Below are positions 1-64,000 of a stretch of 64,000 nucleotides of DNA, in pieces. Every line of letters starts with the position of its first letter. Positions within the stretch are counted from its first letter, which is position 1. This DNA comes from a plasmid. The position numbers and the translations under genes were made by a program. The notes under the pieces are model-generated. The model had not been told where the DNA came from, made no database searches, and saw only the letters and a list, made by a program, of their open reading frames with translations. The stretch lies in the sequence record NZ_MK262712.1; one strand, given 5' to 3'.

Positions 1-336
1 ATGATCACCACCCGCACCTGGTTTTGTAGCGCCTATATCACCAATACCAACTTAAGCTACGCCAACTTTTCAAAAGTCGTACTGGAAAAGTGCGAGCTGT
101 GGGAAAACCGCTGGATGGGTACTCAGGTGCTGGGCGCAACGTTCAGTGGATCAGACCTCTCTGGCGGCGAGTTTTCATCCTTCGACTGGCGAGCAGCAAA
201 CGTTACGCACTGTGATTTGACCAATTCGGAACTGGGCGATTTAGATATCCGCGGGGTTGATTTGCAAGGCGTCAAACTGGACAGCTACCAGGCATCGTTG
301 CTCCTGGAACGTCTTGGTATCGCTGTCATGGGTTAA
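1..336 (+). CDS. qnrB: Quinolone-resistance pentapeptide-repeat protein QnrB. Only the C-terminal 111 aa are present; the 5' part is cut off by the window edge.
   Basis: Translation MITTRTWFCSAYITNTNLSYANFSKVVLEKCELWENRW...LGIAVMG matches the QnrB C-terminus as I remember it, with pentapeptide repeats. Confidence 0.88.
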   Translation: MITTRTWFCSAYITNTNLSYANFSKVVLEKCELWENRWMGTQVLGATFSGSDLSGGEFSSFDWRAANVTHCDLTNSELGDLDIRGVDLQGVKLDSYQASLLLERLGIAVMG

Positions 337-431
337 TGTTCAGGGAGCGGTATATGCCGCCCCCTGCCCTTATACAATATTGTCCGGGCTGGCTTTCCCC
401 CTCAGACGTTTCGACTTCGGGGGCATAAACG

Positions 432-1340
432 TCAGAGGGTTCCGGTCCCCCCGTCAGAACACCATACCTGACCGGATGTATAGCTGTTCTCTTCAGCCGC
501 TAAAGTGACATACAGCGGAGCAATTTCTACCGGTTGGCCAGGGCGACCAAGCGGCGCATTTGCACCAAATTTCTCAATTTTTTCCTGTGGTTGGCCGCCG
601 CAGCACTGCAATACCGTCCAGTACGGCCCAGGCGCGACAGCATTTACACGGATCCCTTTAGGGGCCAGTTGCTTCGCCAGCGATTTAGTAAATGCCACTA
701 TCGCCGCCTTGGTCTGAGCATAATCAAGCAGGATCTCACTCGGCTCATAAGCCTGTACCGATGAGGTGTTAATAATCACGCTGTCTCGGGAGAAATGGGG
801 AATAGCCGCCTTGGTGATCCAAAACATGGCGTAGACATTGGTCTTGAATGTCGCATCAAATTCTTCTGTGGTGAGGTCTTCGATCGATTCACAAAATTGC
901 TGACGGCCTGCGTTATTCACCAGGATATCCAACCCTCCCAGCGCGTCTACCGCCTGTTTTACCAGATGGTTACAAAAAGTTTCGTCACGAATATCGCCGG
1001 GAATCGCCGCAACTTTTCTCCCAGCTTTTTTTATCAACTCAACAACCTCACGAGCATCGTCCTCTTCTTCAGGTAAATAATTAATCGCGACATCGGCGCC
1101 TTCGCGGGCATAGGCAATGGCAACAGCACGCCCAATACCTGAATCACCACCGGTAATTAATACCTTGCGACCATTTAACCTGCCGCTTCCCTGATAGCTT
1201 TGTTCGCCATGATCGGGGCGCGGTTGCATTTTTCCGGCGAGCCCCGGAAAAGGTTGTTTTTGATGTGGAAAAGGCGGCTGCGGAAAACGCTCTGAATTAG
1301 TTTTATTGGTGGTCTGTTTTCCTTTATTTAGGTCAGTCAT
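432..1340 (-). CDS. yghA: SDR-family NAD(P)-dependent oxidoreductase, similar to E. coli YghA.
   Basis: 302-aa ORF with the TGGDSGIGRA Rossmann motif and a YghA-like sequence along its length (YAREGADVAI, NNAG, PGPYWT). Confidence 0.75.
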   Translation of the reverse strand: MTDLNKGKQTTNKTNSERFPQPPFPHQKQPFPGLAGKMQPRPDHGEQSYQGSGRLNGRKVLITGGDSGIGRAVAIAYAREGADVAINYLPEEEDDAREVVELIKKAGRKVAAIPGDIRDETFCNHLVKQAVDALGGLDILVNNAGRQQFCESIEDLTTEEFDATFKTNVYAMFWITKAAIPHFSRDSVIINTSSVQAYEPSEILLDYAQTKAAIVAFTKSLAKQLAPKGIRVNAVAPGPYWTVLQCCGGQPQEKIEKFGANAPLGRPGQPVEIAPLYVTLAAEENSYTSGQVWCSDGGTGTL

Positions 1341-1516
1341 TCAATCACCTCTCGTGAGTCATCATTCATCGCAAAGACTAATAAGCGTAGAACAAAATGA
1401 ATGACATGGTCTTTATAATTTACCTACCACTTAATTTTCTCCTAATATTAACCTGGCTCTCACGACGATAACTTCACATAGCATTGAAATATTTCCTAGG
1501 ATAAGTCCTGGTTTAT

Positions 1517-2032
1517 TTATTTGTTCTTCCAGGCTGACACTTCTTCAATCAATACCGCCAGGCTAAAACGTACCGCCTTTTCAATGACGTCCTGGCAATC
1601 CCCGGAAAAACACTCACGTTTTGTTATTATCTGTCCGCGGAAATTCCACGCAAACCACACGGTTCCTGCGGGAGTACCATCCTCCCCACCCTCCGGCCCT
1701 GCATATCCGCTGATGGCTATACTGATATCGGTTTCGGCTTGCTGACGTATTCCTACAGACATCTCACTGACCGTTTGCTCACTAACGGCGCTATATTTCT
1801 TCAGCGTACTGGCCCGCACGTCGAGCATTTTCTGCTTGGCGCGATCGCTAAAGGTTATAACGCCGATATCATAAAATTCTGCGGTATCCGCCTGTGCGCA
1901 AAGCGCCGCGGCCAGCTTTCCTCCTGTACAGGATTCTGCGGTGGTCAACGTTAAATCGCTATCAATGAGCGTGTTTGCAAGCCGTTTTGTCAGTTCATTG
2001 ACTGTTTTTGCGTCATTGTACTCCGTATTCAT
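1517..2032 (-). CDS. pncC: CinA C-terminal domain / PncC-like nicotinamide-nucleotide amidohydrolase. The start is probably the internal Met (MNTEYND).
   Basis: The TAESCTGG motif and the overall CinA_C/YgaD pattern. Confidence 0.65.
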   Translation of the reverse strand: MNTEYNDAKTVNELTKRLANTLIDSDLTLTTAESCTGGKLAAALCAQADTAEFYDIGVITFSDRAKQKMLDVRASTLKKYSAVSEQTVSEMSVGIRQQAETDISIAISGYAGPEGGEDGTPAGTVWFAWNFRGQIITKRECFSGDCQDVIEKAVRFSLAVLIEEVSAWKNK

Positions 2033-2042
2033 TACCGCCTCG

Positions 2043-2405
2043 CTAATTCTCTTCAGGAATGACAGAAATATGTCCGTTGCGTTCCAGAATGGCATACTTG
2101 ATTTTACTTGATTCGGTAATCCCCTGATTTTGTCGCGCAGCGACTAATATATCTTCAAGAGAGACATCCACTTTCTTCATTTTATCTAATAAAGGGATCC
2201 CGTGATCAAGCAGGATAACCGGGGAACCATCCAGCACGGATTCGGCCCCACCCACCTTTTTTTTAATGAAACCGAACAGAATATCAATAGTAACCAGAGT
2301 GACAATCGTGATCATGGCGCCGGTTATCGAAAAATCATTACCCAACAAGGCTTGTTGAGTTGCTTCACTGATAATCAGTAATAAAATCAGATCGAAGCTG
2401 GTCAT
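2043..2405 (-). CDS. DUF421 (YetF-like) membrane protein. The N-terminus may be truncated by the IS1 that starts 18 bp upstream.
   Basis: 120-aa ORF with a hydrophobic N-terminus and a YetF-like C-terminal region. The ORF starts 18 bp from the IS1 end. Confidence 0.45.
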   Translation of the reverse strand: MTSFDLILLLIISEATQQALLGNDFSITGAMITIVTLVTIDILFGFIKKKVGGAESVLDGSPVILLDHGIPLLDKMKKVDVSLEDILVAARQNQGITESSKIKYAILERNGHISVIPEEN

Positions 2406-2477
2406 TTGTAATAATGCCCGGCGGTGATGCTGCCAACTTACTGATTTAGTGTATGATGGTGTTTTTGAGGTGCTCCA

Positions 2478-2753
2478 GTGGCTTCTGTTTCTATCAGCTG
2501 TCCCTCCTGTTCAGCTACTGACGGGGTGGTGCGTAACGGCAAAAGCACCGCCGGACATCAGCGCTATCTCTGCTCTCACTGCCGTAAAACATGGCAACTG
2601 CAGTTCACTTACACCGCTTCTCAACCCGGTACGCACCAGAAAATCATTGATATGGCCATGAATGGCGTTGGATGCCGGGCAACCGCCCGCATTATGGGCG
2701 TTGGCCTCAACACGATTTTCCGCCATTTAAAAAACTCAGGCCGCAGTCGGTAA
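2478..2753 (+). CDS. insA: IS1 InsA.
   Basis: [43 protein letters not shown]... is the canonical InsA sequence. Confidence 0.92.
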
Positions 2754-3175
2754 CCTCGCGCATACAGCCGGGCAGTGACGTCATCGTCTGCGCGGAAATG
2801 GACGAACAGTGGGGATACGTCGGGGCTAAATCGCGCCAGCGCTGGCTGTTTTACGCGTATGACAGGCTCCGGAAGACGGTTGTTGCGCACGTATTCGGTG
2901 AACGCACTATGGCGACGCTGGGGCGTCTTATGAGCCTGCTGTCACCCTTTGACGTGGTGATATGGATGACGGATGGCTGGCCGCTGTATGAATCCCGCCT
3001 GAAGGGAAAGCTGCACGTAATCAGCAAGCGATATACGCAGCGAATTGAGCGGCATAACCTGAATCTGAGGCAGCACCTGGCACGGCTGGGACGGAAGTCG
3101 CTGTCGTTCTCAAAATCGGTGGAGCTGCATGACAAAGTCATCGGGCATTATCTGAACATAAAACACTATCAATAA
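2672..3175 (+). CDS. insB: IS1 InsB, normally produced as an InsAB' fusion by a -1 frameshift.
   Basis: The ORF carries the canonical InsB sequence (…[16 protein letters not shown]…HYLNIKHYQ). Confidence 0.9.
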
Positions 3176-3381
3176 GTTGGAGTCATTACCCTTGCAGAGT
3201 TTATTAAGTATCATTGCAGCAAAGATGAAATCAATGATTTATCAAAAATGATTGAAAGGTGGTTGTAAATAATGTTACAATGTGTGAGAAGCAGTCTAAA
3301 TTCTTCGTGAAATAGTGATTTTTGAAGCTAATAAAAAACACACGTGGAATTTAGGTTAGACTATAAATAGAAAAAGGCGTT

Positions 3382-4029
3382 TTGACAATGATAGAGATTA
3401 TCAAAGATTTATACCAATTTACAGAGGTAATGGAGCCGATTAAGCTTTCAATGCACCAATACTTATTGATGACAAATGAGCCTGTTCTCATTCAGACCGG
3501 AGCCGTATCACAAGCGCAAACTACCATTCCTAAGTTGCAAGAGTTGCTCGGTGAACGCAAAATAAAATACATTCTAATTTCTCATTTTGAATCAGACGAA
3601 TGTGGCGGACTTGCTTTGGTTCTCAAAGAACATCCCGAAGCTGTCGCGGTTTGTTCCGAAACCACAGCAAGACAACTGATGGGGTTTGGTATTACTAACA
3701 ATGTGCTTATTAAAAAGCCGAATGAAATATTTGCCGGAGATGATTTTGAATTTCAAACTATCAGTTACCCATCTGAAATGCATATGTGGGAAGGACTTTT
3801 ATTTTTTGAAAAGAAACGTGGTATTTTCTTTAGCAGCGACCTCATGTTCGGCATGGGTGAGAATCACGGACAAGTTATCGAAAGCAGTTGGGACGCAGCG
3901 GTAAAATCAAGCGGCGCAGATACATTGCCCAATCAAGAATCCGGACAAAAGCTATCCTCGGATTTGAGTGAGATTGAACCTAAGTTCGTTGCTTCCGGTC
4001 ATGGGTTTTGCATTACGATTGTAGGATAA
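3382..4029 (+). CDS. Metallo-beta-lactamase-fold protein, resembling the N-terminal MBL domain of flavodiiron/ROO-type proteins.
   Basis: 215-aa ORF with a His/Asp-rich MBL-like pattern (HFESDECGG, ASGHG). It is AT-rich, unlike the flanking resistance genes. Confidence 0.45.
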   Translation: MTMIEIIKDLYQFTEVMEPIKLSMHQYLLMTNEPVLIQTGAVSQAQTTIPKLQELLGERKIKYILISHFESDECGGLALVLKEHPEAVAVCSETTARQLMGFGITNNVLIKKPNEIFAGDDFEFQTISYPSEMHMWEGLLFFEKKRGIFFSSDLMFGMGENHGQVIESSWDAAVKSSGADTLPNQESGQKLSSDLSEIEPKFVASGHGFCITIVG

Positions 4030-4138
4030 ATCAAGCAAATAGACCTTGCAAAATAAGCATTTGCAAATATACCACTTCATAAAACCGTATACTGTAATTA
4101 TCAAGATTTTGAACGATATTGAAAAACAGTAACTTAAA

Positions 4139-4172
4139 GGCTCGATATATTTATAATATATCGAGCTTTTTT
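4139..4172 (+). terminator. Rho-independent terminator after the MBL-fold gene.
   Basis: GCTCGATATAT-TTATAA-TATATCGAGC hairpin followed by TTTTTT. Confidence 0.55.
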
Positions 4173-4244
4173 CATGTCTAAAAACTTGGGGGTATATAGT
4201 GAAAAATACCGTCCCAACGTCCCAAAGGCTGATAAGTAGGCGCA

Positions 4245-4332
4245 TTATATGGGTAAATGGCTTTTATAATCCACGCCGAAGACATTCAACACTCGGCTGG
4301 AAATCGCCGGTGGCATTTGAGAAAAAAGCCGC
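4245..4332 (+). mobile_element. Remnant of an IS3-family transposase 3' end. It is probably the IS1133 fragment that precedes strA in Tn5393-type elements.
   Basis: The reading frame gives ...IIWVNGFYNPRRRHSTLGWKSPVAFEKKAA*, a typical IS3-family OrfB C-terminus. There is an abrupt composition change at about 4245. Confidence 0.5.
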
Positions 4333-4442
4333 TTAAAATGAGAGATAGACCGGAACACAACCGGTGCAAGTCCATAGCAACTCGTTTCTTTTCGCAGGTT
4401 GAGCCACCTCCGCGCTTCATCAGAAAACTGAAGGAACCTCCA

Positions 4443-5246
4443 TTGAATCGAACTAATATTTTTTTTGGTGAATCGCATTCTGACTGGTTGCCTGTCAGAG
4501 GCGGAGAATCTGGTGATTTTGTTTTTCGACGTGGTGACGGGCATGCCTTCGCGAAAATCGCACCTGCTTCCCGCCGCGGTGAGCTCGCTGGAGAGCGTGA
4601 CCGCCTCATTTGGCTCAAAGGTCGAGGTGTGGCTTGCCCCGAGGTGATCAACTGGCAGGAGGAACAGGAGGGTGCATGCTTGGTGATAACGGCAATTCCG
4701 GGAGTACCGGCGGCTGATCTGTCTGGAGCGGATTTGCTCAAAGCGTGGCCGTCAATGGGGCAGCAACTTGGCGCTGTTCACAGCCTATCGGTTGATCAAT
4801 GTCCGTTTGAGCGCAGGCTGTCGCGAATGTTCGGACGCGCCGTTGATGTGGTGTCCCGCAATGCCGTCAATCCCGACTTCTTACCGGACGAGGACAAGAG
4901 TACGCCGCAGCTCGATCTTTTGGCTCGTGTCGAACGAGAGCTACCGGTGCGGCTCGACCAAGAGCGCACCGATATGGTTGTTTGCCATGGTGATCCCTGC
5001 ATGCCGAACTTCATGGTGGACCCTAAAACTCTTCAATGCACGGGTCTGATCGACCTTGGGCGGCTCGGAACAGCAGATCGCTATGCCGATTTGGCACTCA
5101 TGATTGCTAACGCCGAAGAGAACTGGGCAGCGCCAGATGAAGCAGAGCGCGCCTTCGCTGTCCTATTCAATGTATTGGGGATCGAAGCCCCCGACCGCGA
5201 ACGCCTTGCCTTCTATCTGCGATTGGACCCTCTGACTTGGGGTTGA
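4443..5246 (+). CDS. strA: Aminoglycoside 3''-phosphotransferase APH(3'')-Ib, which confers streptomycin resistance. It uses a TTG start.
   Basis: The translation LNRTNIFFGESHSDWLPVRGGESGDFVFRRGDGHAFAKIAP...RLDPLTWG matches StrA along its length. Confidence 0.95.
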   Translation: MNRTNIFFGESHSDWLPVRGGESGDFVFRRGDGHAFAKIAPASRRGELAGERDRLIWLKGRGVACPEVINWQEEQEGACLVITAIPGVPAADLSGADLLKAWPSMGQQLGAVHSLSVDQCPFERRLSRMFGRAVDVVSRNAVNPDFLPDEDKSTPQLDLLARVERELPVRLDQERTDMVVCHGDPCMPNFMVDPKTLQCTGLIDLGRLGTADRYADLALMIANAEENWAAPDEAERAFAVLFNVLGIEAPDRERLAFYLRLDPLTWG

Positions 5247-6082
5247 TGTTCATGCCGCCTGTTTTTCCTGCTCATTGGCACGTTTCGCAACCTGTTCTCA
5301 TTGCGGACACCTTTTCCAGCCTCGTTTGGAAAGTTTCATTGCCAGACGGGACTCCTGCAATCGTCAAGGGATTGAAACCTATAGAAGACATTGCTGATGA
5401 ACTGCGCGGGGCCGACTATCTGGTATGGCGCAATGGGAGGGGAGCAGTCCGGTTGCTCGGTCGTGAGAACAATCTGATGTTGCTCGAATATGCCGGGGAG
5501 CGAATGCTCTCTCACATCGTTGCCGAGCACGGCGACTACCAGGCGACCGAAATTGCAGCGGAACTAATGGCGAAGCTGTATGCCGCATCTGAGGAACCCC
5601 TGCCTTCTGCCCTTCTCCCGATCCGGGATCGCTTTGCAGCTTTGTTTCAGCGGGCGCGCGATGATCAAAACGCAGGTTGTCAAACTGACTACGTCCACGC
5701 GGCGATTATAGCCGATCAAATGATGAGCAATGCCTCGGAACTGCGTGGGCTACATGGCGATCTGCATCATGAAAACATCATGTTCTCCAGTCGCGGCTGG
5801 CTGGTGATAGATCCCGTCGGTCTGGTCGGTGAAGTGGGCTTTGGCGCCGCCAATATGTTCTACGATCCGGCTGACAGAGACGACCTTTGTCTCGATCCTA
5901 GACGCATTGCACAGATGGCGGACGCATTCTCTCGTGCGCTGGACGTCGATCCGCGTCGCCTGCTCGACCAGGCGTACGCTTATGGGTGCCTTTCCGCAGC
6001 TTGGAACGCGGATGGAGAAGAGGAGCAACGCGATCTAGCTATCGCGGCCGCGATCAAGCAGGTGCGACAGACGTCATACTAG
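5246..6082 (+). CDS. strB: Aminoglycoside 6-phosphotransferase APH(6)-Id, which confers streptomycin resistance.
   Basis: MFMPPVFPAHWHVSQPVLIADTFSSLVWKVSLPDGTPAIVKGLKP...AIKQVRQTSY. Its start overlaps the strA stop codon (TGATG). Confidence 0.95.
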   Translation: MFMPPVFPAHWHVSQPVLIADTFSSLVWKVSLPDGTPAIVKGLKPIEDIADELRGADYLVWRNGRGAVRLLGRENNLMLLEYAGERMLSHIVAEHGDYQATEIAAELMAKLYAASEEPLPSALLPIRDRFAALFQRARDDQNAGCQTDYVHAAIIADQMMSNASELRGLHGDLHHENIMFSSRGWLVIDPVGLVGEVGFGAANMFYDPADRDDLCLDPRRIAQMADAFSRALDVDPRRLLDQAYAYGCLSAAWNADGEEEQRDLAIAAAIKQVRQTSY

Positions 6083-6107
6083 ATATCAAGCGACTTCTCC
6101 TATCCCC

Positions 6108-6188
6108 TGGGAACACATCAATCTTACCGGAGAATATCGTTGGCCAAAGCCTTAGCGTAGGATTTCGCCCTCTCCCGCAAACGACCCC
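6108..6188 (-). repeat. Terminal inverted repeat (IRR) of Tn5393, immediately downstream of strB.
   Basis: The reverse complement reads GGGGTCGTTTGCGGGAGAGGGCGAAATCCTACGCTAAGGCTTTGGCC..., which matches the Tn5393 IR. Confidence 0.7.
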
Positions 6189-6959
6189 TATGTGCTCGAC
6201 GGCCTGCTGTACCACGAGTCCGACCTGCGGATCGAGGAGCACTACACCGACACGGCCGGCTTCACCGATCACGTCTTTGCCCTGATGCACCTGCTAGGCT
6301 TCCGCTTCGCGCCGCGCATCCGCGACCTCGGCGAAACCAAGCTGTACGTGCCGCAGGGCGTGCAAGCCTACCCGACGTTGCGCCCGCTGATCGGCGGCAC
6401 CCTGAACATCAAGCACGTGCGTGCCCACTGGGACGACATCCTGCGCCTGGCCAGCTCGATCAAGCAGGGCACCGTCACCGCCTCGCTGATGCTGCGCAAG
6501 CTCGGCAGCTACCCGCGCCAGAACGGACTGGCCGTGGCCCTGCGCGAGCTGGGCCGGATCGAGCGCACGCTGTTCATCCTGGACTGGCTGCAAAGTGTTG
6601 AACTGCGCCGCCGCGTGCATGCCGGCCTGAACAAAGGTGAGGCGCGCAACTCGCTGGCCAGGGCGGTGTTCTTCAACCGCCTTGGGGAAATCAGGGATCG
6701 GAGCTTCGAGCAGCAGCGCTACCGGGCCAGCGGCCTCAACCTGGTGACGGCGGCTATCGTGCTGTGGAACACGGTGTACCTGGAACGCGCCACCCAGGGG
6801 TTGGTCGAGGCCGGCAAGCCGGTGGACGGCGAGCTGCTGCAATTCCTGTCGCCGCTGGGCTGGGAGCACATCAACCTAACCGGCGATTACGTCTGGCGGC
6901 AGAGCCGCAGACTGGAAGACGGGAAGTTTCGGCCCTTACGGATGCCCGGAAAACCTTAG
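6189..6959 (+). pseudogene. tnpA: 3' fragment (about 255 aa) of a Tn3-family transposase tnpA of Tn1721/Tn21 type, cut at its 5' side by the Tn5393 end.
   Basis: The ORF ...[71 protein letters not shown] is a Tn3-family TnpA C-terminus. It abuts the Tn5393 IR at 6188. Confidence 0.8.
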
Positions 6960-7950
6960 CGTACGATTTTTTCCGAATTCTGCGGGCTCCCCTAAAAGAC
7001 AAAAATTCAATTTCAGCCTCATTCAGTACACCCTCTCCTTTTTTCCGTATATAGAAGTCATACCATCGTTCGTAGGCGGCAACATTGATAGATTCAGATG
7101 CTTCCAGAAGCCGGGGGATATAATAAACCAGTTCTTCAAAGGCAATACTGCCTTGAGGGATATCAGAACGGCTCAGGCGACAAAGAAGGTTAATCGTGGC
7201 TCGAAGGTGATGCCACTGCTGTGCCGGGGAGGATGGGAGGGCGTTCATGCTTATCGGAAGTTCATGAGGAATTAAAGCAAGGATCTGATTTCCACTGGTA
7301 GACAGCTCACGCCGGTACTGGTGTAAAGTATGGTGTTTAACCTTCTTCATCATAGGATGGTAGATCCATTTTTTCGCTTCCTCAGAAACGAAAAGTAACT
7401 TTTCTATCGCATCCATCATCTTTATGCCTTCCCCATTCTCACGATATGGAGCGATGATACTTTCAATCCGAACGGCATCGATCTCCACCAGCGCCAGCTG
7501 GTCTGTTTGCGCTAACAGGTCTGGATTGGGCTGGATATCCTCCGACGTATCATTAATAAATATCCCGATTGTCGTATCGTTACATATCCCTGTGAGGTCA
7601 GCATTAAGGCCACAAACAACCCCACCACCAGCGAGATTTTTGAGGTTAACTATCCCTTTCTCCTTACCCTGCAGAAGATGAGGGAGAGCAAGGTATTTTT
7701 TTTCCTGTATTTTCACCTTTATGTATTTTTTTATATGTTGTAGTGTGAGCTCACTACAAACCCCTTTTACTTCTGTGCTGTGGCTAAAATGCCATTTTTT
7801 ATTTTGACCCTGCCTGGCAATCAGGGAGGTCCCACAGATGAGGCAGATACAGTTACACGAAAGCCCATTTTCAACGCTGGCGATATCAACAATTTTATTT
7901 GAATCCGTATCAAATCCAAACGGGATCCATTTTTGTGCATTACGTCGCAT
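6871..7950 (-). CDS. CoiA-like competence-family protein. Its C-terminus is replaced by read-through into the transposon IR; the native portion is about 6993-7950.
   Basis: N-terminus ...[48 protein letters not shown] shows a CoiA-like Cys cluster followed by an HF-H motif. It is AT-rich like the backbone. The ORF tail overlaps the 38-bp IR. It carries one copy of the backbone palindrome, at 7392. Confidence 0.5.
6955..6992 (-). repeat. 38-bp terminal inverted repeat of a Tn1721-like (Tn3-family) transposon. It marks the right boundary of the resistance mosaic.
   Basis: The reverse complement reads GGGGAGCCCGCAGAATTCGGAAAAAATCGTACGCTAAG. Confidence 0.7.
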
Positions 7951-8035
7951 GTATATTCCTCGTTAAAAATGAGTAAAGGAATTCTACATCATCCGTTTTT
8001 ATCAAACCTGGAATAACAGCGTCTAATTACATTAT

Positions 8036-8290
8036 TCATATCTCATCGGGGATGAGATGCCACACGGAAGCAGGTATTTTGTCATAGTTTTTTTTCATGT
8101 AGATCTCAGCCCTGCGGTGATCATAAGCTCCGTTCAGGCTGGTTATCTTATTTATATCCCCACCTTCATCATTTAATTTATCCAGGATACGCTCAAACAC
8201 TCGGTCAAGGGTTTCAGTCGTACTGCACTTTCTGAACTTCAGGAGATAGGTTTCTCTCAGGCTACTGTGCGCATTTGGGCTTTTCAACAA
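8036..8290 (-). CDS. Small hypothetical protein (84 aa).
   Basis: An ORF only. It is AT-rich and has no recognisable motif. Confidence 0.3.
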   Translation of the reverse strand: MLKSPNAHSSLRETYLLKFRKCSTTETLDRVFERILDKLNDEGGDINKITSLNGAYDHRRAEIYMKKNYDKIPASVWHLIPDEI

Positions 8291-8438
8291 CGACGCTCCG
8301 GGGCATGTTCAAAAACACTGGCTATTTTCGAAAACAGTAAACGAAGTTCCACGCACAGGCAAGAGAAGCCATTTGATTAATTCACGTTCTGCCTGGATTT
8401 GAAAAAAAACAATGTTACTATACTGGTTATAAAAACAG

Positions 8439-10365
8439 TGTGCGCCGGGAGACCGGTAGAGATCAAGGGGTGAAAGTCCCCGACCATTGAAGGACCAGCA
8501 ATCCACAAGGTCCCCGAGTCATGCGTTGCATACCGCGAGGTATGGGGCGAAGCGTTGACAGGGGTGTTGACAGGCCAGCCATTGAGCCACGAAATGTATA
8601 TTAAATTACCGGGTGCCGACGTTGTACTGTTAACGGAAGGCAACATCATAGGGTGCGATACTGCGAGTGCCACATGGACCCGGCGGGGTCTGAGACCCTG
8701 GCATGTCAATACGATCTCTACGCGGGAACCGGGAGATCTCCCCTCTGACCATCTGCCAGTGTCGGAGATGGCCCGCACCGGGAAGACGAGGAGTCATAGC
8801 CGGTGATGTACGGAGAGGAGAAGTCGGACTCGCTCATAGTAGCGGCGAAACAGGCGAACAACCCGAAAGGAGCGGAGTCAGTGGAGCGAAGGAGCGGGGC
8901 CAAGGGGAACGCGGAACAGCCACACATGCGCCGGACACAGAGCCGGGAAAGCATGTCACAGAGGCTGTCACGCGTGCGGGAAGCTGCGAAGCAGCGGAAG
9001 AAAGAACGGTTTACAGCATTGTTCCACCTGCTGACAGTCGAAGCACTGGAAGCCGCATTCCTCTCCCTGAGCAGGAAAGCGGCCGCCGGAGTGGATGGCA
9101 TCAGGTGGATGGACTACGCCGGAAACATGAAGAACAACATAACAGATCTGCACCGGAGGCTACATCAGGGCAGCTACAGGGCGCAGCCCGGCAGGCGTCA
9201 CTACATCCCAAAAGCGGATGGAAAACAACGCCCGCTCGGCATCGCCTCGCTGGAGGACAAGATCGTCCAGTATGCGCTGGTGAAAATCCTGAACGCAGTC
9301 TATGAAAACGACTTTATGGGGTTCTCATACGGGTTCAGACCCGGGCGAAGCCAGCACGATGCACTGGACGCACTGGCCACAGGGCTGGTACGCACTAACG
9401 TAAACTGGGTACTGGATGCCGACATCAGTCAGTTCTTCGACAGGGTGAGCCACGAATGGCTGATCAGGTTCACAGAGCATCGGATCGGCGACCGGAGGGT
9501 AATCAGGCTCATACGTAAGTGGCTCACAGCCGGGACGTCGGAGGAGGGTCAATGGCGAGCAACGGAGGAAGGCACCCCACAGGGTGCGGTCATCTCACCG
9601 CTGCTGGCAAACATATACCTCCACTACGTCTTCGATCTGTGGGCGCATCAGTGGCGACGTCGCTATGCCACAGGCAATGTGGTAATGGTCAGATACGCCG
9701 ATGACATCGTCATCGGATTCGACAAACGATACGATGCCCGGCGCTTCCGTATAGCCATGCAGCGCAGACTGAGGGAGTTCGGACTCACGGTTCACCCGGA
9801 GAAAACCCGTCTGATGGAGTTCGGCCGCTTCGCTGCCGAAAACCGTGCCATCAGGGGAAAAGGCAAACCAGAAACGTTCAACTTCCTCGGGTTCACGCAC
9901 ATCAGCGGGAAAGATCGCAACGGCAGGTTTATGCTGATACGAAAGACCCGCCGGGATCGGATGACGGCAACTCTGAAAGCCATCAAAGACGGTCTGCGAA
10001 GGCGCTGGCATTACTCAATCCCCGAACAGGGAAAATGGCTCAGGAGAGTGGTTCAGGGATACCTGAACTATCACTCGGTACCGGGCAACTTCCCCACCAT
10101 GCAGAAGTTCAGGACACACGTAACAAACCTCTGGCGCCGGGCGCTCAGGCGCAGGAGCCAGAAGGATGATACGACCTGGACGAAAGCAAACAAACTGGCA
10201 GCCGCATGGCTACCAAGGGTTCGGGTTCTTCATCCATGGCCTGTGGAGCGGTTCACCGCCAGACACCCGAGGCAGGAGCCCGGTGCGTAAATCGCGCACG
10301 CCGGGATCCGTGCGGGGGGTATCCGGTAACGGGTATCCCTACCGCGACATCAGTGAAAAGACATG
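8439..10365 (+). mobile_element. Bacterial group II intron (ribozyme domains plus an intron-encoded protein). The 3' boundary is approximate.
   Basis: A GTGCG 5' start at 8439. A domain V-like hairpin GAGCCCGGTGCG..CGCACGCCGGGATC lies near 10290-10325, followed by a domain VI-like helix. A reverse-transcriptase ORF lies inside. Confidence 0.75.
8803..10290 (+). CDS. ltrA: Group II intron reverse transcriptase/maturase (intron-encoded protein).
   Basis: 495-aa ORF with RT blocks (…RHYIPKADGKQRPLGIASLEDKIVQ…, YADDIVIGF, FNFLGFTH) and a maturase X domain. Confidence 0.9.
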   Translation: MMYGEEKSDSLIVAAKQANNPKGAESVERRSGAKGNAEQPHMRRTQSRESMSQRLSRVREAAKQRKKERFTALFHLLTVEALEAAFLSLSRKAAAGVDGIRWMDYAGNMKNNITDLHRRLHQGSYRAQPGRRHYIPKADGKQRPLGIASLEDKIVQYALVKILNAVYENDFMGFSYGFRPGRSQHDALDALATGLVRTNVNWVLDADISQFFDRVSHEWLIRFTEHRIGDRRVIRLIRKWLTAGTSEEGQWRATEEGTPQGAVISPLLANIYLHYVFDLWAHQWRRRYATGNVVMVRYADDIVIGFDKRYDARRFRIAMQRRLREFGLTVHPEKTRLMEFGRFAAENRAIRGKGKPETFNFLGFTHISGKDRNGRFMLIRKTRRDRMTATLKAIKDGLRRRWHYSIPEQGKWLRRVVQGYLNYHSVPGNFPTMQKFRTHVTNLWRRALRRRSQKDDTTWTKANKLAAAWLPRVRVLHPWPVERFTARHPRQEPGA

Positions 10366-10375
10366 AGATCTTCCC

Positions 10376-11512
10376 ATGACAGATAAAACCAAACTGGTTG
10401 CTATCTCACGAACCGATGACATGAGCGCTCTGGATGCACTCAAGCTCTTGCGGTTTCGCCGGTACAATACGGCCAGAAGTCAGTTAAGGGTCACGAGTGT
10501 CTGGTCTGCATGGTGCGCCAGGCACGGTCTGACCCCCTTCCCGGTCACAGCGGTTGATGTCGAGCGCTATATTAATGGGCTGAATGGATCCGTTAAAATG
10601 GCGACTATCTCTCATTTTATTGCATGCCTTTCAAGCGTTAACAGCAGCCTGGGTTTTCCAGACTTCCGCAACGTTCTGATAAAAGCACTGGTTCAGGTAT
10701 GGCGGGCGCGGGAGAATGAGAAAAAAATCGTCACCGGTCAGGCCCTTCCATTTCTTATATCCGATCTCAATATTCTTCGCCGGTCGCTGCATAAAAGCGA
10801 CGACCTGAGAGACATACGGGACCTTGCAATGATATGGGTTGGGTTTGAAACCCTGCTGCGTAACGTGGAAATTCGAAGGATTAAAACCGGCGACCTGAAA
10901 TGGCAAAATGACACGTCCTGTTACCTTCTGGACGTCATGCGGACCAAGACAAGCCTTTCAAGTAACCTGACATTTCAGCTCTCACCACAATGCAGTCAGC
11001 ATGTCAGACGGTTGATTGAGACGGTGGAATACACCGATACCGAAACCTTCGGGCACCGTTTTCTTTTTCAGCCTGTAAACATCCATACAAACCGATATTT
11101 CCCGTCCACCAGCAGTAAGCTATCACGGGGAAAATCCATAGACAGGATGCTGGTCAAAGCAGGATTCAGTGAGGGGTTACTGACGCAGCTACAGAATGAA
11201 TCAAAGGTATCACGGGAAGATGTTGGTATGCTGTCCTCTAATTCACTGAACCAGGCATTTGCACGCCTCTGGGGGATTGCCGGGAAGGTCGGCGACAGTA
11301 ACCGACAGTCCGGGCGGTACCGGACATGGACAGGACACAGTGTGCGTGTGGGGGGAGCCATAGAGCTGTTTAAGGCCGGGTACTCCCTGGAAAAGATTAC
11401 CGAGATGGGGAACTGGTCTGATCCAAAGATGGTCTTCCGTTATATCCGTGGATATCTTGCCAGTGAAAAAGCCATGGTAAGCTTTATGCGTAATCATCTG
11501 GACGACATATAG
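10376..11512 (+). CDS. Tyrosine-type site-specific recombinase/integrase.
   Basis: 378-aa ORF whose C-terminal catalytic region fits the integrase R…HxxR…Y pattern (…HSVRVGGAIELFKAGYSLEKITEMGNWSDPKMVFRYIRGY). Its ATG lies about 10 bp after the intron 3' end. Confidence 0.75.
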   Translation: MTDKTKLVAISRTDDMSALDALKLLRFRRYNTARSQLRVTSVWSAWCARHGLTPFPVTAVDVERYINGLNGSVKMATISHFIACLSSVNSSLGFPDFRNVLIKALVQVWRARENEKKIVTGQALPFLISDLNILRRSLHKSDDLRDIRDLAMIWVGFETLLRNVEIRRIKTGDLKWQNDTSCYLLDVMRTKTSLSSNLTFQLSPQCSQHVRRLIETVEYTDTETFGHRFLFQPVNIHTNRYFPSTSSKLSRGKSIDRMLVKAGFSEGLLTQLQNESKVSREDVGMLSSNSLNQAFARLWGIAGKVGDSNRQSGRYRTWTGHSVRVGGAIELFKAGYSLEKITEMGNWSDPKMVFRYIRGYLASEKAMVSFMRNHLDDI

Positions 11513-11530
11513 ATTTTACTGAGAGAAACG

Positions 11531-11562
11531 CCAGCACTCAGCAACATGTTTCTGAGCGCTGG
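11531..11562. terminator. Bidirectional hairpin between the convergent recombinase gene and the 105-aa gene.
   Basis: CCAGCACTCAG-n10-CTGAGCGCTGG inverted repeat. Confidence 0.45.
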
Positions 11563-11577
11563 TCACTTATGAACTTT

Positions 11578-11895
11578 TCAGATATTCAGTTCTTTCAAAT
11601 CTGTCACAACAAAATCCCCTTTTCCTGAAAGACTGTCAAAATCATCGAGTGTAAATTCATGGGTGTGATACCAAATGACCCTGCATGTGGGGCAGGTAAC
11701 AGGTAACAAATCTTCCGCTAACTTTTCGCTGTTATGGATAACCTCACCCATCTCGTTATGTTCGACAATATAACCACTTATGCAAAGGGTTTCGTACCCA
11801 TGAGCACCGGTAACAATATGGGTTGCTGTTCTCTCACGAATTTCCCCATTAATTTTAATCTGCTCTCGAGTGGTAATCGTTCTTTTATTATTCAT
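11578..11895 (-). CDS. Hypothetical protein (105 aa).
   Basis: ORF only. Confidence 0.35.
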   Translation of the reverse strand: MNNKRTITTREQIKINGEIRERTATHIVTGAHGYETLCISGYIVEHNEMGEVIHNSEKLAEDLLPVTCPTCRVIWYHTHEFTLDDFDSLSGKGDFVVTDLKELNI

Positions 11896-12039
11896 GAAAA
11901 CTCCGGATGATATTTAAAAACGGCTGACATTGCTCCCTGCTTCGGAATAATTGTGAAGGCAGCCAGGAAACCTGAAAATATGTTACCCTGTGCCTGAATC
12001 AGTTCTGGTGCGTCTCACGAATGAAAATGAGAGGCGATA

Positions 12040-12369
12040 TCATGGATTATCCTTTTTGAGCAGCTTTTCTTCTTTTCTTTGTTTTTTTAATCTCCGTTTT
12101 GCCCGGAAATTTGCAACGGTATAGAGAGTGACAGATGCAATGAAATTCACCAGTGCAGCAAACTCTACTGCCAGATTGATCACGGCAGGTTTGACAGGAA
12201 GCCAGAGTGAGACAAGGAGAAGGAGGAACGATGTGATACACCGTAAGGCGTGTACATTAGAGCCTCCACTCTGGTTAATCATACCCGTACCGGAACAGAT
12301 TTTGTTTGTCAGATAATTTAATCCGAATGCACAAACAGCAGTTACTAACAAGAAAATAGCGTAAGTCAT
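12040..12369 (-). CDS. Small membrane protein (109 aa, two or three hydrophobic helices) with a Lys/Arg-rich tail.
   Basis: ORF with hydrophobic segments. Confidence 0.35.
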   Translation of the reverse strand: MTYAIFLLVTAVCAFGLNYLTNKICSGTGMINQSGGSNVHALRCITSFLLLLVSLWLPVKPAVINLAVEFAALVNFIASVTLYTVANFRAKRRLKKQRKEEKLLKKDNP

Positions 12370-13124
12370 TTTTCCTCCAGAGGCTTTAATCTTAATTTGA
12401 CCACGTTAACCAGTTTCATTACTCCCGCCTCATCCGGTACGAAAATGTAACGACATCTCGGCCATGTCGCGTGTGTAAATATCTTACCAGCGGTGTTGAT
12501 ATTCAGAGGCATAAGCCTTTCAGTCTTACTCAACGGCATTTTCTCTATCGGGATCAACCCTGACTTAAAACTTTTTATCATTAAGTCGAGAGGGGTTTTA
12601 CAATCTTTATTGCTCATCGTTTCTGTGTAACGGATCATCCCGGCAATCGTTACCTGTATCGTTCCTATATCAGATTCGAATTTCGGCAGCACCGGCCAGT
12701 AAGGAATTTCAAAATCCACACTGGTAAGCGCCTGTTCGTAACCCTGCTCATTTGTTTCTGCAACCGTTTTAAGGCCTGGAAACCGGGCGTGCATAAATTT
12801 GATAATCTTTACCACATTGGGCGTGCTGGCCTGACGCTGATATATCTCTGGCAGCCATGTGGACGTGGTGGCCCATGTCGTGGTGCATGCATAAGTTTTT
12901 TGCTCCATATGCCATAAAATAGAGGTGTCAGCCAGGAAGTGATGAACAGTCAACAGCTCGGCCAGCAGCCGATCTTCATCTGGATGTGTTATGGCATTTT
13001 TGAAACAGACCTGTACACGAAAACGTTCTTTTGCAGACAGAAAAGTGTTTCCCCTACTGACGGCCACTTTGTATAACCTCCTGGCCGGATCAGCTTCACA
13101 AATCCCGGTTAAAATCCGGCTCAT
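12366..13124 (-). CDS. Hypothetical protein (252 aa). Its start is coupled to the upstream gene by an ATGA stop/start overlap.
   Basis: ORF with a 4-bp overlap to the 13121 gene. Confidence 0.45.
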   Translation of the reverse strand: MSRILTGICEADPARRLYKVAVSRGNTFLSAKERFRVQVCFKNAITHPDEDRLLAELLTVHHFLADTSILWHMEQKTYACTTTWATTSTWLPEIYQRQASTPNVVKIIKFMHARFPGLKTVAETNEQGYEQALTSVDFEIPYWPVLPKFESDIGTIQVTIAGMIRYTETMSNKDCKTPLDLMIKSFKSGLIPIEKMPLSKTERLMPLNINTAGKIFTHATWPRCRYIFVPDEAGVMKLVNVVKLRLKPLEEK

Positions 13125-14080
13125 TTTGACTCCCTGATGACTTCCACCAGCCCTATACGGGGCAGGACAGAACGATATTTTTCATTAAAATCGCCGCGCT
13201 TCTGCCTTTCACCTTTTACGTAATTTTTTAACGGATTAAACCGGCCCGGTTCGCTGAACAAAATTAATGGTAAAGGCGCGCGAAAGTTGAGTTTGTACGG
13301 CCCATGAACATCATCTGGATCTTCAGGACTGGTGTACCGGATATTGACGTTAACAGCCGGAAAGTTACTTTCCCGGATAAGCCGAAATTTTCTCAAATTT
13401 TCATCGTCATGACTCACTTCATCATTGAGCAACGACAGCATCATGATTTCTTCGGTTCGTTCCTGTTTCAGCCGTTCAACATCCTGTTTTGTCAGACTGA
13501 TATCCGGCTGGAGCTCAGTTATCTCCCTGCGTAAGCGGTCGATAACCGTTTCCAGCCGGGTAAATTTATGAATGACAGGGATTTGCCAGGTGAACCCCAG
13601 GGAGCGAATTTGCTCAGTAACGATCCGGATATTACGGGACACCTGTAAAGTCACCAGCCACGGGTAAACCTGGTGCAGAATTTCTGACCGGGAGTCCTGG
13701 TAATGAGTGATAGCTTTTACAGCATCAGCAAATTTGTCACGAAGCCGGTTGATTTCACCCACCAGCGACATCACCTGATCATGATTGTTTCTGACCACAA
13801 CGAACCCGGGGTATTTTCGGGTGATTTTGGTTGAATAATGCTCATCCCTGACATGGACTTTATCAACCCGCTGCTGCCGGTAAATATCCACCAGGGTGTC
13901 GACGTCGGGTACCGAATGAGTCACATTGATTTCCTGTGGCGGATTCAACTCCTCAACACTACGGGGCTCCGGGAGCGAGGCAAGGTAAGATGAGCCGATA
14001 TCGCTGTGACGGAGTAAACTGTGCAGCTCACCGAGTTTGCGTAGTTGCTCTTCGTTGTAATGGGCAAAGTCAGTATTCAT
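13121..14080 (-). CDS. Hypothetical protein (319 aa).
   Basis: A long ORF. It carries the backbone palindrome at 13361, embedded in a longer GGAAAGTTACTTTCC. Confidence 0.45.
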   Translation of the reverse strand: MNTDFAHYNEEQLRKLGELHSLLRHSDIGSSYLASLPEPRSVEELNPPQEINVTHSVPDVDTLVDIYRQQRVDKVHVRDEHYSTKITRKYPGFVVVRNNHDQVMSLVGEINRLRDKFADAVKAITHYQDSRSEILHQVYPWLVTLQVSRNIRIVTEQIRSLGFTWQIPVIHKFTRLETVIDRLRREITELQPDISLTKQDVERLKQERTEEIMMLSLLNDEVSHDDENLRKFRLIRESNFPAVNVNIRYTSPEDPDDVHGPYKLNFRAPLPLILFSEPGRFNPLKNYVKGERQKRGDFNEKYRSVLPRIGLVEVIRESK

Positions 14081-14122
14081 ATCGTCTCCCGTATCGTATT
14101 CCTGAACGTGCGACGGTAATCG

Positions 14123-14530
14123 TTAAACAAACTCTGGTAAAGACTTAAACGTCAGCCATACAGGCTGGCGTCGCCCGTCCCGGCATACTCTGACGAGGCG
14201 ATAACGGTTTTTCTCCATCGTGACCAGCCAGTACCCATCGGAGACAGGGCGGTCGAGAGTGACCAGTTTTAACCCGTAAAAACCCATCGAGGTAAACAGA
14301 CGCCCTTCCCGCTCCCGGAAAGAGACCGTAAAGGACGGGAACAGAAGCCAGAATGCAGTGAAGAAAACATACCGGGTATACGGAACAGTCAGTTGTAGAA
14401 TTTCATAGTTCCTGACGGTAGCTGTGACCAGGCCAAGGCTGAATACAGCAGCAATGCTGGCATATACTTTGAAAGACGCGCTATCGGAGTTTTTCCAGGT
14501 AATACCACTAATACAATGCACTTTGCTCAT
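14123..14530 (-). CDS. Hypothetical membrane protein (135 aa).
   Basis: ORF with two hydrophobic segments. Confidence 0.4.
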   Translation of the reverse strand: MSKVHCISGITWKNSDSASFKVYASIAAVFSLGLVTATVRNYEILQLTVPYTRYVFFTAFWLLFPSFTVSFREREGRLFTSMGFYGLKLVTLDRPVSDGYWLVTMEKNRYRLVRVCRDGRRQPVWLTFKSLPEFV

Positions 14531-14539
14531 CGCCTTGCC

Positions 14540-15004
14540 TCAATGTAGTTGTCTGCGCACTTTCATCCGGGGAAGAATTTCTTTCTCCCACAGAGACCTT
14601 GCATTCCCATGCCCCCCCAGGAGTTGCATAGCACAAACCCTGTTAAACACAGTTACTTCTTTCCTGATTGCCTGGGTTTGGCTGTCTGTGAGCTCAATGC
14701 ATTCCGGTACCAGCTGCATAACACCGTTCATCATTTCGGCCTTTATGAGGCCTGGACCGTCTTTTGGGTCGGCCTCACAGGATTCCTTTACATTAAACCC
14801 GAATGAACAAAGAAGCTGGCCCTGTGCCTTAGGCCCCATCTGGACCCCCCGGCTATCGACGGTAAAGCGGACGATCGCGTAATCCCCTCCCTGATCGCTG
14901 GTTATGTTTCTTACCAGCATGCTGACCGGAGTCATATGAAGCCAGCTGTAGATACCCAAAACAATTTCTTCTTTTAAAATCATATTCAATTTACTGGTTC
15001 TCAT
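14540..15004 (-). CDS. Hypothetical protein (154 aa).
   Basis: ORF only. Confidence 0.4.
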   Translation of the reverse strand: MRTSKLNMILKEEIVLGIYSWLHMTPVSMLVRNITSDQGGDYAIVRFTVDSRGVQMGPKAQGQLLCSFGFNVKESCEADPKDGPGLIKAEMMNGVMQLVPECIELTDSQTQAIRKEVTVFNRVCAMQLLGGHGNARSLWEKEILPRMKVRRQLH

Positions 15005-15051
15005 TTTCTAATTTATGAATATGAAAACATAAAAAAAAGCTCTGTAAAGCC

Positions 15052-15294
15052 CTAATCTGTAGAAAGCAAAGGTTTGGTGGCTTTTAACTTGTACTCAATA
15101 AAAATTCCGGCTGCATCTGCAGCTGTTATTTCAGACAATATGGCATCAATGATTTCCGGCTCCGTGATGTTATTGAACCCCTGCTTACGAACCATCTCTT
15201 TAACGCACTCAAAACGTCGGGCTGTTGCCGGGTCGATGACAAATGTATTTAGATGCACATCTTCGCATACGCCAGACGTCTCATTTAGTTTCAT
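15052..15294 (-). CDS. Small hypothetical protein. The start is probably the internal MKLNETSG.
   Basis: ORF whose upstream part overlaps the 15281 gene. Confidence 0.3.
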   Translation of the reverse strand: MKLNETSGVCEDVHLNTFVIDPATARRFECVKEMVRKQGFNNITEPEIIDAILSEITAADAAGIFIEYKLKATKPLLSTD

Positions 15295-15889
15295 GTTCAC
15301 TCTCCAGATCAGGGATGAAGTCAAAGTTGTACGCAATCGCTTTTTCAGGTGATTCACCCGCGATGAGTTTTAACCAGGAGTAAGAGTCTTGCTGGTTAAG
15401 AAAAATAACGAGATACCCTTCATCTGCACTGTTTCGCTGTTTAATGAATTCAATCTCATTATCCATTCCGAAACCAAATGGCCCATGTATAACACGCGAC
15501 TGCTCTGGAAGCATTGAGCTGAACATTGATACCACGACTTCCCTCAGCTCCAAATTTTGGTGCGCAATAAAAGCCACTCTTTTACCTTCCTTAACGGAAG
15601 TTACAATTCGTTTAACACTCGACTTCACGTTATAGCGATACACAATCAACCGGAGCCGGGTCATGCAGAGGAAAATAATACATACGCAGCTGACAAGAGC
15701 CCCATAAGCTGAGCCTTCAATGAACCAGTTAAGGAATCCCAAAACAACCAGTCCCAAAAAAGTGACTATACTCAACAGGAAAATATAAAAGTTAATTTTA
15801 CGGTCTTTTGGATACCAGGTAGATGCAACGGCTATGATAGCCATTACGCCGACTAATGCATACATTGAAAGATCAAACGGATTACTCAT
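15281..15889 (-). CDS. Membrane protein (202 aa) with three N-terminal transmembrane helices and a soluble C-terminal domain.
   Basis: Hydrophobic N-terminal half. Confidence 0.4.
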   Translation of the reverse strand: MSNPFDLSMYALVGVMAIIAVASTWYPKDRKINFYIFLLSIVTFLGLVVLGFLNWFIEGSAYGALVSCVCIIFLCMTRLRLIVYRYNVKSSVKRIVTSVKEGKRVAFIAHQNLELREVVVSMFSSMLPEQSRVIHGPFGFGMDNEIEFIKQRNSADEGYLVIFLNQQDSYSWLKLIAGESPEKAIAYNFDFIPDLESEHETK

Positions 15890-16103
15890 CGATAGTCTCG
15901 CAATCGTGCCCAGGGCAGCCCTTGACAGGTGAAAATTCAGGGCATTCTTGAGTAGTTATAAGTCGCTCACCGGCGTTAAAGCGTATTTGTAAGTCACTAC
16001 GTAAAGCTTCTGCATTCTCCCCCCCCAAAAGGTAGAGCAGAAACTCATCATCAGCCAAAAGTAACTTTTCCAGGTCATAGCACTCGTGTTTGTAGTCCAT
16101 CAT
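15882..16103 (-). CDS. Small hypothetical protein (73 aa).
   Basis: ORF only. It contains a palindrome copy at 16057. Confidence 0.3.
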   Translation of the reverse strand: MMDYKHECYDLEKLLLADDEFLLYLLGGENAEALRSDLQIRFNAGERLITTQECPEFSPVKGCPGHDCETIDE

Positions 16104-16190
16104 TCCTCCTTGAGACTATTAAATCACAGAGGAAAGACAAATTTTCTGTACTAAAGGGCTAAATCTGGAAGATCAAGTAAATTTTTTGGC

Positions 16191-16226
16191 AAAAAAAAAG
16201 CGCATAAAATATGCGCTCTTTTTTTA
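16191..16226. terminator. Bidirectional rho-independent terminator.
   Basis: An A9 run, the hairpin GCGCAT-AAAAT-ATGCGC, then a T9 run. Confidence 0.6.
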
Positions 16227-16244
16227 ATAGACAACAATGGGTAA

Positions 16245-16784
16245 TTAGTTCATACGGAGCATATGGTTCTCAACTCTTGCTATGAAGTTACTCATTGAGG
16301 GAAGGTTTAACTCGTCTCCTATGCGTTTACAGTCAAAAAGTGACTTTGCAGGGGAAAAGTTAAAGCCTTTATTATTAACAAACTCTAAAATCTCTTTCAG
16401 ATAGGAGTTTTTACTTCCGGCACTGAAGGTGTTGAGTAAAGGCCCACGATCTAAAAGTTCACCTGCTGCTTTTTTGGTCAACTTAATACCTTGTTTACTT
16501 ATCATCTTACAATGATAGTACTCAAAGCTTTCGCTACCTTCCCAGTCTAGAGACCTGGAGGAGTGAAACTCAGAAAGCAAAAGCAACATTGTGCCATGAT
16601 CACGAACAACATATAAAAATTCAAAATTACCATTTATCAACGCTTGCTTAACTAAGCGCAAATCTATCTCTATGTCGTAGTCATACCAAGGGCTATTAAC
16701 AAGAGAAGCGGAATGCTTCAGAATGAAGTGTTCCTTAACCCAGTTAAAAACCGATTCGATATCATAATCATAATAAACGTTCAT
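16245..16784 (-). CDS. Hypothetical protein (179 aa).
   Basis: ORF only. It contains palindrome copy 16337. Confidence 0.4.
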   Translation of the reverse strand: MNVYYDYDIESVFNWVKEHFILKHSASLVNSPWYDYDIEIDLRLVKQALINGNFEFLYVVRDHGTMLLLLSEFHSSRSLDWEGSESFEYYHCKMISKQGIKLTKKAAGELLDRGPLLNTFSAGSKNSYLKEILEFVNNKGFNFSPAKSLFDCKRIGDELNLPSMSNFIARVENHMLRMN

Positions 16785-16852
16785 AATTAGCTCTCCTAAA
16801 GTAAAAAAGGGAGAGCCCCACAGGGAGCACTCTCCCTGTATGGGTTATGAAA

Positions 16853-18097
16853 TTATTTAATCAAGTCAAAAAATCTTTCTTCCAGTTTGCCTGGGAAAGC
16901 TTCATGACCCTTGAGCATTAATACATCATTCCAATCGACACCTTTCGCACCATCAGGTATATCCAGTTCAGGCAAATGAATCTCAACCCGGACTGTTGCT
17001 TCAGGATAGCGTTCAGCAAGTAAGGGCTCCATACGGCTCTTGAGAACACGTGCAGCGGACTCACCAGCTGAATTACCGGTGTTTGGATTTACCCGATCTT
17101 TATCTGCCCAAATCGACAATTCAATAAATTGGCAATCAGAAGGTGGCATTAAATACTCAGGTATTTCCAGCATTTCCATAAATGTTGAACTTGAAGATGC
17201 CCAGCAAGGAATTGAAGTCGCCTCAGTTACTGATAGCGCATTCTCAATACCTTCACTAACCCCCAAAAACCATGATTTAGTTTCATCACAGTAAGTTGGT
17301 TTAAATAACTGCATCGAACCACCATTCATCTGGTAGACCGGTTTCATCATTAACTTTGGGTTTTCAACATCAGCTTTTTTAAGTCCATCATCAGTAAGAT
17401 GAGTTTTATGGATAGTGCAATTGCGACCGAATTTATCGTTAAAAATAGCAACCATCGTTGGATGAAAACTGGCTGGCTTATTAGAACCGGGCCAGTATCT
17501 CATCTTAGCATTAAACCCCAGACTAGCTGGAATTTTTGTGAGCATCCGTTTTATACCGCGCCCTGATAGATATCGAGCAACCAATGAATCGGGTGTCACA
17601 AATTTTGTGTATTTATACACGGCTTCTAACTTATTTATACGACTAAGTCTCTCTTCCTCACCAATATCTGAAAAAGATTGAGCTTTTTTGTCATAAAGAA
17701 CAATATTAACACGGTCGGCTTCAGTTAACTTTCTATCCTTGGAAACACCAAGCATTTCAAGAATGTTTTTTGCAGCCTGCGTTTTACTAATGCTTTTTAG
17801 TTCAGCAATTAAATCAATGCCATCAATAAAAGTATTATGGGGATAATCCTCATGAATAGCATGAACACTTTCTAGCGTCCTATCTTTAAATCTGAATTTC
17901 GTTTTGCCACTACCAGTAAACGGGCATTTGACAGAACGTGGAGCTTTTTCTAAAGCCTCCTGAAACTCAGGATAGTACGTTAATACATTACGCCATCCAC
18001 CCAGCTGCTGCACATGAGATTTGACAAGGTCAAAAGTTTCTTGCGCGTACTGCATAGGGGTTTTAGCCGGTGAATTATAATTTGTAGAATGACTCAT
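16853..18097 (-). CDS. Toprim-domain primase-like protein with an N-terminal primase zinc-ribbon-like segment.
   Basis: 414 aa. The N-terminus has KCPFTGSGKTKFRFKD, resembling the primase-helicase zinc-binding motif. The C-terminus has Toprim-like E (VSEGIENA) and DxD (IWADKDRV) motifs. Confidence 0.45.
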   Translation of the reverse strand: MSHSTNYNSPAKTPMQYAQETFDLVKSHVQQLGGWRNVLTYYPEFQEALEKAPRSVKCPFTGSGKTKFRFKDRTLESVHAIHEDYPHNTFIDGIDLIAELKSISKTQAAKNILEMLGVSKDRKLTEADRVNIVLYDKKAQSFSDIGEEERLSRINKLEAVYKYTKFVTPDSLVARYLSGRGIKRMLTKIPASLGFNAKMRYWPGSNKPASFHPTMVAIFNDKFGRNCTIHKTHLTDDGLKKADVENPKLMMKPVYQMNGGSMQLFKPTYCDETKSWFLGVSEGIENALSVTEATSIPCWASSSSTFMEMLEIPEYLMPPSDCQFIELSIWADKDRVNPNTGNSAGESAARVLKSRMEPLLAERYPEATVRVEIHLPELDIPDGAKGVDWNDVLMLKGHEAFPGKLEERFFDLIK

Positions 18098-18207
18098 AAT
18101 ACTCTCCTAGCTGACATTGTGGGTTTCACAATGCCTACTGCAATGCAGATAACATTGAGAAACCCACAACGCAGAATGAAAGAAGTGCCACGAAGTGGCA
18201 CAATCAT

Positions 18208-18438
18208 TTATAAGACTTCGAAACCATTAGCAATATATTTCGCCACCAGTCTTTCAACTGCTGAATCCATTGCTTCGGAATTGTCTTCGGAAAATGTGGC
18301 ATCACGAACTAATCGTTCAACCGGCATAATTCCATTAACAACTTCCCCTTCTGTGACGTATACCTTGGTTCCAATCATCCCACTGTCTAATTGACGAGAG
18401 TCAACGCGAACACGTTTAATATACTTATTACCTTTCAT
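18208..18438 (-). CDS. Small hypothetical protein (76 aa).
   Basis: ORF only. A 17-bp perfect palindrome lies just downstream. Confidence 0.3.
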   Translation of the reverse strand: MKGNKYIKRVRVDSRQLDSGMIGTKVYVTEGEVVNGIMPVERLVRDATFSEDNSEAMDSAVERLVAKYIANGFEVL

Positions 18439-18509
18439 ATGTTTGCTCCTTAAAGGCGAGCAAACATACCCATGCGGGTATATAAGCCCGCTTGGGAAGA
18501 TAATAGAAG

Positions 18510-20627
18510 TTAAACTAGGCTTCTGATTAAATCTTTATACAAAGAATTTAATTCAGAGATATCGTTTATTTTTTTAAAATAAACACCATCAAAGCCTAGA
18601 GGTTTATCAATGCCATAACCGACACAAACAATATCTATGCCATGTTTTTTAGCATTTTTAACTGCTGAGCATACATCATCTATTGATTCAGATGGGTCAC
18701 CATCAGTCGCAATAAAGATAACTTTACGTGAGAAATTCAAACGTGAGAAATATTCCACGCATGAATTAATCGCTGTCGCAGTTGGGGTATGTAATCCGCT
18801 AGAAACATTTTCGTAATTTGAAAAGCAACTAGATACAGATTTATTAAAAAACTTAAGTATATCTATATAACCTTCTTTTTGAACTGGATAAACAAGATCA
18901 GCAACATCAATATTGTTCACCGATTCACAAGCAAGGGTAAATGCAAGATTTGCTTTTAAGGCTAAAACTGATACGTCATGCATTGATACAGAGATATCAC
19001 GCAGGTTTATTACACCTACATCAGACCTTTTGTATCCCTCCCCGTATTTCTTAAACACAGAGGTTGCACCCATAGGTACTTCAACAAGCTTTCTACTATG
19101 AATACGAGATCCACGATCAGTTAGCCTGTTGTTACGCCGTACAGTTTGCTTATTTAAAGAAGAAAGTAACTTTCTTAGCTCACGAGAGTGAGCTAGAGCA
19201 TTATTATAGTCCTCCTCGGTCAGAGTGATAAAACCAAAACGAAAACCAAAGTTTTGAATTTCAGCATCACTGAAAGAAGATGCCATTTGAGATATGGATT
19301 TTTTTATAGCTTCATGAAAATCATGAGAATTATCCTGTTCAGCCTCTGTGTCTAGGTATTCATCAAGATCTTCAATCGCCTTTCTTAATTGCGCTGGTGA
19401 GAAACTTTGTGTTGTACGTGCAGAAGTTACAGAACCATCAGAACCATCAGAACCATCAGAACCGTCAGAGCCATCAGAGCCATCAGAGCCATCAGAGCCG
19501 TCAGAGTCATCAGAGCCGTCAGAGTCATCAGAGCCGTCAGAGTCATCAGAGCCGTCAGAGCCGTCAGAGTCATCAGAGCCGACAGAGTCATCAGAGCCGT
19601 CAGAGTCATCAGAGCCGTCAGAGCCGTCAGAGTCATCAGAGCCGTCAGAGCCGTCAGAGCCGTCAGAGTCATCAGAGCCGTCAGAGCCGTCAGAGCCGTC
19701 AGAGTCATCAGAGCCGTCAGAGCCGTCAGAGTCGTCAGAGTCATCAGAGCCGTCAGAGCCGTCAGAGTCATCAGAGTCATCAGAGCCGTCAGAGTCATCA
19801 GAGCCGTCAGAGTCATCAGAGTCATCAGAGTCATCAGAGTCATCAGAGTCATCTAATCGGTTTTGTTCTTCTTTATCTTTTAGATCATCACGTAACTTTT
19901 CTAGTTCTTCATATAGTTTCAATCCTAACTCACATGCCATAAGAGTTGAATTAACCCCTGTGGCTTCGAGAATCAAAGAATCAAAACGGTCTTTCATGTC
20001 GAATAGAACAGTATCAGCAAGAGCAAAAAAATCATTCAATATTTCAGGAACGCCTTCTTGCCCAAGCTGATTTACACGAAGCTTGTTTAAAATATACATT
20101 TCAATGTAGGAAACGATATTAGAACCGTCACCAGTCATGTTTCCATCACTAACCATAAACGAATACATTTCAGCAAGCATTACTTTTGAAAGCGGAAACT
20201 GATTACCAGTTTTCTCTTCCATCTGAATGTCTTCGAAGAGGTTAATAGAACGATGAAGCCTCTTAAGTTTTATTTCCGCTTTTTTCTCCTCTTCTTTAGA
20301 GGAAAAACTAGCGGTTCCGTCAGGCATTATACATTCGAAGCCAGGTTGTTTTGATAAATATTCATTTTCAAAATCAACAGTAGTTTCGATTTCTGTATAA
20401 CGATTATGACCACCTTCATGACATATCCAGCCGCTACATAGCTTCCAGTATTTGTCATTACTAAAGTCACCGTTTGGTAAAAAAATAGTTTTAGATCTCA
20501 TGTTAATGCATGGTGTTGCATGTGGCCCCAAAAAAAGAACATTGAGTTCAGGATCAGCACCAATCACACGAGCAAGATTATCTACAGCCAACTTACTACG
20601 AATAGAATTGTTTAGCTTAATAGTCAT
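18510..20627 (-). CDS. Three-part protein: an N-terminal putative HExxH metallopeptidase-like domain, a central acidic (SDDSDG)n linker, and a C-terminal von Willebrand factor A (vWA) domain. It resembles CobT/DUF2201-like proteins.
   Basis: 705 aa. It has a WICHEGGHNRYTE HExxH motif, about 140 aa of D/S/G repeats, and C-terminal VIFIATDGDPSE…DIVCVGYGID, which is vWA-like. An AAA+ ATPase gene lies two genes upstream. Confidence 0.6.
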   Translation of the reverse strand: MTIKLNNSIRSKLAVDNLARVIGADPELNVLFLGPHATPCINMRSKTIFLPNGDFSNDKYWKLCSGWICHEGGHNRYTEIETTVDFENEYLSKQPGFECIMPDGTASFSSKEEEKKAEIKLKRLHRSINLFEDIQMEEKTGNQFPLSKVMLAEMYSFMVSDGNMTGDGSNIVSYIEMYILNKLRVNQLGQEGVPEILNDFFALADTVLFDMKDRFDSLILEATGVNSTLMACELGLKLYEELEKLRDDLKDKEEQNRLDDSDDSDDSDDSDDSDGSDDSDGSDDSDDSDGSDGSDDSDDSDGSDGSDDSDGSDGSDGSDDSDGSDGSDGSDDSDGSDGSDDSDGSDDSVGSDDSDGSDGSDDSDGSDDSDGSDDSDGSDGSDGSDGSDGSDGSDGSDGSVTSARTTQSFSPAQLRKAIEDLDEYLDTEAEQDNSHDFHEAIKKSISQMASSFSDAEIQNFGFRFGFITLTEEDYNNALAHSRELRKLLSSLNKQTVRRNNRLTDRGSRIHSRKLVEVPMGATSVFKKYGEGYKRSDVGVINLRDISVSMHDVSVLALKANLAFTLACESVNNIDVADLVYPVQKEGYIDILKFFNKSVSSCFSNYENVSSGLHTPTATAINSCVEYFSRLNFSRKVIFIATDGDPSESIDDVCSAVKNAKKHGIDIVCVGYGIDKPLGFDGVYFKKINDISELNSLYKDLIRSLV
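19429..19857. repeat. Intragenic 9-bp tandem repeat array of about 47 units (GAGCCGTCA / GAGTCATCA / GAACCATCA). It encodes the acidic Asp/Ser/Gly linker of the vWA protein.
   Basis: The tandem periodicity is visible directly in the sequence. ORFs open in all six frames across it. Confidence 0.9.
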
Positions 20628-20690
20628 ATAGCACCCATAAAGTTAAATGGGCGCACCCATGTGGGTTTGCCCACAAGGGATTAGAAGATA

Positions 20691-21767
20691 TCAAAAATTA
20701 AATGGAGTCGAGAAAGTTACTTTTTTCTGGACTACATCATTATTTGAGACCGGAGTTATCGAAGAATTAGATGTCTTAGCAGGAATACCATTTCCAGTAA
20801 AAGGATCAACGAAAATGGAACCAGTATTATTAGCCAAATTATCATCTAAATCGTTAAAACGATTTTTAATTTCGGCAATAAAACCTGTTACAAGATCGTC
20901 ACCATCCATAATTCTGTTCAAACGATTCGTATCACTTAGCAGTAATAACCATTCGCGAAACAAACTCATGTGAAGGGGGGAATCCAAATTACCAGAAGGA
21001 AGATGGTTTAGTACGCTTTGGATAGAGTCAGCAATTTTAGTTGCACGATCATCCAAAAACATAAAACTCACAACCTTATCTTTTAAATTTGACAGTTTTT
21101 CTACGAAAGTCTGGTCAATTTTAGGTTTTGTGCAGGAAGCATAGATAGATTCAGCAGTCAGAGCAATATCCTGTATTAAACCAACTGAATAGCGGTCTCC
21201 TAAATCCTCTCCATCAATTGACATTGGTGTGAAAGGGATTGGATGGCTAATCTGGAAAAGAAACGATTTTTCGAAGTCATCTTTAGTCATTCTTAATTTT
21301 TCAATTAATTCTGCCAATTTAGGACTTCTGTCTTTTTCCATCTGAATGTATTCTTCATAACGCTCTAGAGCATTCTGAATGCCTTCCTTGAAATATTCTC
21401 GGACGGCCTCTACTTCAATCAAATACTCTTCCAACTTAGAGGTTGGCAGTATATTCATGGAGCTGAAAGGAATGCAGTATTTACGTTTGAGATTACTCAA
21501 TCTTGTATGAACAGCGCTTTTAAAGTTCAAAGCCTTAGTAGAAATCCATTGGACTTCAACCTTACTCACACTCGATTGGTCCGATACTTCATCTTCATCA
21601 AGAAACTGTCGAATTTCATTCGTTCTACGGCGACCCTGACATCCTTCGACATCTACCTTAATAATAACGGCACCATCTTGTAATTCAGGATTGCGGTCGA
21701 TGAAACTTTTTACAGTGTTACTGATTTGAGTGGTATCAGCAATAGCAGCGATTTTGATATTAGCCAT
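20691..21767 (-). CDS. Hypothetical protein (358 aa) lying between the AAA+ ATPase and vWA genes. It is a possible adaptor or partner of that pair.
   Basis: ORF. Palindrome copy at 20714. Confidence 0.45.
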   Translation of the reverse strand: MANIKIAAIADTTQISNTVKSFIDRNPELQDGAVIIKVDVEGCQGRRRTNEIRQFLDEDEVSDQSSVSKVEVQWISTKALNFKSAVHTRLSNLKRKYCIPFSSMNILPTSKLEEYLIEVEAVREYFKEGIQNALERYEEYIQMEKDRSPKLAELIEKLRMTKDDFEKSFLFQISHPIPFTPMSIDGEDLGDRYSVGLIQDIALTAESIYASCTKPKIDQTFVEKLSNLKDKVVSFMFLDDRATKIADSIQSVLNHLPSGNLDSPLHMSLFREWLLLLSDTNRLNRIMDGDDLVTGFIAEIKNRFNDLDDNLANNTGSIFVDPFTGNGIPAKTSNSSITPVSNNDVVQKKVTFSTPFNF

Positions 21768-21824
21768 GATATTTCTCCAGTATGCACCGGAAAAATATCT
21801 CCCAAAGGGAAAATATTTCCCGGT

Positions 21825-21835
21825 GGGGGGGGGGG
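21825..21835. repeat. Homopolymeric G11 tract in the 95-bp gap between the AAA+ ATPase gene's stop and the 358-aa gene's start.
   Basis: CGGTGGGGGGGGGGGTAGG, counted directly in the sequence. Confidence 0.9.
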
Positions 21836-21862
21836 TAGGTAAAATTTAAATAAACGTATCAA

Positions 21863-22915
21863 TTACAATTGTGAAATTGAACGTGATACTTCTTCCGGGA
21901 AAAGTTGCTCAAGCAAAATTTCAGCTTTACTACATGCTTCAGAAGATAACTTAGACGTGAATGCAATTTTAAACCCAACAGAAATTTCTTCATCAAGGAC
22001 TTTGGAGGTAGAAATCCATGAAATCAATTCACGAATATCCATCACCAGTTCGTCATCTTTCAGATTGTTAAGTTCAAAAGCAACTTTTGCAAACATTCTT
22101 AAACATGAAGGTTTCAAATCAGGAAAATGAGCCTCAGCTGCACAATACATAGCTTGTTCATCAGGTCGAATCATCGGCAATATTAAAAAACGCTTAATAA
22201 ATGCAGAGTCTTGGGACTGTGATGAAGCGAAACGCATATCCTCTCCACTCATGTTAGTGTTAGCTGTACCAATAAAGCGGGTGTAGCGATTTGCATAAAT
22301 CAACTCGCCACCTTCTTTACCGGTTGCCCACGGTTTACGCTCAAGCGGCATATGAAGCTTAGCTGCCGTATCTGGGTTTATTTTATCTATCTCATCAAGA
22401 AGAATGATATGCCCATCACGATAGCCTTGCACAAGGTCACTATAAACATACCGTGTATTTCCATTTTCTAGCGTTCTCATACCTTCAAGATCATCAATCG
22501 ATAACTCATTGTTGATTTGTTTGATGGTGATAGGCCAGTTCAGCATATGGCTGATATATAATGCTAACTCCGTTTTACCAGATCCAGATTCTCCTTGCAG
22601 GCAGATGCCAGCAGTTACTTCATTATTTAAAAGTAACTTCACCATACGGCGTAGAGTGATCGGATTTGGACGATATTTACTGTTTAACGGAGCACGAAAA
22701 GGAGTAACTCTTTTGAAAATAGGTATAACGTCATTTTCTCCAAAACAGTCAACATTAAAGTGCTCGTTTGCACGGACAATAATGTATTCCTCTTCATCTT
22801 GATATTCTATAGCCTTGGTTAACTCATGAGGTTCGAAATATTTAATTTCTAAGTCAGAGTTAACATTCAAAGTTAGAATTTTTGCATTGTTGTTAGCAGT
22901 AGTAGCGGGTGTCAT
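21863..22915 (-). CDS. AAA+ ATPase of the MoxR/AAA_5 (CbbQ/NorQ/CobS-like) type.
   Basis: Walker A GESGSGKT and Walker B ILLDEID motifs. About 350 aa, a typical MoxR-like size. Confidence 0.7.
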   Translation of the reverse strand: MTPATTANNNAKILTLNVNSDLEIKYFEPHELTKAIEYQDEEEYIIVRANEHFNVDCFGENDVIPIFKRVTPFRAPLNSKYRPNPITLRRMVKLLLNNEVTAGICLQGESGSGKTELALYISHMLNWPITIKQINNELSIDDLEGMRTLENGNTRYVYSDLVQGYRDGHIILLDEIDKINPDTAAKLHMPLERKPWATGKEGGELIYANRYTRFIGTANTNMSGEDMRFASSQSQDSAFIKRFLILPMIRPDEQAMYCAAEAHFPDLKPSCLRMFAKVAFELNNLKDDELVMDIRELISWISTSKVLDEEISVGFKIAFTSKLSSEACSKAEILLEQLFPEEVSRSISQL

Positions 22916-22942
22916 ATATAACTCCGTTGGATATTTATGAAA

Positions 22943-23779
22943 TTAAAGGTTTTTGATAATGGCTTTCGAAGTGCTGAAAAGTAATCCGTAATCAAAACCG
23001 TATACATGAGATATTACCTTACATGCATCGGAATATAACCACTCAACATAATCCACAGCTTCGGTTTTAAGAACATAAGAATCGGTATTCTGATCCAAAG
23101 TCCAGGCACCATTTTCACTTAGATTTTCAAGGATAATCATTTGCTCATCGAAAATCTTTTTAAAGAGTTTCAATCTGTCAGCTATTGACCATTTAATGAT
23201 CAATGATCTCCTTGTATAACAATATCTATCATCTAAGAAATCTGACCATTTAATCGGGCCTATAATAGGATGAGAAAATGTTAAGTTGTCAGTTTCTAAA
23301 GATTTAATAAGATCTTGCCTTGACTCTCTTGAACGTATTGCAAGAAGAAGTCTTGACTTAATAAAATCAATAATTTCATCTGGGTCATATCCGAAGCGAT
23401 GACACACAATTTGAAATTGTTTAGTACAATACCAATCTAACTCCAATTTTAATTTCGGTGTTAGATATCGAAACCCATTGGCATCAATTTTATAGACCAT
23501 CGATTGGTCTATATGGTACTGAACGGTTACAAAAGATGACTCCATTATTTTATAGAAGAACGTACATATATGTTCATCTGTCCAAATGAAATCATCTAGC
23601 TCTTGATAATCATGGTTCGGTACTTTGTTACCATGATCTTCAACTATTGAGTTTGATTCCACAGGTATATATACCTTTTCTTTAATTCCATCATCCTCAA
23701 AGAAGAATCTGAAACTAAGTTGGTTTTCATTCTCAATCTTTCTTAATTTACTACTTAAATGCATGATAGGTTTCTCCAT
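22943..23779 (-). CDS. Hypothetical protein (278 aa).
   Basis: ORF only. Confidence 0.4.
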   Translation of the reverse strand: MEKPIMHLSSKLRKIENENQLSFRFFFEDDGIKEKVYIPVESNSIVEDHGNKVPNHDYQELDDFIWTDEHICTFFYKIMESSFVTVQYHIDQSMVYKIDANGFRYLTPKLKLELDWYCTKQFQIVCHRFGYDPDEIIDFIKSRLLLAIRSRESRQDLIKSLETDNLTFSHPIIGPIKWSDFLDDRYCYTRRSLIIKWSIADRLKLFKKIFDEQMIILENLSENGAWTLDQNTDSYVLKTEAVDYVEWLYSDACKVISHVYGFDYGLLFSTSKAIIKNL

Positions 23780-23825
23780 AGGAGAAACCCAAATGGGATT
23801 TCTCCCAATAGGGGTTAAAAAATTA

Positions 23826-24179
23826 TTAACGTGTTAAGAACCTTGAACCGCCGAAACCTTCAATAGGCTTAGGAGCTCGGTGAATCAATTTCTGGGCCTG
23901 GACTCTAACAACCGTCAATTCACCAGAGTGAACTTTATCAGTCACCAGACAACCAGTTATCATCAGGTTATCGCCTCGAATAATCTCTTTAAACTCCTTA
24001 TCATACAGGTCTTGAGGTATTTTCACTTGGATCGATGAAACTACCATTTCTATTTTACCATTTCTTTCCATTTCCTGTTTGTTATCCAGTATTAGCATAA
24101 TAGTGTCATATTCATTACGAACAATCACCTTATTAACCTCGCCGGAAACGCAAACAGTATTTATGTGATTTGTAAACAT
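23826..24179 (-). CDS. Small OB-fold-like protein. It may be a single-strand DNA-binding (SSB-like) protein.
   Basis: 117 aa. The beta-rich pattern NTVCVSGEVNKVIVRNEYDTIMLILDNKQ…GKIEMVV…LMITGCLVTD resembles an SSB/PriB OB fold. Weak. Confidence 0.3.
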   Translation of the reverse strand: MFTNHINTVCVSGEVNKVIVRNEYDTIMLILDNKQEMERNGKIEMVVSSIQVKIPQDLYDKEFKEIIRGDNLMITGCLVTDKVHSGELTVVRVQAQKLIHRAPKPIEGFGGSRFLTR

Positions 24180-24189
24180 GTTAGGCCTC

Positions 24190-24230
24190 TTTTAAAAAAC
24201 AAAAAGAGACCCAAAAGGAGTCTCTTTTTC
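24190..24230 (-). terminator. Rho-independent terminator after the 342-aa gene.
   Basis: On the minus strand, hairpin AGAGACTCC-TTTTGG-GTCTCT followed by TTTTTGTTTTTT. Confidence 0.55.
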
Positions 24231-24323
24231 TCCTTATGGATGTGTGATTAAACAAAATTTAGAAGATGATACCTTTTTATAAAGGACAACTTTTATAGTT
24301 GAACTCCATGAATAAGATAAGTA

Positions 24324-25352
24324 TCAATTATAGCCAATGAAGTTCATAATAGTTGAGATTCCGAAATAGAGAATGGCAACACAAGCAGCACCTTTCAGTA
24401 CTCTTGATACCGTATTATCATATCCCTTTACAAAACTATTATTTTCTACAGCTTTAATTTCTTGAGCTTGATTTGTTTCCATAGCTGCTTTAGCTTTCAT
24501 TTCATCATCTTTCAATGATGCTTCAAGTTTAAGCAGTCGTGGCATTAAATCTGCAACTACAAAATCAAAACTATTTACTTTGTGAATCATCATCTCGTTA
24601 AATGATAAGTCATAGTATTTGTCTTGAAGCCCGAATTCACTCATCAAAGGCTTCAATTTACCATAAAGGTCATTGAGGTCCTCATGACGAGATTCAACGG
24701 TCTCAACAAAGTGCTGACGTTTATAAAAAACATGCACCTCATCAATAACCATATCAAGCCATTGACTTACTTTAACAGCACCCAGCTTGGTCAGTTTATC
24801 TTTACCGAAGTGAAGAGACTCTGAAGTAACAATGGAGCTGATATTCAACTCAACAAGCTTTTCATCAAGAGATGATAAAAAAGCTTCGAGCGTTTTTTCA
24901 CGTGGGATGTCGGGAAATTCTTCAAGAAGTTGTTCAGCCTCATCGAGGTTGATCTCATTAATGAAGACATCACCAACATTCACGCTGTAAATCACAGAAC
25001 GTTCACAACCAACTAAATGCTTCAGTTTAGAACTTTCTTCAAGCGCCTTTAACTCAATTACACGGCTGACAGATTCTGTCATATACCAGATGTAACTCTT
25101 ATCGTCATCGGTGCCTTTTTCTATTTTACAAATATCACTGCCAGTATTCGATGGTGGAATTTCTTCACCATAAAACGCTTTGGAATAAGCCATCAAAATT
25201 GAATCTTTCTCAATTTTGTCAGCAGCCGGGCGTGACGGTTTAGCACTGGTGGCGGTTTTAGCACGTGTTGGGGTTTTAGCTTTGGGTTTAGCAGTAGTAG
25301 CAGTAGTCATTTTATATACCTTTAAGTTTAGAATTAAATCCGGAAAAACCAT
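24324..25352 (-). CDS. Hypothetical protein (342 aa) with a basic Ala/Lys/Thr/Pro-rich N-terminus and a C-terminal transmembrane anchor.
   Basis: ORF with a C-terminal hydrophobic helix. Confidence 0.4.
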   Translation of the reverse strand: MVFPDLILNLKVYKMTTATTAKPKAKTPTRAKTATSAKPSRPAADKIEKDSILMAYSKAFYGEEIPPSNTGSDICKIEKGTDDDKSYIWYMTESVSRVIELKALEESSKLKHLVGCERSVIYSVNVGDVFINEINLDEAEQLLEEFPDIPREKTLEAFLSSLDEKLVELNISSIVTSESLHFGKDKLTKLGAVKVSQWLDMVIDEVHVFYKRQHFVETVESRHEDLNDLYGKLKPLMSEFGLQDKYYDLSFNEMMIHKVNSFDFVVADLMPRLLKLEASLKDDEMKAKAAMETNQAQEIKAVENNSFVKGYDNTVSRVLKGAACVAILYFGISTIMNFIGYN

Positions 25353-25643
25353 TTACGCAGTTTATTTAGAAATTGGCGAAAGCCGTCGTTTATCACCCTG
25401 AAGCAACAAACCGCCTGAGTTTATACTTTTCTGGCATTAGAAAGTCCGTAGAAAGTTACTTTTTGAAAGCAATTTAACTACGAGTTGTGGTAAGACAGAT
25501 GTGAGTTATCGCACCAGCGCCATTCTTTTGGAAAGAGGCTCTGGTGTCGAAACTCAAAATTGAGCTACCCATTTATGGATATCTTAGAAGGTATAAAGGT
25601 ATTAAAAGTAAAACTATTGAGAAATTTATACATCAACCCTGTA

Positions 25644-27467
25644 TCATTGTAAACACATATCTTCACTTCCCTCAATAATTGGTATTTCTTCAGCTAACTC
25701 AACTACTTTCGGGAACGACTCAGTGATAAACTCTGACGGTTTCCCATGCCAGGTAATGTAAAGCTCAAGCTCTGCCCTTGTCATCCCAACAAAAAATAAA
25801 CGACGCTCCTCTTCTATCCCTTCATCACCGATAACCTTCGGTGAGGGTATTTGGTCGTGGTTGCAGTTGATGATTAGTACTTTTTTCCATTCCAGTCCTT
25901 TGGAACCATGGAGCGTGCAGAGACAGATTCCACTTTGCTCTGTTTCACTAGATTCCACTTTGTTACCCATGGTCATGCCAGCTGCAATATTTAGCATCTT
26001 AAGCCATCCATCTTTCATTGCCCAACGGTAGCATGACATTAAAGAAATCCGGGTTACTGACGAATCACCTTTCGTATTGGACATCTTGTATCCGGCCATT
26101 TCTAACCATTCTTTAATTTTTTTAAAACGGTTTTCAATTTCTTCTTTGACTCGTGTATCAGTCATCATCGGTGCCATGTGCTTGTGTAGGGTTTTGGTAA
26201 GGACTGATGCATCAGGAGGTAAATCAGTTTGTTGAAAAGTAACTTTTTTGGAACTCATATGCTTCCACACTGTGTCCAAAACTTGTTCATCCTCATTGAG
26301 GAAAGATAGAACTCGTTTCATCAGACCGATGTTACCTGGCTGTCGGAAAAAGGAGAACAGATGGAGAATGTTACTTGGCTCTAATCCCTCCCAGAAGGAT
26401 TTTCCCCCTATCCTCGTAACCGGAACTTCAAGATAACTTTCCATTTTGTCGAGTGTCGTGTTGTTTCGGCTTAAAATCGCCCAATCATGAGGGTTTTTCT
26501 CCACCAGCTCCTTGATCACATCAAATTGGTCGTCTGCCTTATCCGATCTTATAAAAGTTACTTTTCCTTTATCCCCATTTCTGCCTGACACGAGACTCTT
26601 TTCATAGCGGGCTTTGTTCTTTCTGATCACTGTATCAGCAAATTTAAGGATCAATGGTGCACACCTGAAACATTTGGTCAGGTGAAAAACGTTAGGATTA
26701 TATGCTTTATCAAACTGACGAAAGATCTTAACTCCACCTGCATCTCTGAAACTGTATATTGTCTGGTCATCATCGCCTACGATTGTGGTGTTGATGCCCC
26801 TCTTTGCGTGCTCAGATATCCAAGTGAATTGAATACCATCGGTGTCCTGTACTTCATCAACAATCAGATGAGTAATACTTAAAGGCCTCATCTTATCGGC
26901 ACTCAACATGCCCACTACATACTTTGAAAGTGAGTTAAAATCTGCAACATTATCCTTTTTGCAAAAGCTCATGTACTCGTTGTAGAACGCCACCTGGTCG
27001 CGTGTATATTTAATCCTGATAATGTCCGGGTTAAGCTCCCGGCCAATGCCGTCGATGAATGGCATTATGTCGTTCACACTTTCATGGTAGTTAAGATGTT
27101 TTTGTACCCGTGATACCATCGCCATTTGTTTGTGTCCGATTAGAAGCCCTCCTTTCCAACCGGTCTGGTTTACCATTTTTTTTATAAAACCGTGAAAGGT
27201 ATCGACCTCTATACGGTTGAGAAACCTCGGCTCTATCATTTTCTGGAGGCTATTTTTTAAAGAGTCTGTGGCCGCACGGGTAAAGGTTACCAGGGATACC
27301 CGGGCCAATGGATGACGTTGAAAAATGGCTTTTGTTCCCTCCTTCATGGTGAAGGATTTGCCACTCCCTGGACAGGCAATGACCATCGTGTTTTTATCCA
27401 TATTTTGTATAACACGCTCTTGTTCTTCTGTACTCGATGACATCTTAGCTCCTTCCTGTTCCGGCAT
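25644..27467 (-). CDS. UvrD/REP-family superfamily-1 DNA helicase.
   Basis: 607 aa. Motif I VIACPGSGKSFTM, motif II LIVDEVQDTD, and late motifs …CTLHGSKGLEWKKVLI…. Confidence 0.8.
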   Translation of the reverse strand: MPEQEGAKMSSSTEEQERVIQNMDKNTMVIACPGSGKSFTMKEGTKAIFQRHPLARVSLVTFTRAATDSLKNSLQKMIEPRFLNRIEVDTFHGFIKKMVNQTGWKGGLLIGHKQMAMVSRVQKHLNYHESVNDIMPFIDGIGRELNPDIIRIKYTRDQVAFYNEYMSFCKKDNVADFNSLSKYVVGMLSADKMRPLSITHLIVDEVQDTDGIQFTWISEHAKRGINTTIVGDDDQTIYSFRDAGGVKIFRQFDKAYNPNVFHLTKCFRCAPLILKFADTVIRKNKARYEKSLVSGRNGDKGKVTFIRSDKADDQFDVIKELVEKNPHDWAILSRNNTTLDKMESYLEVPVTRIGGKSFWEGLEPSNILHLFSFFRQPGNIGLMKRVLSFLNEDEQVLDTVWKHMSSKKVTFQQTDLPPDASVLTKTLHKHMAPMMTDTRVKEEIENRFKKIKEWLEMAGYKMSNTKGDSSVTRISLMSCYRWAMKDGWLKMLNIAAGMTMGNKVESSETEQSGICLCTLHGSKGLEWKKVLIINCNHDQIPSPKVIGDEGIEEERRLFFVGMTRAELELYITWHGKPSEFITESFPKVVELAEEIPIIEGSEDMCLQ

Positions 27468-27733
27468 AAATCATGTCACATTCAGGAAAGAATTTTCTGA
27501 AATAGAGGCTGTTTTTCGTTTTATCTTCAGTATTTTGTATCATTGACTGCTCCCCGCCCAGAATGTACTGCACCTTTACTCAGTTGGAGTTCAACTTTTG
27601 GGATGCAGTTCAAAACAGGGCGAGGATTCCAACCCGCACGGGACGAGATTTCTAGGGAACTTAACTGATAAAAGCACCTTTAAAAGCACTCTTAAGCGTG
27701 CTATAATTGAGACTCTGAACAGGAGGTTTTTTT

Positions 27734-27982
27734 ATGGCATTTCAGGTACTAACCACTACTGCAGCAAGCATCACAGAGCTTAAACGTGATCCTATGGGCA
27801 CTTTCAATGCAGGAGAAGGTGCCCCTGTAGCCATACTGAATCGCAACGAACCCGCTTTTTACTGTGTACCGCCTGCTCTGTATGCTCAACTGATGGAGCT
27901 TCTTGAAGATCAGGAGCTGGGTCGTATTGCTGATGAGCGAATTGGTGAGGCGGTAATCGAGGTCAGTCTAGATGACTTATAA
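27734..27982 (+). CDS. stbD: Phd/YefM-family antitoxin (StbD-like).
   Basis: 82 aa, overlapping the toxin gene. Its N-terminus fits the YefM fold. Confidence 0.75.
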   Translation: MAFQVLTTTAASITELKRDPMGTFNAGEGAPVAILNRNEPAFYCVPPALYAQLMELLEDQELGRIADERIGEAVIEVSLDDL

Positions 27983-28256
27983 GCTGGCCTTTAATGAATC
28001 AGCTCTGAAAGAATGGAAAAAATTGGGCCATACCATTCGGGAACAATTCAAAAAGAAGCTCGCTGAGCGCCTGTTGAACCCACGGGTGCCCGCATCGCAA
28101 CTACATGGACGCAAAGACCAATACAAAATAAAGCTCCGTGGCGCAGGCTACCGACTGGTTTACAGTGTCAACGATGATGTTGTGACGGTCACCGTAATTG
28201 GCGTCGGTAAACGTGAGAATGATGATATTTACAATTTAACCAAACACAGAAATTAA
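27972..28256 (+). CDS. stbE: RelE/ParE-family toxin (StbE-like).
   Basis: 94 aa with a RelE-like pattern …YRLVYSVNDDVVTVTVIGVGKRENDDIY. Confidence 0.75.
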   Translation: MTYKLAFNESALKEWKKLGHTIREQFKKKLAERLLNPRVPASQLHGRKDQYKIKLRGAGYRLVYSVNDDVVTVTVIGVGKRENDDIYNLTKHRN

Positions 28257-28261
28257 GAGCC

Positions 28262-29690
28262 CATTCGTTCAGGTATTTAGTCACAAAAACAATCTTTACA
28301 TGTAATAAATAGTCGGAATACCGACTTCTGTTTATTTCCTGCACCTGTTGACTCCGTGATATATATATGGTTATTTATACAGGTTGTCTCAATACACTCT
28401 GAATGCAAAATGCTAATCCAGAAAGCGTATAAATACAGACTCAACCCGACAGATGCACAGGCGCAACGACTGCGTCAGATGTGCGGCTGCGCCCGTTTTG
28501 TCTGGAATTACGCCCTGGCAGAGACGCAGCGTATTCTTGAGGCCGGACAAAAACTCCCTTCCGCCTTTGAGCTGAATAAAATGCTGACAGGATGGAAGAA
28601 ATTACCTGACCTGGCGTTTTTATCTGATGCCTACACCGACAACCTTCAGCAGAAACTGAAAGACCTGCACGGGGCATGGATACGGTGCTTTGATAAAAAA
28701 CTGGCAGCGAAAGCGCCCGTGTTCAAACGTAAAACCCACGGCAATGATTCCGTTCGTTTCGTCAATTTTGACAAATACTGCCAGCTTGAGTACAGACGCG
28801 TTAAGTTACCCTCGGGGCTGGGCTGGGTGACATTCCGGCAGTCCCGGGCCGTTGTGGGTAAAATCAAAAACGCAACGGTCAGCCAGCACGCTGGCGGCTG
28901 GTATATCTCGTTTCAGGTAGAAATGGAGGTCGAACAGCCCGCGCACCCGTCAACGTCTGCTGTCGGCCTGGATGCCGGTATCTGCAAGCTGGTAACGCTG
29001 TCAGACGGCACGGTGTTTGAACCTGTCAACAGTTTTAAACAGAACCAAAGCAGACTGGCAAGGTTACAGCGCCAGCTTGCCCGTAAAGTGAAATTCAGCG
29101 CAAACTGGAAGAAGCAGAAAGCAAAAATTTCCCGCTTACACGCGCATATCACCAATATCCGCCGCGATTACCTTCATAAAGTCACGACAACAATCAGCAA
29201 AAACCACGCGATGATCGTTATTGAAGATTTGAAGGTTTCCAACATGGCGAAATCGGCAGCGGGTACGGCAGACGAGCCGGGGCGCAACGTTACGGCAAAA
29301 TCAGGTCTTAACCGGGCGATACTGGATCAGGGCTGGTACGAAATGCGCCGCCAGCTCGAATATAAGCAGCGATGGCGCGGCGGTGAGGTGCTGGCAGTAA
29401 ATCCGGCCTACACCAGCCAGAAATGCGCCTGCTGTGGTCATACCTCGAAGGAAAACCGTCAATCGCAGGCCACATTTGTCTGCGTGGCGTGTGGATACGA
29501 AGCGAATGCTGATGTAAACGGCGCTTGTAATATTTTAGCGGCAGGACATGCCGTACTTGCCTGTGGAGGGACGGTGCAGTCAGTCCGCCCGATGAAGCAG
29601 GAACCTGGCACTGAGCGATCAGTCGTCACCCACTAATGGGAATCCCCCTCCTGAATCGCGCAGCGTGAAGGTGGGGAGGATGTCAAATTC
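28262..29690 (+). mobile_element. IS200/IS605-family element lacking tnpA (an IS1341-like derivative). It has the left end, tnpB and a right end that encodes the omega-RNA scaffold.
   Basis: The left end keeps only about 50 bp of the tnpA 5' end when compared with the second copy at 30555. The right-end motif GGGAATCCCCCTCCTGAATCGCGCAGCGTGAAGGTGGGGAGGATGTCAA is shared with copy 2. Confidence 0.7.
28410..29636 (+). CDS. tnpB: TnpB RNA-guided endonuclease (IS605 OrfB family), copy 1.
   Basis: [14 protein letters not shown]… has a RuvC-like fold and CxxC…CxxC zinc finger. It is about 97% identical to copy 2 until the C-terminus diverges. Confidence 0.85.
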
Positions 29691-29900
29691 CGTATAACAC
29701 GTTCTTGTTCTTCAGTACTTGATTACATCTTAATTCCCTTATGTTCCTGCATAAATCATTTCACATTCAGGAATTATTTTTGGAAATATAGGCTTTTTAG
29801 TTTTTTTCATGATTTTTTCCTCGTCACCGGTAGCTCAAGTTAACAGCCTCCCCCTCTCTGAAGAAGGGCGAGGATTACCACTTCAACGCAACCTACCTAA
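29690..29900. other. Diverged duplicate, about 80% identical, of the helicase gene's 5' end and upstream region (27403-27660). It lies immediately 3' of the TnpB copy-1 right end.
   Basis: Aligning by eye, GTATAACACGTTCTTGTTCTTCAGTACTTGATTACATCTTA… (29696-) matches GTATAACACGCTCTTGTTCTTCTGTACTCGATGACATCTTA… (27403-), and GGGCGAGGATTACCAC matches GGGCGAGGATTCCAAC. Confidence 0.7.
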
Positions 29901-29906
29901 ACCACA

Positions 29907-30116
29907 TTAAGCGGCTTTAGGGTTTACAGTCGCTCCGTGGGCTAATGTGATCAGCCCGACCGCTTTTATATTCTTCGCCGCATTTACGTCACTATCATGG
30001 TTAGCCCCACATTCAGGGCAAATCCATGACCTGACGTTAAGCGCCATTTTTGTCATGGTATAGACGCAACCGCTATAGCGTTTTGAGGACGGGAAAAACT
30101 GGTCAATGGCGACCAC
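29907..30116 (-). pseudogene. tnpB: C-terminal fragment of a third TnpB, carrying the zinc finger and RuvC-III region.
   Basis: …WICPECGANHDSDVNAAKNI… in a 69-aa ORF. Confidence 0.6.
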
Positions 30117-30209
30117 GGATCGCCCCGACCATCTTTTGTCTCAAAGGGTACTCCCACCGTGGCAGGCGGGAGGGGAATTTGAATTGACGCGCTAGCGTTA
30201 AAGGAACAT

Positions 30210-30608
30210 TTAGCCGCGCTGGTGCTGAATGTAGCGCTTTACGACTTCCAGCGGTGCTCCACCACATGACCCAACAAAGTAGCTGCGTGACCAGAGAACA
30301 GGCTTATTGTACGCCTCCCGCAAATCCAGAAATTCATTCCGTAGCCGCCGACTTGTGACGGCTTTCAGGCTGTTAACCAGTTTTGACAGTTGCACAGTTG
30401 GTGGGTATTCGACCAGCATGTGAACATGATCGGCTTCTCCGTCACATTCTTTCAGTACAGCACCGAAATCACCGCAAACTTCACCTGCATACTGATTTAC
30501 TTTTTCCAGATGTAACTCACCGAAAACTTTACGGCGGTACTTAGTCACAAAAACAATGTGAACATGTAATAAATAGGCAGAATGACGACTTCTGTTTATT
30601 TCCTGCAC
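30210..30608 (-). CDS. tnpA: IS200/IS605 TnpA (Y1 HUH transposase).
   Basis: 132 aa with the HVHMLV (HUH) motif and a catalytic Tyr region (…SRSYFVGSCGG). Confidence 0.85.
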   Translation of the reverse strand: MQEINRSRHSAYLLHVHIVFVTKYRRKVFGELHLEKVNQYAGEVCGDFGAVLKECDGEADHVHMLVEYPPTVQLSKLVNSLKAVTSRRLRNEFLDLREAYNKPVLWSRSYFVGSCGGAPLEVVKRYIQHQRG

Positions 30609-30673
30609 CTGTTGACTCCGTGATGTACATATGGTTATTTATACAGGTTATCTCAATACACACTGAATGCAAA

Positions 30674-31861
30674 ATGCTAATCCAGAAAGCGTATAAATAC
30701 AGACTCAATCCGACAGATGCACAGGCGCAACGACTGCGTCAGATGTGCGGCTGCGCCCGTTTTGTCTGGAATTACGCCCTGGCAGAGACGCAGCGTATTC
30801 TTGAGGCCGGACAAAAACTCCCTTCCGCCTTTGAGCTGAATAAAATGCTGACAGGATGGAAGAAATTACCTGACCTGGCGTTTTTATCTGATGCCTACAC
30901 CGACAACCTTCAGCAGAAACTGAAAGACCTGCACGGGGCATGGATACGGTGCTTTGATAAAAAACTGGCAGCGAAAGCGCCCGTGTTCAAACGTAAAACC
31001 CACGGCAATGATTCCGTTCGTTTCGTCAATTTTGACAAATACTGCCAGCTTGAGTACAGACGCGTTAAGTTACCCTCGGGGCTGGGCTGGGTGACATTCC
31101 GGCAGTCCCGGGCCGTTGTGGGTAAAATCAAAAACGCAACGGTCAGCCAGCACGCTGGCGGCTGGTATATCTCGTTTCAGGTAGAAATGGAGGTCGAACA
31201 GCCCGCGCACCCGTCAACGTCTGCTGTCGGCCTGGATGCCGGTATCTGCAAGCTGGTAACGCTGTCAGACGGCACGGTGTTTGAACCTGTCAACAGTTTT
31301 AAACAGAACCAAAGCAGACTGGCAAGGTTACAGCGCCAGCTTGCCCGTAAAGTGAAATTCAGTGCGAACTGGAAGAAGCAGAAAGCAAGAATTTCCCGCT
31401 TACATTCGCATATCGCCAACATCCGCCGCGATTACCTTCACAAAGTCACGACAACAATCAGCAAAAACCACGCGATGATCGTTATTGAAGATTTGAAGGT
31501 TTCCAACATGTCGAAATCGGCAGCGGGTACGGTAGACGAGCCGGGGCGCAACGTTGCGGCAAAATCAGGTCTTAACCGGGCGATACTGGATCAGGGCTGG
31601 TACGAAATGCGCCGCCAGCTCGAATATAAGCAGCGATGGCGCGGCGGTGAGGTGCTGGCAGTAAATCCGGCATATACCAGCCAGAAATGCGCGCGTTGCG
31701 GTCATACAGTAAAGGAAAATCGTCAATCGCAGGCAGTATTTGTCTGCGTGGCGTGTGGATACGAAGCGAACGCCGACATAAACGGCGCTCAAAATATTCT
31801 CGCGGCAGGACATGCCGTGTTGTCCGGGATTAACCCCGGACGCGCCCGTAAGGCGGCGTAA
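30674..31861 (+). CDS. tnpB: TnpB RNA-guided endonuclease, copy 2.
   Basis: Same N-terminus as copy 1; the C-terminus differs (…AGHAVLSGINPGRARKAA). Confidence 0.85.
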   Translation: MLIQKAYKYRLNPTDAQAQRLRQMCGCARFVWNYALAETQRILEAGQKLPSAFELNKMLTGWKKLPDLAFLSDAYTDNLQQKLKDLHGAWIRCFDKKLAAKAPVFKRKTHGNDSVRFVNFDKYCQLEYRRVKLPSGLGWVTFRQSRAVVGKIKNATVSQHAGGWYISFQVEMEVEQPAHPSTSAVGLDAGICKLVTLSDGTVFEPVNSFKQNQSRLARLQRQLARKVKFSANWKKQKARISRLHSHIANIRRDYLHKVTTTISKNHAMIVIEDLKVSNMSKSAAGTVDEPGRNVAAKSGLNRAILDQGWYEMRRQLEYKQRWRGGEVLAVNPAYTSQKCARCGHTVKENRQSQAVFVCVACGYEANADINGAQNILAAGHAVLSGINPGRARKAA

Positions 31862-31905
31862 GCCGTTAAGCGAGGAACCGGGCAATGCGGTAACGCGTTG
31901 CTACC

Positions 31906-33023
31906 CTACAAAGGGAATCCCCTTCCTGATTCACGTAGTGAGAAGGTGGGGGAGGATGTCAAGTAGCTGAACATTTCCAGGAACGATATTGCAGCGCCTG
32001 AGATGTTCAGCCAGAGTTGCCCTTGACTGACCATGGCGTTGGTTCGTTTCATGCTCGCTTCGAAGAGTTGGTAATCTGCGGCGATACCCAACGACTTGCG
32101 ATACTGCAGCACACCTTTATCTATTTGGTTGAGGACAAAAGCCCCTGTGGTGATATCGTGAGCCTGACCAGCGCTTCCAAAAAGCGAAGACGCCACACCT
32201 TGCAGAAAGTCACTTTTTTGTCCTGACTCTTCTTTAGCCGATTCAACAAACTGATTCATCTGCCCTATACGTTTCATGATAGATACGCCCAGGCGTCGGA
32301 ACAGGATGCATACTGCAGTCCGGTGGATGTCACCATGTGGACGCTGGCCGTCTTCAGGCTGTTTGTCGTCATTGAATCCATCACCGTTTCTATTGAACCA
32401 AGATCAGTGACATAGATTTCATTTAACGCCACCCCTCTTAGTGGGGTCTGAACCTCTGAGTCCTGGGTCGTTTTAATACAATCGCGTGCAATAGACTGGA
32501 TGATTCTGCAGACATCAAAGGCGACAGGTTTTTCACTCCCGCTCATCGTATTCGGGAAAGCCTGACAGAACCCACTGGATTCCCCGCCCCACTCCATATA
32601 TTTGACCATTTTTGTCATTGGCCCCAGCGTCAGGCTGTCATCGAGCGTGTCAGTGACCTGCCCCACCGGCGTAAGCGGGTCAAACGCTGCTCGCCAGTCC
32701 GTAATTAGCCCGTGAAGTAATCCGGTTGTCAGTTAACCGGTTGACGCGATAAATAACGGTACATTGTCTATGTTCCTGACCTCCCCTGTTTTAACCGATT
32801 CCAGAGTGACATCGGCTTTAATGACGGGAATTGAATAGAACAGCAACCCCATTATCCAGCAGAAGATCGGGACTTCGTTTTTTGTGGGGGCAAGGACCCA
32901 CCGCAGGGATTTATAAAAAAGTCCAATTGCTGCTGCATATTCAGCAAATCTGAGCCATTCATTGGATCCGTGAGTGGAAATAATCAGCGCGATCCCGTAA
33001 AAGCCGTATAAACAAAATCGATA
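31906..33023 (-). pseudogene. Disrupted gene on the tra-operon strand. It has a hydrophobic N-terminal segment followed by a soluble domain and may be a TraG- or TraH-like mating-pair gene. It carries an in-frame TAA at 32733-32735 and a frameshift near 32275, and its 3' end is truncated by the IS605 right end.
   Basis: I translated the minus strand by hand. Segment A (33023-32736) reads …GIALIISTHGSNEWLRFAEYAAAIGLFYKSLRWVLAPTKNEVPIFCWIMGLLFYSIPV…. After the stop it continues in the same frame (…LTPVGQVTDTLDDSL…), then shifts frame into the 31906..32277 ORF, whose last codons lie inside the TnpB right end. Confidence 0.45.
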
Positions 33024-33561
33024 TCACTAATGGTATATATAGTAAAGTTGCTCATTTACCCCCCTACACTGTATTGAGGGTAGCTGACCTCTATTAGATA
33101 CGTTGAATCTATGCCGAAAACGACGTCTCATGTTGAGTTTGAAAGTTGCATTAAATCGACTCCTGACAGTACTACTGGGAAAAGTAACTCTTCTAAAAAA
33201 GTTACTTTTTGGTAGTTTCTCCTCGAAGGTTTCGAGGCATGGTGTAAAGCACTTATGCCTCCTGGTAGAAGGTTCACTTTTTTCTCGCCATACAAACAAT
33301 TAACAACGCTGAGTATCTTTCTATGTCTTATCATCTTTTCAGCCCATTGGTGCAATCTATATATTTTCACATAGTTGAATTTTATTTCTTCCAAATAAGG
33401 GTAGGGAAAATCGAAAAAGTTGATTTTTTTTTGGACAGGTATATTTTCAACTTTAACGCCTGTTTTTGAGTTTGGTTACTCAGATGTCCAACCGAAAAAT
33501 AGTATCTTGCACGTGCATAATTTTATGAAATAATGATGGAAACAACCACTGGGGCATTTCA

Positions 33562-34410
33562 ATGAAAAAAACATTATTAGCTATCCTCACATGCACTCTT
33601 CTGGCCGGATGCGCCACTCAACCACAGAGCCCAGATAACCGTATGTTCACAAAAGAACACGGTGTTTACTGGCATGCAGATCCTCAAAAATCGGTGGCAA
33701 CGAACGCATACGCACTTGCAGGTGTACCAGTAAATGTAGATGAAGCAGAGAATGCAGGAGGGGGAGTTGATGAAGGTCTTGCTTCAAAAATGCTTCTGAA
33801 CACTGCTACCGGTGTAATAACAGGCGGGCTTAAAGCTGGAATTGGGATGTTTACGGCATCACTCTACAGCGAGGCTGATGCTGAATTTCTCATGGTTCCA
33901 CAGAGTGTGGTTTTCGTTTCAAATCCTCGCAATCTTCCTTATGACGACCCATCACTTATAAAAGAAGGGGCCAGAATTGTTATCGAGTCAATAAAGGAAC
34001 AACCTAAAATTTTAGGTGCAACTTATGAGGGTCAAATAAACGCCTTGAACGCATGCACAATCTCAAAATCTTCAATGGGACCTTGGGATAGTTGCGAACT
34101 TAAATCAAAGGTAGAAAACTCAGGGGATGTAGGAAGTGAGTTCTTCAAATACCAGGTTATCCGGCCAGCAACTGGTGATGAATTAGCTCAGCTTTCGTTG
34201 CCAAAAGGTAATTACTCGATAATTCGATATACTAATATTTTTAGTAAGAATGCTACATTTATGACTAATAACTTTCCAGGTTTTATTCTACAGCCTCAAT
34301 CAAAGAAAACAGCACCTGGATTTCCTAGTGTGACAATTAATAATCTTGAATATTATTTTATTAAAGGTGATCTTGGAAAGAAAGGATTTCCTCATAAGAA
34401 AGAAATATAA
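33562..34410 (+). CDS. Lipoprotein (282 aa).
   Basis: Signal peptide with lipobox LLAGC (MKKTLLAILTCTLLAGCATQP). Confidence 0.5.
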   Translation: MKKTLLAILTCTLLAGCATQPQSPDNRMFTKEHGVYWHADPQKSVATNAYALAGVPVNVDEAENAGGGVDEGLASKMLLNTATGVITGGLKAGIGMFTASLYSEADAEFLMVPQSVVFVSNPRNLPYDDPSLIKEGARIVIESIKEQPKILGATYEGQINALNACTISKSSMGPWDSCELKSKVENSGDVGSEFFKYQVIRPATGDELAQLSLPKGNYSIIRYTNIFSKNATFMTNNFPGFILQPQSKKTAPGFPSVTINNLEYYFIKGDLGKKGFPHKKEI

Positions 34411-34432
34411 TCCGGATTTGTCAGTGAACGGA

Positions 34433-34460
34433 AAGGCCGGGTCTCCGGCCTCCTACTTTT
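34433..34460. terminator. Bidirectional terminator between the lipoprotein gene and traN.
   Basis: GGCCGGGTCTCCGGCC hairpin followed by a T-rich stretch. Confidence 0.5.
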
Positions 34461-37400
34461 AATTAATTGAATTACCAGTTACAGGATCAACGTAGACAGA
34501 GCCTACCTCACATACACTTGGTCTCGGAAGGTATGAACAATCTACATTGTTGCCATTAATTGCCTGCACATTCTCTTCTCTCGCTTTGGTCATATTGATA
34601 CTACCCCCCATCGACTCCAGTGTTCGCTCCGAGGACAATTGCGCCTCGTTATTTTTATATGGACCCATATTAGCTACAGAACTCTCTGTGAATGCTGCGT
34701 ATTCATCCGGGACTTCCCCCGCGACAACTGCTGATTCAATATACTCAGTCATATCTATTTTATCCCAGTCAAGTTGCTGGACCTGTGAGATAGTTAATCC
34801 CACACAACCACTTTCTACAGGATTAATTCCCAATTGCGGATATGCCTGCTGCATTATTACCCTTGATAATAAAGAGTTATAACAGCACATGTCGGTTGCT
34901 TTTTTAATGCACTTCTTAGTGAAGCCAACGTTGAGATATTTAACGCAACGATCTGTATCAATAACAAAACATGCCCCTTGGTTTTTGTGAATTGACGCTT
35001 CCATCTCTTTTTGGTCACAAGCCAGAAGCATTTCGAGAAGCATTTTTGTGATTTGATAAGCAGTATATATCCAACCAACTATGTTTAAAGCTAACATAAA
35101 ATTCTGAACAGCACTTGAGAAAACTGCCTGTCCAAGTTGTGTGGTGGCCGTCTTATCAAACACAAAGTCCCTGATTGCATCGGGCAACATATCGTAAGCT
35201 TTATTCATCAACTGCTGTTTTATTGCAGCGAGACCGCCGGTCTGTAACCCATCTTTGGTGAGCTCTGTTGTAACAGCTGAACCTCCCCCTTCAACTGTTG
35301 AAGAGCCAATAAGTCTCGAGACGTTTCCTGCTATTGATTCATAAGCAGAAGTTAGTGGTTCAGTCACGCGTTGCCACATTTGGCCCACGCTTGAAGATAC
35401 ACCGGAGGTCCATTGTCCGACAGAGTTCGTCATCGATGCCCACGTACCTGACTCACCACCAGTCCAGGTTGTCAGCTTTGCTGATATTTTTTCCCAGTTT
35501 GTGTTTCTGAGCATTGTCCCGGCTAAGATAATTGCCTCTAGTTTTCCGGCTGCACCTTTAGGAGCTTCGCAGCAATCTGTTTTTGCCAACCCGTTTACAA
35601 AGCCTACAGAACGGCCACACCATTGCTTCTCTCCGGAGAAGACAATGCAACTATTGGGGTCGTTAGGGTCACTACACATAGCATCGCCCTGCATGTTCTG
35701 AACCATGCTGCTATAGGCTGCGACCTTACCGAAATCACTGTTTTGTTCATTCGCACCGGTATTACAAGTACCTCCTGAACATGGGATCATGCCTACGCAG
35801 GTGTTTGCTTCGTTTGTTACTGTCACAGTCCTTGTTATTCCTTCATCACAGGTCCACTTTTGTTCGTACATGTAACATTGATTAGTAGCAGAATCGAACC
35901 ATCCCTCAGCGCATGTTTGACTGGACATAGTGCATGCAGAGTTTGTAGAGTATTTTGAACATGCATCAGGCATATTCTTTATCTGGTCATAATTGTAACA
36001 AGCCTCATTGCCATTCTCATCTTTAAGAATATTTCCTGATGCATCATACTGACATAATTTTTCTTTCCCTAACGGATCGCAAAAATATCCTTCTAGATTA
36101 GTTTTCCAGGTTAAGTTACCTTGGTCTCCTTCATATAAAGGTGATGCATATTGCAATATCGATTGTGGTAAACGTTTAGTGCCTACATCAAGATCGGCAA
36201 AACGATCAAACCTGCAAAATGAACCTGTTTGTTTAACAACATCGTAGCAGCCAGGTGGGTCCTGTATATGTTTATCTTCAAGTTTGATATTTTCAAAAAT
36301 TAGTTCTACTTCAAAGTACCCTTCACCGTTACCCCCGACCCATACAGTAGATGACATTTCAACTTCGTGGTCACTTTCTTTGTACACGGATTCTGAAACT
36401 TGGCGCGTTATATCAATAGGTTCCTTTAATTTATTCGATTTATTTCTCTCCATGCCATTACGTGGTGGGCCATAACCAGGTTCGCGATATTCACCATCGA
36501 TATGAGCAAAAATCTGCTTGCCATCAAGATTAACTTGCATGTGGTCATCCCACTCAGCATTTACTATGCTTGCTGATTTTAAGATAGCGTCCTGGTGGAA
36601 ATGAAGCGTCATGCTATTGTCATAAACACCACCAGACCAGTAGTCATTACCACGCTTTCCGAACCAGATACGTATACAGTTATCGCCACATACGCTTAGG
36701 TCACCATTACCACCAGAGATGTAAACTGGTACACTGAAGTCACGTGTAATAGTGCAACTACCATAATTATCTTTTTTAGGTGCGTTACAGTAATATTCCT
36801 TATAATCAGGAATATGTTTTTCTTTTGTTGTAGTTGTGGTCTGTGTTGAACAGTTTTGCAACCATTGACCCGTACCAGCCGCTGCGTTTGCTATTTCATT
36901 TCTGCCACTTGTAAACATTGGGTCATTTGGCGAAATATTAGGGGCTGGATTGGATTTTGTTGCAGCCACCAGCGAACGATATGCTTGCCCATCATAACTA
37001 TTAGCAGTGAATAATTGACTCTTACGAGTTTTTATATCGTTAATGAATCCTTTCTCGTCACCATAACTATCACCAGCATTAAACTGAACATCAGCATTAT
37101 TTTGCTCTGAACTATACATTTCAGCTGTATTGGTACTAGTGATCGCGCCTCCAGGATTGGGGTTGTTACTTATAGATATACTTCCATCCTGGTTACGTGA
37201 AAGTAACTTTCCACCGTTTTCTGAACCTTTTATGTTTATATTATTACCGTTCATGTTGGGTAGCATTACCGTACCAGCGATGTCCGAACCATCAGTTTTG
37301 GCATAATTCAAAACATCATCATTTGTGAATGTTTTTCCACCATATTTCTTCAGGTCCATTGACGAACTGTTAGTACTATCAAAACCATTTATTTTGTCGG

Positions 37401-37644
37401 TATAAGAAGGATTTTCACTATTCTTATATTTTTCTAAAATGTCCTCTGTAGTTACTGTTGAAGTTCTGTTCGCTGCAGGATTAGCAAGATCAAAATTGTT
37501 TTCCAGTTGTTCATAAATTTCGTTTGCCGCATATACTTTCGGTGCCATCACAATATTGAGAAGCGTGACATAATACGCCCAACTGAGCGTATTAGTTACG
37601 ATTGACACAGCTACGGCTAAGGAAACAGCCCTTTTAAATATCAT
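34459..37644 (-). CDS. traN: TraN-like Cys-rich outer-membrane mating-pair stabilisation protein (large variant, 1061 aa).
   Basis: A signal peptide and many conserved-looking Cys pairs in the C-terminal half (…CCEAP…CCYNSLL…). It sits immediately downstream of traU, as in F/H-like systems. Confidence 0.65.
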   Translation of the reverse strand: MIFKRAVSLAVAVSIVTNTLSWAYYVTLLNIVMAPKVYAANEIYEQLENNFDLANPAANRTSTVTTEDILEKYKNSENPSYTDKINGFDSTNSSSMDLKKYGGKTFTNDDVLNYAKTDGSDIAGTVMLPNMNGNNINIKGSENGGKLLSRNQDGSISISNNPNPGGAITSTNTAEMYSSEQNNADVQFNAGDSYGDEKGFINDIKTRKSQLFTANSYDGQAYRSLVAATKSNPAPNISPNDPMFTSGRNEIANAAAGTGQWLQNCSTQTTTTTKEKHIPDYKEYYCNAPKKDNYGSCTITRDFSVPVYISGGNGDLSVCGDNCIRIWFGKRGNDYWSGGVYDNSMTLHFHQDAILKSASIVNAEWDDHMQVNLDGKQIFAHIDGEYREPGYGPPRNGMERNKSNKLKEPIDITRQVSESVYKESDHEVEMSSTVWVGGNGEGYFEVELIFENIKLEDKHIQDPPGCYDVVKQTGSFCRFDRFADLDVGTKRLPQSILQYASPLYEGDQGNLTWKTNLEGYFCDPLGKEKLCQYDASGNILKDENGNEACYNYDQIKNMPDACSKYSTNSACTMSSQTCAEGWFDSATNQCYMYEQKWTCDEGITRTVTVTNEANTCVGMIPCSGGTCNTGANEQNSDFGKVAAYSSMVQNMQGDAMCSDPNDPNSCIVFSGEKQWCGRSVGFVNGLAKTDCCEAPKGAAGKLEAIILAGTMLRNTNWEKISAKLTTWTGGESGTWASMTNSVGQWTSGVSSSVGQMWQRVTEPLTSAYESIAGNVSRLIGSSTVEGGGSAVTTELTKDGLQTGGLAAIKQQLMNKAYDMLPDAIRDFVFDKTATTQLGQAVFSSAVQNFMLALNIVGWIYTAYQITKMLLEMLLACDQKEMEASIHKNQGACFVIDTDRCVKYLNVGFTKKCIKKATDMCCYNSLLSRVIMQQAYPQLGINPVESGCVGLTISQVQQLDWDKIDMTEYIESAVVAGEVPDEYAAFTESSVANMGPYKNNEAQLSSERTLESMGGSINMTKAREENVQAINGNNVDCSYLPRPSVCEVGSVYVDPVTGNSIN

Positions 37645-37653
37645 CTTGACCCC

Positions 37654-38691
37654 TTAACCAAGCCACCTTACGCAGCAATCGTTATAACGCCAAAGCATGT
37701 ATACATAGTTATTTACACCTATACGTTTTCGTCCGCCCTTCCGTGTCGACCAGTCATGAACAGAATCACCAAGTCTATGACAACATTCCGGTCCTTCTGC
37801 TTCCGGTACGGGATACAGCATCGATAGCCTGTACTGTGATCTAGGCATGAAATAACTGAACCTGCGTTCGCACATAGCGTCCTGGCCCATGGTTTTCATC
37901 AACATTCCTTGCCTGTGCAACTTGGTAATCATTCGTTGAGTTAATAATGAGGAAACCCGGACTGAATCGTCATTCGCAAAAACATGGCCGGTTAGCGGAT
38001 AGAGGTTACCATCACAACCTGCACAAAAGTGGGCACTCAGATTGTCAGCCCCAGCTGTAACCTTCACACAGTCAGCTGCGCACCACATTGAAGCAATAGG
38101 ATTTGCGAAAACAACTGCCTCAGGATTTAATACGAGTGTAAGCAGGTCATTTTCCCAGAGCGGATCAACTTCGCTAATGTAGGTAAGAGACGGGTCAATA
38201 TAAGGCTCAGCGGTACAATCCCCCATAATGAGGAGCTTAAGCATCACTAGGATCGGAAACTCCCATAAGTGAACATCATAAAACCCTGCCTCATTACCCC
38301 CTTTGGGCCTGTTAGTTGCTCCTTTCCCCATATCGAAGCTTGAAGACTGAAGACTAACCCCTTCAAGGAATGGCGAACACCATGGTGACTGTACAACCTC
38401 TACTATTTTTACTGGTTGGAAAAACGACAGTTGCCATCCTACCTCTGGGACCCCATTTTGATCTGTGCAATAACATACGGGTTGTGACGGTGCAGCCCCT
38501 TCTGGTGAGGAGCCTACTCCCATAATGCGCATTGGAAAAATACAGCTCCAACAGATGTTTTTAATCAAACCTTTCCAAACACCGGCCGATTGACAGATTC
38601 CGCTACCCGTCTCAGCCCCAATCGCCATTCCTGGTAAAGCCAGGCTGAGCATGACAGCAGTGAATGCTGACAAAAGTAACTTTCGTATCAT
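37654..38691 (-). CDS. traU: TraU, an F-type T4SS pilus-assembly protein.
   Basis: 345 aa. It shares several motifs with F-plasmid TraU as I recall it: ICWSCIFP, LNPEAVIFANPIA, LHRQGM, FCAGC…YP. Confidence 0.85.
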   Translation of the reverse strand: MIRKLLLSAFTAVMLSLALPGMAIGAETGSGICQSAGVWKGLIKNICWSCIFPMRIMGVGSSPEGAAPSQPVCYCTDQNGVPEVGWQLSFFQPVKIVEVVQSPWCSPFLEGVSLQSSSFDMGKGATNRPKGGNEAGFYDVHLWEFPILVMLKLLIMGDCTAEPYIDPSLTYISEVDPLWENDLLTLVLNPEAVVFANPIASMWCAADCVKVTAGADNLSAHFCAGCDGNLYPLTGHVFANDDSVRVSSLLTQRMITKLHRQGMLMKTMGQDAMCERRFSYFMPRSQYRLSMLYPVPEAEGPECCHRLGDSVHDWSTRKGGRKRIGVNNYVYMLWRYNDCCVRWLG

Positions 38692-40049
38692 TGAGCCGCC
38701 TCTTTTTCTGATTGCTGATTTATACGCGTATACTCGCGTACATCTGCCTGAGCAAACTGCTGTACTTTGAAGTAGGTTCCTTCAACCGATATGATTGTAG
38801 GGGTGGACTTAATCAGGAACCGGCTAATGATTTCAGGGTTGATCTTGTACATCTGCCCATAGAACTGGCCGCGCAACTCCTCTAAATGCTTCCAGCCATC
38901 ATCACGTTTGATTCGCGTAAAAATGGGCATAACTTTTCCTTCGCCGAAACGGTGACGAAACTGTATTTTGGCCCATGTCAGCTGCTCAGAATTCATTGGG
39001 TCAAAAACGATCATTGTCAGTTTCTGTGGAAATTGAGCAAGAGGATTTCCCTTCTGCCCTGCGGCAGCAATGAGGTTACCTTGGTTATCTCTAATATCTT
39101 GGTTTACCTGAATTGTTGGGTCGATATACCAGATTTTATTCTCGTCAGATACGGGAAGGGACGCCATCCACTGATTTTGCCAAGTTGATTTTATTGCGTT
39201 CTTTTTGGCCGCCTCCCAGTCATATTTATTACTTCTCTCCTCAAGTTCCTGTACAATACTTTTCTCTTTTATAGGGAATGTTTGGGCTGAAACCGGGAAG
39301 GTTGTTTTTTCTGGGTTTTCCTCGATCTGTTTCATGAAATACTTAATGTTAATCGACCCACTAATCTTGTAGGTTTTATCATCTTTTCTGTACACCATCG
39401 TTGGAACTTCTTTTACGCTATACTGGGTAAAACTTTCCGGATCGAGGGTGACTAAAGGTTCTTTTTTTATTTTTGCTTTAGATATATAATCACGCAGCAC
39501 TACCTGCATCTGAATAAGGTTTTCTACACCTTCCTTAAGCCCCCTGAACACCACGCGCGCATTGTTTTCCGATGCTGTTTTAATCAGGTCTATCAATACA
39601 TAGTCTGGCATGCTGAATGATGCAAATATTGTCAAGCCATTATCAGTCGATAGTTCTTCATTTTTGTTGTTATCTAATTTACGTTCGAAGTCCTGTGCAG
39701 TAATCCCCGACTTCCCAAACATTTTTTCAACGTTGGAAGACTGGGTTCGCATTGACTCGTTTTTTGACTTGTTAATTGTGTCTGCCTCTTCAGAGAAGGC
39801 CTCTGTAGACTGATTCTTTTTTATGTCCTGCGCAATATCACTCATCGCTTCCACTTCACGCAGCTTACCTGTGTGTTCTATCACCGCACGCACACTGTCG
39901 GAGACAGAGCTGGGATTGTACCGGGGTGTGCCGACAATCGACTCTATGCTTTGAGTCTTTGCATGATCAATAGAGTCATCGGCATATGACAGAGATGTAG
40001 CTAACAGGCAGCTAAAAAGTAACTTTTTAATACATTCAGAAGATGGCAT
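38688..40049 (-). CDS. traW: TraW/TrbC-family periplasmic pilus-assembly protein, possibly a TrbC-TraW fusion. The start is probably the internal MPSSE… with a signal peptide.
   Basis: Its position between the TraF-type peptidase gene and traU, the signal peptide, and its size are consistent with TrbC plus TraW. There is no strong motif. Confidence 0.5.
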   Translation of the reverse strand: MPSSECIKKLLFSCLLATSLSYADDSIDHAKTQSIESIVGTPRYNPSSVSDSVRAVIEHTGKLREVEAMSDIAQDIKKNQSTEAFSEEADTINKSKNESMRTQSSNVEKMFGKSGITAQDFERKLDNNKNEELSTDNGLTIFASFSMPDYVLIDLIKTASENNARVVFRGLKEGVENLIQMQVVLRDYISKAKIKKEPLVTLDPESFTQYSVKEVPTMVYRKDDKTYKISGSINIKYFMKQIEENPEKTTFPVSAQTFPIKEKSIVQELEERSNKYDWEAAKKNAIKSTWQNQWMASLPVSDENKIWYIDPTIQVNQDIRDNQGNLIAAAGQKGNPLAQFPQKLTMIVFDPMNSEQLTWAKIQFRHRFGEGKVMPIFTRIKRDDGWKHLEELRGQFYGQMYKINPEIISRFLIKSTPTIISVEGTYFKVQQFAQADVREYTRINQQSEKEAAQ

Positions 40050-40560
40050 ATGCTTTTCCTGTGATTGTCGTTTCTGGTATTGTTCCCCAAAAACGGGAAT
40101 CCCATGAGTAATCGGTCTGGCCAACTACGAAAATGTGTCCAGCTGGAACCGTGATTTCACGGTTCAGAATTTGCGGTTCAATATGGTATTTTTTGGCAAT
40201 ACGCCTTCCGTCAACCCGGAAAATACGGTCGCCGTTTTTAACGTATGTTTCTGTAATCTGGATTTTGTCCCCACCCTTACCAGCAACGATTTTTATTACC
40301 TTCTCCCCAGGTTTAATGAATCGAACATCTCTGTCCATGGTGAAGTTAATCATATCCCCAATTTCATAGCCCTTATCATATTTATCCACCATGTAATAAT
40401 CAGCTGGAATACAGCCATGCAGGAGTCCATGCCCCAGAGTGAAGCGGGAAAAGAACAGATGCATTAATACCGAGATGATCACCAGGTGCAGAATCAGTGA
40501 TTTATCAACTCGTAAAACACCTCTTCTGTGCGGAGAAAGATATCTAAGGGACATCAACAT
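40036..40560 (-). CDS. traF: S26-family signal peptidase of the conjugative-transfer TraF/TrhF type.
   Basis: 174 aa with an N-terminal TM segment and the C-terminal signal-peptidase I box VVGQTDYSWDSRFWG. Confidence 0.75.
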   Translation of the reverse strand: MLMSLRYLSPHRRGVLRVDKSLILHLVIISVLMHLFFSRFTLGHGLLHGCIPADYYMVDKYDKGYEIGDMINFTMDRDVRFIKPGEKVIKIVAGKGGDKIQITETYVKNGDRIFRVDGRRIAKKYHIEPQILNREITVPAGHIFVVGQTDYSWDSRFWGTIPETTITGKAYAIF

Positions 40561-40649
40561 GAGATGGGTCCTGAATGATTATTTCAGGATATTATGCCCG
40601 AAAGGAAGAGGCCATTTGCTGAATAACAAGATGATTTTAATCATTTACC

Positions 40650-40680
40650 AAAAAAAATAGCCCCTGACTCAGGGGCTACT
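40650..40680 (-). terminator. Rho-independent terminator after the 1413-aa gene.
   Basis: On the minus strand, hairpin TAGCCCCTGA-GTC-AGGGGCTA followed by TTTTTTTT. Confidence 0.55.
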
Positions 40681-40697
40681 CAAGAGAATGACTTATG

Positions 40698-43600
40698 TCA
40701 GTTATTCAACGTAATGAAACTTGTCGCTGAATCACCGCTGTCATCGTAAGCAGTTATAGACACCACCAGCTTACCCTTATTTTGAGCTTTGGACAGTGTT
40801 GCAGTACTTCCGAACACACCACGAACCTGATCATTCACCTTCCAAACATAACTGGAAATCTTGCCGTCAGGATCACTGCATTTTGCAGTAAATGCCCAGC
40901 TCAGTTGCGTTTCAGTGTATGTCAGGTTACATGTAGGAGGCGTGTTCGGTATCACGTCAAAATCAACCACAACAACCCCTCTCTGACCCTGCGTACTGAC
41001 AACGTCCATTTCCAGTTTATAACTACCTTCCATGATGTTCTCAAACGTCTGTGACCAGTAATTTTTGCCACCATCGACAGGCTTACCATTCAGCTTAAAC
41101 GTCACATTGTCAATTGAGTCTGCCGAGTGGGCCAGCTTAACACTGGACCTCAAGGACAGGTCCAGCGGGGCCCTCATGAACTTGTTAGAGTATTTGGGAG
41201 TAACGCTAATTTCCATCGGACTCTGTTCGTTCACGATAAAAGTGTAATCAACCCGGGCTTCATTGTTCCTGTTATCCTTCAGGACATACGTCAACGTATG
41301 TGTACCCGATTTTGTTACCTGGAACACTTTCGTCCCGTTATTGTCGCTGGACAGCGTCATCATATTTTTGTCGTATTGCCAGTCCTGGGTGAACACAACT
41401 CCAGGATAAGAAACATCCACACCAGAGACTGATACGGTGAGTTCCGAAGGTATCATGGTGTATTTCAGTTTTGTATTCAGGCGTGGCTCCGGGAATTTGT
41501 ATACCCAAGATTTTACGCTGATTTTCCGTTTTGCTATGGTTCTGTCTTTTGCCTCCGGCATGTAGGCCTGATACGTAAACGTTGCATACCCACGTTCATC
41601 TAACATGTCTTCGGTCAGGACGGTATCAAGCAGCCCCCCCTGTTTTACGCTTCCATCAGGGAGCACCCACTCCTGGACAACTTTAGCATCAGATGAGTAC
41701 TCGATATTAGGGTTCGTGTAGGTACCCTGCAAAGTAACTTTTTTACCTACCTCTACCTGCGAGTTCCCCTCAACCTTAACCGACAATTTCTTATGCTTAA
41801 TGACAGTGACACGAGCACGAGTTTCTTTCCATGCCGATTTCCCGGCCATTTCGTCGGTTTCGGTATACCGTACTTTTGCAAAGATATACTTGGGCACCTC
41901 CGAGGACGTAATCATGTATTTAACCCCCCCCTCAGTCCATTCCTCTCCATCCTCTGACCACTGGACTTCAACTGCACTACCTTGTACATCTTCATTGTTA
42001 TCAGTCAGTGTCACCGGGATGCTGTGCCCCTCAAGAACCTTTCCAACCGAGATAACAGGTTTAGGTTCCCGGTAAGCAACCACCGTGAGATTATCGGTAT
42101 ATGAGACCTTACCTGTGTATTTGTTGGTCAGTTTGGCGCGGTAAAGCCACTTACCTACTTCTTTTTGTTTGATGCTTACGCTTCGAAGTCCGGTCATATC
42201 TTCAAGCGTATTCCAGGTTGATCCATTGTTACTGGACATCTGCCATTCAGTTGGACTCAGGGAATCATAATCATCGGTACTTTTCGTTCTGAATGAGACC
42301 ATTGCTGACAGAGGAACTCGGCCTACAATAAGCGATTTAGACAGCCCACCTTCGAGGTTGGCCCCTTTATACACCCTGATACTTGTTGTTGATGTCTCAC
42401 GTTTGAGTACAAAATCTTTAAACGGACTGCGTACCGTAGCTACTGCGATGATGCGGTGACTACCCAGAGTCAGATCGTCCATGTTGAGCTCACCGGTCGC
42501 AATCCCCTCAGAGTTAACGGGCAGATCACCGGTCAGAGGAGTTCGCTCAGTTACCGAAACATCTTTACCGGTTTCTTCATCCGTAACCCATTTAGAGGTA
42601 ACTTTGTAAACCACCACATCCCACTGCCCCATTGTGGAGGCATCGTACAATGTACAGTTACAGCTGTTATTCCATTGGCCGATGTTTACCGATACCGGTA
42701 CTTTCAAACTCGTTGCTGATTTACGCTCTGCAACTTTCATATAGGCACGAATACTGAAGTTTGGAACAGTATAAACTTTGAGCACACTGGATGACTTTAT
42801 ACTGGCTTCATTTTCGTAGGAAGCTTCGATGTTTACATTCGTTTGCGTCCACAATGGCGCTGCAGGTACTTTTATACGCTCAGAATAAGTTACCGGCGTA
42901 TCACCACCTGATTTATTCTTGTAGGTTTTAGTTTCAGCGTCCTGGCCTTCAACCTTAGTTGTAAGGACAACGTTAGCCGGTACTGATTTTGCAAGCACCT
43001 TAGCTGCGTCCCCACCAGTGATATAAACCAGTGCTGTATCCTTACCAAGAGTCTCTACCGTTTTACTCATCTTGTATGAAATTTCAGGTGCAAACGGTTC
43101 AACGGCTTTAACGGTTTTACGGTTATGAGTGGCAATGGCTTTAGAGCCTTTTGTATTAATCACATAGACGTTGTAGTCAAGGACGTTATCGCCAACTTTA
43201 GAGAAGTAACCCGTCAGGCCAGGAACTTTAGACTTCGAGTAAAATTCGAGACCAGATGGAACGTTGTTCCACTGAACATAACAGGCCGTTCCATAAACCG
43301 CAGTTCCGAACTGGCTAAGAAACGCCTGAGCGTCTTCTTCAGTAGAGAAAATCTTACAGGTATTCCCTGATTGCTGAGTAACCAGCGAAGTGTAAGGACG
43401 GACGTAACCGTAAATCGTAGACGCTGATTCGATGGACTTCAGAGTGAAAGTCATCGGCATATAGGTAAAATCGATTGAATAGGTTTTGGATATACCGTTA
43501 ACATTCTCAGCAACAACCGTCAAAGTATGGACTTTGTTTGTTTCGAGTGACGGCATCGGCTTTAACCGGTAGATCCCTTTGACGTTTGTGGGAGTGTATG

Positions 43601-44939
43601 AAGCCATGACGTTATCAATGACAACGCTCTTGATGTCGGCAACACCCTCTTCGCCCTGGAATGCAGCAATAACGATCTCATTCAGGAAGTACACCTGGTC
43701 CCGCTTAACAAGCTCTGAGCCGTCCTTGAAAACGGAAACAGATGGTTCATCAGACAGTATAAGTTTAGATTCCGGTTCGGTATAACTGGAATCATTGCCC
43801 GCTGTATTAGACACAGAATATGTTGCAACGTAAGAAGCGCTGGCCAGATCGCTTATATCAAAAAAATAAACAAATTTACCCGCAACTTCCTGATATCCGG
43901 CGACAGGTTGAAGAGTTCGACGGGACGGAGTTGACCAAATTTTGTTAAAATTAAGCTCCGTACCATCATCTAAAGTAACTTTTGTCATTGGAGAGAAGCT
44001 ACCATCAGGAGCAAGTGTGAGCGACATTGCAGCAGGTTTCCACCAGTCATTGGTATCTGACCGGGCAGGAACCGAGACAGCTACAGCGATCGTCTGCGGA
44101 GCAACGTAGATATCTTTATCTCCGATCTTGAATGACCGAGCTTCTTTAGAGACGTTCCAGAAGGTATTGTCTATCGCTGGAGCGCGGTAATCCCAGCTTA
44201 ATCTCACCTTAGAGGTTACTGGTGGGGAGAAGTAATTATTGAACGAGTTTAAGGTTACGCCTACATCCCTGCTTCCGAAATCGGAACCCCCATCACTGAT
44301 GCCTACGCTTCCGGTCGTTATAGAACATTTTGAGGCTCCTGCAGCAATGGCGCAGGATGTCCCAGAACCGACAGACGCGACCATATCGTAGTCTCGGGGT
44401 TCAACGGTTATATCAATATTTGAGAGTGTCTCGTTTTTAATGTATGACGTCAGTGTTGAACCGGAAGAACCGTTGCTCATTGAACCTTTTATAGAAGTAA
44501 TCACAGGAGCTACAGGCGCAACAGTCTTGAAGTTGTACTCCCCTTCCTTGACTATGACTTTTTCACGTTCTGAGCCCGAGTAGTAAACGATTTGCCATGG
44601 AAGTTTGATATCCCCAGCTATGGCAGGGATGCCCTTCAGTGAGAACCCATTAGCAATCGGCATACCGGAATTATTAGGTAACCATTCAAACACACATTTC
44701 AGGCTACCAGCCGTACTTTTGACATTAGGATCAGAGGACACCTCGCATCCCTCAGATACCGGAATAGCTGTAACCGTACTTTCTTTCACGAAGGCCGTAT
44801 TTACTTGTGAACTGGTAGAAAATTTGACATCTGGTAATGACGTTTCCAGGGTACCGGAAACCATTATCGATTCTGCGTTTGAAAAAGCACTGAACACAGA
44901 ACAGAACATCAGGAAAGAGATTTTATTAATTTTAGTCAT
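40698..44939 (-). CDS. Very large (1413 aa) secreted protein, beta-rich and Ser/Thr/Val-rich, with a signal peptide and no predicted TM helices. It is a candidate surface adhesin or aggregation factor embedded in the T4SS operon.
   Basis: N-terminus MTKINKISFLMFCSVFSAFSNA|ES. The composition resembles tandem Ig-like domains. It carries 3 palindrome copies internally. Confidence 0.55.
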   Translation of the reverse strand: MTKINKISFLMFCSVFSAFSNAESIMVSGTLETSLPDVKFSTSSQVNTAFVKESTVTAIPVSEGCEVSSDPNVKSTAGSLKCVFEWLPNNSGMPIANGFSLKGIPAIAGDIKLPWQIVYYSGSEREKVIVKEGEYNFKTVAPVAPVITSIKGSMSNGSSGSTLTSYIKNETLSNIDITVEPRDYDMVASVGSGTSCAIAAGASKCSITTGSVGISDGGSDFGSRDVGVTLNSFNNYFSPPVTSKVRLSWDYRAPAIDNTFWNVSKEARSFKIGDKDIYVAPQTIAVAVSVPARSDTNDWWKPAAMSLTLAPDGSFSPMTKVTLDDGTELNFNKIWSTPSRRTLQPVAGYQEVAGKFVYFFDISDLASASYVATYSVSNTAGNDSSYTEPESKLILSDEPSVSVFKDGSELVKRDQVYFLNEIVIAAFQGEEGVADIKSVVIDNVMASYTPTNVKGIYRLKPMPSLETNKVHTLTVVAENVNGISKTYSIDFTYMPMTFTLKSIESASTIYGYVRPYTSLVTQQSGNTCKIFSTEEDAQAFLSQFGTAVYGTACYVQWNNVPSGLEFYSKSKVPGLTGYFSKVGDNVLDYNVYVINTKGSKAIATHNRKTVKAVEPFAPEISYKMSKTVETLGKDTALVYITGGDAAKVLAKSVPANVVLTTKVEGQDAETKTYKNKSGGDTPVTYSERIKVPAAPLWTQTNVNIEASYENEASIKSSSVLKVYTVPNFSIRAYMKVAERKSATSLKVPVSVNIGQWNNSCNCTLYDASTMGQWDVVVYKVTSKWVTDEETGKDVSVTERTPLTGDLPVNSEGIATGELNMDDLTLGSHRIIAVATVRSPFKDFVLKRETSTTSIRVYKGANLEGGLSKSLIVGRVPLSAMVSFRTKSTDDYDSLSPTEWQMSSNNGSTWNTLEDMTGLRSVSIKQKEVGKWLYRAKLTNKYTGKVSYTDNLTVVAYREPKPVISVGKVLEGHSIPVTLTDNNEDVQGSAVEVQWSEDGEEWTEGGVKYMITSSEVPKYIFAKVRYTETDEMAGKSAWKETRARVTVIKHKKLSVKVEGNSQVEVGKKVTLQGTYTNPNIEYSSDAKVVQEWVLPDGSVKQGGLLDTVLTEDMLDERGYATFTYQAYMPEAKDRTIAKRKISVKSWVYKFPEPRLNTKLKYTMIPSELTVSVSGVDVSYPGVVFTQDWQYDKNMMTLSSDNNGTKVFQVTKSGTHTLTYVLKDNRNNEARVDYTFIVNEQSPMEISVTPKYSNKFMRAPLDLSLRSSVKLAHSADSIDNVTFKLNGKPVDGGKNYWSQTFENIMEGSYKLEMDVVSTQGQRGVVVVDFDVIPNTPPTCNLTYTETQLSWAFTAKCSDPDGKISSYVWKVNDQVRGVFGSTATLSKAQNKGKLVVSITAYDDSGDSATSFITLNN

Positions 44940-45066
44940 GGAACGCTCTGATCGTAGTTATGCCATAGTTACATCTAATGTATCCTATGAACAGAGCGTA
45001 TTTTTCCCATTAAGGGAAGTATCTTCATTGAAATTCCCGTAAAACGGGAATGGCTGGACAGAAAAG

Positions 45067-45606
45067 TTACTTTTGTAGTTGAGCATTTGCATTAAGACGC
45101 ATGCACGTTAGAACCGCGTCAGATGGAACCCCTGGATTTCGGGCCAGTATGACGGATAAGAGGAAAAGACCTAAGCGAAGGCAGGCGGCAGGATCAATAC
45201 TAATTTTATGTATAAAGTTAATGTCTCGCTCGTCTTTGTTGATAGCTACAACGCCCCCCTCCAACATTGCTGTGGATTTACCATCAAAAGTAACTTTTAC
45301 GTTTTTGTAGACTTGCTTATTATGGTGCTTTGTTTTTTTATCTTTCAGAACAGCCTCACGAGTAAGGCGAAGAAACGCCATACACAAAGCGATCACTTCA
45401 TCATCACTCAGCTTTGTTGAAAAGGCCTTTTGCCCAGTCCAGTCAAACGCGCCCGGCTTAGATGCTAAAGGCCCAGCAAGGATAAGATTCACACTGCCAT
45501 TTGTCTCAGAATAATTGAGCTCAAGTGCAGTCTTGCCGGAATTAAATACCTTTTCATTTCGGTAAGGTTGATGCTGTGGAACATCATTATTTATATTTTC
45601 CACCAA
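45067..45606 (-). CDS. Hypothetical protein (179 aa).
   Basis: ORF. Palindrome copies at 45063 and 45287. Confidence 0.4.
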   Translation of the reverse strand: MVENINNDVPQHQPYRNEKVFNSGKTALELNYSETNGSVNLILAGPLASKPGAFDWTGQKAFSTKLSDDEVIALCMAFLRLTREAVLKDKKTKHHNKQVYKNVKVTFDGKSTAMLEGGVVAINKDERDINFIHKISIDPAACLRLGLFLLSVILARNPGVPSDAVLTCMRLNANAQLQK

Positions 45607-45993
45607 ATATGTCCTTCACCTTCGTTGATTAAATCCTTCACCAGACCAATGTAGGTATTCCCTCCAGATTGCTTCATCGCAAAAATATAAGCACTGGTCT
45701 CTAGCATTAGATAGTCTCCCGATGGAGCACCAGGTGGAACCTCTGTAGAGCTAAGACTTTTAATGTACTCCTTTTTAACAATAGAAGGAATGTTGTTTAT
45801 CATTATTGTTTTTTCATCAACGATCTTAAAATTCATACTGGTTTCAGCGCCCGCCAGACTTACGGCATGAACCGAGTTTTGCTTAAAGCTCGACAGGCTT
45901 GGTTTATTCATAGTTAGAGAATAAATACCTAGCAGGGTAATAAGTGGAACTATGAAGAAACTAACTTTTTTAATACTCACTATCTTCATCGTC
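45591..45993 (-). CDS. Small exported or membrane protein. The start is probably MKIVSIKK…
   Basis: Signal/TM segment FFIVPLITLLGIYSL. Confidence 0.35.
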
Positions 45994-46428
45994 ATCAAAT
46001 CCCCCTTGGGTCTGGCATGCAGTAATGTAAAGAATTCTAAGTTGATGTAGGAAATTTTCTGCTGTAGCACCACCTACAAATGTTATCATTCTGTTAATTC
46101 TGATGCCTGCATCTTCAAGTTCAAACTCAGCTATTCCACAATCCGACATTATTGTCATCGTGTTTTCATCTGGGTCTTCATCAAGCGAAGGGGGTATAAT
46201 AATGGATAAGATAACAGTATCTACTGGAGCTATTTCCCAATTGTGTTCCTCTCGGGCCATAGGAATTATCTGAATAAAATACCCATCCAGGATCAAAGAA
46301 AGTGGATTGCGGGTGTTGTCAGCAAACCCAAAATTACTGGTTGCTTCTTCGAAGTTTAAGCCAGAGCGCTCAATAATCTTGAGAAGTTCCTGCTTTCGTA
46401 CCCCATGGTAAATCATGCCATCTGTCAT
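45970..46428 (-). CDS. Acidic hypothetical protein (152 aa).
   Basis: ORF. It is the first gene after the 680-bp divergent intergenic region. Confidence 0.4.
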   Translation of the reverse strand: MTDGMIYHGVRKQELLKIIERSGLNFEEATSNFGFADNTRNPLSLILDGYFIQIIPMAREEHNWEIAPVDTVILSIIIPPSLDEDPDENTMTIMSDCGIAEFELEDAGIRINRMITFVGGATAENFLHQLRILYITACQTQGGFDDDEDSEY

Positions 46429-47111
46429 CTGTAGTTACTCATGTGCTTTGATGGATAGTGTGTCGCTAAAAATCATACCAAAAACAAAGTATTCCTACCT
46501 CAGCCAGAGTGAGAAAAAGTTAACTTTCGCTCTGAACCTGTAGGTTTATCTAATCTTAGCTTAACATGTAAGCTACCGATATCTGCACCGCTCATAATTC
46601 TAAGGGCTCGTATTATTCACTTGTTGAACTAGATCATCAATCGAAAGGAACACATTACAACGCGCCAAAAGTTACTTTTATCAGAATGCACACAATTTAG
46701 CTCGAATAAGAATCTGGATTGTGATTTGGTAACAGGATCTTTAACTTTAGCAATCAGAGTATGCCTTGCTTTTACATTGCAGTATCACCATTTAAAACAA
46801 TAAGTTATAACGAAACACCAAGTGTTTGATAACATGCATTTTCACTGGATCTGCGCTTACGAATGTGGCACTGAGGCAATTCTTTAACCTTGTAAAGAAT
46901 GAGTGAGCCCGCGCTGGAGGTCAGACCTTTGGTTGCATTTAAACCACGTGTGTTACATGCCTACATGGGAATGATTCTCATCAACTATTAAAAAGTCACT
47001 TTTACATAAATCTAACAATGTACTGAAAAAAAATATTGTAAAAATAGCTTTTTTCCTCTCTGGCGACGTCATCACATCCCTCATAAATGTATGATCACAC
47101 AGAGGTGATAA

Positions 47112-47915
47112 ATGACTATTCTTTCAAATCTAAGTATTGACCTTACTGATTTTACAGGACGAATTCTTATCGTCAGTGACCTTTATGGACATTTTGAACT
47201 GTTACTCAAGGGCCTTTCAAAACTGACCCAGTCCGGTGATGAAGTGGTTGTTATAACTACTGGTAATTTGTTTGACTGGGGCCCTTCCCCCTGTCAGCTG
47301 CTTGAGGCAGTGGTTTACAAAAAATTTGGTGACAGGAAAGTTCATTTTTTCACTGTGGTAGGTTTTCATGAATTACTTATGACAGATGCTATTACTCAAA
47401 AGTACCTTAAAACCTTCAGGTACTTTCCGGATACACATACTCGTAAACACTGGAGAAGTTTAGGTGGAAGCTGGCATGACTCTTACGACCAGATTTTGCT
47501 TGAACGTGATATTTATAAAATCGATTACCCACTGGTAATAAATCTCAAAACAAAACTAGGAACATACATAATTGGTTCGTCAGATATCCCCCACGATGGT
47601 GGTGACTGGAACACTCTCATGGCAACCTTGAACAAGTTGGATAACCAAAACTTACGCATTATGGCGAGTAATATAACCAGAACTAGGTATTTTCTAGAAT
47701 CAGGAAAGACAATTGATGATATATCGCTTGTAGTATTAGGAGTGCATCAACCTGATCAATTAAAACGAATTCTCTCAGGGCAAACTGAACTAGCTAAATC
47801 AACCTTGTGTCTGTTCCCTAACAACTGGGATGGACTCTCAAATGCACCACTGGATTTCAAAATTAGATTTCTTGACATCACTGAAAGTGAATATGGGAGT
47901 TGCTATGAGTTTTAA
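47112..47915 (+). CDS. Calcineurin-like metallophosphoesterase (PPP-family Ser/Thr phosphatase-like).
   Basis: GDxHG-like ILIVSDLYGHFE and GDxxDRG-like TTGNLFDWGP motifs. Confidence 0.5.
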   Translation: MTILSNLSIDLTDFTGRILIVSDLYGHFELLLKGLSKLTQSGDEVVVITTGNLFDWGPSPCQLLEAVVYKKFGDRKVHFFTVVGFHELLMTDAITQKYLKTFRYFPDTHTRKHWRSLGGSWHDSYDQILLERDIYKIDYPLVINLKTKLGTYIIGSSDIPHDGGDWNTLMATLNKLDNQNLRIMASNITRTRYFLESGKTIDDISLVVLGVHQPDQLKRILSGQTELAKSTLCLFPNNWDGLSNAPLDFKIRFLDITESEYGSCYEF

Positions 47916-48621
47916 GAATTTAGCTTGTGTTATCTTATTGTTACCAAACGCAAGCTACGTAATGGCAGGCTCTCAGCTCCAGCTAAGTTCTAATGTTATG
48001 GTTGACCAGAAAATGAAAAACATTGTTGTCCAAACAAGTTATTTTAAAAACAAAATTGACAACACAAAATTTATTCGAATTAGCAATCACACAAGATCAT
48101 TCCCATTAATCCTCTCCTTACCGGAAATTAAATACTCTGTCATCATAAAAAATGGACACAGTACGCTTCTCTCAGAAGATGATGGCATGATTTGGGTAGA
48201 ACCTGGGAGTAACGTCATACTAAAAATTAAAGAAGCTGAAAAACTCTACGATTTCATTCCAATAGTCTACATTACAGGGAAAAAGAAACCAAATGTACTT
48301 ACTGTTTTACCCGGTAAAGCAATTAGTGCTGCAAAAGAGACAAAGCTAATTGAATATAAAGTTTCACCAAATCAAAAAAGAATGTCACATGATGACAAGG
48401 TTGTTAAGCTATCAGGCTTTGGTAATATAAATAAACTGAAGAAAGGTTTTTATGAAGTACAGGTCGACAAATTTACTTCTGTGAGCTTTGATAAGGAGGC
48501 TTTTATAATTACCCGAAATAATATGCTTGCGGGATCACAATATTACACTAAAAATCTTGTTGCCTATCCGCATGAAAAAATAATAATGAACATTAGCGGA
48601 GAAACTCATGTTGAAAAATAG
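47905..48621 (+). CDS. Secreted hypothetical protein.
   Basis: Signal peptide MSFKNLACVILLLPNASYVMA. Confidence 0.4.
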   Translation: MSFKNLACVILLLPNASYVMAGSQLQLSSNVMVDQKMKNIVVQTSYFKNKIDNTKFIRISNHTRSFPLILSLPEIKYSVIIKNGHSTLLSEDDGMIWVEPGSNVILKIKEAEKLYDFIPIVYITGKKKPNVLTVLPGKAISAAKETKLIEYKVSPNQKRMSHDDKVVKLSGFGNINKLKKGFYEVQVDKFTSVSFDKEAFIITRNNMLAGSQYYTKNLVAYPHEKIIMNISGETHVEK

Positions 48622-49108
48622 TCTGATGTTCCTTGTAATAATTTTACTAACAGCTTGTCAGCACCCCCCAGGATGGCATAAAACGCTACCCGCGATTAAC
48701 TTTAGCCCTGTTAAAACAGTTGAAATGACAGGGAAGGTTACAGGGGAATATTCTGTTCGCGTAGTCAATGCAGGTATCGACGTATATATAATAATTGACA
48801 ATGGTTATAATGAGTTTATGACTGTAGATAAACTTTCCTTATACGGGAATCGTTGCGGATATGAGTCTCAGGGGGAGTTGCTCATTCCTCCCGCTGCAGT
48901 CAGTACATATATGGTTCCTAATGTAGCATTATTAGGTCTGTGCTATACAGATGATATAAAGTTGATTTTCATTAACAATACATTCAATGGTTTGTCCAAG
49001 GATAAGAAGGATACAACTGTCCCTATTGAAGTGATGATGCAGTTTAAGCTTACTTCTGCTAAAGAAAAAGAGGAATTTAATGATGTTATTTATAGCTCGT
49101 GGAATTAA
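48608..49108 (+). CDS. Lipoprotein (166 aa).
   Basis: Lipobox MLKNSLMFLVIILLTAC. Confidence 0.45.
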   Translation: MLKNSLMFLVIILLTACQHPPGWHKTLPAINFSPVKTVEMTGKVTGEYSVRVVNAGIDVYIIIDNGYNEFMTVDKLSLYGNRCGYESQGELLIPPAAVSTYMVPNVALLGLCYTDDIKLIFINNTFNGLSKDKKDTTVPIEVMMQFKLTSAKEKEEFNDVIYSSWN

Positions 49109-49496
49109 AAAAGTTTGCTTAGCTGGATTCGCTATTGTTCTGACAACAAGTGCATCATGGGCCTTTACCTATACGATTGACTCAAATCCCCAAGGAGCTG
49201 TAGTCATTAATGTGATCACAAAGGAAAGAATGGGTTTGACACCAATTAAAGTGGATATACCAGATACACAGGAAGGAAAAACATTTGGTATCCTTTACAA
49301 AGACTACCGAAATGTTGCCCTCATGATATACAAACCAGCACCAACCGCAGAGAGAGCTTTTACTAATAGTCCACCCGTTGTGGTCACTAGCGCTCTTCCT
49401 GGTGAATATCCCTTAAGTGTAAATATTGATGAAGTACGGGATAAAGTTGTTGTGGATTTGCGTCCAGTCATGTCACAACCTGTTACTTTACAATAA
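49080..49496 (+). CDS. Secreted hypothetical protein (138 aa).
   Basis: Signal peptide …VCLAGFAIVLTTSASWA. Confidence 0.4.
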   Translation: MMLFIARGIKKVCLAGFAIVLTTSASWAFTYTIDSNPQGAVVINVITKERMGLTPIKVDIPDTQEGKTFGILYKDYRNVALMIYKPAPTAERAFTNSPPVVVTSALPGEYPLSVNIDEVRDKVVVDLRPVMSQPVTLQ

Positions 49497-49519
49497 AAAA
49501 GGGGCTTATGCCCCTTTTC
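49495..49519. terminator. Bidirectional terminator between the convergent secreted-protein gene and traC.
   Basis: AAAAAGGGGC-TTAT-GCCCCTTTT. Confidence 0.6.
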
Positions 49520-49522
49520 TCT

Positions 49523-52240
49523 TTAAGCAACCTGCCTTGTTTTCATGCCTAACTGTACTAGCTCTTCTTCATAAACCCTGTCAATTGCTTCGGCATACGT
49601 ATATCCGTCATTAACAAGGTTCCATATTTTACGTCGGTCAGACGGGTCTGTAGTAAAACAAAGTTCCATTTTACGATCAACATAAAGACGGACGATTTGT
49701 TGCACGTTCTCAAAACGAATCATAATCTCTGAAAAAACATACTTTACAGTCCTGATCATCTTCATCCGTTCATATTCTGATGCTGATGCTGAAATATATT
49801 TATTTTTCTCCATTGAATCAATCGCCTCTGGGCTCTGCTTCATAATAAATTTCCATGGTGAGTTGTTGGCTATCGCTACACCGATTGGCGACTTGTAGAA
49901 GTCTTCGAAGCTCTGTGTAATACAGATCCCTGCACAGTTTGTTTTACGGAAACGACGCCATGCTGCTTCAAGGAATTTAGTAAAAAAGTTAACAGCAGCA
50001 TCATCACCATTACTTTCGCCGATATACTCCCAGGCCTCATCAAGTATAAACAAACGACGACGACCATCCTTTTTAATAAACATAGCATGCTGTGCTGCCT
50101 GGATTATCGACATTAACACAACCCACTGAAGATGTGGTGTAGGTTTGAGTTCTTCAAGTTCAAGTACAATGAAGCGGCTATTAAAATTAATGGGTGGCAA
50201 TGATGTTGTAAACCTCCTACCGTAAATGCCGCCTTCACACCAAGGTCCAAGTTGAATGCCTATATCTTTAATTTCTTGTTTCTCATGCTTCATGCATTTT
50301 TTAGCGAAGCCAGTAACTGAAGGAAGATATCCATCTTCAGGGCTATTTGATTCCTCAGCAATAAGACGAAGCATTACTGCTTCCTGTAAAGAACTAATGT
50401 TACCATTACTTGAAGCCATTAGTTTTAGTTGATTCAGAACCATGATTGTTTGAGCAATAATGTCTGATTCTTTACTTTCTTCGCCTGAATTTCCCGTTAA
50501 TCCCTCCAATGATTCATCTCCTGTATATTTTCTCACCAGGAAAGCGAAAGGGTTAAGAGAAAAGGTAGCGTCAACTCCAAAATCAATAAATTGAGAGTCC
50601 TCAAATTGCTCAGCAAGCCCTTGATATGAACGTCCGATATCAACAACAAACACCTGAGCACCATCTGGTGACGCATTAAATTTGCCATTCAGGTCCAGAG
50701 GCGGATCGTATTTATCTGCCGTAAGCAGATCTCTAATATCATCAAAATGATAAAGCGGATTTATATGCTCGCCAGAACAAAGATAGTTGAGAATAATGTT
50801 GTTTGCTGCAAATGATTTACCTGCCCCTGAGGTAGCCCCAACGCATACGTTGTAACTGGCTGAAGTTTCGAAAATATCAATCATAACCAACTGTCCCTCG
50901 CGGGTTACAAATGGAATGACTGGATTTGTGGAGTTTCCTTTCCACGGGCCAAAGATAGGAGCTAGGTGAGCCGCACCCGTATTAGTCATTACATCACCAC
51001 GATCCATATCTCTAAAAGTCGCCGGATCATTACATAAAGGTAAAGCCGACATGACACCTGAAAAACAAATATAACTATCATCAGCCACAACGATTTTTTT
51101 CTCGCTGTAATAGTTAATTAGACTTTTTGCAGCTATTTTCACTTTTTCCAGTGTATTATCCATGACGATAAATGTCATGTAAGTTTGTAGTAGTTTAGCT
51201 TTATCCTCCAACTCTCTAGTCAATGCCGAGTAATCCTTGTCCATATCGGCAAGGCGAGGAAGATATTTTAAAACAATAGGTATTTTTGACTGATTATCTG
51301 TTATCGCTTTATAACGAAGATACTCTTTCTGTATTTTCTTTTGATGTGGGAATTGTATACAGAAGTTGATAATAAAAGGAGAGAAAATGGTTTTGCTTCC
51401 AGTCATCCAGTCAACAACCAACTCGTAAACAGCACCAAAGTTGACATATTCAGGGAATTTTGTCATCGACAAATGCTTAAAATATCGTTGAGCTGTCTCA
51501 TCATCATCAGCAGACAATGACGCGAAATAATCCTCCCCCACCTCATATTTCCTTCCTGGAATGTTGACCTGATTATTTAATGGCATTAATGTACTAGCTT
51601 CAAGTCCACCATATTTCCATCTGGAGTCTTTTCCGGGGTTTAATATTTTATCAACACTGTACAACCATGTGTCAGCATTACCAACAATTGGTGACAAGGT
51701 TAAACCTTCTAGTTTAGATAGAAGGTCTTTAAAAAGGCCATCCAGTCGCATGGATTCGGATTCATTAGGAGAAAAACCTTTAATAGGTATCCTAACCGTT
51801 ACCCACAACTCGAAATTCCTAAGCTTCAAATCATCAGCTTGCGTGATCTTAATGCCATCAGCTTCTTTCAAAGGCTCATATTGACTTTTTGTCAGGTAAT
51901 CCAGTGAGTATACGGTAAGGAGATCCGCTTTTTCATTATCCCTACCTCCCATCCTGTTACCTCTGCGACGTAACCAACGGGACAATGATATGTTGACATC
52001 CGGTAAAGCAGCCAGTGTCATTTGCATAATGGACTCCGCAGGAAAATCCATTTTAAACAGATCCGTCAATAGGTTTTGTTGGTTATCATACAATCCAGGA
52101 GAAGGGTTGCAGACAAAAAAGAAACCTACCGCGTTATCTTCCAGCAAAAAATAAGGGGCATCCACCATTCTGTCGACCACGGGAATGAAGTGCCCTAAGT
52201 TATATCTTTCAAGTTCTTTTGCGAGACGTGAATTGTTCAT
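49523..52240 (-). CDS. traC: TraC/VirB4-family T4SS ATPase.
   Basis: 905 aa. Walker A GATSGAGKSF and Walker B …RRLFILDEAWEY…. The size and position are typical of F-like TraC. Confidence 0.85.
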   Translation of the reverse strand: MNNSRLAKELERYNLGHFIPVVDRMVDAPYFLLEDNAVGFFFVCNPSPGLYDNQQNLLTDLFKMDFPAESIMQMTLAALPDVNISLSRWLRRRGNRMGGRDNEKADLLTVYSLDYLTKSQYEPLKEADGIKITQADDLKLRNFELWVTVRIPIKGFSPNESESMRLDGLFKDLLSKLEGLTLSPIVGNADTWLYSVDKILNPGKDSRWKYGGLEASTLMPLNNQVNIPGRKYEVGEDYFASLSADDDETAQRYFKHLSMTKFPEYVNFGAVYELVVDWMTGSKTIFSPFIINFCIQFPHQKKIQKEYLRYKAITDNQSKIPIVLKYLPRLADMDKDYSALTRELEDKAKLLQTYMTFIVMDNTLEKVKIAAKSLINYYSEKKIVVADDSYICFSGVMSALPLCNDPATFRDMDRGDVMTNTGAAHLAPIFGPWKGNSTNPVIPFVTREGQLVMIDIFETSASYNVCVGATSGAGKSFAANNIILNYLCSGEHINPLYHFDDIRDLLTADKYDPPLDLNGKFNASPDGAQVFVVDIGRSYQGLAEQFEDSQFIDFGVDATFSLNPFAFLVRKYTGDESLEGLTGNSGEESKESDIIAQTIMVLNQLKLMASSNGNISSLQEAVMLRLIAEESNSPEDGYLPSVTGFAKKCMKHEKQEIKDIGIQLGPWCEGGIYGRRFTTSLPPINFNSRFIVLELEELKPTPHLQWVVLMSIIQAAQHAMFIKKDGRRRLFILDEAWEYIGESNGDDAAVNFFTKFLEAAWRRFRKTNCAGICITQSFEDFYKSPIGVAIANNSPWKFIMKQSPEAIDSMEKNKYISASASEYERMKMIRTVKYVFSEIMIRFENVQQIVRLYVDRKMELCFTTDPSDRRKIWNLVNDGYTYAEAIDRVYEEELVQLGMKTRQVA

Positions 52241-52284
52241 ACTGTTACCTTACATTCCGTGGAACACTATATTTATGCGTGTGG

Positions 52285-53022
52285 CTAGAAAGAACTACCG
52301 GTAACCCCATTCGCCGTTACGCCTTTAGTACTACGTTGCTGCTGCTGCATGTTGTCACGAGCGCGTTCCTGAATTTCCAGTGGGACAATTCGCGCCGGAT
52401 TTTTTAATGCTGAATCACCTGCCACCCACGTTTGAGGCTTAACATTGACATATACATAGCCAGGGAGGTTCAAAGCGTCGTTATCGTCTGTGTAAGGCGC
52501 GATAAGCACACGCATAACTTTGCCTTGTCTTAACACAGCCAGCGGCTCAGGAGCGATAACAGCTTGTCTCGTACCCTGTACCTGATACTGACGCTCTTGA
52601 TATGAACTCAGCGTTGGGTTTACCGGCTTGCCATCAAATTCTGAATACAGTCCCTTTCCTGCTGGTACGCGCTGCTGCGACACATAACTCGCTGTTGTCA
52701 GCGGCTTCACCGGCTTAGAAGTTCCGGTGAACAAGGGTTTAGGGCCAGCACTTACTACCGGTTTCTTTGGGTACTGCACGCCCGGTGGCGGAGTCAACGA
52801 CGTTGGATATTTGCTATCTGCAATATCCTGCTTTCCCTCATCACCTTCCTTTTTTAAATATTTGAGATCGTCATGATTGTTAGTTGCTTCCATAATTGCC
52901 CGTGGCCCCATACACAGCACACCTTTTTCAATACCTGGGCAGCTGCTCTCAGATTGACCTATGCACCCTGATAAAGAAGACACCGCAGCAACAGACATGA
53001 GAAATTTCGTGATGTTGTTCAT
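52285..53022 (-). CDS. traV: TraV-like outer-membrane lipoprotein.
   Basis: Lipobox LSGC with a Pro-rich mature region. It is positioned just before traC, as in F/H-like operons. Confidence 0.5.
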   Translation of the reverse strand: MNNITKFLMSVAAVSSLSGCIGQSESSCPGIEKGVLCMGPRAIMEATNNHDDLKYLKKEGDEGKQDIADSKYPTSLTPPPGVQYPKKPVVSAGPKPLFTGTSKPVKPLTTASYVSQQRVPAGKGLYSEFDGKPVNPTLSSYQERQYQVQGTRQAVIAPEPLAVLRQGKVMRVLIAPYTDDNDALNLPGYVYVNVKPQTWVAGDSALKNPARIVPLEIQERARDNMQQQQRSTKGVTANGVTGSSF

Positions 53023-53031
53023 TTATATACC

Positions 53032-53889
53032 TTATTTGTTAAAGGGATTTTTAAGCAAAGGTTGTAAATTCAGTTTTAACCAGTTTTTATAATCAGTCGG
53101 TAATCCATTGCCCAACACTCCATCTTCACGAACTACAGATGGGATGCCTTGAACGTTATAAATGGATGCCAGGTATAGACCTGTAACAATAGGTTCTACT
53201 GAACAATCTTTCAGATTTTCATGAGGAATAAGCCGGTTGTTTATATCTTCTGATTTTCCTAATAACGACTGAAGAATATCATAATTGGTAATTTTACCAG
53301 CTTTAACAGAGCACCACATTTGTTTTACCCGTTTAGCTGATTCGCCAGGGCTGGGTAAAATAACAATATCAAAGCGAACAAGTTCCCTTTCTTCATTCAT
53401 CTTTTTCAGAAAGTCAATACAATCTTGACAATCAAGAGAAATGAATATAACTGCCTGTCGTTTGAGGGACGGATTCCCGAACTGGATAGTAAAGGCATCC
53501 TCAGGTTTGAACGGTGCTTCGTTCAATGGTAAAAAGTAACTTTCTCGGATATCTGATATCGATTGAACTTGTTTTTTCCTGAGAACATCATAAACTTTAC
53601 CTTCTGAAAAAGAGTAGCGACCCGTTGTGGTAACTAGGGTGAGGCCACTTCGCTGATCCTCAAATAAAAAAATCCCACCCGTCGGTAAGTAGACAGCATC
53701 CTTTGGCTGGTAAGGACTAAGCTTGCTAACTAATCCCCTTGACGACTGATTTAAAGCGAGACCATTTTCAGCAGCAGCGCGTGTTAACGCCGCAGCTTCT
53801 GCATCATACTTATCAGCTGCAGCAGAATGAGTTGAATTGAGTAGTGCTATACACACGAGCAACTTGATAAGTAACTTTCTCATAATCAC
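53032..53889 (-). CDS. trbB: Periplasmic thiol:disulfide interchange protein of the DsbC/TrbB type.
   Basis: Signal peptide and a thioredoxin CxxC motif (SLDCQDCIDF). Confidence 0.6.
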   Translation of the reverse strand: MIMRKLLIKLLVCIALLNSTHSAAADKYDAEAAALTRAAAENGLALNQSSRGLVSKLSPYQPKDAVYLPTGGIFLFEDQRSGLTLVTTTGRYSFSEGKVYDVLRKKQVQSISDIRESYFLPLNEAPFKPEDAFTIQFGNPSLKRQAVIFISLDCQDCIDFLKKMNEERELVRFDIVILPSPGESAKRVKQMWCSVKAGKITNYDILQSLLGKSEDINNRLIPHENLKDCSVEPIVTGLYLASIYNVQGIPSVVREDGVLGNGLPTDYKNWLKLNLQPLLKNPFNK

Positions 53890-54350
53890 TGTTTACCCTC
53901 AAAATATTTAGGGTCTATACCATATTCAGTCAGTTCGCTTTCTACTTCTGATTCATCTATGTAAGCTACTTCATTTACTGTTGATGGTCGTGTAATGACA
54001 TAATTCATATCGAGCACCAGGAAATCACGTGCCCGGTAAAGTGCCATCAACTTGCGAATATAAGGGAGATAACCTTCACCTTTTCCATTGTGTGCTTTTA
54101 AATACTGTTCATTTAAAGCAGAAGGGTTAAGAACGGCAATTTTTACGCTCTTATGAAACAGTCCTACTCCTTCATTCATTCTCTTCCCAATATACACTGA
54201 AATACATACCAGGATAGCGACGACAATGATGATTTTAACAGCCTTTTCGACTAAAGAATAAGACAGTGAGAATGTCAGGCTTTTCTGTTCGCTTGACACT
54301 TTTTCAAAATCAGCGTCATGTTGGTCTTCATCTTTAACTGGTTGAGTCAT
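53886..54350 (-). CDS. Small bitopic membrane protein (154 aa).
   Basis: Single TM segment IIIVVAILVCISVYIG. Confidence 0.35.
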   Translation of the reverse strand: MTQPVKDEDQHDADFEKVSSEQKSLTFSLSYSLVEKAVKIIIVVAILVCISVYIGKRMNEGVGLFHKSVKIAVLNPSALNEQYLKAHNGKGEGYLPYIRKLMALYRARDFLVLDMNYVITRPSTVNEVAYIDESEVESELTEYGIDPKYFEGKQ

Positions 54351-54352
54351 GT

Positions 54353-55723
54353 TTATTTCGCCGATAAATTGGTTGGGATGGATGCACCACTAAGAACGAC
54401 AAAAGTCGCATTAATACCCGGAGAAAGCTCTACAACTGGCCACTGCTGATCAATCATGTGGGTATACCAGTCTGTCAGCTTGTTTAATCCTCCTGAGACC
54501 ATACCGCTTGCACCCACAGCGCCAAGAGCACCAATATTAGGTCCCTGGTATTGTGCTTGTGAGTTAGGGTCGATATTCAACTGGCTAACTTTGCTTGGGC
54601 TCAGTCCCTGCGCCAGCGCACTAAGTCCACCTGCAAAAGCACTACCCATAATTGCGTTACCGTTTCTGGAGATAAGCGTACCTTTGATACCGGCTTTACC
54701 ATCGATTTCACTAACAGCGTATGCCTCCAATTTGATATCAAAGCTTTTGCCTTTAGAATTAACACAGCTCAGACTAGTTGTGCGGATATAGACTCGTTCA
54801 GAAGCCATATCTCCACGAGCAGTACCTAAGAGGTTGCAGTCACGTAGATCCATTCTGTAGTTATTGGGTAAAAACACATCGCGTTTAACCCTGAACGTTA
54901 CTCCCAAAGGTTCTTCTTGAGACGACAATGAGGTCGGCGCTTCAACACCTGTCACCAGAACTGCATACAGTTGAGACGTAGCAGGCAAATACTGGTCTTC
55001 AGCACGCTTTGAGTGGCGAGCATTGCTATCAACCGGCTTAGTACCATCTCCTGCGATAGCAGCTCCAGGTCCAGCTTTAACGACCCGCTTTTGATTCGCG
55101 TTAGTAATGTTCTTTTCAACAATTGGTGTGACTTCAAGAACACCGTTATTGGCCGTGGTAATGCTGTTGCTGGTTATAGTGCGTACCAACTGAGTGCGTT
55201 GAGGCGCAATCCCTCCTGCAACTGGTATTTCCTGATTGCGATTCCCTTCTGCATTACGGTTTAGCTGATAGGCTGGATTTTGCTGCTGATTTTCATAGAC
55301 CGGCTGGCCTACGCGGTTATCAAGACTACGATTGCTCGCAGGTCCCTTTCCATTCTGCATATCAGAGATCTGTTGGTTCAGTTGCTTAATTTGGATTTTA
55401 AGTTCAGTCAGCTCACTGGAATTTTCGGCCTTATATTTTTCCATTTGCTTTACCTGATCCAACATGTTTTGTTGATCTTTACGGTTTTCCTGCTGAACTG
55501 TTTGCAAAAACCTTTTCTGACCTTCTTCATCCATATTGACGATGGAAGAAGTGTCAAGCAAGTTAGTCACAGGCTTAATTTTTTTAGCTTTCTTGCTCGA
55601 ATCATCTCCGCCCATAAGCGTGATGGTTACCATCACAAGAGCCGCTAATGCTAGGACAAGCAAAAAAGCAATTCGAATTGCTTTATTTTCTTCCCACAAT
55701 TCCTTCAGCTTCAAAGTTTTCAT
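54353..55723 (-). CDS. traB: TraB (VirB10-like) T4SS core protein.
   Basis: N-terminal TM segment, a coiled/Gln-rich region, and a C-terminal VirB10-like beta domain (…SRNGNAIMGSAFAGGLS…). Confidence 0.65.
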   Translation of the reverse strand: MKTLKLKELWEENKAIRIAFLLVLALAALVMVTITLMGGDDSSKKAKKIKPVTNLLDTSSIVNMDEEGQKRFLQTVQQENRKDQQNMLDQVKQMEKYKAENSSELTELKIQIKQLNQQISDMQNGKGPASNRSLDNRVGQPVYENQQQNPAYQLNRNAEGNRNQEIPVAGGIAPQRTQLVRTITSNSITTANNGVLEVTPIVEKNITNANQKRVVKAGPGAAIAGDGTKPVDSNARHSKRAEDQYLPATSQLYAVLVTGVEAPTSLSSQEEPLGVTFRVKRDVFLPNNYRMDLRDCNLLGTARGDMASERVYIRTTSLSCVNSKGKSFDIKLEAYAVSEIDGKAGIKGTLISRNGNAIMGSAFAGGLSALAQGLSPSKVSQLNIDPNSQAQYQGPNIGALGAVGASGMVSGGLNKLTDWYTHMIDQQWPVVELSPGINATFVVLSGASIPTNLSAK

Positions 55724-56201
55724 TATATTGACCTTTATTACTTGGTGGTAAATATCTCTTTACCCTCAATGACCTGACCTTTTCATCTATCTGCGGTACA
55801 GAGTAAGGAGGCTCAGCCCGTAAATTTTTGAAAACGTTATTTTCGAGTTGCTCATAGAACTGACTATCACTATCCAGTTCAATGTGAGGCAACTCTATTG
55901 CCTGTTCATTGGTTTTCTGATCAAGTGTGGTGATGCTTTTTTCATCAAAACTTTCATCCGGTTTTGAATCAAAGCTACCCTTTCGAGTGAAATCCTTATC
56001 AGATAGCAATTTGTCAGAGTCATATACCTTAAAATCATCAAAGCCAGGGGGCGCTGATTCTTGCACTGTATATTCCGATGGCACAATTTGAACTATCGCG
56101 GTGCGTTCCTTTGCTAAATTCCCTATAAAAAACCCCATCCCTAGACCGACACTGAACAAAATGCCCCAAGTGAAAATTGAAAAGTTACTTTTTTTTGTCA
56201 T
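55683..56201 (-). CDS. Membrane-anchored hypothetical T4SS-associated protein (172 aa) lying between traK and traB.
   Basis: N-terminal TM segment. Palindrome copy at 56181, at its start codon region. Confidence 0.35.
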   Translation of the reverse strand: MTKKSNFSIFTWGILFSVGLGMGFFIGNLAKERTAIVQIVPSEYTVQESAPPGFDDFKVYDSDKLLSDKDFTRKGSFDSKPDESFDEKSITTLDQKTNEQAIELPHIELDSDSQFYEQLENNVFKNLRAEPPYSVPQIDEKVRSLRVKRYLPPSNKGQYNENFEAEGIVGRK

Positions 56202-57367
56202 TCATTAATCAGACTTGGTCGTTTAGTTACACGTGACTCCCGTTCCTGGTAAAGCTTGTCACGAAGGATATACAGCTCAGTTTTTTCACCCGGTTGTAAG
56301 AATGCTTTATCAAAGATTGCTGTAGCAATCACACCTGGTGTTATGCATTTTTGGTCATCAACAACCGATGGATATGTCAGTGTGTTTTGCACAAGAATGA
56401 CATCAACCAGTTCACGAGCCCCAATAAGACGTTGCCCAAGTTTTGCGTAAAAATTAAACCGGCAAGGGGATTTTTCGTTATTAGGTATAACCGAAAGTTT
56501 ATCTAGTTGGAGTGCAAAACCGGTAGGTACCTCACCGTTAGCAACGGGATAAAGAATATCTATTATCCTTTGTTTGCGGTCATCCTGAGCAATAGCTTTT
56601 TCGTCAAGCTCACCCGATTGCGCTTTTTCAAGAAGTTCTTTATTTGTGTTTTCAGCGATATGGCGATCACGTTCAATGGCCATGTTTCGCGTTAACTGTG
56701 TTTGAACACGAATCATAGCTCCCGGTACATCGATGGGGATCAATGTCAGGTTATATGTTGATTCAGGAACCCCTTCTTCGGACAACATGATACCTATAGG
56801 CGCATCTTTTACAGTTGTTATAAAGACACTGCCACCTTCTACATAGATGGTTGTATCTTCTGACGGTGCAGTTGTAGAAACGCTTACGTTCTTAAAAGTC
56901 GTCTGGATACGGTTTTGTAAACCTAATGAAACAGGGAGAACAATGTTTCCACCCGGCGGCACCGTGACGTTTTGCATTGGCTGATACCGTTTTTTTGCTT
57001 CGTTTACCGCTTTCTGCCCAGGCCCCTCAGAAGGGGTATTGTTCAACAGGGAATCGGTCATTGACCGAACCGCTGGTGAAGAAGCACTCGCTGGTGAAAG
57101 TCCGGGGGCAGCAGGTAGTGCAGTTGTCGGGCGGTTCGAATTAACAGGCGGCTGATTGCTGTCAATTGGTGGTTGATTAACAGCCACTGTCCCCGGAACT
57201 TGTTTAACTGCATTAGTTACAATATTCATAGCTTCGGCGGAATCTGGTGGTTCATCGAAAGCTTGTGTATTCACTGCCGACGCCGGAATACTGAACGGTT
57301 CATCTGCATGAACAAATGGAGCCAGCACGTTTAATGTGATTAGTATACCTAAGAGTTTTCTTTTCAT
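56198..57367 (-). CDS. traK: TraK (VirB9-like) periplasmic/outer-membrane T4SS core protein.
   Basis: Signal peptide. The position (after traE, before traB) and size are consistent. No strong motif. Confidence 0.5.
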   Translation of the reverse strand: MKRKLLGILITLNVLAPFVHADEPFSIPASAVNTQAFDEPPDSAEAMNIVTNAVKQVPGTVAVNQPPIDSNQPPVNSNRPTTALPAAPGLSPASASSPAVRSMTDSLLNNTPSEGPGQKAVNEAKKRYQPMQNVTVPPGGNIVLPVSLGLQNRIQTTFKNVSVSTTAPSEDTTIYVEGGSVFITTVKDAPIGIMLSEEGVPESTYNLTLIPIDVPGAMIRVQTQLTRNMAIERDRHIAENTNKELLEKAQSGELDEKAIAQDDRKQRIIDILYPVANGEVPTGFALQLDKLSVIPNNEKSPCRFNFYAKLGQRLIGARELVDVILVQNTLTYPSVVDDQKCITPGVIATAIFDKAFLQPGEKTELYILRDKLYQERESRVTKRPSLINE

Positions 57368-57368
57368 A

Positions 57369-58229
57369 TTATTGAGCTTCTGCTTCGTTCAGTTGCTTGT
57401 TCATATCGGTATTTTCAGTGAACTCTTTTTCCAATACCTTCCCGTTAACTGTGACTTTTTTGATATTAGGGGTCCCTGAATACTGGTTCAGATACAGTAT
57501 TCGAGGTCGCCCACTTTTCACACTCAAAACCATCTCGTAAGTCCAACGCTCAGTTTGTTCCTTATCAGAGACGTTTAGGAATTTAGTTTTGCGAGTACCC
57601 CATACATAAAGAACATTATCACTGGGTAAAAAGTTGACGTCCTCTGCAACAAATGTTTGATCAACCTTTCTTGCAAGCATTAAATCCGAGGCTTTTTTGA
57701 GTTCTGCTTCTAACTCGCTCTGTTTAGATGCCGGAAACATCTTAAGAATATAACTGGTAACGAAAGTAACATTTTTAGGGTTAATGTTCCCCAATGTGGT
57801 TGCTATAAATAGCCCCCATTGCGTCTTATATGACTCACTTGCCTTACTTCCGGCTACGGAAACTTCCTCAGTCATATCCGGAGGGATGGCAATGACCTCA
57901 GTTGTGGAAAAAAAGACCACTTTAATTACCAAAAGGCCAGCAATCACCGTCAATAATCCATTGTTTAAGATTAATTTTTTGTCACGCTGAATTAACTGAC
58001 TGTAGGTAAGTTCAGCACCCGTTTTCTTCCCTTTTTTAGGAGGCTCGAGTTCTTTTGACAAATTCAGGATGGACTTATGACGCTGAATTTTATCATTGCT
58101 GTAACTTTCAGTTTTTTCATACTGGACGTCGTCAGCCTCATCATCCTTTGATTTATCAACTGTCTTCTTCTTCGGTACAAACCTGAAGAAGTTCATGACG
58201 TTTTCTAAAAGTGACTTTTTCTCGTTCAT
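57369..58229 (-). CDS. traE: TraE (VirB8-like) bitopic inner-membrane T4SS protein.
   Basis: A single TM segment after a charged N-terminus. Gene order is pilin-traL-traE-traK-traB. Confidence 0.5.
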   Translation of the reverse strand: MNEKKSLLENVMNFFRFVPKKKTVDKSKDDEADDVQYEKTESYSNDKIQRHKSILNLSKELEPPKKGKKTGAELTYSQLIQRDKKLILNNGLLTVIAGLLVIKVVFFSTTEVIAIPPDMTEEVSVAGSKASESYKTQWGLFIATTLGNINPKNVTFVTSYILKMFPASKQSELEAELKKASDLMLARKVDQTFVAEDVNFLPSDNVLYVWGTRKTKFLNVSDKEQTERWTYEMVLSVKSGRPRILYLNQYSGTPNIKKVTVNGKVLEKEFTENTDMNKQLNEAEAQ

Positions 58230-58247
58230 AACTTCTCCGGGGTTAAT

Positions 58248-58550
58248 TTAGCTGTACAGCACTCTCATAAAGGGATCAGAGAAATATCGACTCTGGTAAA
58301 CAGTTCTTCCAGGAAGAAAACCATTCCACCAAAGTTTATGTTTCAATCTCCCCCGTACAGAGCTTTCCTTAGCTTTGTTGTATGAGACCCAGTAAACAAC
58401 TGCGGTTACTGTGGCTATCGTCATGCATTCAAAAATGTTCCCGAATGCCAAGAGTCCCATAACAACACCAATCTGCTTTGCATCAAAAAAGAGAATCAGC
58501 AAAGGTAAATTAATCCGGTACGGAAAGCGGTATGTGTAGTTATTTTCCAT
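58248..58550 (-). CDS. traL: TraL (VirB3-like) small membrane protein.
   Basis: 100 aa with a YRFP motif and two hydrophobic helices. Confidence 0.55.
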   Translation of the reverse strand: MENNYTYRFPYRINLPLLILFFDAKQIGVVMGLLAFGNIFECMTIATVTAVVYWVSYNKAKESSVRGRLKHKLWWNGFLPGRTVYQSRYFSDPFMRVLYS

Positions 58551-58651
58551 TCAGTTACCACCAGTAGTCATCATGCTCTCTATTGTACAGGTAATAAAAA
58601 GGGGACTTTCGTCCCCAAATTGTTGTTTTGCTCGTTTAGCAAAAATTTTTT

Positions 58652-59074
58652 TTAAAGCACAACACCCGCATCAAGGAATCCGGTGATGATTTTTTCGCCG
58701 TTAGCCAAAATCATCATCATAAGGAATGAAACGAGTGCCAAACCCGGGTTCGGACGGCCGATGGAGAAGTAGAATGCAGAGATCAGCATACATGCGGCCA
58801 GGGCCTTCCCGGGCGCGCCACTTAAAGCTTCTGAAAGTTGGGTCCAAATTTCACCCAAGGCTCCGTCATCCCCGCCCGCCAAAGCAATAGATGAGAACAA
58901 CGCAGCGCACAACAGCGCAATAAATACCTGGAACATTTTATTGCTAAGCATATTACGCAGGCTTTCAGCCAGAGTGTAGTTAGCAGTAGTGCCGCTCATA
59001 GCCATTGATTTCTGGATCATTGTGAAACTCCTGAATGCGAATATTGTATATGTGTTCTGGTGACTAACCAGCAA
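58652..59074 (-). CDS. traA: F-type propilin (TraA/TrhA-like). An alternative start is at 59020 (MIQKS…).
   Basis: A long leader, then two hydrophobic helices (…VFIALLCAALFSSIALAGG…, …LALVSFLMMMILANG…). It is the first gene of the T4SS operon. Confidence 0.55.
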   Translation of the reverse strand: MLVSHQNTYTIFAFRSFTMIQKSMAMSGTTANYTLAESLRNMLSNKMFQVFIALLCAALFSSIALAGGDDGALGEIWTQLSEALSGAPGKALAACMLISAFYFSIGRPNPGLALVSFLMMMILANGEKIITGFLDAGVVL

Positions 59075-59835
59075 TTGGAGAATACCCTGGGTTAATTTTT
59101 GATTTTCAAACTAAGGAACAAATTTTTTAAACAAAAAAGAGAAAACGCTGAAGTTATAAAAGTTACTTTTCAATGAGTTTTTTTCTTATCGACATGTCAT
59201 TATCAATTAGTTACAAAATTCGCCCTGTTTCATTCATTTCACTTTGCCAAAGAAAACATATTGATTTTAAAGTAGATTTTGACAACCTCTTTTCTCCCGT
59301 AATCCTTTTTATCCTCCTGTACATTCTTGGTTTCTTCGAAAAAGTCACTTTTTTGTCCATGCAAACACTGTTTTTGCGATCATAAAAGTAACTTTTGGAC
59401 CTGATAAATTACGATGTCCTTTAAAAAAGTGACTATTGGTCACCATCTTAATGTTCACTTCTTGAGCAAGGACAACCAGGGAGTTGAGAAAAGTCACTTT
59501 TTGGCTGTGATACAGTTCAGGTGTTAATTTTCCCCTTCCAGCTTAACTACCATAATTAGTGGGTCATCAAAAGAGGCGCACAGATCCTCCAAAAATGGTC
59601 CTAGAATGTAGAGAAAATGGAGAAATTTTGAATAATTTGTAACCCACATAACATATTGATCTTTAATAGTTTAATGTTATTTTTGGAATAATTATCTAAA
59701 TGACTACGGTTACACATAGCACTTTGGAACATAATCAGCTATAGAAGATAAAACTTATGCTTTTACCCTCTTCCCATGGGCCATTTCTAAATGTAAATTT
59801 AGGAGAATTCTTATGTTTGTCATGAAAGGAATATC

Positions 59836-60150
59836 ATGAAAAGTCGGATGGTAGAGGTCGCTGGGTTAAATCTTAAAATTACCATACATAACAACATGTT
59901 AGCTTTGAGTTATAATATTGACGGGCTCAGTATTTACAATTCAAGTCGTATTATTCGCAACTCAAAACTAACCGAATCTGAGATTTTCGCAAGAATTGAC
60001 GCTGATTTGGTTAGCAAAGTTTTTTCTGTAAATATCAAGCAGATAAACAACATCGTACACTCTAATGTCTGCGTAATACCTATACAGACTCAAGCTAAAC
60101 AGGTTAACTTTGCGGCTGGAGTAATGGCGTCTTGTTTCAAGAATTTCTGA
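59836..60150 (+). CDS. Hypothetical protein (104 aa).
   Basis: ORF only. Confidence 0.3.
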   Translation: MKSRMVEVAGLNLKITIHNNMLALSYNIDGLSIYNSSRIIRNSKLTESEIFARIDADLVSKVFSVNIKQINNIVHSNVCVIPIQTQAKQVNFAAGVMASCFKNF

Positions 60151-60294
60151 TTAATAGTCTAGATACCATAGGGATAATCGGAAGTATTATCGCTCCCCTG
60201 CTCGTGATGTCAGCTGGTTCTGGTGACATAAAAATACCCCCTTACCTAGCGATCTTTTCCTGATAGGATAGGAATATTTGTGAGGGGGGTAAAT

Positions 60295-60963
60295 ATGTGG
60301 GTCACAAAAGATAATGAAATTATCTCAGATGCTGAACCGGATTCAGACGGTTTTATGGAAGTTCGCCGTCCATGCCCTGACTGTTTAGGTTCAGGTATAA
60401 ACTGCCTCCAGTGTGCGGGTTCTGGCTCATTGCCGGCTGTTATGGAAAAAGTATATCCTGTGTACGAGTGGGCTTCTAAAAACTCTCTACAGATGCCATT
60501 TAAATCACCTGAACAAGCACTTATTAAAAGCTTTCTTAAAGTTATTTTAGAGGCACCCAATCAGGGTAAAAGTAATTTTTACTCAGCACTCATCCAAAAA
60601 TTGGATAAAAGTTACTTTCCTACAAAGTTACAATTTCGATGTCTGAAACCTAATGGATATAGAAAAAGTTCAGCAGTCAGCCTTCAAGTACGGCCCTTTA
60701 CTGCCAAAATCGGTACCAAACTGTATCTGGCTCTCACCGTAATTAAAATTCAGGTGCTCACCAGAAAATGTTCTTCTGAGAGTTTTTCATCTTTACTTTT
60801 GGAGACCTCTGACCACCGGCATTTTATTGCTTATGATACGCACCCATCAGGGTTTATTCTTGGTAATATAATTAATTGCAATGTCCAAGTTGTTAAACGA
60901 CTCTGGGTTAATAATATGAGTATATTGCTGGTGAAAATGATTTCATCTTCTCTGATTAAGTGA
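60295..60963 (+). CDS. Hypothetical protein with a DnaJ-type CxxCxGxG zinc-finger pair.
   Basis: …CPDCLGSGINCLQCAGSGS…. Confidence 0.4.
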   Translation: MWVTKDNEIISDAEPDSDGFMEVRRPCPDCLGSGINCLQCAGSGSLPAVMEKVYPVYEWASKNSLQMPFKSPEQALIKSFLKVILEAPNQGKSNFYSALIQKLDKSYFPTKLQFRCLKPNGYRKSSAVSLQVRPFTAKIGTKLYLALTVIKIQVLTRKCSSESFSSLLLETSDHRHFIAYDTHPSGFILGNIINCNVQVVKRLWVNNMSILLVKMISSSLIK

Positions 60964-61018
60964 CAGTGGTTACCAAACACAAGTTATAAGTCTTTTAAAG
61001 AGGCAATACTTACTCGTT

Positions 61019-61783
61019 ATGAATAGTCATAAGAATTACAAAGAGTTAGGGTTATTGCAGGATTTTTTTAGAAAAAACCATAAAGCTACCTTTAATTGTG
61101 ATCAAAATAAAGTTGAGATCACCTCTAGTGATATCACTCCACTTCTTGTTAAAGGTAAAAGTAACTTTCAACAGGCTAAGTTTTGTTTATCCGGACCGGT
61201 GATGCATTTACGGTATCAACCTTTATGGTTTGCTATTTTGCTGGGACTGAACGCTAGACAACCAATCCATCAAGAACTTCAGTTCAGTATTTCACTTGTT
61301 GAACTTATAGAAAAATCGGGACGTGTTTGTCAGGCACTCGGAATCAGGCAAGTCAACTATACACTTGCTGAAGTTTCTTACTTTTTGTTGCTACTCATAG
61401 AGTTCAGAATCGAGATACAAAAAAGTAATATCTGTCAGACCTGTTCGGTTTTTACAGAAATCAGTCACGATATAGATTTTCAGTCTATCAGCATGGCTAG
61501 TGTTACTATCAATCCTAGAGTGGTTGACAAACTTTGGGAACTGACTAATTCGGCGTCAGTTTTTTTGACAACTCTCTTTTTTGCCAAGCGCCCGGAACTA
61601 TACAGCCTACTGCAAAAGTTACTTTCAAAAACTGAAGAGGTTTCCCTTAGCGACATTGCTCCTGCAACGTTTCAACACGTACAGTTGTTATGCCGTCATG
61701 GCCTCGTCACCTACACTAAAAAGCATAAAATACTTGATATTCATAGTGTTAGTGTTTTAATTGAAGGCCTCCACCCATTGTAA
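61019..61783 (+). CDS. Hypothetical protein (254 aa).
   Basis: ORF. Two palindrome copies inside. Confidence 0.4.
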   Translation: MNSHKNYKELGLLQDFFRKNHKATFNCDQNKVEITSSDITPLLVKGKSNFQQAKFCLSGPVMHLRYQPLWFAILLGLNARQPIHQELQFSISLVELIEKSGRVCQALGIRQVNYTLAEVSYFLLLLIEFRIEIQKSNICQTCSVFTEISHDIDFQSISMASVTINPRVVDKLWELTNSASVFLTTLFFAKRPELYSLLQKLLSKTEEVSLSDIAPATFQHVQLLCRHGLVTYTKKHKILDIHSVSVLIEGLHPL

Positions 61784-61910
61784 ACAACCAGTAAAAGTAA
61801 CTTTCATAAAAAATTTACCAAACTGGCTTTTTTGACCACATAGCGAGAAACTTTTACAAAATAATACTGTACAGTCTAATTTCAGGAATGGTTCAGTCAT
61901 AGGTAAGAAA

Positions 61911-63089
61911 ATGAAACAAACAGCTGACTTTTTTATCTCTACAGAGCGGAACGGGAGGCTAGTCAAAAATTTGCGTGAATTTAGTGACGCAAATCCTGAC
62001 ATTTGCCACAAAGCGGTTAATGGCCAACCGTTTATGATCGACCCAAGGGCATTAGTGTTAGTTCCAAACTGGAACTGCCGTGAGATGGGTCTGGGAGAGG
62101 CATACTACAAATTACCTAAACCTGCCGAGCATATTCAGAATCTTAAAAAAGCATTTCTGAATGGGGCAGACATTGACCCTATAACTGTCGTTATTGTTGA
62201 CGGTAAACCACTGGTTCGACAGGGGAACTGTCGTACAAGAGCTGCGCTTTTGGCTCAACAAGAATCAGGTCTCCCCATCCTAGTTAGATTGCGTGAGTTC
62301 CAGGGTGACGAGATAGAACAAGAATGGCATTCTCTGGATGGGGCGAAATCTCTCCCCCTTTGCCCCGTAGGTCGCGGCATTGCCTATAGCAGACTGGTAA
62401 ATGATGCCGGGATGTCTGTTGAGCAGGTTGCACAACGGGAAAACATTTCTGAAATGGCAGTTCGCCAAATCATTTCTCTTGCAACCATCGATGACGAATT
62501 AAAGACGTTGATTAGTCAGGATGTTATTTCGTACACACTCTGTCTTGAATTAATTCGTGATCTTGGTGAAAAGGAAGCTCTTGATAAAATTCGGGCCGAC
62601 CTAAACGCCAAGATAATGGTTATTAATAGTTCCACCGGGAGTGATACCCTTCCTCTGAATGTTGCCGAAATAATTAAGTCTCATGGTAGTCCTAAGGCTG
62701 TCAGGGTCACTAAATCTTCACTGGGAGTGCAACCAATTCCTCGTAAACTGGCACAAAATCTCGCAGCCAGTACTAAAGAGGTTTGCAACAGATTACGAGC
62801 CTCCCTTCCCTCTTCGTTTGATCTCAATCAGATTGGACCCAACGAAAAAATAAATATTGAAGTTGACAGACATCTAATTGAACTTATATTTAATTCAGAT
62901 GACTCTATTCGTGGCCATGAAGCTAAGCTCGAGCGTAAAACAACAAAGGGAAAACTTTCTAGTTCTGCCCCATCAGTAACATCAGAGGTAAACTCTAATG
63001 CGCTGCCAGCTAATGATCCTATGGAGGAGCCCGCTTCAGAAAGTCAGGAAAATGAATTTTCGCTATTGAATTTACATTCCGCAGTTTGA
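61911..63089 (+). CDS. ParB/Srx-fold (ParB N-terminal domain) protein. It is possibly a KorB/ParB-like DNA-binding protein.
   Basis: …DGKPLVRQGNCRTRAALLA… resembles the ParB GxxRxxA arginine box. 392 aa. Confidence 0.5.
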   Translation: MKQTADFFISTERNGRLVKNLREFSDANPDICHKAVNGQPFMIDPRALVLVPNWNCREMGLGEAYYKLPKPAEHIQNLKKAFLNGADIDPITVVIVDGKPLVRQGNCRTRAALLAQQESGLPILVRLREFQGDEIEQEWHSLDGAKSLPLCPVGRGIAYSRLVNDAGMSVEQVAQRENISEMAVRQIISLATIDDELKTLISQDVISYTLCLELIRDLGEKEALDKIRADLNAKIMVINSSTGSDTLPLNVAEIIKSHGSPKAVRVTKSSLGVQPIPRKLAQNLAASTKEVCNRLRASLPSSFDLNQIGPNEKINIEVDRHLIELIFNSDDSIRGHEAKLERKTTKGKLSSSAPSVTSEVNSNALPANDPMEEPASESQENEFSLLNLHSAV

Positions 63090-63516
63090 ATTTAAACAAC
63101 GAGATAATTTAAATGATAGAGGGTTGGACTATGTCTGATAGTAAAATCAACGAGATGCAGGGAATCCCCCCTTTTCCAGAAAATGGAGAACCTATTGCAG
63201 TATTGGTTCCCCCGGTAGCAATGAATAATTTTCCGTTGGCTAATCCAGAAGAGGATTAACTACTCTTTGAACCTACTCGTCTTTAAAGTAAGGGGCTATT
63301 TTACAGCTCCTTATTTTATTGTAACTTAACCTAAAAACACCCCCCTATCGTTATAGACACTGAATAAAATCAATTCCGCTGTTTTTATTGAATGTTTTTG
63401 ATTTCTATAGATTAACTCCTTGTTCTCCCTTTTTTGTATTTTTAAAATAGGGTATGTACAAGCCTTTTTCATTTGATTTAATTGTGTCATACATAACGAG
63501 ATGGTGGGGCCTATCC

Positions 63517-63975
63517 ATGACACATTCGAATGAAAGATGGTATTCAGTTGACGGTCAGTTAATTGATAATAAACTTGTTTTCAATATTAATGAATTCAAC
63601 GGCACTGCTCGGTACGAAAAAAATTTTATCTGCTCATATTGTAAAGGCTCAGGTCGTCATCGTATCAGTTATGCAAATTCTTCAGGAAAATGTTCCGCGT
63701 GTAAAGGTACGGGCAAACAAGGTACCTTAATAAAAGAGTGTTTCACGCTTCAAATGCTTTTTAAAAAGAATTATCTAGCTGCTAAAAAGATTGTTTCTTC
63801 ACGACACTGTCGTGAGAGTCAAGGAAAAAATTTATCAGCCCTTGAGAGACAAATCATGTCTTCAAGCAACAAAAACCCCTTCCTTAAAAGCCTTACGCTT
63901 ACGATTCAAAGTGGTCGTCATCTTTCAACTAAGCAGATTGCTGTAGCAGAAAGTATCCTTTCCCAACTTAGCTGA
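63517..63975 (+). CDS. Hypothetical protein with DnaJ-type CxxCxGxG zinc-finger repeats.
   Basis: …CSYCKGSGRH…CSACKGTGKQGT…. Confidence 0.4.
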   Translation: MTHSNERWYSVDGQLIDNKLVFNINEFNGTARYEKNFICSYCKGSGRHRISYANSSGKCSACKGTGKQGTLIKECFTLQMLFKKNYLAAKKIVSSRHCRESQGKNLSALERQIMSSSNKNPFLKSLTLTIQSGRHLSTKQIAVAESILSQLS

Positions 63976-64000
63976 ACCTCCGAGTTAAAATGTCACTATC

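Follow-up and report, generated by a model that had tools for sequence, protein, structure and literature searches.

AAAGT-N-ACTTT, a dispersed palindrome common to IncHI plasmid backbones, as a probable protein operator

The stretch of DNA analysed here (the window, 64 kb of sequence record NZ_MK262712.1) represents the backbone of a Klebsiella IncHI1B/IncFIB megaplasmid, and scattered within and between its genes is one short palindrome, AAAGT-N-ACTTT, which raises the question of why a plasmid keeps so many copies of a single sequence and what recognizes them. Because the motif recurs on IncHI plasmids, is kept by selection and clusters before genes, we regard it, with a probability of about 80%, as a protein operator of a backbone-wide system.

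Abundance, shape and conservation of the palindrome

A sequence search counted exactly 31 perfect copies of AAAGTNACTTT in the window, in agreement with the approximate number given in the original prediction, as against 0.19 expected (sd 0.39, maximum 1) from 100 dinucleotide-preserving shuffles. All the sites listed in that prediction are real, with three of them displaced by 1-2 nt (they start at 16058, 20713 and 32206, and not at 16057, 20714 and 32208). The predicted extension of the symmetry by flanking A/T was also found, with an A at -1 in 23 and a T at +1 in 21 of the 31 sites, giving a full form A-AAAGT-N-ACTTT-T of 13 bp. The 17-bp perfect palindrome AAGAAAGTAACTTTCTT exists as described, except that it starts at 19160 instead of 19157. 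One-mismatch variants are indeed present and more numerous than first listed, 11 being found in the window (15759, 15788, 22077, 22630, 33181, 45958, 53868, 57763, 59426, 60538 and 60569). The sequence AAAGTTAACTTT near 46506, which had been counted among them, has a spacer of 2 nt and is a different thing, such spacing occurring once on the whole plasmid. Beyond 1 nt on either side of the 11-mer no similarity was detected among the flanks of the 31 copies, and because these flanks are unrelated a mobile repeat of the MITE/REP type was ruled out as a trivial source of the motif.

In the complete close relative NZ_CP098133.1 the motif is present in 88 copies, every one in backbone DNA, whereas Markov models of order 1-4 predict 0.4-0.9. 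All 88 have a spacer of 1 nt, spacers of 0 and 2-12 nt giving at most two copies, and the runner-up among X5-N-X5' palindromes reaches only four, which leaves AAAGT-N-ACTTT as the sole outlier. The excess is concentrated in the perfect form (88 exact copies against 0.4 expected, 30 one-mismatch copies against 11), and the scatter of sites over the whole backbone is Poisson-like.

The view that the motif belongs to the native backbone and is under selection was borne out, given that no site lies in the resistance mosaic (none in 1-7391), the intron (about 8.4-10.3 kb) or the IS605-type block (28.3-31.9 kb), and that its bases are kept in diverged plasmids. In pKO41-SIM, which shows 81% overall nucleotide identity, all ten specified bases are intact in 17 of the 17 alignable sites, while the flanks of these sites are 65-91% identical and the central N is altered in four of them. 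Even in R27 (IncHI1), at about 50% amino-acid identity, 6 of the 19 intragenic sites are kept at orthologous codons. R27 carries 46 copies, the top palindrome of that plasmid, the next one reaching four, and the IncHI-type resistance megaplasmids examined, of 180-270 kb, carry 46-88 copies each. AAAGT-N-ACTTT likewise outnumbers all other X5-N-X5' palindromes in the IncHI2 and IncHI5-like regions covered, and short IncH-like stretches contain two copies in 11.5 kb (Photorhabdus) and five in 21 kb (metagenomic). Among the plasmids examined, the motif is restricted to IncH-type elements. The motif is thus a non-random, pan-IncHI sequence under purifying selection and a common cis-element of the IncHI backbone; no published description of it was found in the open-access literature searched.

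Positions of the sites relative to genes

The sites and related features of the window are listed below in window coordinates; sites are given without strand.

7392..7402, exact site: mid-gene, hypothetical CDS 6883-7950 (-)
13361..13371, exact site: within Tus-like gene 13121-14080 (-)
16058..16068, exact site: about 40 nt into small CDS 15882-16103 (-)
16337..16347, exact site: 3' end of CDS 16245-16784 (-); next start about 239 nt downstream
19163..19173, exact site: within CDS 18510-20627 (-); core of the 17-bp perfect palindrome, 19160-19176
20713..20723, exact site: 3' end of DUF3150 gene; 91 nt upstream of the start of CDS 18510-20627
25452..25462, exact site: intergenic; 147 nt upstream of CDS 24324-25310 (-)
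26236..26246, exact site: within TrhI-type helicase gene; kept at orthologous codons of R27 trhI
26554..26564, exact site: within TrhI-type helicase gene; not kept in R27
32206..32216, exact site: in unannotated ORF 31906-32277 (-); adjoins IS605-type block
33198..33208, exact site: intergenic; 359 nt ahead of CDS 33562-34410 (+); a further copy, with one mismatch, begins 17 nt earlier (33181)
37200..37210, exact site: within traN/trhN; kept in pKO41-SIM and at R27 orthologous codons
38673..38683, exact site: first codons of trhU (signal peptide MIRKLLLS); kept in pKO41-SIM; matching site in IncHI2 trhU
40016..40026, exact site: first codons of TrbC/trhW (within about the first 12); kept in pKO41-SIM
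41731..41741, exact site: within large Ig-like (RSP) gene; kept in pKO41-SIM (central A to T) and R27
43972..43982, exact site: within RSP gene; kept in pKO41-SIM and R27
45063..45073, exact site: at stop of htdK-like gene; 129 nt upstream of RSP start; kept in pKO41-SIM
45287..45297, exact site: within CDS 45067-45603 (-); kept in pKO41-SIM
46668..46678, exact site: intergenic; 245 nt upstream of htdA homologue; kept in pKO41-SIM (central T to C)
46992..47002, exact site: intergenic; 115 nt upstream of Z-operon-like gene 47112 (+); kept in pKO41-SIM
53533..53543, exact site: within DsbC/htdT gene; kept in pKO41-SIM
56181..56191, exact site: first codons of htdO-like gene (MTKKKVTF); kept in pKO41-SIM; matching site in IncHI2 htdO
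58208..58218, exact site: first codons of TraE/trhE; kept in pKO41-SIM
59159..59500, site cluster: four exact sites (59159, 59341, 59385, 59490) and one with a mismatch (59426); intergenic, upstream of pilin (trhA-like) operon; pKO41-SIM also has four
60608..60618, exact site: within CxxC zinc-finger-like gene 60295-60963 (+); kept in pKO41-SIM (central T to A)
61158..61168, exact site: within CDS 61019-61783 (+); kept in pKO41-SIM
61615..61625, exact site: within CDS 61019-61783 (+); kept in pKO41-SIM
61794..61804, exact site: intergenic; 112 nt upstream of ParB-like gene; kept in pKO41-SIM; one-mismatch sites at -86 to -90 in R27 and IncHI2
45970..46428, minus strand: htdA homologue, 152 aa, pI 4.1; part of a known IncHI regulatory circuit (PMC7366339)
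60295..61783, plus strand: pair of conserved genes flanked by the site cluster and the ParB-like gene, encoding 222 aa (CxxC zinc-finger-like) and 254 aa; in synteny with R27 R0039/R0040
61911..63089, plus strand: ParB-like protein A, 392 aa, orphan ParB/Noc/KorB-fold and HTH protein; candidate binder; orthologue of R27 R0042

In NZ_CP098133.1, 52 of the 88 sites (59%) are intergenic, compared with 21% expected (p = 2e-14), and the other 36 lie inside annotated CDS. The sites are biased towards promoters: 26% of them fall at -150 to -50 from start codons vs 10% expected, and the excess spans -150 to +50. Four sites adjoin Shine-Dalgarno sequences, about seven lie within the first 40 nt or so of coding sequence (at about +13 to +40 relative to the start), some are deep within genes and some precede a -35-like hexamer by about 31 nt. 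The analysis of promoter distances gave no single sharp geometry. This mixture of intergenic, ribosome-binding-site, first-codon and deep intragenic positions resembles classes I-III of the KorB operators (OB).

ParB-fold proteins as candidate binders

The ParB-like gene noticed at 61911 encodes a protein with matches to TIGR00180 (E 7e-8) and HTH_ParB, both below the cut-off, and its alignment to Spo0J (6sdk) takes in a GxxRxxA-like motif. An AF2 model with pLDDT of about 85-90 over residues 10-240 retrieved in Foldseek 29 top PDB matches that are all ParB, Noc, KorB or Spo0J, so the predicted structure confirms a ParB/Noc/KorB fold for protein A. The likeness to KorB is one of fold only, as Pfam gives HTH_ParB alone and a sequence search of the PDB gives Spo0J alone. 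By inspection, the GxxR-like stretch reads QGNCRTRAA and the ENxxR position is LDGAKS in protein A and DGNR in its homologues; because a CTP-pocket motif of the ENxxR type is hard to make out, protein A is at most a possible CTP clamp.

Protein A has a perfect site at -112 of its own gene, and R0042, the orthologue in R27, is one of the most strongly expressed genes of that plasmid. Paralogue C, encoded outside the window, has five sites within the 575 bp upstream of its gene, and two to five sites precede this gene in 10 of 10 metagenomic homologues and in R27. The second helix of the HTH of protein A reads SEMAVRQIISL in IncHI1B and SNTTIAALIRL in IncHI1/IncHI2, with an identical DNA motif; paralogue C is conserved only moderately better. 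On this circumstantial evidence, paralogue C appears at least as good a candidate as protein A. Sites upstream of a gene mark its membership in the regulon only, and not the identity of the binder, and since all candidate regulators are just 30-36% identical between lineages, none of them stands out. A ParA partner was found adjacent to neither A nor C, the ParA-linked ParB of the plasmid being of the P1 type (PF08775).

A close precedent in design is KorB-OB of RK2 (IncP-1; TTTAGCSGCTAAA, 12 sites), which shares with the IncHI motif a 13-bp perfect palindrome with an odd, degenerate centre, many dispersed near-identical copies that are promoter-proximal, promoter-distal or far from any promoter, and a plasmid-encoded protein combining the ParB-CTPase fold with an HTH (mechanism in PMC11790492); KorB structures 8qa8 and 8qa9 are among the Foldseek matches of protein A. 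IncHI differs in the sequence itself, in having 46-88 sites instead of 12, many of them intragenic and conserved, and in that its ParB-like candidates are orphans and not partners of the plasmid's ParA; in addition, neither a KorB-specific domain or sequence-level match nor a KorA-like or TrbA-like partner was identified. Noc-NBS of Bacillus and SlmA-SBS and MatP-matS of E. coli are also sets of dozens of dispersed, near-invariant palindromes, many of them intragenic, each set bound by one dimeric protein, and Noc is a ParB-fold CTPase whose structures are among the top fold matches of protein A. Those sites, however, are chromosomal, serve the control of division or segregation and show no promoter bias, whereas the IncHI sites are plasmid-borne and strongly promoter-proximal.

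VirB-virS of the Shigella plasmid pINV and BisD-bisS of ICEclc show that orphan ParB-like CTP clamps of mobile elements can load at palindromes and change the expression of many element genes (PMC10770331, PMC12409273), and VirB counteracts H-NS, which has a key role in silencing IncHI plasmids too (PMC10770331, PMC12409273, PMC7366339). Unlike the IncHI motif, these systems have few loading sites (two bisS on ICEclc) of different sequence (bisS is GAGCTATCCCCnGGGGATAGCTC), and BisD requires a partner, BisC. In the MOBH/MPF-F elements, the boxes of AcaCD (IncA/C) and SetCD (SXT/R391) resemble the IncHI motif in that a conserved box precedes many transfer operons. These boxes, about 15-20 in number, are longer and degenerate and always precede a promoter, whereas the IncHI motif is compact, near-invariant, often intragenic and absent upstream of the TrhR/TrhY-dependent F operon.

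The IncC plasmids examined contain no AAAGTNACTTT and carry a dispersed palindrome of their own, TTTCACATGTGAAA, with eight copies in 39 kb of backbone, all intergenic and one of them upstream of a parA/KorB-domain operon. We noticed this palindrome in the IncC sequence itself. It is the same design in a sister MOBH family, with another, parS-like sequence; its obvious binder would be the ParA-linked KorB-domain protein, a pairing that has no counterpart in IncHI. By analogy, a KorB-domain ParB with its own dispersed palindrome may serve as a precedent for a ParB-type binder.

Alternative explanations and implications

The reading of the motif as a dispersed operator fits its behaviour, with conserved positions and an intergenic and promoter-proximal excess, whereas the part of the original prediction that pointed to the ParB-like protein as the binder is not established; that interpretation as a whole is thus partly supported. 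It is possible, though we consider it rather unlikely, that the operator is bound by some other protein, either a non-ParB plasmid regulator (a small backbone protein or the zinc-finger-like/254-aa pair) or an enterobacterial host protein. The data on selection and promoter bias are silent on the binder, the recognition helix of protein A is poorly conserved, roughly half of the backbone genes lack a functional assignment and many HTH operators typically have a GT-N-AC core. Against this, no recognisable DNA-binding domain was found in the other backbone proteins scanned, we know of no enterobacterial regulator with the consensus AAAGT-N-ACTTT, searches of the open-access literature with the motif strings returned nothing on a bacterial or plasmid regulator, and the restriction to IncH-type elements also speaks against it.

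Considerably less probable is that the IncHI transfer activators TrhR/TrhY, which HtdA counteracts, use the motif as their DNA box. A plasmid-wide circuit does exist, since mutation of htdA derepresses 139 of 181 expressed R27 genes (PMC7366339). In both R27 and the pNDM-MAR-type plasmid, sites precede the divergent H/R region and the pilin (AC) operon, and the sites that lie about 31 nt before a -35-like hexamer are activator-like in position. The region upstream of the F operon, however, which is the standard TrhR/TrhY-dependent reporter, has neither an exact nor a one-mismatch site in either plasmid, the R27 Z operon is also without an upstream site, even at one mismatch, and many sites are found past a promoter, by a ribosome-binding site, among first codons or well inside genes. 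With a pI of 4.1-4.6, HtdA is a strongly acidic protein, and the htdA homologue is itself an unlikely DNA binder. TrhY ends in a CxxC...CxxC pattern, a Cys4 C-terminus that presumably resembles those of FlhC/AcaC, and activators of the FlhDC/AcaCD kind would be expected to use long bipartite boxes and not a compact 13-bp palindrome.

Dispersed centromeres for one partition system, as suggested in the original prediction, are very improbable. The palindromes have a parS-like architecture and dispersed centromeres are known, for instance in the phage-plasmid N15, but the ParA-linked ParB is P1-type and the centromere boxes of such proteins differ from AAAGT-N-ACTTT, about 560 bp upstream of R27 parA contain no exact or one-mismatch site, and A and C have no adjacent ParA. 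Furthermore, 46-88 sites with Poisson-like spread across the backbone, not clustered by the par operon, are unlike any plasmid centromere known to us. The uptake-signal-like reading fails as well.

Just as improbable is a target for a modifying or cutting enzyme (an orphan methyltransferase, a restriction-modification system or a nicking enzyme). The near all-or-none occurrence (88 exact vs 30 one-mismatch copies), the likeness of the GTNAC core to a type II recognition sequence and the several methyltransferases and one type II endonuclease encoded by these plasmids would agree with it; nevertheless, restriction-modification targets are usually avoided, unlike this motif with its roughly 100-fold enrichment, GTNAC outside the motif shows neither depletion nor enrichment (825 vs about 780 expected, including the 88 sites), a promoter-proximal bias is not expected, and ten specified bases far exceed the methyltransferase specificities that we know of.

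We give even less credence to an element acting in RNA, in which AAAGUNACUUU would be present in transcripts from either strand, often in the 5' UTR or first codons, and be bound by an RNA-binding protein, as the sites next to Shine-Dalgarno sequences and at gene starts might suggest: a perfect DNA palindrome is needless for an RNA motif, a 5-bp stem with a 1-nt loop cannot fold, and many sites are upstream of likely promoters or where transcription is not established. Finally, although several sites encode Lys-rich signal-peptide starts and the backbone is AT-rich, an artefact produced by composition, by codon usage (KKLLL/KKVTF signal peptides) or by a hidden family of repeats is effectively refuted by the expectation of less than one copy under Markov models and shuffles, the 59% of non-coding sites, the unrelated flanks and the invariance of the specified bases while the central N and flanks diverge.

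Returning to the operator, we infer that a protein binds the motif, as we infer which protein this is and the sign of its regulation. The binder of AAAGTNACTTT would be a plasmid-encoded protein that reads double-stranded DNA as a symmetric dimer, most likely one of the orphan ParB/Noc/KorB-fold HTH proteins of all IncHI plasmids, A and/or its paralogue C. We put a ParB-fold binder at slightly below even odds, its link to the sites being circumstantial. In a mechanism modelled on KorB-OB, VirB-virS and BisD-bisS, the dimer would nucleate at 50-90 dispersed sites and then affect nearby promoters from non-fixed positions, by occlusion, by sliding or spreading, or through interplay with H-NS. If this is true, most backbone operons would be under the control of one regulator.

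Conservation of the palindrome among IncH-type plasmids

An exact DNA search found 31 copies of the 11-bp palindrome AAAGT-N-ACTTT (AAAGTNACTTT; site-carrying duplex, AAAAGTAACTTTT) in the 64-kb window, together with 11 one-mismatch variants, whereas dinucleotide-preserving shuffles gave a mean of 0.19 exact copies and a maximum of 1. The window comprises the Tra2 transfer region and adjoining backbone, the resistance mosaic being its first 7 kb, and its segment 40,000-60,000 is 100% identical to Klebsiella plasmids of ~250-300 kb. The best match, NZ_CP098133.1 (complete, 265,597 bp), is typed as IncHI1B/IncFIB (pNDM-MAR type), MOBH, MPF-F, and carries 88 exact sites where Markov models of order 1-4 expect 0.4-0.9. 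These counts confirm the over-representation claimed in the original prediction, whose listed positions were correct within 2 nt. All 88 sites lie in backbone DNA, with zero in the accessory blocks (~85-100 kb and 139-176 kb). A group II intron maturase gene, ltrA (WP_004178082.1), is annotated twice, at window 8377-10290, between an hha-like gene and an integrase gene, and at 42159-43646 of the complete plasmid.

The form of the element is strict. On NZ_CP098133.1, spacers of 0 and 2-12 nt give at most 2 copies each against 88 for the single-nucleotide spacer, and the runner-up X5-N-X5' palindrome has 4 copies. The element is close to all-or-none, with 88 exact copies against 0.4 expected and 30 one-mismatch copies against 11 expected. 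The flanks of the 31 window copies have nothing in common except A at -1 (23/31) and T at +1 (21/31), so that the full element is A-AAAGT-N-ACTTT-T; as the flanks are otherwise unrelated, the motif does not belong to any longer repeat or mobile element.

Conservation of the sites was examined in pKO41-SIM, an IncHI5-like plasmid of K. michiganensis that is syntenic with the window (81% identity over 27 kb). All 17 alignable sites are intact, although the central N is altered in four of them and the ±50-nt flanks are only 65-91% identical. Given that a 10-base word has a probability of ~0.1 of surviving by chance at ~20% per-base divergence, this amounts to strong purifying selection confined to the ten specified bases. 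In the stretch that precedes the pilin gene, where the two plasmids cannot be aligned, each has four sites. Together with the shuffles, the Markov counts and the unrelated flanks, this base-specific conservation excludes an artefact. A 47-kb stretch of pKO41-SIM also contains AACAA-N5-TTGTT 49 times, presumably a tandem array or iteron block.

The motif extends to more distant relatives. R27, the IncHI1 prototype, has 46 copies, which makes the motif its top-ranking palindrome (the second-ranked has 4); the motif is also the commonest X5-N-X5' palindrome in two 50-kb stretches of IncHI2 pS15 (17 and 12 copies) and across 48 kb of IncHI1 sequence from pEQ2 (12 copies). IncH-like stretches from Photorhabdus and from a metagenome contain 2 copies in 11.5 kb and 5 copies in 21 kb, respectively. 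The proteins of the pNDM-MAR type and R27 are ~30-65% identical, and 6 of 19 intragenic sites occupy orthologous codons in R27 (trhI, trhN, two in rsp, trhH and the C5 methyltransferase gene) while 13 do not. Therefore, sites turn over, their number and many of their positions being maintained. The motif was absent from an IncC plasmid and from an Alteromonas MOBH plasmid, and a scan of genome contigs for site pairs 5-35 nt apart returned, among the matches listed, scattered chance matches in unrelated phyla.

Position of the sites relative to genes and promoters

Scored with the deposited annotation of NZ_CP098133.1, which is itself incomplete, 52 of the 88 sites fall outside annotated coding sequences against 21% expected (p = 2e-14), and 26%, where 10% is expected, lie between -150 and -50 relative to the closest start codon; eleven of these cluster at -107 to -132. 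Outside the window, several same-orientation promoters have a -35-like hexamer (TTGATG, TTTGAG or TTGCAG) 27-31 nt downstream of the site centre, and certain other sites overlap such a hexamer. Distances to predicted sigma-70 promoters show small peaks at ~+4, +33 and +51 to +61 nt and no single geometry, too weak a pattern to class the candidate binder as activator or repressor. A promoter-like module, GGGG(C)TTGATG-N17/18-TATCCTGG, is common to several same-orientation small genes that lie outside the window; the motif centre is ~31 nt upstream of its -35-like hexamer:

Promoter-like module in NZ_CP098133.1
16378-16500, promoter-like module
30482-30600, promoter-like module
75038-75130, promoter-like module

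Four sites directly adjoin a Shine-Dalgarno sequence. About seven fall in the opening ~40 nt of a coding sequence, where most of them encode part of a signal peptide (KKLLL, KKVTF), and the remainder are deep inside genes. The first-codon sites encode Lys-rich signal peptide starts (MIRKLLLS, IKKLLFS, MTKKKVTF, MKKLLLS), so that DNA site and signal peptide are superimposed and conserved together, likewise in IncHI2 trhU and htdO:

Sites in first codons
Window 38673, first-codon site
Window 40016, first-codon site
Window 56181, first-codon site
Window 58208, first-codon site
NZ_CP098133.1 68543, first-codon site

Inter-site gaps average 2.4 kb with a CV of 1.03, a Poisson-like dispersion that rules out regular spacing. 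Sites form clusters in front of the pilin operon (four at window 59159-59500) and of a second ParB-like gene (five), as well as in the oriT/H-R region. A classical activator would need fixed upstream positions; the mixed positions seen here are better suited to a protein that works by occlusion, or to one that first loads and afterwards moves or spreads, and they resemble the class I-III OB operators of KorB in RK2.

Candidate binding proteins and competing explanations

We consider it probable, at roughly 0.8, that the motif serves a backbone-wide system as a protein operator. The odds that its binder has a ParB fold we put a little short of even, with two orphan genes as candidates. The first, ParB-like A (window 61911-63089, + strand), falls below the cut-offs for HTH_ParB and TIGR00180 (E = 7e-8), and its alignment to B. 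subtilis Spo0J spans a GxxRxxA-like motif. An AF2 model built from a 19-sequence alignment reached pLDDT ~85-90 across residues 10-240 (35 from the single sequence), and its best 29 Foldseek matches in the PDB are all ParB, Noc, KorB or Spo0J. These results confirm the earlier description of this gene as ParB-like and identify A as a genuine ParB-fold plus HTH protein. No ParA gene adjoins it, the plasmid ParA having a P1-type ParB as partner. The window plasmid and pKO41-SIM both carry a perfect site at -112 relative to A, and the R27 and IncHI2 counterparts have a one-mismatch site at -86 to -90. The R27 orthologue, R0042, annotated just as 'partition protein', is among the R27 genes with the highest expression (6132 units at 25 °C, 20561 in an htdA mutant) and among the few non-tra genes still derepressed at 37 °C (PMC7366339, microarray supplement). 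Adjoining the ParB-like genes in all IncHI types there is a conserved DnaJ-like zinc-finger protein (CxxCxGxG-CxxCxGxG), an adjacency that recalls the BisD/BisC pairing of a ParB-like and a zinc protein:

DnaJ-like zinc-finger protein
Window 60295-60963, + strand, DnaJ-like zinc-finger protein
R27 42181-42888, DnaJ-like zinc-finger protein

The second candidate, the 413-aa paralogue C, is encoded outside the window; R27 carries its orthologue as well as a further ParB-like paralogue, B (R0037). Five sites occur within the 575 bp upstream of it in NZ_CP098133.1, and two to five precede it in R27 and in 10 of 10 metagenomic homologues, a set of relatives searched with paralogue C only; one site lies at -97 to -116. 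In R27-like contigs the sites stand at -100, -217 and -334, in steps of ~117 nt (~11 helical turns). A tandem repeat was rejected as the source of this spacing, as TRF found none and the alignment shows that the motif alone is shared.

Paralogue C and its upstream sites
NZ_CP098133.1 30603-31844, paralogue C coding sequence
R27 92336-93541, paralogue C orthologue
NZ_CP098133.1 30029-30482, upstream sites
R27 92113, upstream site
R27 92231, upstream site

Two metagenome contigs with paralogue C (L137 and L145) contain CCCCCG-N4-CGGGGG 16-19 times, probably a repeat array and perhaps the CRISPR array associated with the Cas6/DinG-type genes that are annotated at 34-40 kb of the reference plasmid.

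Against the ParB link, however, the second HTH helix of A is not conserved across lineages with an identical motif, all candidate regulators are just 30-36% identical between lineages, and sites upstream of a gene are evidence of regulon membership, not proof that the gene encodes the binder. It is a serious, if lesser, possibility that another, unrecognised plasmid or host protein binds the motif.

It is improbable that the motif is the box of TrhR/TrhY, counteracted by HtdA, although these proteins form the circuit already described for IncHI plasmids and mutating htdA derepresses 139 of the 181 R27 genes expressed (PMC7366339). No exact or one-mismatch site was found upstream of the F operon, the standard TrhR/TrhY-dependent reporter, in either plasmid, nor upstream of the R27 Z operon, and HtdA is very acidic (pI 4.1-4.6). 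The TrhR/TrhY homologues lie in Tra1, outside the window, and those of TrhY end in CxxC-x14/15-CxxC, a pattern that we take to recall the FlhC zinc site. Judging from sequence, TrhR/TrhY may be an FlhDC/AcaCD/SetCD-type activator of this MOBH family, a presumed resemblance that would imply long bipartite boxes.

TrhY genes
R27 109710-110222, TrhY
NZ_CP098133.1 66032-66556 (16032-16556 of its stretch L004), TrhY homologue

The centromere-like reading in the original prediction was not borne out and is now very unlikely, as the R27 parA promoter has no site and dispersion is Poisson-like. Equally unlikely is a restriction-modification or methylation target, since such systems produce the opposite of enrichment; the link via the GTNAC core was rejected because GTNAC is not depleted. 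An RNA-level element, which would leave the perfect DNA symmetry unexplained, is hardly credible. Tus/Ter was rejected by reasoning alone: Ter has just GTAACT in common with the motif, and 88 palindromic Ter copies would block replication in both directions.

A putative plasmid-wide operator system

Dispersed operators that serve a plasmid's global regulator are an already known kind of element; what is new here is the site sequence, and what is unusual is the scale and the intragenic conservation. No description of the motif was found in the open-access literature on the motif, IncHI binding sites, TrhR/TrhY/HtdA or KorB/ParB-like proteins. Among known systems, the nearest counterpart is KorB-OB of RK2 (PMC11790492). 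Its operator is likewise a 13-bp palindrome whose centre is degenerate, its sites are dispersed, and its regulator, which works from varying distances, has a ParB fold, as have the candidate binders here. Its site sequence differs, with 12 sites against 46-88 here, many of them conserved within genes, and the ParB-like genes here are orphans without a ParA partner or sequence-level KorB homology. Noc-NBS is similar in how many sites there are and how little they vary, but lacks the promoter bias. Orphan ParB-like proteins of mobile elements can be anti-silencers or activators, as in VirB-virS and BisD-bisS (PMC10770331, PMC12409273), and regulation here could therefore have either sign.

The IncC backbone (NZ_CP110899.1) lacks AAAGTNACTTT and carries a different dispersed palindrome, TTTCACATGTGAAA (up to ACTTTCACATGTGAAAGT), whose 8 copies in 39 kb are strictly intergenic, one of them just upstream of a parA/KorB-domain operon. 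This set looks like a KorB-OB-type system, and the dispersed-palindrome design seems common in this plasmid lineage.

Copies of TTTCACATGTGAAA in the IncC stretch (L146)
4541, IncC palindrome
5620, IncC palindrome
9204, IncC palindrome
9663, IncC palindrome
14978, IncC palindrome
18314, IncC palindrome
29358, IncC palindrome
32773, IncC palindrome

As a tentative extension, the sites could organize a plasmid-wide 'chromatin' of IncHI plasmids, in which an abundant orphan ParB-fold protein, the R0042-type A and/or paralogue C, would use the ~50-90 invariant 13-bp sites, spaced one per 2-4 kb and in many cases intragenic, as loading points and spread outwards, either silencing all 200 kb of backbone or relieving it of silencing by H-NS. 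If so, transfer, maintenance and leading-region genes would be coupled on a scale well beyond the 12 sites of KorB, which could explain why most R27 genes move jointly under one circuit (HtdA/TrhRY/H-NS).

IncHI plasmids are major carriers of multidrug resistance (R27/pHCM1 in typhoid, IncHI2 with mcr-1, IncHI1B/pNDM-MAR in Klebsiella), and their temperature-dependent transfer and low fitness cost rest on poorly understood plasmid-wide regulation. An invariant putative operator, present 46-88 times per plasmid and in every IncH-type plasmid examined, provides a concrete cis-element and a short list of candidate binders. Should the binder prove to have a ParB fold, no larger regulon would be known for a ParB-like transcription regulator, and the system would be a possible target for destabilising or silencing IncHI plasmids.

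Follow-up and report, generated by a model that had tools for sequence, protein, structure and literature searches.

Insertion sequences of the IS605 type, including ISEc41 and ISKpn41, encode a Y1 HUH transposase (TnpA) and TnpB from divergent genes, have subterminal hairpins and no inverted repeats, insert 3′ of a fixed tetranucleotide and, as in IS608, have a right end that finishes with TCAA. The ISDra2 guide is supplied by sequence bordering the right end, and motif plus guide together make up the empty site (PMC8612924); double mismatches within guide positions 1–12 abolish cleavage by its TnpB (PMC10097598). According to Mears and colleagues, TnpB on a conjugative plasmid can displace siblings with the empty site or exclude them (Mears et al., bioRxiv 10.1101/2025.02.20.638934). 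Their experiments used engineered F plasmids and, by their own statement, natural guides were not identified. CRISPR-Cas systems of Klebsiella megaplasmids (PMC6965323) are likewise RNA-guided and are carried by the same kind of large Klebsiella plasmid as the locus described here.

We analyzed a window of 64,000 nucleotides (the whole stretch of DNA considered here; record NZ_MK262712.1), which is part of a Klebsiella IncFIB/IncHI1B conjugative plasmid. The elements within it are ordinary, already-annotated IS200/IS605 copies in a well-known Klebsiella resistance plasmid family, and the nest that they form is mostly recombination debris. They share the IS605-type features listed above and, across the whole element, 76% DNA identity with ISEc41 of E. 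coli; the element is labelled 'ISKpn41like' in OV141394.1. They depart from the type in that copy 1 is immobile and copy 2 is a mosaic. Their TnpBs show full-length homology to ISDra2 TnpB (E = 1.5e-45), with the D-E-D triad and zinc finger in common (PMC8612924, PMC10097598), but have an insertion of ~15 aa after the catalytic Glu. Moreover, the motif, as read from insertion sites, would be CCAT rather than the TTGAT of ISDra2, and the empty sites are alleles that other plasmids carry instead of being found in a sister copy of the replicon itself. As in the work of Mears et al., an IS605 element lies in a conserved transfer-region neighborhood of a large conjugative plasmid and has a guide that matches insertion-free siblings. 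In contrast to that work, natural guides and targets are named here, from sequence alone, and the guide flanks do not come from an interrupted gene of the plasmid itself but are relics of another lineage. Set against the Klebsiella plasmid CRISPR-Cas systems, the locus lacks an array and acquires no spacers, and each TnpB carries a single guide that its insertion history has set. What is new is the CCAT motif and the exact predicted guides; both guides are perfect on conserved backbone genes of sibling plasmids, with carrier alleles that differ in the seed.

RESULTS

The nest lies in DNA that sibling plasmids lack

In this plasmid, ~6 kb of accessory DNA separates a UvrD-like helicase gene (annotated as an ATP-dependent helicase in CP041935.1) from a lipoprotein gene and traN. 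The insert contains a phd/relE pair, IS copy 1, a 130-bp helicase scrap, an IS1341-like stump, IS copy 2 and a traG pseudogene (Table 1). Comparison with related plasmids that lack the insertion, as originally proposed, revealed a sibling ('B-type') lineage in which the locus is empty: the helicase gene is followed directly by the lipoprotein gene and traN, and the 6-kb insert is absent. The same nest is present in ~170–180 PLSDB records, and nest plasmids are 99.6–100% identical to one another. The nest and an intact helicase A gene are retained together in ~170 plasmids, and both TnpBs are intact in most annotated nest records. In L004-type plasmids, a prlF/yhaV scrap takes the place of the helicase scrap, and thus guides derived from backbone genes are not a general property of the nest. 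The 100-bp flank in L004 was considered as the 3′ end of a traG-like gene and rejected, as it is a prlF/yhaV toxin-antitoxin relic. Likewise, H167–H170 were considered as single-IS parents and turned out to be L004-type nests with two copies; no nest-less A-type parent bearing a single IS was found in the plasmid records searched. In a related plasmid, L007, csf2 and a CRISPR array adjoin a copy of the same IS.

Between the helicase gene and copy 1 sits a phd/yefM-relE pair that was absent from the original prediction. A promoter/terminator scan of 27300–30700 yielded only one promoter-like site (27679–27707), which belongs to this pair, and fewer sites overall than in shuffled sequences.

Table 1. 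Features of the helicase–traG′ region (positions in the window)
Feature	Position	Strand	Details
Resident UvrD-like helicase gene ('A' allele)	25644–27467	-	Pfam UvrD-helicase and UvrD_C; GenBank start 27443
CCAT and near-match to copy-1 guide in helicase A	27398–27417	+	Codons ~17–22; CCAT followed by ATTTTGTATAACACGC
IS1341-like right-end relic in helicase-A leader	27543–27630	-	GGAATCCTCGCCC ... GGGCGGGGAGCAGTCAA (terminus); aligned with IS-3 and L009/L010 right ends
phd/yefM-relE toxin-antitoxin pair	27734–28256	+	phd/yefM 27734–27982; relE 27972–28256
IS copy 1	28272–29686	+	Without left end; tnpA remnant, tnpA–tnpB intergenic region, tnpB, right end
Copy-1 tnpB	28410–29636		Pfam OrfB_IS605, Cas12f1-like_TNB, HTH_OrfB_IS605
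B-type helicase relic	29687–29816	-	First ~22 codons and ~65 nt of leader
Predicted copy-1 guide (16-nt ωRNA)	29687–29702	+	ATTCCGTATAACACGT
23-nt segment	29817–29839		Either outermost IS-3 right end or lineage-specific leader sequence
IS-3 remnant, IS1341-like (third element)	29840–30132	-	Right end ...GGGGGAGGCTGTTAA and TnpB C-terminus
IS copy 2	30133–31962	+	Complete, 1830 bp; left-end hairpin, tnpA, tnpB, ISEc41-type 3′ module and right end
Copy-2 left-end hairpin	30151–30172		CTCCCACC...GGCGGGAG
Copy-2 tnpA	30210–30608	-	Pfam Y1_Tnp, full profile, E = 2e-40
Copy-2 tnpB	30674–31861	+	Pfam OrfB_IS605, Cas12f1-like_TNB, HTH_OrfB_IS605
Predicted copy-2 guide	31963–31978	+	GTAGCTGAACATTTCC
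traG′ pseudogene	31963–33055	-	5′ ~1.1 kb of a third traG allele; interrupted by copy 2, frameshifted

Copy 1 lacks a left end, and copy 2 is of mosaic structure

The IS200/IS605 nest with two TnpB copies recognized in the original prediction is real, and both copies are ISKpn41/ISEc41-like. Copy 1 retains 73 bp of tnpA (24 codons, 28272–28344, minus strand), rather than the ~50 bp first estimated, followed by an intact tnpA–tnpB intergenic region. Its left junction lies at a GGTAnTTAGT microhomology, and its right end terminates ...GGATGTCAA. Lacking the left end and tnpA, copy 1 cannot move. These parts of copy 1 were lost via different deletions in two lineages, with tnpB, the upstream region and the right end kept in both. 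Copy 2 is complete; L007, together with 10 copies found in Pantoea and an Enterobacterales MAG, served as the reference for placing its left-end boundary. Its TnpA is intact, as had been claimed, and contains the HVH motif and C-terminal SYF tyrosine of Y1 HUH transposases, which the 24 codons of copy 1 do not supply. Subterminal imperfect hairpins are found at both ends in place of inverted repeats. The two copies share the right end ...GGAGGATGTCAA, at 29686 and 31962, in line with the earlier description.

Over 1430 nt the copies are 93.2% identical, below the ~97% previously given, and this identity is unevenly distributed. It is 100% over 28455–29054 (600 nt) and falls to 87–90% by 29355–29554; no alignment is possible over the final ~130 nt preceding the terminal hairpin. 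The TnpB proteins show 11 differences in their first 383 aa and have unrelated C-termini. That the copies are not a simple recent duplication had been stated correctly; the reason is the mosaic, in which a 600-nt tract of 100% identity stands beside an unrelated 3′ module. The 3′ scaffolds are of two types, and copy 2 joins a copy-1-like 5′ part to an ISEc41-like 3′ scaffold. Its flanks are discordant (left, tnpB of IS-3; right, traG), which, together with the 600-nt identical tract, points to recombination between IS copies.

The third TnpB C-terminal fragment (29907–30116, minus strand) was borne out by a match to Cas12f1-like_TNB (E = 2.5e-12). The IS-3 remnant that contains it is truncated at CCAT (30129–30132) by the left end of copy 2. 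Stand-alone tnpB elements of other plasmids are only ~73% identical to IS-3, and its right-end terminus and target motif are not definable from these relatives. The 23 nt next to it have no match in L002 and lie outside the GTCAA-type terminus defined by L009/L010. On the other side of copy 2, traG′ is 86.6% identical to L025 traG and 88.6% identical to the nest plasmid's own traG; RefSeq describes it as frameshifted, with an internal stop.

Both TnpBs retain the RuvC triad

Both proteins contain the RuvC triad D188/E272/D368, aligned to the catalytic residues of ISDra2 TnpB (D191, E278 and D361). Of these, D191 is the residue changed in the D191A mutant. A zinc finger, with CxxC motifs at 339 and 358, is likewise present in both. 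TldR proteins are nuclease-dead, TnpB-derived repressors that have lost the RuvC catalytic residues and have guides at promoters or gene starts. Neither copy has this character: the triad is intact, and the near-target in the resident helicase is mismatched in the seed.

The scaffold architecture is kept across eight elements. In the right-end helices, 87% of cells pair, compared to ≤66% in slid controls, and two pairs show compensatory changes among eight sequences. The fold z-score is –3.92 for the copy-2 scaffold and –0.74 for that of copy 1, which alone gives no thermodynamic signal. The only Rfam match was RAGATH-18 in the copy-1 scaffold, at 28.4 bits versus a threshold of 44.9, and it was not reproduced in four related loci.

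The helicase relic is closest to the B allele

Originally, 29696–29900 was described as a ~80% match to 27403–27660 and hence as a diverged paralogue of the start of the resident gene. The similarity is real (81.5%) but shorter, covering 29684–29804 versus 27399–27522 (124 nt, BLAST E = 9e-27). It is far beyond chance, with a local score of 130 compared to 16 ± 2 for shuffled sequences. An extension out to 27660/29900 was rejected, as past 27522/29804 only a 16-nt motif, AGGGCGAGGATT-CCA, is common to the two regions (score 25 versus 16 ± 2, reached in 1 of 300 shuffles). This motif is an arm of an IS right-end hairpin, present at both places, and the IS1341-like relic in the helicase-A leader is the source of the only similarity to 29866–29881.

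In the helicase relic, the second codon of the annotated ORF is a stop (translation M*SSTEEQERVIRN). The relic is 91–92.5% identical to the helicase allele of L002/L003 and H53–H57; the resident A allele and the L002 B allele are 86–95% identical per 100 nt. A segmental duplicate would be most similar to the resident copy, but the identity of the relic to the B allele found on other plasmids is higher by ~10 points, and the paralogue interpretation does not hold. Because the relic is nearer the B allele and the locus is empty in that lineage, we infer that it was brought in by recombination between plasmids.

CCAT precedes the insertion junctions

In all 13 independent left-end flanks of this IS group, which lie in unrelated contexts, the element is preceded by CCAT. 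This tetranucleotide, new from this analysis, is the probable target motif of the group; as a motif for TnpB, it is read from insertion sites only. The uninterrupted B allele reads ...TTTATCCAT followed directly by ATTCCGTATAACACG, with the break exactly at 29686/29687, so that CCAT immediately precedes the predicted copy-1 guide sequence at helicase codon 22. Uninterrupted traG similarly has CCAT exactly at the position homologous to the copy-2 junction. The chance of CCAT at the homologous position is ~1/256 for each gene. In both empty alleles, the flank follows CCAT with no duplicated bases, as in insertion at a fixed target without TSD, and the break falls right after the terminal ...GTCAA common to every copy. 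The exact position of CCAT and guide in the B allele argues that this is a true insertion junction. The ancestral insertion at a helicase-gene start that had been deduced from the copy-1 right end is thus genuine, but it lies in the B allele of the sibling type. The predicted left junction (helicase-B body, CCAT, left end) was found in 0 PLSDB records, and a search for an unoccupied site in which the L004 left flank runs directly into the traG flank gave 0 records.

Predicted guides match sibling alleles of the helicase gene and traG

Guide positions were assigned beside the right ends by analogy with ISDra2 (PMC8612924). The predicted copy-1 guide has a perfect, CCAT-flanked match in L002 and L003, and perfect matches occur in 113 PLSDB records of sibling plasmids. 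The original prediction held that this guide would be near-complementary to the resident helicase. A motif-adjacent match is indeed present in its 5′ region, flanked by CCAT and identical at 13/16 positions, but guide positions 4, 5 and 16 are mismatched and the perfect targets are in siblings. The resident site sequence, including CCAT, is present in 319 PLSDB records. For copy 2, the predicted guide has a perfect CCAT-flanked match in L025 traG and in 114 PLSDB records, and the nest plasmid's own traG is mismatched at positions 1, 4, 13 and 16. CP052325.1 appears in both sampled lists of perfect-target records (helicase and traG).

Given the mismatches at positions 4 and 5, the ISDra2 seed rule predicts that the resident helicase gene is uncut, and hence that self-targeting is absent; one caveat here is that the rule comes from ISDra2, only a distant homologue of this TnpB (E = 1.5e-45). 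The match of the copy-1 guide is perfect because the relic is of B-type origin, and hence it is no sign of selection. At 8% divergence, a mismatch-free 16-nt guide is expected ~26% of the time, and we make no claim of selection on the guide.

DISCUSSION

The nest is probably made up of known elements and ordinary recombination debris, with the guides of both copies fixed, as a predicted function, on alleles of a sibling lineage. Elements of this group, to judge from their junctions, would insert 3′ of CCAT. One copy would have entered at CCAT in a B-type helicase gene (codon 22). A second would have used CCAT within the tnpB of an IS1341-like element in the leader of that helicase gene, and another CCAT ~1.1 kb inside a traG allele. 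Homologous recombination between IS copies, either from one related plasmid to another or after cointegrate formation, would then have joined the pieces beside the A-type helicase locus, with only the DNA trapped between IS junctions surviving, and a microhomology deletion would afterwards have removed the left end and tnpA of copy 1. Each TnpB would be loaded with an ωRNA whose last ~16 nt are transcribed from the DNA beyond the right end, so both guides would be fixed on sibling alleles (CCAT plus helicase B, CCAT plus traG). With resident alleles mismatched in the seed and occupied sites reading TCAA, not CCAT, the plasmid would be safe from its own nucleases, and an incoming B-type sibling would be cut. 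Historical accident could explain why the guides are aimed at siblings, as could a selected advantage.

In a model built on the original prediction, the relic would have arisen within the plasmid as a copy of the resident helicase 5′ end and diverged afterwards, and the copy-1 ωRNA would cut or repress the resident gene 2 kb away. The 81.5% similarity over 124 nt and the 13/16 match next to CCAT (27398–27417) are consistent with this, but the closer kinship of the relic (by ~10 points) to the B allele of other plasmids makes it very unlikely. Mismatches 4 and 5 also fall inside the 12-nt TAM-proximal region, where ISDra2 TnpB loses its cleavage activity if two positions are mismatched. With an intact RuvC triad, neither copy is a nuclease-dead TldR-type repressor, and the nest occurs alongside an intact helicase A gene in ~170 plasmids. 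Scarcely credible is the idea that illegitimate recombination or a deletion ended by chance in helicase sequence and so produced the right end/helicase junction. It would account for the missing left end of copy 1 and for a matching left junction that is found nowhere, but not for a break exactly after the ...GTCAA common to all copies and exactly after CCAT in the uninterrupted helicase gene, nor for the same arrangement of copy 2 in traG.

It is also conceivable that copies 1 and 2 have been kept because B-type IncHI1B siblings, whether incoming or co-resident, are destroyed through the fixed guides, a form of TnpB-based exclusion. Both guides are perfect, with the right motif, on conserved backbone genes of siblings, both resident alleles are seed-mismatched, and there is experimental precedent with an engineered F plasmid. 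Further, copy 1 lost its left end and tnpA differently in two lineages with tnpB, the upstream region and the right end retained, and both TnpBs are intact in most annotated records. We nonetheless regard selection of this kind as unlikely: nest plasmids are 99.6–100% identical, so conservation is uninformative, and the copy-1 guide in L004-type plasmids is a prlF/yhaV scrap. IncHI1B sibling plasmids are, as a matter of general plasmid biology, already mutually incompatible, which leaves any extra gain in doubt.

Known elements whose guides were fixed by insertion and recombination thus remain our preferred reading. A tentative and rather doubtful extension is that the nest is a CRISPR-independent plasmid exclusion system, with two TnpB/ωRNA units (copy 1 locked) cutting the helicase gene and traG of incoming B-type IncHI1B plasmids. 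If true, this would be a natural, lineage-specific case of TnpB 'anti-self defence', for which engineered F plasmids are so far the only demonstration. With this locus, the idea of TnpB competition could be tested on two target sites in a defined pair of natural plasmid lineages. The locus also shows that past exchange between plasmid lineages by recombination can leave a record in the relic sequence next to an IS605 right end.

Distribution and setting of the nest

All four parts of the nest named in the original prediction are present, and over 27300-32100 the sequence shares 99.9% identity with CP041935.1, a conjugative IncFIB/IncHI1B, MOBH plasmid of 288 kb from Klebsiella pneumoniae. At least 80% of the nest is found in 172-184 PLSDB records, the figure varying with the probe. 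Sibling IncFIB/IncHI1B plasmids lack the 6-kb insert at the helicase locus. In NZ_CP058870.1 (L002) and NZ_CP106891.1 (L003), just 280 bp separate the helicase gene from the lipoprotein gene, which traN follows; their backbone aligns to 21394-27522 and resumes from 33523 onward. The original prediction had proposed a comparison with related plasmids devoid of the insertion; L002 and L003 are such plasmids, with an empty locus and a helicase allele closer to the nest fragment than the resident one is. A second type of nest (L004, L008 and L024; ∼110 records) contains the same two IS copies with a prlF/yhaV relic in between.

Two further differences among plasmids were seen. When ∼19430-19853 is compared with L004 by BLAST, the overlapping hits form a ladder in which each is shifted by a multiple of 9 nt. 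This indicates a tandem array of 9-nt period whose copy number differs among plasmids. In Citrobacter youngae pCY-CTXM-15 (L026), copy-1 homology ends at 29605, within the scaffold region, and only ∼1.7 kb separates the helicase/toxin-antitoxin/TnpB block from a full-length traG. This implies a large rearrangement, one possible route being recombination via the traG pseudogene.

Coordinates of the nest features and predicted guides, with left-end flanks (a slash marks the junction)
Feature	Coordinates	Strand	Remarks
UvrD-like helicase gene	25644-27467	-	one border of the nest
Relic IS1341-like right end	27543-27630	-	in the resident helicase leader
IS copy 1	28272-29686	+	lacks left end; tnpB 28410-29636
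Copy-1 guide (predicted)	29687-29702		ATTCCGTATAACACGT
Helicase fragment	29687-29816		B-like
IS-3 remnant	29840-30132	-	IS1341-like
IS copy 2	30133-31962	+	tnpA 30210-30608 (-), tnpB 30674-31861 (+); left-end flank GACCAT/CTTTTG
Copy-2 guide (predicted)	31963-31978		GTAGCTGAACATTTCC
traG' pseudogene	31963-33055	-	frameshifted; exactly the first ∼1.1 kb of traG, to the start codon
Lipoprotein gene, then traN	33562 onward		other border of the nest
L007 copy, beside a type IV CRISPR array			left-end flank TGCCAT/CTTTTG
ISEc41, E. coli Nissle			left-end flank AGCCAT/CCTTCC
Ten copies, Pantoea multigeneris and an Enterobacterales MAG			left-end flank ...CCAT/CTT...

IS copies and their junctions

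The IS elements are of a known kind, with 76% DNA identity to ISEc41 (IS200/IS605 family); one record names them ISKpn41-like. Self-BLAST of 28272-29686 against 30536-31962 gives 93.2% identity over 1430 nt, lower than the ∼97% first proposed. The predicted divergence toward the 3' end holds: identity is 100% at 28455-29054 and 87-90% by 29355-29554, and the last ∼130 nt before the common terminal hairpin cannot be aligned.

To define the target motif, we compared left-end flanks over independent contexts. CCAT precedes the left end in 13 of 13 flanks, a count that leaves out two diverged variants, L004 copy 2 (CTAT) and L014 (left boundary not clear), and the base ahead of CCAT varies. These flanks suggest CCAT as the TnpB motif. 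At the copy-1 right junction, the uninterrupted B allele reads TTTATCCAT/ATTCCGTATAACACG; it breaks exactly after CCAT, making this a genuine insertion on the 3' side of that motif. The point corresponds to Met22 of the longer helicase ORF (start 27467), bearing out the proposal that an insertion lay at a helicase-gene start. On its right, copy 2 adjoins the initial 1.1 kb of a traG allele, and intact traG of NZ_CP137411.1 reads ACCAT/GTAGCTGAACATTTCC. Judged by their sequences, the three surviving IS junctions are all legitimate. The flanks of copy 2 are nonetheless discordant, the left one being IS-3 tnpB and the right one traG, and no left junction remains for copy 1.

The traG' pseudogene shows no traH homology further out and is only 86.6-88.6% identical to real traG alleles; hence it comes from a third allele or a stand-alone paralogue. 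E. coli plasmid pA123_1 (L007, 1716-3969) has a copy of the nest IS with an internal deletion, a CCAT left flank and a different guide (ATTTTGCAGGTTGCAA); csf2 and a CRISPR array (type IV) are found ∼600 bp away. In E. coli Nissle 1917 (L006, 1427-1430), ISEc41 directly precedes ygiF, whose start codon is complementary to the CAT of the CCAT target; the gene is thus cut off from its native upstream region.

Origin of the helicase fragment

The fragment had been described as a paralogue of the resident helicase start. The similarity is genuine (29684-29804 versus 27399-27522, 81.5% over 124 nt, E 9e-27 by self-BLAST), yet it is about half as long as claimed, since past 27522/29804 the two segments have only a 16-nt motif in common. 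Moreover, the fragment is ∼10 points nearer the B allele of sibling plasmids than the resident A allele: 29684-29816 is 91-92% identical to the helicase 5' end and leader of L002/L003 and 92.5% to comparison loci H53/H54. It encodes ERVIRN (B-type) rather than ERVIQN, and codon 2 of the annotated ORF is a stop. On this sequence evidence, it did not arise by duplication of the resident gene but is a decaying remnant from a different backbone lineage.

The left border of the fragment directly follows the ...GGATGTCAA terminus common to all eight available copies of the IS group, and B-allele homology ends at 29816. Between that point and the GTTAA terminus of IS-3 are 23 nt (29817-29839, CCTCGTCACCGGTAGCTCAAG) that match neither. 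The minus strand from 29840 is the right end and TnpB C-terminus of IS-3, which is ∼73% identical to stand-alone tnpB elements of Enterobacter and Klebsiella plasmids and is interrupted at 30132 by the copy-2 left end. In pK5880C-HI3 (L005, 8267-10705), an IS66 element sits in the IS-3 TnpB remnant; 29945-29952 aligns on either side of it, consistent with insertion with an 8-bp target duplication.

The resident helicase leader also contains a relic IS1341-like right end (GGAATCCTCGCCC ... GGGCGGGGAGCAGTCAA/TGATAC); its orientation, and roughly its spacing from the helicase start, match those of IS-3 in the fragment. The hairpin arm AATCCTCGCCCT is common to this relic and IS-3, and absent from comparison loci L009/L010. 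Both may derive from one old IS1341-like insertion predating the A/B split.

Assembly of the nest

The IS group carries two unrelated 3' scaffold modules, type 1 in copy 1, both L004 copies, L014 and L016, and type 2 in copy 2, L007 and ISEc41. Homologous recombination between IS copies would, we infer, produce what is seen here: flanks that disagree, 600 nt of perfect identity and two unrelated scaffold modules. It would have occurred between related plasmids or after cointegrate formation, with all DNA not trapped between the junctions being deleted. Neither predicted intermediate (a complete IS inserted in codon 22 of helicase B, or an A-type plasmid with a single IS) was found in PLSDB.

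The tnpA remnant of copy 1 measures 73 bp rather than ∼50 bp. After relE, L004 reads GGTCTTTAGTTAT... and the window reads GGTATTTAGTCAC..., continuing directly into tnpA, where copy 2 has GGTACTTAGTCAC. The break (28257-28280) lies at a GGTAnTTAGT microhomology and leaves 24 tnpA codons. Based on this comparison, loss of the copy-1 left end and tnpA looks like a microhomology deletion. In L004 (8855-8980), the same parts were lost elsewhere, right after the left-flank CTAT, with ∼12 codons left. Both lineages kept the tnpB and right end of copy 1.

Predicted guides and targets

TnpB of ISDra2 binds RNA from the tnpB 3' end and right end, whose last ∼16 nt are flanking DNA, and the complex cuts motif-flanked matches, normally the empty donor site (PMC8612924). 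Cleavage by this TnpB is lost when two mismatches fall within positions 1-12 (PMC10097598). Both nest TnpBs align full-length to ISDra2 TnpB (E 1.5e-45) and retain D188/E272/D368 and two CxxC motifs; as the catalytic residues are intact in both, TldR-type repressors were ruled out. Each TnpB would, like that of ISDra2, use an omega-RNA guide from the DNA flanking its own right end.

The right end has modest structural support. Across eight sequences, 87% of cells in the predicted helices pair, whereas slid controls reach 66% at most, and two pairs show compensatory changes. Folding gave a z-score of -0.74 for copy 1 and of -3.92 for copy 2. An Rfam RAGATH-18 match (29560-29603, +; 28.4 bits, below the gathering threshold of 44.9) coincides with the first stem predicted for the copy-1 scaffold (CCUGUGGAGGG...CCCGAUGAAGCAGGAA); L004, L006, L014 and L016 gave no match of this kind.

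The copy-1 guide has a perfect CCAT-flanked target in helicase B of L002 and L003 (113 PLSDB records). The original prediction placed its near-match in the resident helicase; a CCAT-flanked near-match does exist there (CCAT+ATTTTGTATAACACGC, a version found in 319 records), but with mismatches at guide positions 4, 5 and 16. For the copy-2 guide, a perfect CCAT-flanked target occurs in traG of comparison locus L025 (114 records). The resident traG allele (CCAT+ATAACTGAACATCTCG), as found in CP041935.1 and in NZ_MW013146.1, is mismatched at 1, 4, 13 and 16. Occupied sites have TCAA where empty sites have CCAT. If the seed rule applies to this TnpB orthologue, the plasmid itself is predicted not to be cut and its B-type siblings to be cut. 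Both target lists include CP052325.1; at least some siblings thus have both targets. Perfect guide matches follow automatically from the origin of the relics, and hence provide no evidence of selection.

Overall, the original observation is partly confirmed and its interpretation partly supported; most of the nest is debris. Displacement or exclusion of sibling plasmids by IS605 TnpB located in conserved regions of a conjugative plasmid is a published idea, developed with engineered F plasmids, and the authors of that study note that they did not identify natural guides (bioRxiv 10.1101/2025.02.20.638934). Here, in contrast, the locus is natural, and predicted guides and their targets can be named. 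The interest of the nest is modest and lies in this lineage-specific guide/target pattern, which makes it a natural candidate for sibling exclusion by TnpB.

Follow-up and report, generated by a model that had tools for sequence, protein, structure and literature searches.

Conjugation of the IncHI1 plasmid R27 is a low-temperature phenomenon. The closest described relative of the gene analysed here is rsp (ORF R0009) of that plasmid, whose deletion makes transfer in liquid undetectable, a defect that could be complemented, and whose product, RSP, needs TrhC for its export and binds flagella (PMC6764697). RSP also binds the conjugative pilus; its export requires TrhH and the pilin TrhA, and it co-precipitates with TrhH and with RSP2 (R0055), a second exported Ig-like IncHI protein, together with which it decorates the R27 pilus (PMC8730810). 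The R27 protein is described as 61% beta and 1% helix with a Big_3 domain at 331-470, and an R0009 allele was present in all IncHI1 (34/34) and all IncHI2 (102/102) plasmids surveyed (PMC6764697). The AN operon, whose composition is given in PMC7366339, yields a separate R0009 transcript, and promoters are active ahead of both R0009 and trhP (PMC7366339). Reports on temperature control of rsp conflict: a lacZ fusion was thermoregulated (PMC6764697), whereas microarrays found the gene unresponsive (PMC7366339). The published RSP papers cover IncHI1 and IncHI2 only (PMC6764697, PMC8730810).

We analysed a 64,000-nt stretch (the window; sequence record NZ_MK262712.1) of a pNDM-MAR-like Klebsiella pneumoniae IncHI1B/IncFIB plasmid with MOBH and MPF_F functions; we refer to the pNDM-MAR-like plasmids of PlasmidFinder type IncHI1B as IncHI3. 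From sequence comparison, we consider it probable (roughly 0.8) that an ORF of 1413 aa with an ATG start, identified from the ORF list and its translation, is the IncHI3 orthologue of rsp and acts in conjugation. The features of the locus, in the order of its transcription, are:

45970-46428, minus strand: htdA-like gene (synteny and weak BLASTP homology to R27 htdA)
45591-45995, minus strand: htdF-like gene (synteny and weak BLASTP homology to R27 htdF)
45067-45603, minus strand: htdK-like gene (synteny and weak BLASTP homology to R27 htdK)
40698..44939 with the stop codon, minus strand: CDS of the putative rsp orthologue, an Ig-like-domain protein (ORF list, translation, homology, dN/dS)
44874..44939, minus strand: predicted Sec-type signal peptide, residues 1-22, MTKINKISFLMFCSVFSAFSNA/ES (sole hydrophobic stretch of the protein)
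43452..43877, minus strand: Big_3_3 (bacterial Ig-like, group 3), residues 355-496 (Pfam PF13750)
40704..43376, minus strand: C-terminal core of about 890 aa, residues 522-1412, common to other MOBH/MPF_F Ig-like proteins (BLASTP)
40645..40681, minus strand: terminator-like hairpin, GTAGCCCCTG-AGT-CAGGGGCTAT, then eight T (pattern scan)
40036..40560, minus strand: trhF/trhP, S26-family (TraF-like) signal peptidase (Pfam Peptidase_S26, E = 6e-18)
38688-40049, minus strand: trhW, TrbC+TraW fusion (Pfam/NCBIfam TrbC_Ftype/TraW; 51% identity to IncHI1)
37654-38691, minus strand: trhU (Pfam/NCBIfam TraU; 79% identity to IncHI1)
34459-37644, minus strand: trhN (Pfam/NCBIfam TraN; 64% identity to IncHI1)

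The window protein is 51% identical, at 98% coverage, to the RSPs of pHCM1 (IncHI1) and of an IncHI2 plasmid, which PGAP names 'IncHI-type conjugal transfer protein RSP'; individual BLASTP and tblastn matches gave 50.7-51.4% identity from residue 10 or 22 to 1411, with E = 0 and about 1470-1500 bits. The proteins align collinearly, with five gaps of 1-2 residues and a shorter C-terminal tail in the window protein, which lacks the 18-residue acidic/Ser-rich tail of the IncHI1 and IncHI2 RSPs. Those two are 84% identical to each other, whereas the window RSP is only 51% identical to them. They are otherwise alike in size (1432-1434 versus 1413 aa, about 155 kDa), signal peptide, four Cys pairs, a hairpin after the gene and a MOBH/MPF_F backbone. 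The Cys pairs 65/82, 196/205, 528/553 and 1337/1354 are invariant in RSPs and are retained, where alignable, in homologues at 24-26% identity. PGAP/RefSeq labels the window gene 'Ig-like domain-containing protein' and the IncHI1/2 genes rsp; the missing RSP label reflects a naming threshold and not a biological criterion. At 51% identity, the binding partners of the window RSP may differ from those of the R27 protein.

Gene order points the same way. The order htdA-htdF-htdK-rsp-trhP/F-trhW-trhU-trhN, within the Tra2 'AN' operon, is the same in the window, pHCM1 (IncHI1), the IncHI2 plasmid and pKOX_R1. On the opposite strand, a metallophosphoesterase gene and three hypothetical genes precede htdA/F/K, and a lipoprotein gene bounds the operon beyond trhN, both in the window and in IncHI1 and IncHI2. 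The proteins neighbouring RSP are 25-79% identical to their IncHI counterparts. At the low end are the products of the htdA/F/K-like trio, small overlapping ORFs upstream of rsp (45067-46428; BLASTP 25-32% identity, E from 1e-28 to 7e-5), whose counterparts in pHCM1 and IncHI2 carry the annotations transfer repressor, H transfer determinant A and plasmid transfer protein. Directly downstream of rsp, TrhF/TrhP is 49% identical to IncHI TrhF and matches the NCBIfam signal peptidase I model, with a weaker TraF_Ti match; the remainder of the operon (trhW, trhU, trhN) occupies 34459..40049 on the minus strand. The window also holds trhC (49523-52240) and other T4SS genes intact, and a DsbC-family protein is encoded in the transfer region that holds rsp. 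An earlier note, made from the letters of this DNA, had described a 1413-aa ORF between small upstream genes and a TraF-type peptidase gene, and both its coordinates and its neighbours are as described there. The same note regarded the gene as inserted into the operon and as unusual for F/H-like transfer operons. Neither view holds, as the R27 gene is present in every IncHI1 and IncHI2 plasmid surveyed and rsp occupies an equivalent slot in IncHI1, IncHI2, IncHI3 and a Shewanella plasmid. From this shared slot, rsp is an ancestral component of the backbone.

The terminator-like hairpin at 40681..40655 lies 17 nt past the rsp stop codon, and its 12-bp stem includes 6 G-C pairs; folded as RNA, it has a dG of -22.1 kcal/mol and a z of -4.3 against shuffles. 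A hairpin of different sequence stands at the equivalent position in IncHI1 (L002, 13292-13315) and IncHI2 (L003), so that its position is conserved in 3/3 IncHI subgroups. Together with the transcript and internal promoters documented for R27, the hairpin probably makes the level of rsp separable from that of trhP-trhN.

The window protein (154.7 kDa, pI 6.0) has a hydrophobic N terminus with no lipobox, and outside this signal peptide no TM helix was predicted, the maximum Kyte-Doolittle 19-residue score being 1.1. The IncHI1 and IncHI2 RSPs share an equivalent N terminus (MRKSG..SVQA/EA), and the RSP2-like proteins discussed below, like the IncC protein, also begin with a signal peptide. 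In PMC6764697 the term 'signal peptide' does not occur, and export of R27 RSP is described as T4SS-dependent. The Big_3_3 domain of the window protein matched with E = 2.9e-7 and 30.7 bits (PF13750 cut-off, 27 bits), and the same model matches pHCM1/R27-type RSP below cut-off at residues 356-497; no NCBIfam HMM matched the window protein. AlphaFold2 models of its two halves were almost all beta-strand (residues 23-720, mean pLDDT 79.9; residues 700-1413, mean pLDDT 76.7) and would correspond to about 13 Ig-like modules. These observations agree with the earlier picture of a secreted, all-beta, tandem Ig-like protein without TM helices, followed by its own terminator inside a pilus operon. The composition is indeed rich in Ser (11.1%), Val (10.6%) and Thr (9.3%), 31% in sum, but the sequence is not repetitive as had been supposed: self-BLASTP returned 0 internal repeats and TRF nothing significant. 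The tandem architecture is therefore visible at the level of fold only.

The reading of the ORF as a mis-called TraG-like membrane protein, which the earlier note had itself raised, or as a decaying non-functional frame, is refuted, and we give it practically no weight: there was no TraG-family Pfam or NCBIfam hit, no TM segment, and an all-beta model. Decay is also at odds with strong purifying selection and with a reading frame that is intact across hundreds of plasmids. Compared with its pKOX_R1 counterpart, the window rsp shows 95.4, 97.5 and 67.4% identity at first, second and third codon positions, respectively, and a dN/dS of 0.05 that holds evenly across the 1413 codons. This is a real gene and not a chance ORF; the dN/dS value shows that rsp is functional and says nothing on which function. 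An allele at least 99% identical is found on 433 plasmids, and 531 of 564 matching plasmids are predicted to be conjugative.

We considered whether the protein could instead function more generally in surface adhesion or biofilm formation, in the manner of SiiE and the RTX adhesins, serving attachment to host or abiotic surfaces and merely co-regulated by the tra operon. Foldseek matched the window models to tandem Ig, cadherin and FN3 arrays including SiiE (2yn3), Aeromonas RTX adhesin repeats (6xi1), GhpA and other adhesin arrays, and SiiE (Salmonella SPI-4) and the RTX/BIg adhesins resemble RSP in their Ig-like, beads-on-a-string form (E 1e-6 to 5e-6). Moreover, Phyre2 found the C terminus of R27 RSP similar to SiiE and SraP (PMC6764697), and IncHI1B plasmids are often virulence-resistance hybrids (e.g., pvirulence_VBA10835). 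These fold matches are generic, however, being Ig-like arrays at 8-15% identity with low TM-scores, and phmmer of the window RSP against PDB sequences returned nothing at E <= 1. SiiE/RTX-type adhesins have near-identical tandem repeats, a T1SS route and a C-terminal signal. The window protein has no repeats, a Sec signal peptide unlike SiiE-type substrates, no T1SS genes adjacent to rsp and T4SS assembly genes as neighbours, and we rejected a T1SS-secreted BIg/RTX adhesin of the SiiE type. The position of rsp within the pilus-assembly operon is held across IncHI1/2/3 and the Shewanella plasmid, and its IncC and Pseudomonas homologues adjoin the pilin gene. Given also the direct, complemented conjugation phenotype of the R27 orthologue (PMC6764697), we regard a general adhesin as improbable.

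Still less probable, in our view, is that RSP coats or caps the pilus for protection or exclusion, as a shield against pilus-specific phage or in surface exclusion, and does not promote mating. RSP is large, modular and extracellular, and the decoration of the R27 pilus by RSP and RSP2 (PMC8730810) would suit a coat; yet transfer drops when R27 rsp is deleted (PMC6764697), and the uniform dN/dS lacks the signature of diversifying selection that a phage-interface protein should show.

We therefore return to rsp as a conjugation gene. Its conserved cleavable signal peptide suggests that Sec would carry the 155-kDa pre-protein over the inner membrane, after which periplasmic folding would give the Ig-like beta-sandwich modules, probably stabilized by the four conserved Cys pairs. 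By analogy with R27, where TrhC, TrhH and the pilin TrhA are needed, the protein would reach the surface or medium only with a working T4SS/H-pilus machinery; this two-step route, Sec and then T4SS, is one that we infer here. Extracellular RSP would then bind the conjugative pilus, and flagella in motile hosts, which may stabilize donor-recipient contact and raise transfer frequency, notably in liquid, as it does for R27. Klebsiella pneumoniae is classically non-flagellated, and the hosts of the window RSP, in contrast to the R27 setting, are mostly such Klebsiella; the flagellar part of the R27 mechanism cannot apply in this usual host, where selection must act on the role at the pilus or in cell contact. 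A role in conjugation, which the earlier note had proposed, fits the R27 data; the recipient recognition or aggregation that it suggested would go beyond them, the partners documented for R27 RSP being the donor's own flagella and conjugative pilus (PMC6764697, PMC8730810). The likeness to F-type TraN, which stabilizes mating pairs, to PilV at the tip of I-type thin pili and to Gram-positive aggregation substance is one of role only, each being proposed or shown to aid contact between donor and recipient, above all in liquid. None is homologous to the window RSP, which differs from them in having no known recipient receptor; the operon carries its own TraN/TrhN, and neither a shufflon nor a type IV pilus is present here.

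Homologues in other transfer operons were found in IncHI1, IncHI2, IncC, Shewanella and Pseudomonas plasmids. Outside the IncHI group, what is common to the large Ig-like proteins of the IncC, Shewanella and Pseudomonas MOBH transfer regions is the C-terminal core, which holds the Cys pairs 528/553 and 1337/1354; in a representative search, many proteins of 1700-3771 aa bore it at their extreme C terminus. The core aligns with residues 975-1843 of the 1843-aa protein of IncC pVC211 (BLASTP E = 1e-66, 24% identity, 903 columns). At 25 C, conjugation depends on the high-molecular-weight IncA/C (IncC) Big protein (ALG87338.1 of pKAZ3; MS6198_A094; PMC8730810), a low-temperature effect. This protein resembles the window RSP in core homology, two Cys pairs, a signal peptide and a MOBH/MPF_F region, but lies between traA (pilin) and dsbC-traC, whereas rsp lies upstream of the S26 gene. 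Its first 812 residues are unlike RSP and follow the RSP2 architecture (DUF4165 + Big_3_2 + Big_3_3), so that an RSP2-like and an RSP-like part seem to have been fused in it.

RSP2-like proteins are about 800 aa long, with an N-terminal DUF4165 followed by Big_3_2 (Big_1) and Big_3_3, and share with the window RSP the Big_3_3 region only (about 30% identity over about 150 aa, E = 2e-7). As Pfam found neither DUF4165 nor Big_3_2 in it, we rejected the window protein as an RSP2/DUF4165-Big protein itself. RSP2, previously reported as IncHI1-specific, is not encoded within the window. Three diverged RSP2-like paralogues lie next to Tra2 in a related IncHI1B plasmid, and the first of them maps about 135 nt past the right end of the window.

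RSP is already known on IncHI plasmids, and what is new is its version in the Klebsiella IncHI1B/IncHI3 group. We tentatively suggest, as a possibility we hold less likely than its opposite, that the core is a conserved, general extracellular accessory of H-type (MOBH/MPF_F) conjugation, from IncHI1/2/3 and IncC to the Shewanella and Pseudomonas plasmids, paired with a DUF4165-Big (RSP2-like) partner. The pairing is suggested by the 'Rosetta-stone' fusion in IncC, which matches the co-precipitation of RSP and RSP2 in R27, and by the three paralogues of the related IncHI1B plasmid. If this were true, an RSP/RSP2-like complex in non-flagellated Klebsiella would have the pilus or the surface of the recipient as its sole target, and the RSP2-like paralogues could diversify contact or recipient specificity.

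The gene, named rsp here after the Ig-like-domain conjugation protein RSP of IncHI plasmids, lies in the window in the following setting.

40698-44939, minus strand: rsp, ATG start, 1413 aa (ORF list and translation)
40036-40560: Peptidase_S26 (TraF-like) gene, directly downstream of rsp (Pfam/NCBIfam)
Downstream of the 40036-40560 peptidase gene: TrbC/TraW-, TraU-, and TraN-family genes (Pfam/NCBIfam)
45067-46428: three small overlapping ORFs, upstream of rsp (ORF list)

The product (154.7 kDa; Ser 11.1%, Val 10.6%, Thr 9.3%) begins with a Sec-type signal peptide (MTKINKISFLMFCSVFSAFSNA/ES), and because this is its sole hydrophobic segment, no membrane helix is predicted. The earlier note had described a secreted, Thr/Ser/Val-rich protein without transmembrane helices, and its ORF coordinates, size, signal peptide, composition, neighbors, and terminator were all borne out. 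It had also called the sequence repetitive; self-BLASTP and TRF revealed no internal repeats, and the word applies to the fold of the protein, not to its sequence. No NCBIfam family model matched the protein, and phmmer against PDB sequences returned nothing at E ≤ 1.

When the window protein was compared with all plasmids by tblastn, full-length matches were obtained to genes annotated in RefSeq as "rsp: IncHI-type conjugal transfer protein RSP" on both IncHI1 and IncHI2 plasmids (query coverage 98-99%, 51% identity, E = 0). By BLASTP, it shared 50.7% identity over residues 10-1411 with the RSP of pHCM1, an R27-type IncHI1 plasmid, and 51.4% with an IncHI2 RSP; the three-way alignment was collinear, interrupted only by a few gaps of 1-2 residues, and the window protein ends in a shorter C-terminal tail. 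The Pfam domain Big_3_3 falls at residues 355-496 in the window protein and at 356-497 in pHCM1 RSP. Synteny with IncHI1 and IncHI2 extends on either side, from an opposite-strand metallophosphoesterase gene and three hypothetical genes through htdA-htdF-htdK-rsp-trhF(P)-trhW-trhU-trhN to a divergent lipoprotein gene, and all of these neighbors are detectable homologues (25-79% identity). Judged on full-length homology, complete synteny, and the shared position of Big_3_3, the window gene is orthologous, in both position and sequence, to rsp (ORF R0009) on plasmid R27. The earlier premise that H-type transfer operons do not contain such a protein was wrong, because RSP is an IncHI backbone gene; the window protein is the expected orthologue of a described protein and not a new kind of system. 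Within this conserved neighborhood, a spacer of just 683 bp (46429-47111) separates the metallophosphoesterase gene from the htdA-like gene in the window; the same site holds parM and a second gene in IncHI1 and IncHI2, together with ISKpn26 in the IncHI2 example, and an IS5 insertion in pKOX_R1.

The window rsp is 100% identical to a gene on Klebsiella pneumoniae plasmid pZ0117KP0028-2 (typed IncFIB/IncHI1B, MOBH relaxase, MPF_F), where it is annotated merely as "Ig-like domain-containing protein." At least 564 plasmids in PLSDB carry an rsp of the window type, with an allele at least 99% identical in 433 of them; Klebsiella and Raoultella account for almost all 564 carriers, of which 531 are predicted to be conjugative. 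In the Klebsiella plasmids CP128705.1 and CP128710.1, the rsp orthologue is split by IS5075 (IS110-like), and these are natural rsp knock-outs. To mark Tra2 across IncHI plasmids, a bioRxiv comparative study relied on homologues of R0009; in the literature we searched, which included the R27 RSP papers, no paper was found to discuss the IncHI1B/IncHI3 version of RSP.

The R27 orthologue is a 155.4-kDa protein, 61% beta, with a Big_3 domain, and is present in the secretome; an R0009 allele occurred in 34/34 IncHI1 and 102/102 IncHI2 plasmids studied, deletion of rsp rendered liquid transfer of R27 undetectable (a defect which was complemented), the T4SS ATPase TrhC was needed for export, and the protein binds flagella and lowers motility while also being required in non-flagellated cells (PMC6764697). 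R27 RSP co-precipitates TrhH and a second Big protein, RSP2 (R0055: DUF4165 + Big_1 + Big_3); RSP depends on TrhH and the pilin TrhA for export and, like RSP2, decorates the conjugative pilus (PMC8730810). The role guessed in the earlier note, that of a candidate mating adhesin, broadly agrees with this published one.

In R27, the AN operon consists of htdA, htdF, htdK, R0009, trhP, trhW, trhU, and trhN; R0009 also has a transcript of its own, and there is promoter activity ahead of both R0009 and trhP (PMC7366339). In the window, a G+C-rich hairpin with a 12-bp stem and a trailing run of eight T lies 17 nt past the rsp stop codon (folded as RNA, dG -22.1 kcal/mol, z = -4.3 versus shuffles). 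Its position is conserved and its sequence is not (dG -22.2 kcal/mol at 13292-13315 of the IncHI1 locus L002, and -20.4 kcal/mol in IncHI2), which fits the separate rsp transcript of R27. A promoter scan of the coding strand of the 127-nt htdK-rsp spacer found no sigma-70-like site. The rsp 5'-UTR of the window folds into a predicted stem in which ACGCUCUG is paired with CAGAGCGU immediately 5' of the ATG, over the ribosome-binding region. The upstream arm carries two uncompensated changes in pKOX_R1, so that the stem is not maintained, and the hairpin after htdK is also not conserved in that plasmid; the idea of an RNA thermometer at rsp was dropped because of these two results.

AlphaFold2 models of the window protein, built in two overlapping parts from a 12-sequence alignment, were almost wholly beta-strand (mean pLDDT 79.9 for residues 23-720 and 76.7 for 700-1413). 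Their only Foldseek matches in the PDB were multi-domain arrays of a generic kind (Ig-like, cadherin, FN3, and macroglobulin), 8-15% identical, among them SiiE, a repeat from an Aeromonas RTX adhesin, the grappling-hook protein GhpA, and DSCAM. We estimate ~13 beta-sandwich modules in the models, a count which rests on strand patterns, pLDDT dips, and Pro-rich linkers, not on 3-D parsing. Four Cys pairs (65/82, 196/205, 528/553, and 1337/1354) are invariant across the 12-member alignment and are kept, where alignable, in homologues at only 24-26% identity. Because the Cys pairs and the signal peptide are conserved, we argue for Sec export and oxidative periplasmic folding before T4SS-dependent release, a two-step route which is our own proposal and not a published one. 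The window protein would thus be exported by Sec, fold with disulfide bonds in the periplasm, and pass to the cell surface in dependence on the T4SS and pilus, as shown for the R27 orthologue; there it would bind the H-type pilus, and flagella where present, improving donor-recipient contact in liquid, as shown for R27.

We compared the window rsp with the pKOX_R1 allele, to which it is 93.1% identical in amino acids and 86.8% in nucleotides. Identity at codon positions 1, 2, and 3 was 95.4, 97.5, and 67.4%, and dN/dS was 0.05 overall and 0.01-0.08 in every 100-codon window; by these ratios, rsp is under strong purifying selection over its full length. Diversifying selection, conceivable for a surface adhesin, left no sign in any of these windows. 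The gene could instead encode an adhesin unconnected with conjugation or a pilus coat serving protection or exclusion, or it could be a miscalled TraG or a decaying ORF; against these three readings, taken together, stand the conserved operon position, the phenotype of the R27 rsp deletion, a low dN/dS, and the lack of TraG features. The window protein is, as known here from its sequence, a new member of the RSP family. Third-codon-position identity between the window and pKOX_R1 was 63-76% for htdA through trhF, rsp included (40036-46428), and 39-54% for trhW, trhU, trhN, and the divergent lipoprotein gene (33562-40049). The two IncHI3 clades have diverged in a mosaic fashion, which suggests an old recombination breakpoint near the trhF/trhW junction.

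A word-indexed homologue search yielded only 12 clusters, and the wider family was seen only by an exhaustive HMMER search with residues 214-1413 as query (604 cluster representatives at E ≤ 1e-3, 228 at E ≤ 1e-30). Its members have two architectures: proteins of ~1364-1450 aa collinear with RSP, and proteins of 1700-3771 aa in which the match is confined to the last ~890 aa, always at the extreme C terminus. On a Shewanella plasmid, the position of rsp upstream of S26 peptidase, trbC/W, traU, and traN genes is occupied by a homologue of 1467 aa, which aligns over 1349 columns at 26% identity; on a Pseudomonas MOBH plasmid, traV and traA flank the gene for a 1589-aa protein; and IncC plasmid pVC211 has an 1843-aa homologue between the pilin gene traA and dsbC-traC. 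The IncC and RSP2-like genes are as follows.

5079-10610 of the pVC211 locus (L004): IncC "Ig-like domain-containing protein," 1843 aa
11908-14346 of the NZ_CP053766 locus (L008; IncHI1B/pNDM-MAR-like): RSP2-like paralogue, 812 aa
20578-22983 of L008: RSP2-like paralogue, 801 aa
23122-25527 of L008: RSP2-like paralogue, 801 aa

Residues 10-812 of the IncC protein have the RSP2 architecture (DUF4165 + Big_3_2 + Big_3_3) and match ~800-aa DUF4165-Big proteins of IncHI1 and IncHI3 plasmids (E = 1e-56 to 1e-59), while its 837/975-1843 region is homologous to 372/522-1412 of RSP (E = 1e-64 to 1e-66). By these alignments it is a composite, a natural RSP2-like/RSP-like fusion, which parallels the RSP-RSP2 co-precipitation reported for R27 (PMC8730810). 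Two modules of the window protein (residues 77-147 and 508-620; nt ~44499-44711 and 43080-43418) have in common a C-x-F/V-x-W ... P-x-G signature and contain one conserved Cys pair apiece; because both align to one duplicated module of the IncC protein, they point to an ancient internal duplication beyond self-BLASTP detection. In the window, no large ORF with DUF4165 or Big_1/Big_3_2 was found that would represent an RSP2-like gene. The three NZ_CP053766 paralogues (DUF4165 + Big_3_2 + Big_3_3) adjoin Tra2 and parAB and share 50-71% mutual identity and 36-38% with a pHCM1 DUF4165 protein; by flanking-gene alignment, the first would start ~135 nt past the right end of the window (64000). RSP2 was reported as IncHI1-specific (PMC8730810), which may reflect the search used. 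The conserved C-terminal core across MOBH systems, the IncC fusion, and the three IncHI1B paralogues are modestly interesting leads, not established results.

Other features were seen in the window.

4257-6082: strA-strB-like pair of aminoglycoside phosphotransferase genes
8803-11512: reverse-transcriptase gene (possibly group II intron), then a phage-integrase-family gene
13121-14080: Tus/Ter-family replication-terminus-binding protein gene
18510-22915, minus strand: 705-aa protein with collagen triple-helix repeats and a VWA domain, beside a DUF3150 protein and an AAA_5 (MoxR-like) ATPase
28356-29636 and 30620-31861, plus strand: two TnpB (IS605 OrfB/Cas12f-like TNB domain) genes, 426 and 413 aa

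The collagen/VWA, DUF3150, and AAA_5 trio is an unusual sight on a plasmid backbone. The TnpB genes lie near each other in a region of raised G+C.

In Klebsiella pneumoniae, plasmids of the pNDM-MAR-like IncHI1B/IncFIB type are major vehicles for carbapenemase genes; some of them are resistance-virulence hybrids, and one related IncHI1B record (NZ_CP053766) bears a virulence-plasmid name. For R27, antibodies, nanobodies, or vaccination directed at RSP as a surface antigen of plasmid-carrying bacteria have been proposed and tested (PMC11268884). With identity at only 51%, cross-reaction of R27 RSP reagents with the Klebsiella version would be unlikely, and the latter would need a study of its own. 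Klebsiella pneumoniae is classically non-motile, so the RSP function kept by selection in this lineage must be a flagellum-independent one, and Klebsiella RSP is a natural test of which RSP function counts without flagella.

Follow-up and report, generated by a model that had tools for sequence, protein, structure and literature searches.

A conserved palindrome scattered over the backbone of IncHI-type plasmids and arrayed upstream of the pilin gene trhA, with two orphan ParB-like proteins as candidate readers

Strong purifying selection on the DNA itself maintains a 13-bp palindrome with the consensus RAAAGT-N-ACTTTY throughout the IncHI-type plasmid backbone, and four exact copies and one decayed copy of it lie in the intergenic DNA that precedes the pilin gene trhA. 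We give a probability of about one half to the reading, built on analogy with ParB-like systems of other mobile elements, that the palindrome is read by one or both of two orphan ParB/KorB paralogues as a control layer spanning the backbone. Such a layer seems to be previously undescribed, and a full-text literature search for the motif and for IncHI ParB-like proteins or R0042 returned no description of the palindrome.

Abundance and conservation of the palindrome

The window, as we call the whole 64,000-nucleotide stretch of sequence record NZ_MK262712.1 that was analysed, is collinear with the Klebsiella plasmid NZ_CP055011.1 (100% identity over the 3-kb stretch compared), which is typed as IncFIB/IncHI1B of the pNDM-MAR lineage, with a MOBH relaxase and MPF_F mating-pair formation; the whole 274-kb plasmid was reassembled for a plasmid-wide count of the palindrome. 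The window contains 31 exact cores, whereas 100 dinucleotide shuffles predict 0.19 and never gave more than 1, and the entire plasmid carries 88 exact copies and only 33 one-mismatch variants. The copies are spread over the backbone at a median spacing of 1.6 kb, and none falls in the resistance and transposon islands, the plasmid's accessory DNA of about 75 kb. The 13-mer is the full consensus, the sequence beyond +/-6 being random.

Coding sequences hold 22 of the 31 window copies (71%), and the intragenic sites are distributed over the three reading frames (6, 6, and 9 sites), which argues that selection acts on the DNA and not on the protein. Intergenic DNA in the window is enriched 2.4-fold in sites (p=0.008). 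Across relatives, core identity compares with flank identity as 98.3% to 78.2% inside genes and as 89% to 57% in intergenic DNA. The motif is also the top 5-N-5 palindrome in every IncHI-type locus that we fetched, down to 27-37% protein identity, a set comprising IncHI1/R27, IncHI2, the two lineages that are 79% and 74% identical, Photorhabdus and Buttiauxella contigs, and two remoter IncHI-like contigs; in the IncC and Pseudomonas MOBH plasmid loci that we examined, RAAAGT-N-ACTTTY does not occur. MOB-suite types the lineages at 79% and 74% identity as IncU. When metagenomes were scanned for paired sites, tandem repeats and satellites made up most of the matches, and only one IncHI-like contig was among them. 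The folding energy of the sites (0 to -1.9 kcal/mol) is no better than that of shuffles, and this lack of folding, together with the abundance and conservation of the motif, predicts a double-stranded-DNA binding site for a symmetric dimer. Tus/Ter, restriction-modification, uptake, and Chi-like sites were set aside in view of the perfect two-fold symmetry, enrichment instead of avoidance, and backbone-only spread.

The trhA/orf104 intergenic region and the other sites of the window

Two sets of transfer genes lie on the minus strand of the window: the genes at 58652-49523 are the AC operon of IncHI (trhA, trhL, trhE, trhK, htdO, trhB, htdT, trhV, and trhC) and those at 46428-34459 the AN operon (htdA-, htdF-, and htdK-like genes, an Ig-like gene, trhP, trhW, trhU, and trhN), with operon and gene names taken from the R27 literature (PMC7366339). 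The first gene of the AC (trhA-trhC) T4SS operon, an annotated coding sequence at 58652..59020 on the minus strand, encodes a trhA-like pilin whose match to NCBIfam TraA_gammapb (E=3.4e-6) is below the cut-off and whose identity is also backed by synteny with trhA-trhL-trhE of R27. Divergent from it is orf104, a conserved 104-amino-acid open reading frame on the plus strand (59836..60150) that is unannotated in the window and annotated in the relative L004, with its start and ribosome-binding site kept in the aligned relatives. This frame is possibly the first gene of a putative plus-strand unit that ends in the gene for one of the candidate readers, ParB-like-1. The starts of trhA (59020) and orf104 (59836) flank a divergent intergenic region of 815 bp, where an earlier note on this DNA had described a 450-bp leader.

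Four palindromes that the note had placed in this region, at 59159, 59341, 59385, and 59490, are all exact copies of RAAAGT-N-ACTTTY, with the 11-bp core AAAGTNACTTT at 59159-59169, 59341-59351, 59385-59395, and 59490-59500. Together with the decayed copy they form five sites, separated from centre to centre by 182, 44, 41, and 64 bp. Site 1 (AAAAGTTACTTTT, 59158..59170), centred 144 bp upstream of the trhA ATG, is kept in L004 and L005 and has one mismatch in L003, and site 2 (AAAAGTCACTTTT, 59340..59352) is identical in L003, degenerate in L004, and displaced in L005, while site 3 (AAAAGTAACTTTT, 59384..59396) and site 5 (AAAAGTCACTTTT, 59489..59501) are kept in four of four aligned plasmids. 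Site 4 (AAAAGTGACTATT, 59425..59437) is a 13-mer with one mismatch whose orthologue is perfect in L004 and L005, so that what had been taken for a variant is a decayed site; the second palindrome said to enclose it, GTGAC-TATTG-GTCAC at 59428-59442, is present in the window but is lineage-specific and not kept in relatives. On the minus strand this second palindrome folds into a -10 kcal/mol hairpin with a U-run after it.

In an alignment of the leader with relatives that are 85, 79, and 74% identical, the flanks fall to 7-78% identity and the five sites persist as conserved islands. Given the overall density of sites, the clustering itself has a probability of 0.03 for at least four sites in 350 bp (0.06 counting intergenic DNA alone). 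For the trhA-leader array, conservation is therefore a stronger argument than clustering, which is modestly significant. Promoter and terminator scans of this region and of the intergenic region at 46430-47110 gave nothing above shuffle expectation; the sole promoter candidate, a -35/-10 pair around site 3, was rejected as not conserved. Rfam returned a single weak sub-threshold match, to STnc320 (E=0.086).

The region at 46430-47110 had been credited with three further copies, and two of them are exact and conserved. The copy at 46668 (site 46667..46679), in the htdA/Z divergent region, precedes the htdA-like ATG by 245 bp and is kept in four of four plasmids, and that at 46992 (site 46991..47003), kept in three of four, precedes the leading gene (47112) of a plus-strand unit by 115 bp. 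The third, at 46506, is no site: it reads AAAGT-TA-ACTTT, the two arms being separated by 2 nt, and relatives do not keep it as a palindrome. Both tra intergenic regions do carry conserved copies, as the note held, and the palindromes behave as selected double-stranded-DNA binding sites; those upstream of trhA may affect its transcription. The view of them as an operator array specific to tra genes has to be given up, given that the 88 copies lie plasmid-wide near replication, oriT/mobI, CRISPR-Cas, helicase, and tra genes.

The remaining sites of the window are exact unless stated otherwise. In the AC operon, one covers codons 4-8 of trhE (58207..58219; core 10/10 in L003-L005), one the beginning of the htdO-like gene, where it joins traK (56180..56192), and one lies inside the htdT/dsbC-like gene (53532..53544). 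Those in the AN operon fall within the htdK-like gene (45286..45298), over its stop codon and 129 bp upstream of the Ig-like (R0009-like) gene (45062..45074), twice within the Ig-like gene (43971..43983 and 41730..41742), at the start of trhW, of the TrbC family (40015..40027), in codons 3-7 of trhU (38672..38684), and within traN (37199..37211). Further along are a pair of sites 17 bp apart in an unannotated stretch (33180..33209; one of the two with one mismatch), a site in a small minus-strand open reading frame (32205..32217), two inside a helicase gene (26553..26565 and 26235..26247), an intergenic site 147 bp upstream of the gene at 24324-25310 (25451..25463), one at the 3' end of a DUF3150 gene and 91 bp upstream of the next gene (20712..20724), intragenic sites at 19162..19174, 16336..16348, and 7391..7403, a site near the start of a small gene (16057..16069), and one inside a Tus-like gene (13360..13372). 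Beyond orf104 on the plus strand, a hypothetical gene (60295..60963) contains a site at 60607-60619 whose core is 10/10 in L003-L005, the hypothetical gene after it (61019..61783) contains exact sites at 61157-61169 and 61614-61626, and a last site (61793..61805), 117 bp upstream of the start of ParB-like-1, is a candidate autoregulatory site.

Candidate readers and rival readings

ParB-like-1, a candidate reader of 392 amino acids encoded on the plus strand at 61911..63089, is annotated as "DNA-binding protein". Alone, it scores 22.2 bits against Pfam HTH_ParB, just under the 22.6 cut-off, and a PDB sequence search with a shallow profile of it gave no match. A family profile built from 68 relatives matches structures of Spo0J, ParB, Noc, and KorB in the PDB, with E values from 8e-19 (Spo0J) to 2.5e-7, and among the 68 relatives 57 match HTH_ParB and four the KorB domain. 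Its AlphaFold2 model reaches a pLDDT of 88 with the 68-sequence alignment (a shallow alignment gave 49.5), and the top Foldseek matches of this model in the PDB are all ParB, Noc, or KorB, with probability 1.00. The GxxR motif is invariant in the 68 sequences (G105 and R108). Box II reads G-(N/H)-C-R instead of GERR and box III (ENLQR) has diverged, and these departures make CTP binding by ParB-like-1 uncertain. As modelled, the product of 61911-63089 is a member of the ParB/Noc/KorB superfamily, with a predicted N-terminal ParB/Srx domain and GxxR motif and then a helix-turn-helix. A second paralogue, ParB-like-2 (413 amino acids, record 20986-22227 of NZ_CP055011.1, outside the window), was found through a distant homologue look-up and matches the family profile at E=5e-77, without a Pfam match. 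No ParA gene adjoins either paralogue.

The two densest palindrome clusters of the plasmid, at scales of 0.5, 1, and 3 kb, lie directly upstream of these two genes: six sites in 750 bp precede ParB-like-2, and eight exact sites and one decayed site, at window positions 59159-61794 and beginning with the trhA leader array, precede ParB-like-1. In 12 of 13 loci, the ParB-like-1 orthologue is preceded by a site at a distance of 95-178 bp; in IncHI1 and IncHI2, no dense site cluster adjoins the ParB-like gene. By gene order, the R27 orthologue of ParB-like-1 is R0042, which is listed as a "partition protein", strongly expressed, and co-induced with tra genes and in an htdA mutant (PMC7366339). Neither this palindrome nor another obviously scattered one accompanies the remoter ParB-like homologues (22-28% identity), which sit in phage-like settings or on other plasmids, and the "DNA-binding proteins" beside tus in IncC and Pseudomonas plasmids were discarded as KfrA-like, not ParB-like. 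The plasmid's own partition ParB was likewise rejected as reader: it is P1-type (Pfam PF08775), on either side of its parAB genes stands not the palindrome but a 66-bp direct repeat, in about 29 copies, that is presumably its own centromere, and a single copy of the palindrome occurs some 600 bp downstream of parB.

In the mechanism that we propose, a two-fold-symmetric, plasmid-encoded protein would bind the palindrome as a double-stranded-DNA site, ParB-like-1 and/or ParB-like-2 being the most likely binders of AAAAGTNACTTTT. Dimers would nucleate at the ~88 sites, by analogy with KorB-OB, ParB-parS of IncC, BisD-bisS, and VirB-virS, and may close as nucleotide-dependent clamps and spread, as the invariant GxxR suggests, the outcome being one control layer over the entire backbone. 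The five-site trhA/orf104 array would be a main nucleation platform and, because it occupies the divergent control region of the AC operon and the ParB-like-1 unit, would set the output of the former and autoregulate the reader. The direction could be either repression, as with KorB, or anti-silencing and activation against H-NS, as with VirB and BisD. A bolder and distinctly tentative proposal is that IncHI megaplasmids (R27, R478-like, and pNDM-MAR-like) possess an unrecognised clamp of the ParB-CTPase type, with two orphans and ~90 invariant loading sites, which would supply the physical link behind the as yet unexplained H-NS- and HtdA-dependent thermoregulated backbone regulon and act as an anti-silencer or long-range silencer that coordinates transfer, replication, and defence genes from arrays like that of trhA.

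Some of the evidence sits less easily with ParB-like readers. The recognition helix of the helix-turn-helix varies among IncHI orthologues and between the two paralogues and the DNA motif is invariant, so reading by these proteins requires specificity outside the recognition helix. Khare et al. are said to have located the specificity of KorB outside its recognition helix in 2004, via Thr211 and Arg240. Many other uncharacterised backbone proteins are common to every IncHI plasmid, and co-occurrence with the motif thus does not single out the ParB-like proteins. An unlikely alternative is that the reader is another sequence-specific dimer, be it one of the uncharacterised IncHI backbone proteins or a host factor conserved among enterobacteria. 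It would accommodate the variable helices and a motif that stays the same while the ParB-like proteins are down to 27-37% identical and the hosts range from Klebsiella to Photorhabdus, and most backbone open reading frames lack a family assignment. However, no alternative candidate was found, the two densest clusters adjoin the two ParB-like genes, and the motif's absence from accessory DNA and from IncC and Pseudomonas MOBH loci in comparable hosts argues against a general host site.

The sites could also be bound by the ParB-like proteins to a structural end, such as compaction, Noc-like tethering to the membrane or T4SS, or DNA marking, in which case the trhA cluster would be a loading hub with no direct promoter role. 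Scattered palindromes are used by Noc and chromosomal ParB, and the spread of sites over the whole backbone at 1.6-kb median spacing, most of them intragenic, is what such a role would suggest. We consider it improbable, however: sites are enriched in intergenic DNA, their positions are kept in several divergent intergenic regions beside operon starts, and the plasmid has, besides, a P1-type parAB system with 66-bp repeats proper to it.

It is improbable, too, that the palindrome is the cis element of the TrhR/TrhY-HtdA circuit, bound by the activator pair or by HtdA at tra promoters and elsewhere. This circuit activates the F, H, AC, and Z operons, and the reach of HtdA extends over most of the R27 backbone, an htdA mutation derepressing 139 of 181 expressed genes and sparing the transposon, tet, cit, and parAB (PMC7366339). 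This pattern resembles the backbone-only distribution of the motif, and the AC, Z/AN, and H/R operons have sites in the intergenic DNA ahead of them. Upstream of trhF, however, there is no site with up to one mismatch in this plasmid (366 bp), IncHI1, or IncHI2 (~600 bp each), a test that covers the intergenic region, from which the R27 reporter fragment may differ in extent. The F-operon promoter is the canonical reporter that is activated by TrhR/TrhY and repressed by HtdA, and the lack of a site in its intergenic region makes this circuit an unlikely reader and the palindrome probably a separate layer. A perfect palindrome also suits a homodimer better than a two-protein activator, 71% of the window sites are intragenic, and the TrhR-, TrhY-, and HtdA-like open reading frames have no recognisable DNA-binding domain; Pfam and NCBIfam searches with these frames and other cluster-adjoining ones gave no matches. 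Finally, the idea that the copies are RNA or single-stranded-DNA hairpins, terminators, a REP/MITE-like mobile repeat, or an artefact of chance or composition, which a palindromic, A+T-rich motif in an A+T-rich backbone might invite, is effectively refuted by folding no better than in shuffles, random flanks without a larger repeat unit, the excess of observed over expected copies, and orthologous positions kept in relatives.

Significance and comparison with known systems

Resistance to carbapenems, colistin, and tigecycline has major carriers in the IncHI1B/FIB (pNDM-MAR-type), IncHI1, and IncHI2 plasmids, as have hybrid virulence traits, and the whole-plasmid regulation of IncHI-type plasmids is poorly understood. 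An invariant 13-bp site with two candidate readers offers a testable handle on the coupling between expression of the pilus and T4SS and the remainder of the plasmid, and a palindrome system of this kind could explain why an htdA mutation derepresses most R27 genes. The palindrome could also serve as a conserved target for blocking transfer, or for decoy and incompatibility tricks in the style of SGI1 versus IncC. Scattered palindromes with ParB-like readers may be general in MOBH megaplasmids, with IncC as a verified case and the Pseudomonas plasmid that we examined carrying a scattered palindrome of its own.

Of the two analogies proposed earlier, KorB is the closest known precedent, but the promoter-proximal TraJ/TraY model does not fit a set of sites that is 71% intragenic. 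Unlike F-like TraJ/TraY sites, the sites here are not confined to the main tra promoter and lie near rep, oriT, CRISPR-Cas, and helicase genes. KorB of the IncP-1 plasmids RK2/RP4 acts at 12 OB operators, each a 13-bp palindrome with 6-1-6 symmetry (PMC11790492, PMC13584720). Our motif shares this length and symmetry (TTTAGCSGCTAAA versus RAAAGTNACTTTY), is likewise found in many copies over the backbone, near gene starts, far off, or inside genes, and has a candidate reader of the ParB/KorB fold with a site upstream of its own gene. It differs in the number of sites (~88 here, 12 for OB), in having two paralogues and no KorA/TrbA partner that we could find, and in that KorB is also the centromere-binding ParB partner of an adjacent ParA, the protein IncC, whereas the candidate readers are orphans apart from the partition system.

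A second precedent comes from a related MOBH/MPF_F plasmid group with a scattered backbone palindrome. In IncC/IncA plasmids, ParB has 12-14 experimentally verified inverted repeats (core TTTCACATGTGAAA) scattered in the conserved backbone, some of these parS copies adjoin tra promoters regulated by AcaCD, and the reader is a ParB with a KorB domain (PMC10954446). The palindrome count that we used recovered TTTCACATGTGAAA blindly as the top palindrome of the IncC locus. The motif here is a different sequence with a copy number about six times higher, and whereas the IncC reader is the partition ParB of the parAB053 operon, the partition ParB of our plasmid is P1-type with 66-bp repeats.

Orphan ParB-like proteins with a GxxR motif are also known on other mobile elements, and BisD and VirB are both palindrome-loaded, carry this nucleotide-binding motif, and act at a distance on transfer or virulence promoters (PMC12409273; bioRxiv 10.1101/2023.06.01.543266). 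BisD of ICEclc loads at two bisS sites and depends on BisC and on an additional activator domain (PMC12409273), and VirB of Shigella pINV has few virS sites, all upstream of specific promoters, and counteracts H-NS (bioRxiv 10.1101/2023.06.01.543266), the protein that silences tra genes in IncHI (PMC7366339). Unlike either, our plasmid has dozens of sites, mostly inside genes. The TrhR/TrhY-HtdA circuit involves the same operons (AC, Z, H, and F) and has a global effect on the backbone, with no cis element reported in that work (PMC7366339). Judged by these analogies, the array is most likely a putative variant of KorB-OB or IncC-parS-type scattered operators, and it differs from its precedents in combining orphan candidate readers apart from partition, two paralogues, and ~90 sites that are mostly intragenic.

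Palindrome copies at gene starts and junctions

Four intragenic copies of the palindrome RAAAGT-N-ACTTTY, a putative protein-binding site, lie near the starts of T4SS genes (window positions 38673, 40016, 56181, and 58208), within codons 3-12 of membrane or secreted proteins. There the motif translates as K-(K)-L-L or K-S-L-L in the N-region of the signal peptide, which may be a cheap location for embedding a DNA site. A copy at the trhF/trhH gene junction has kept its position across IncHI1 and IncHI2 plasmids (11021 in both L034 and L035) and NZ_CP055011.1, the plasmid matching the window, where it is present as two copies 17 bp apart (59152/59169). Another pair with 17-bp spacing, one copy carrying a mismatch, occupies window 33180-33209, within a 900-bp stretch that has no annotated gene and is flanked by small minus-strand ORFs and a gene at 33562.

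Elements of the intergenic regions

Upstream of the htdA-like gene, the 36-bp block ATAGGTTTATCTAATCTTAGCTTAACATGTAAGCTACC (window 46540-46578) varies at only three positions in an alignment of four plasmids that are 74-85% identical elsewhere. It contains the inverted repeat AGCTTA-N5-TAAGCT, lies about 115-150 bp before the htdA-like start, and has the appearance of an operator or promoter element in its own right.

Divergent from trhA, a conserved 104-aa ORF on the plus strand (59836-60150), whose RBS is also conserved, is annotated in the aligned relative L004 and unannotated in the matching RefSeq record; a family search with it gave no match. In the intergenic region between this ORF and trhA, on the minus strand, a decayed palindrome copy (site 4) and a downstream GTCAC pair into a -10 kcal/mol hairpin (z=-3.2; 59418-59452) followed by a U-run. 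Hairpin and U-run look like a terminator directed at trhA; the hairpin is restricted to the lineage of the window plasmid.

Repeats beside ParB-like and partition genes outside the window

The plasmid's densest palindrome cluster, six sites in 750 bp, lies upstream of a second orphan ParB-like paralogue (cluster and gene, NZ_CP055011.1 20123-22227, L024). This 413-aa protein is not detected by Pfam, and type IV-A CRISPR-Cas genes follow its gene immediately downstream. Shortly past the window end, a P1-type parA-parB pair is flanked by a 66-bp direct repeat with the core AAAACAACCCCGTTGTTCGCAGTC, present in about 29 copies (L001 23836-26081 and 28961-29116); these copies are probably the true partition centromere.

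Palindromes and repeats on other plasmids

A Pseudomonas aeruginosa plasmid (NZ_OX638702.1, 126560-167552; L037) has its own scattered palindrome, GTCCCAG-N-CTGGGAC, at 9-11 copies per 41 kb, and scattered palindromes may be common among MOBH/MPF_F megaplasmids. R27 (L038) carries 43-bp direct repeats between trhA and RepHIA (12841-12969), every one of which holds AAAAGGCACTTTT, the motif with a single mismatch; these repeats are possibly iterons, similar to the RAAAGT-N-ACTTTY site or descended from it.
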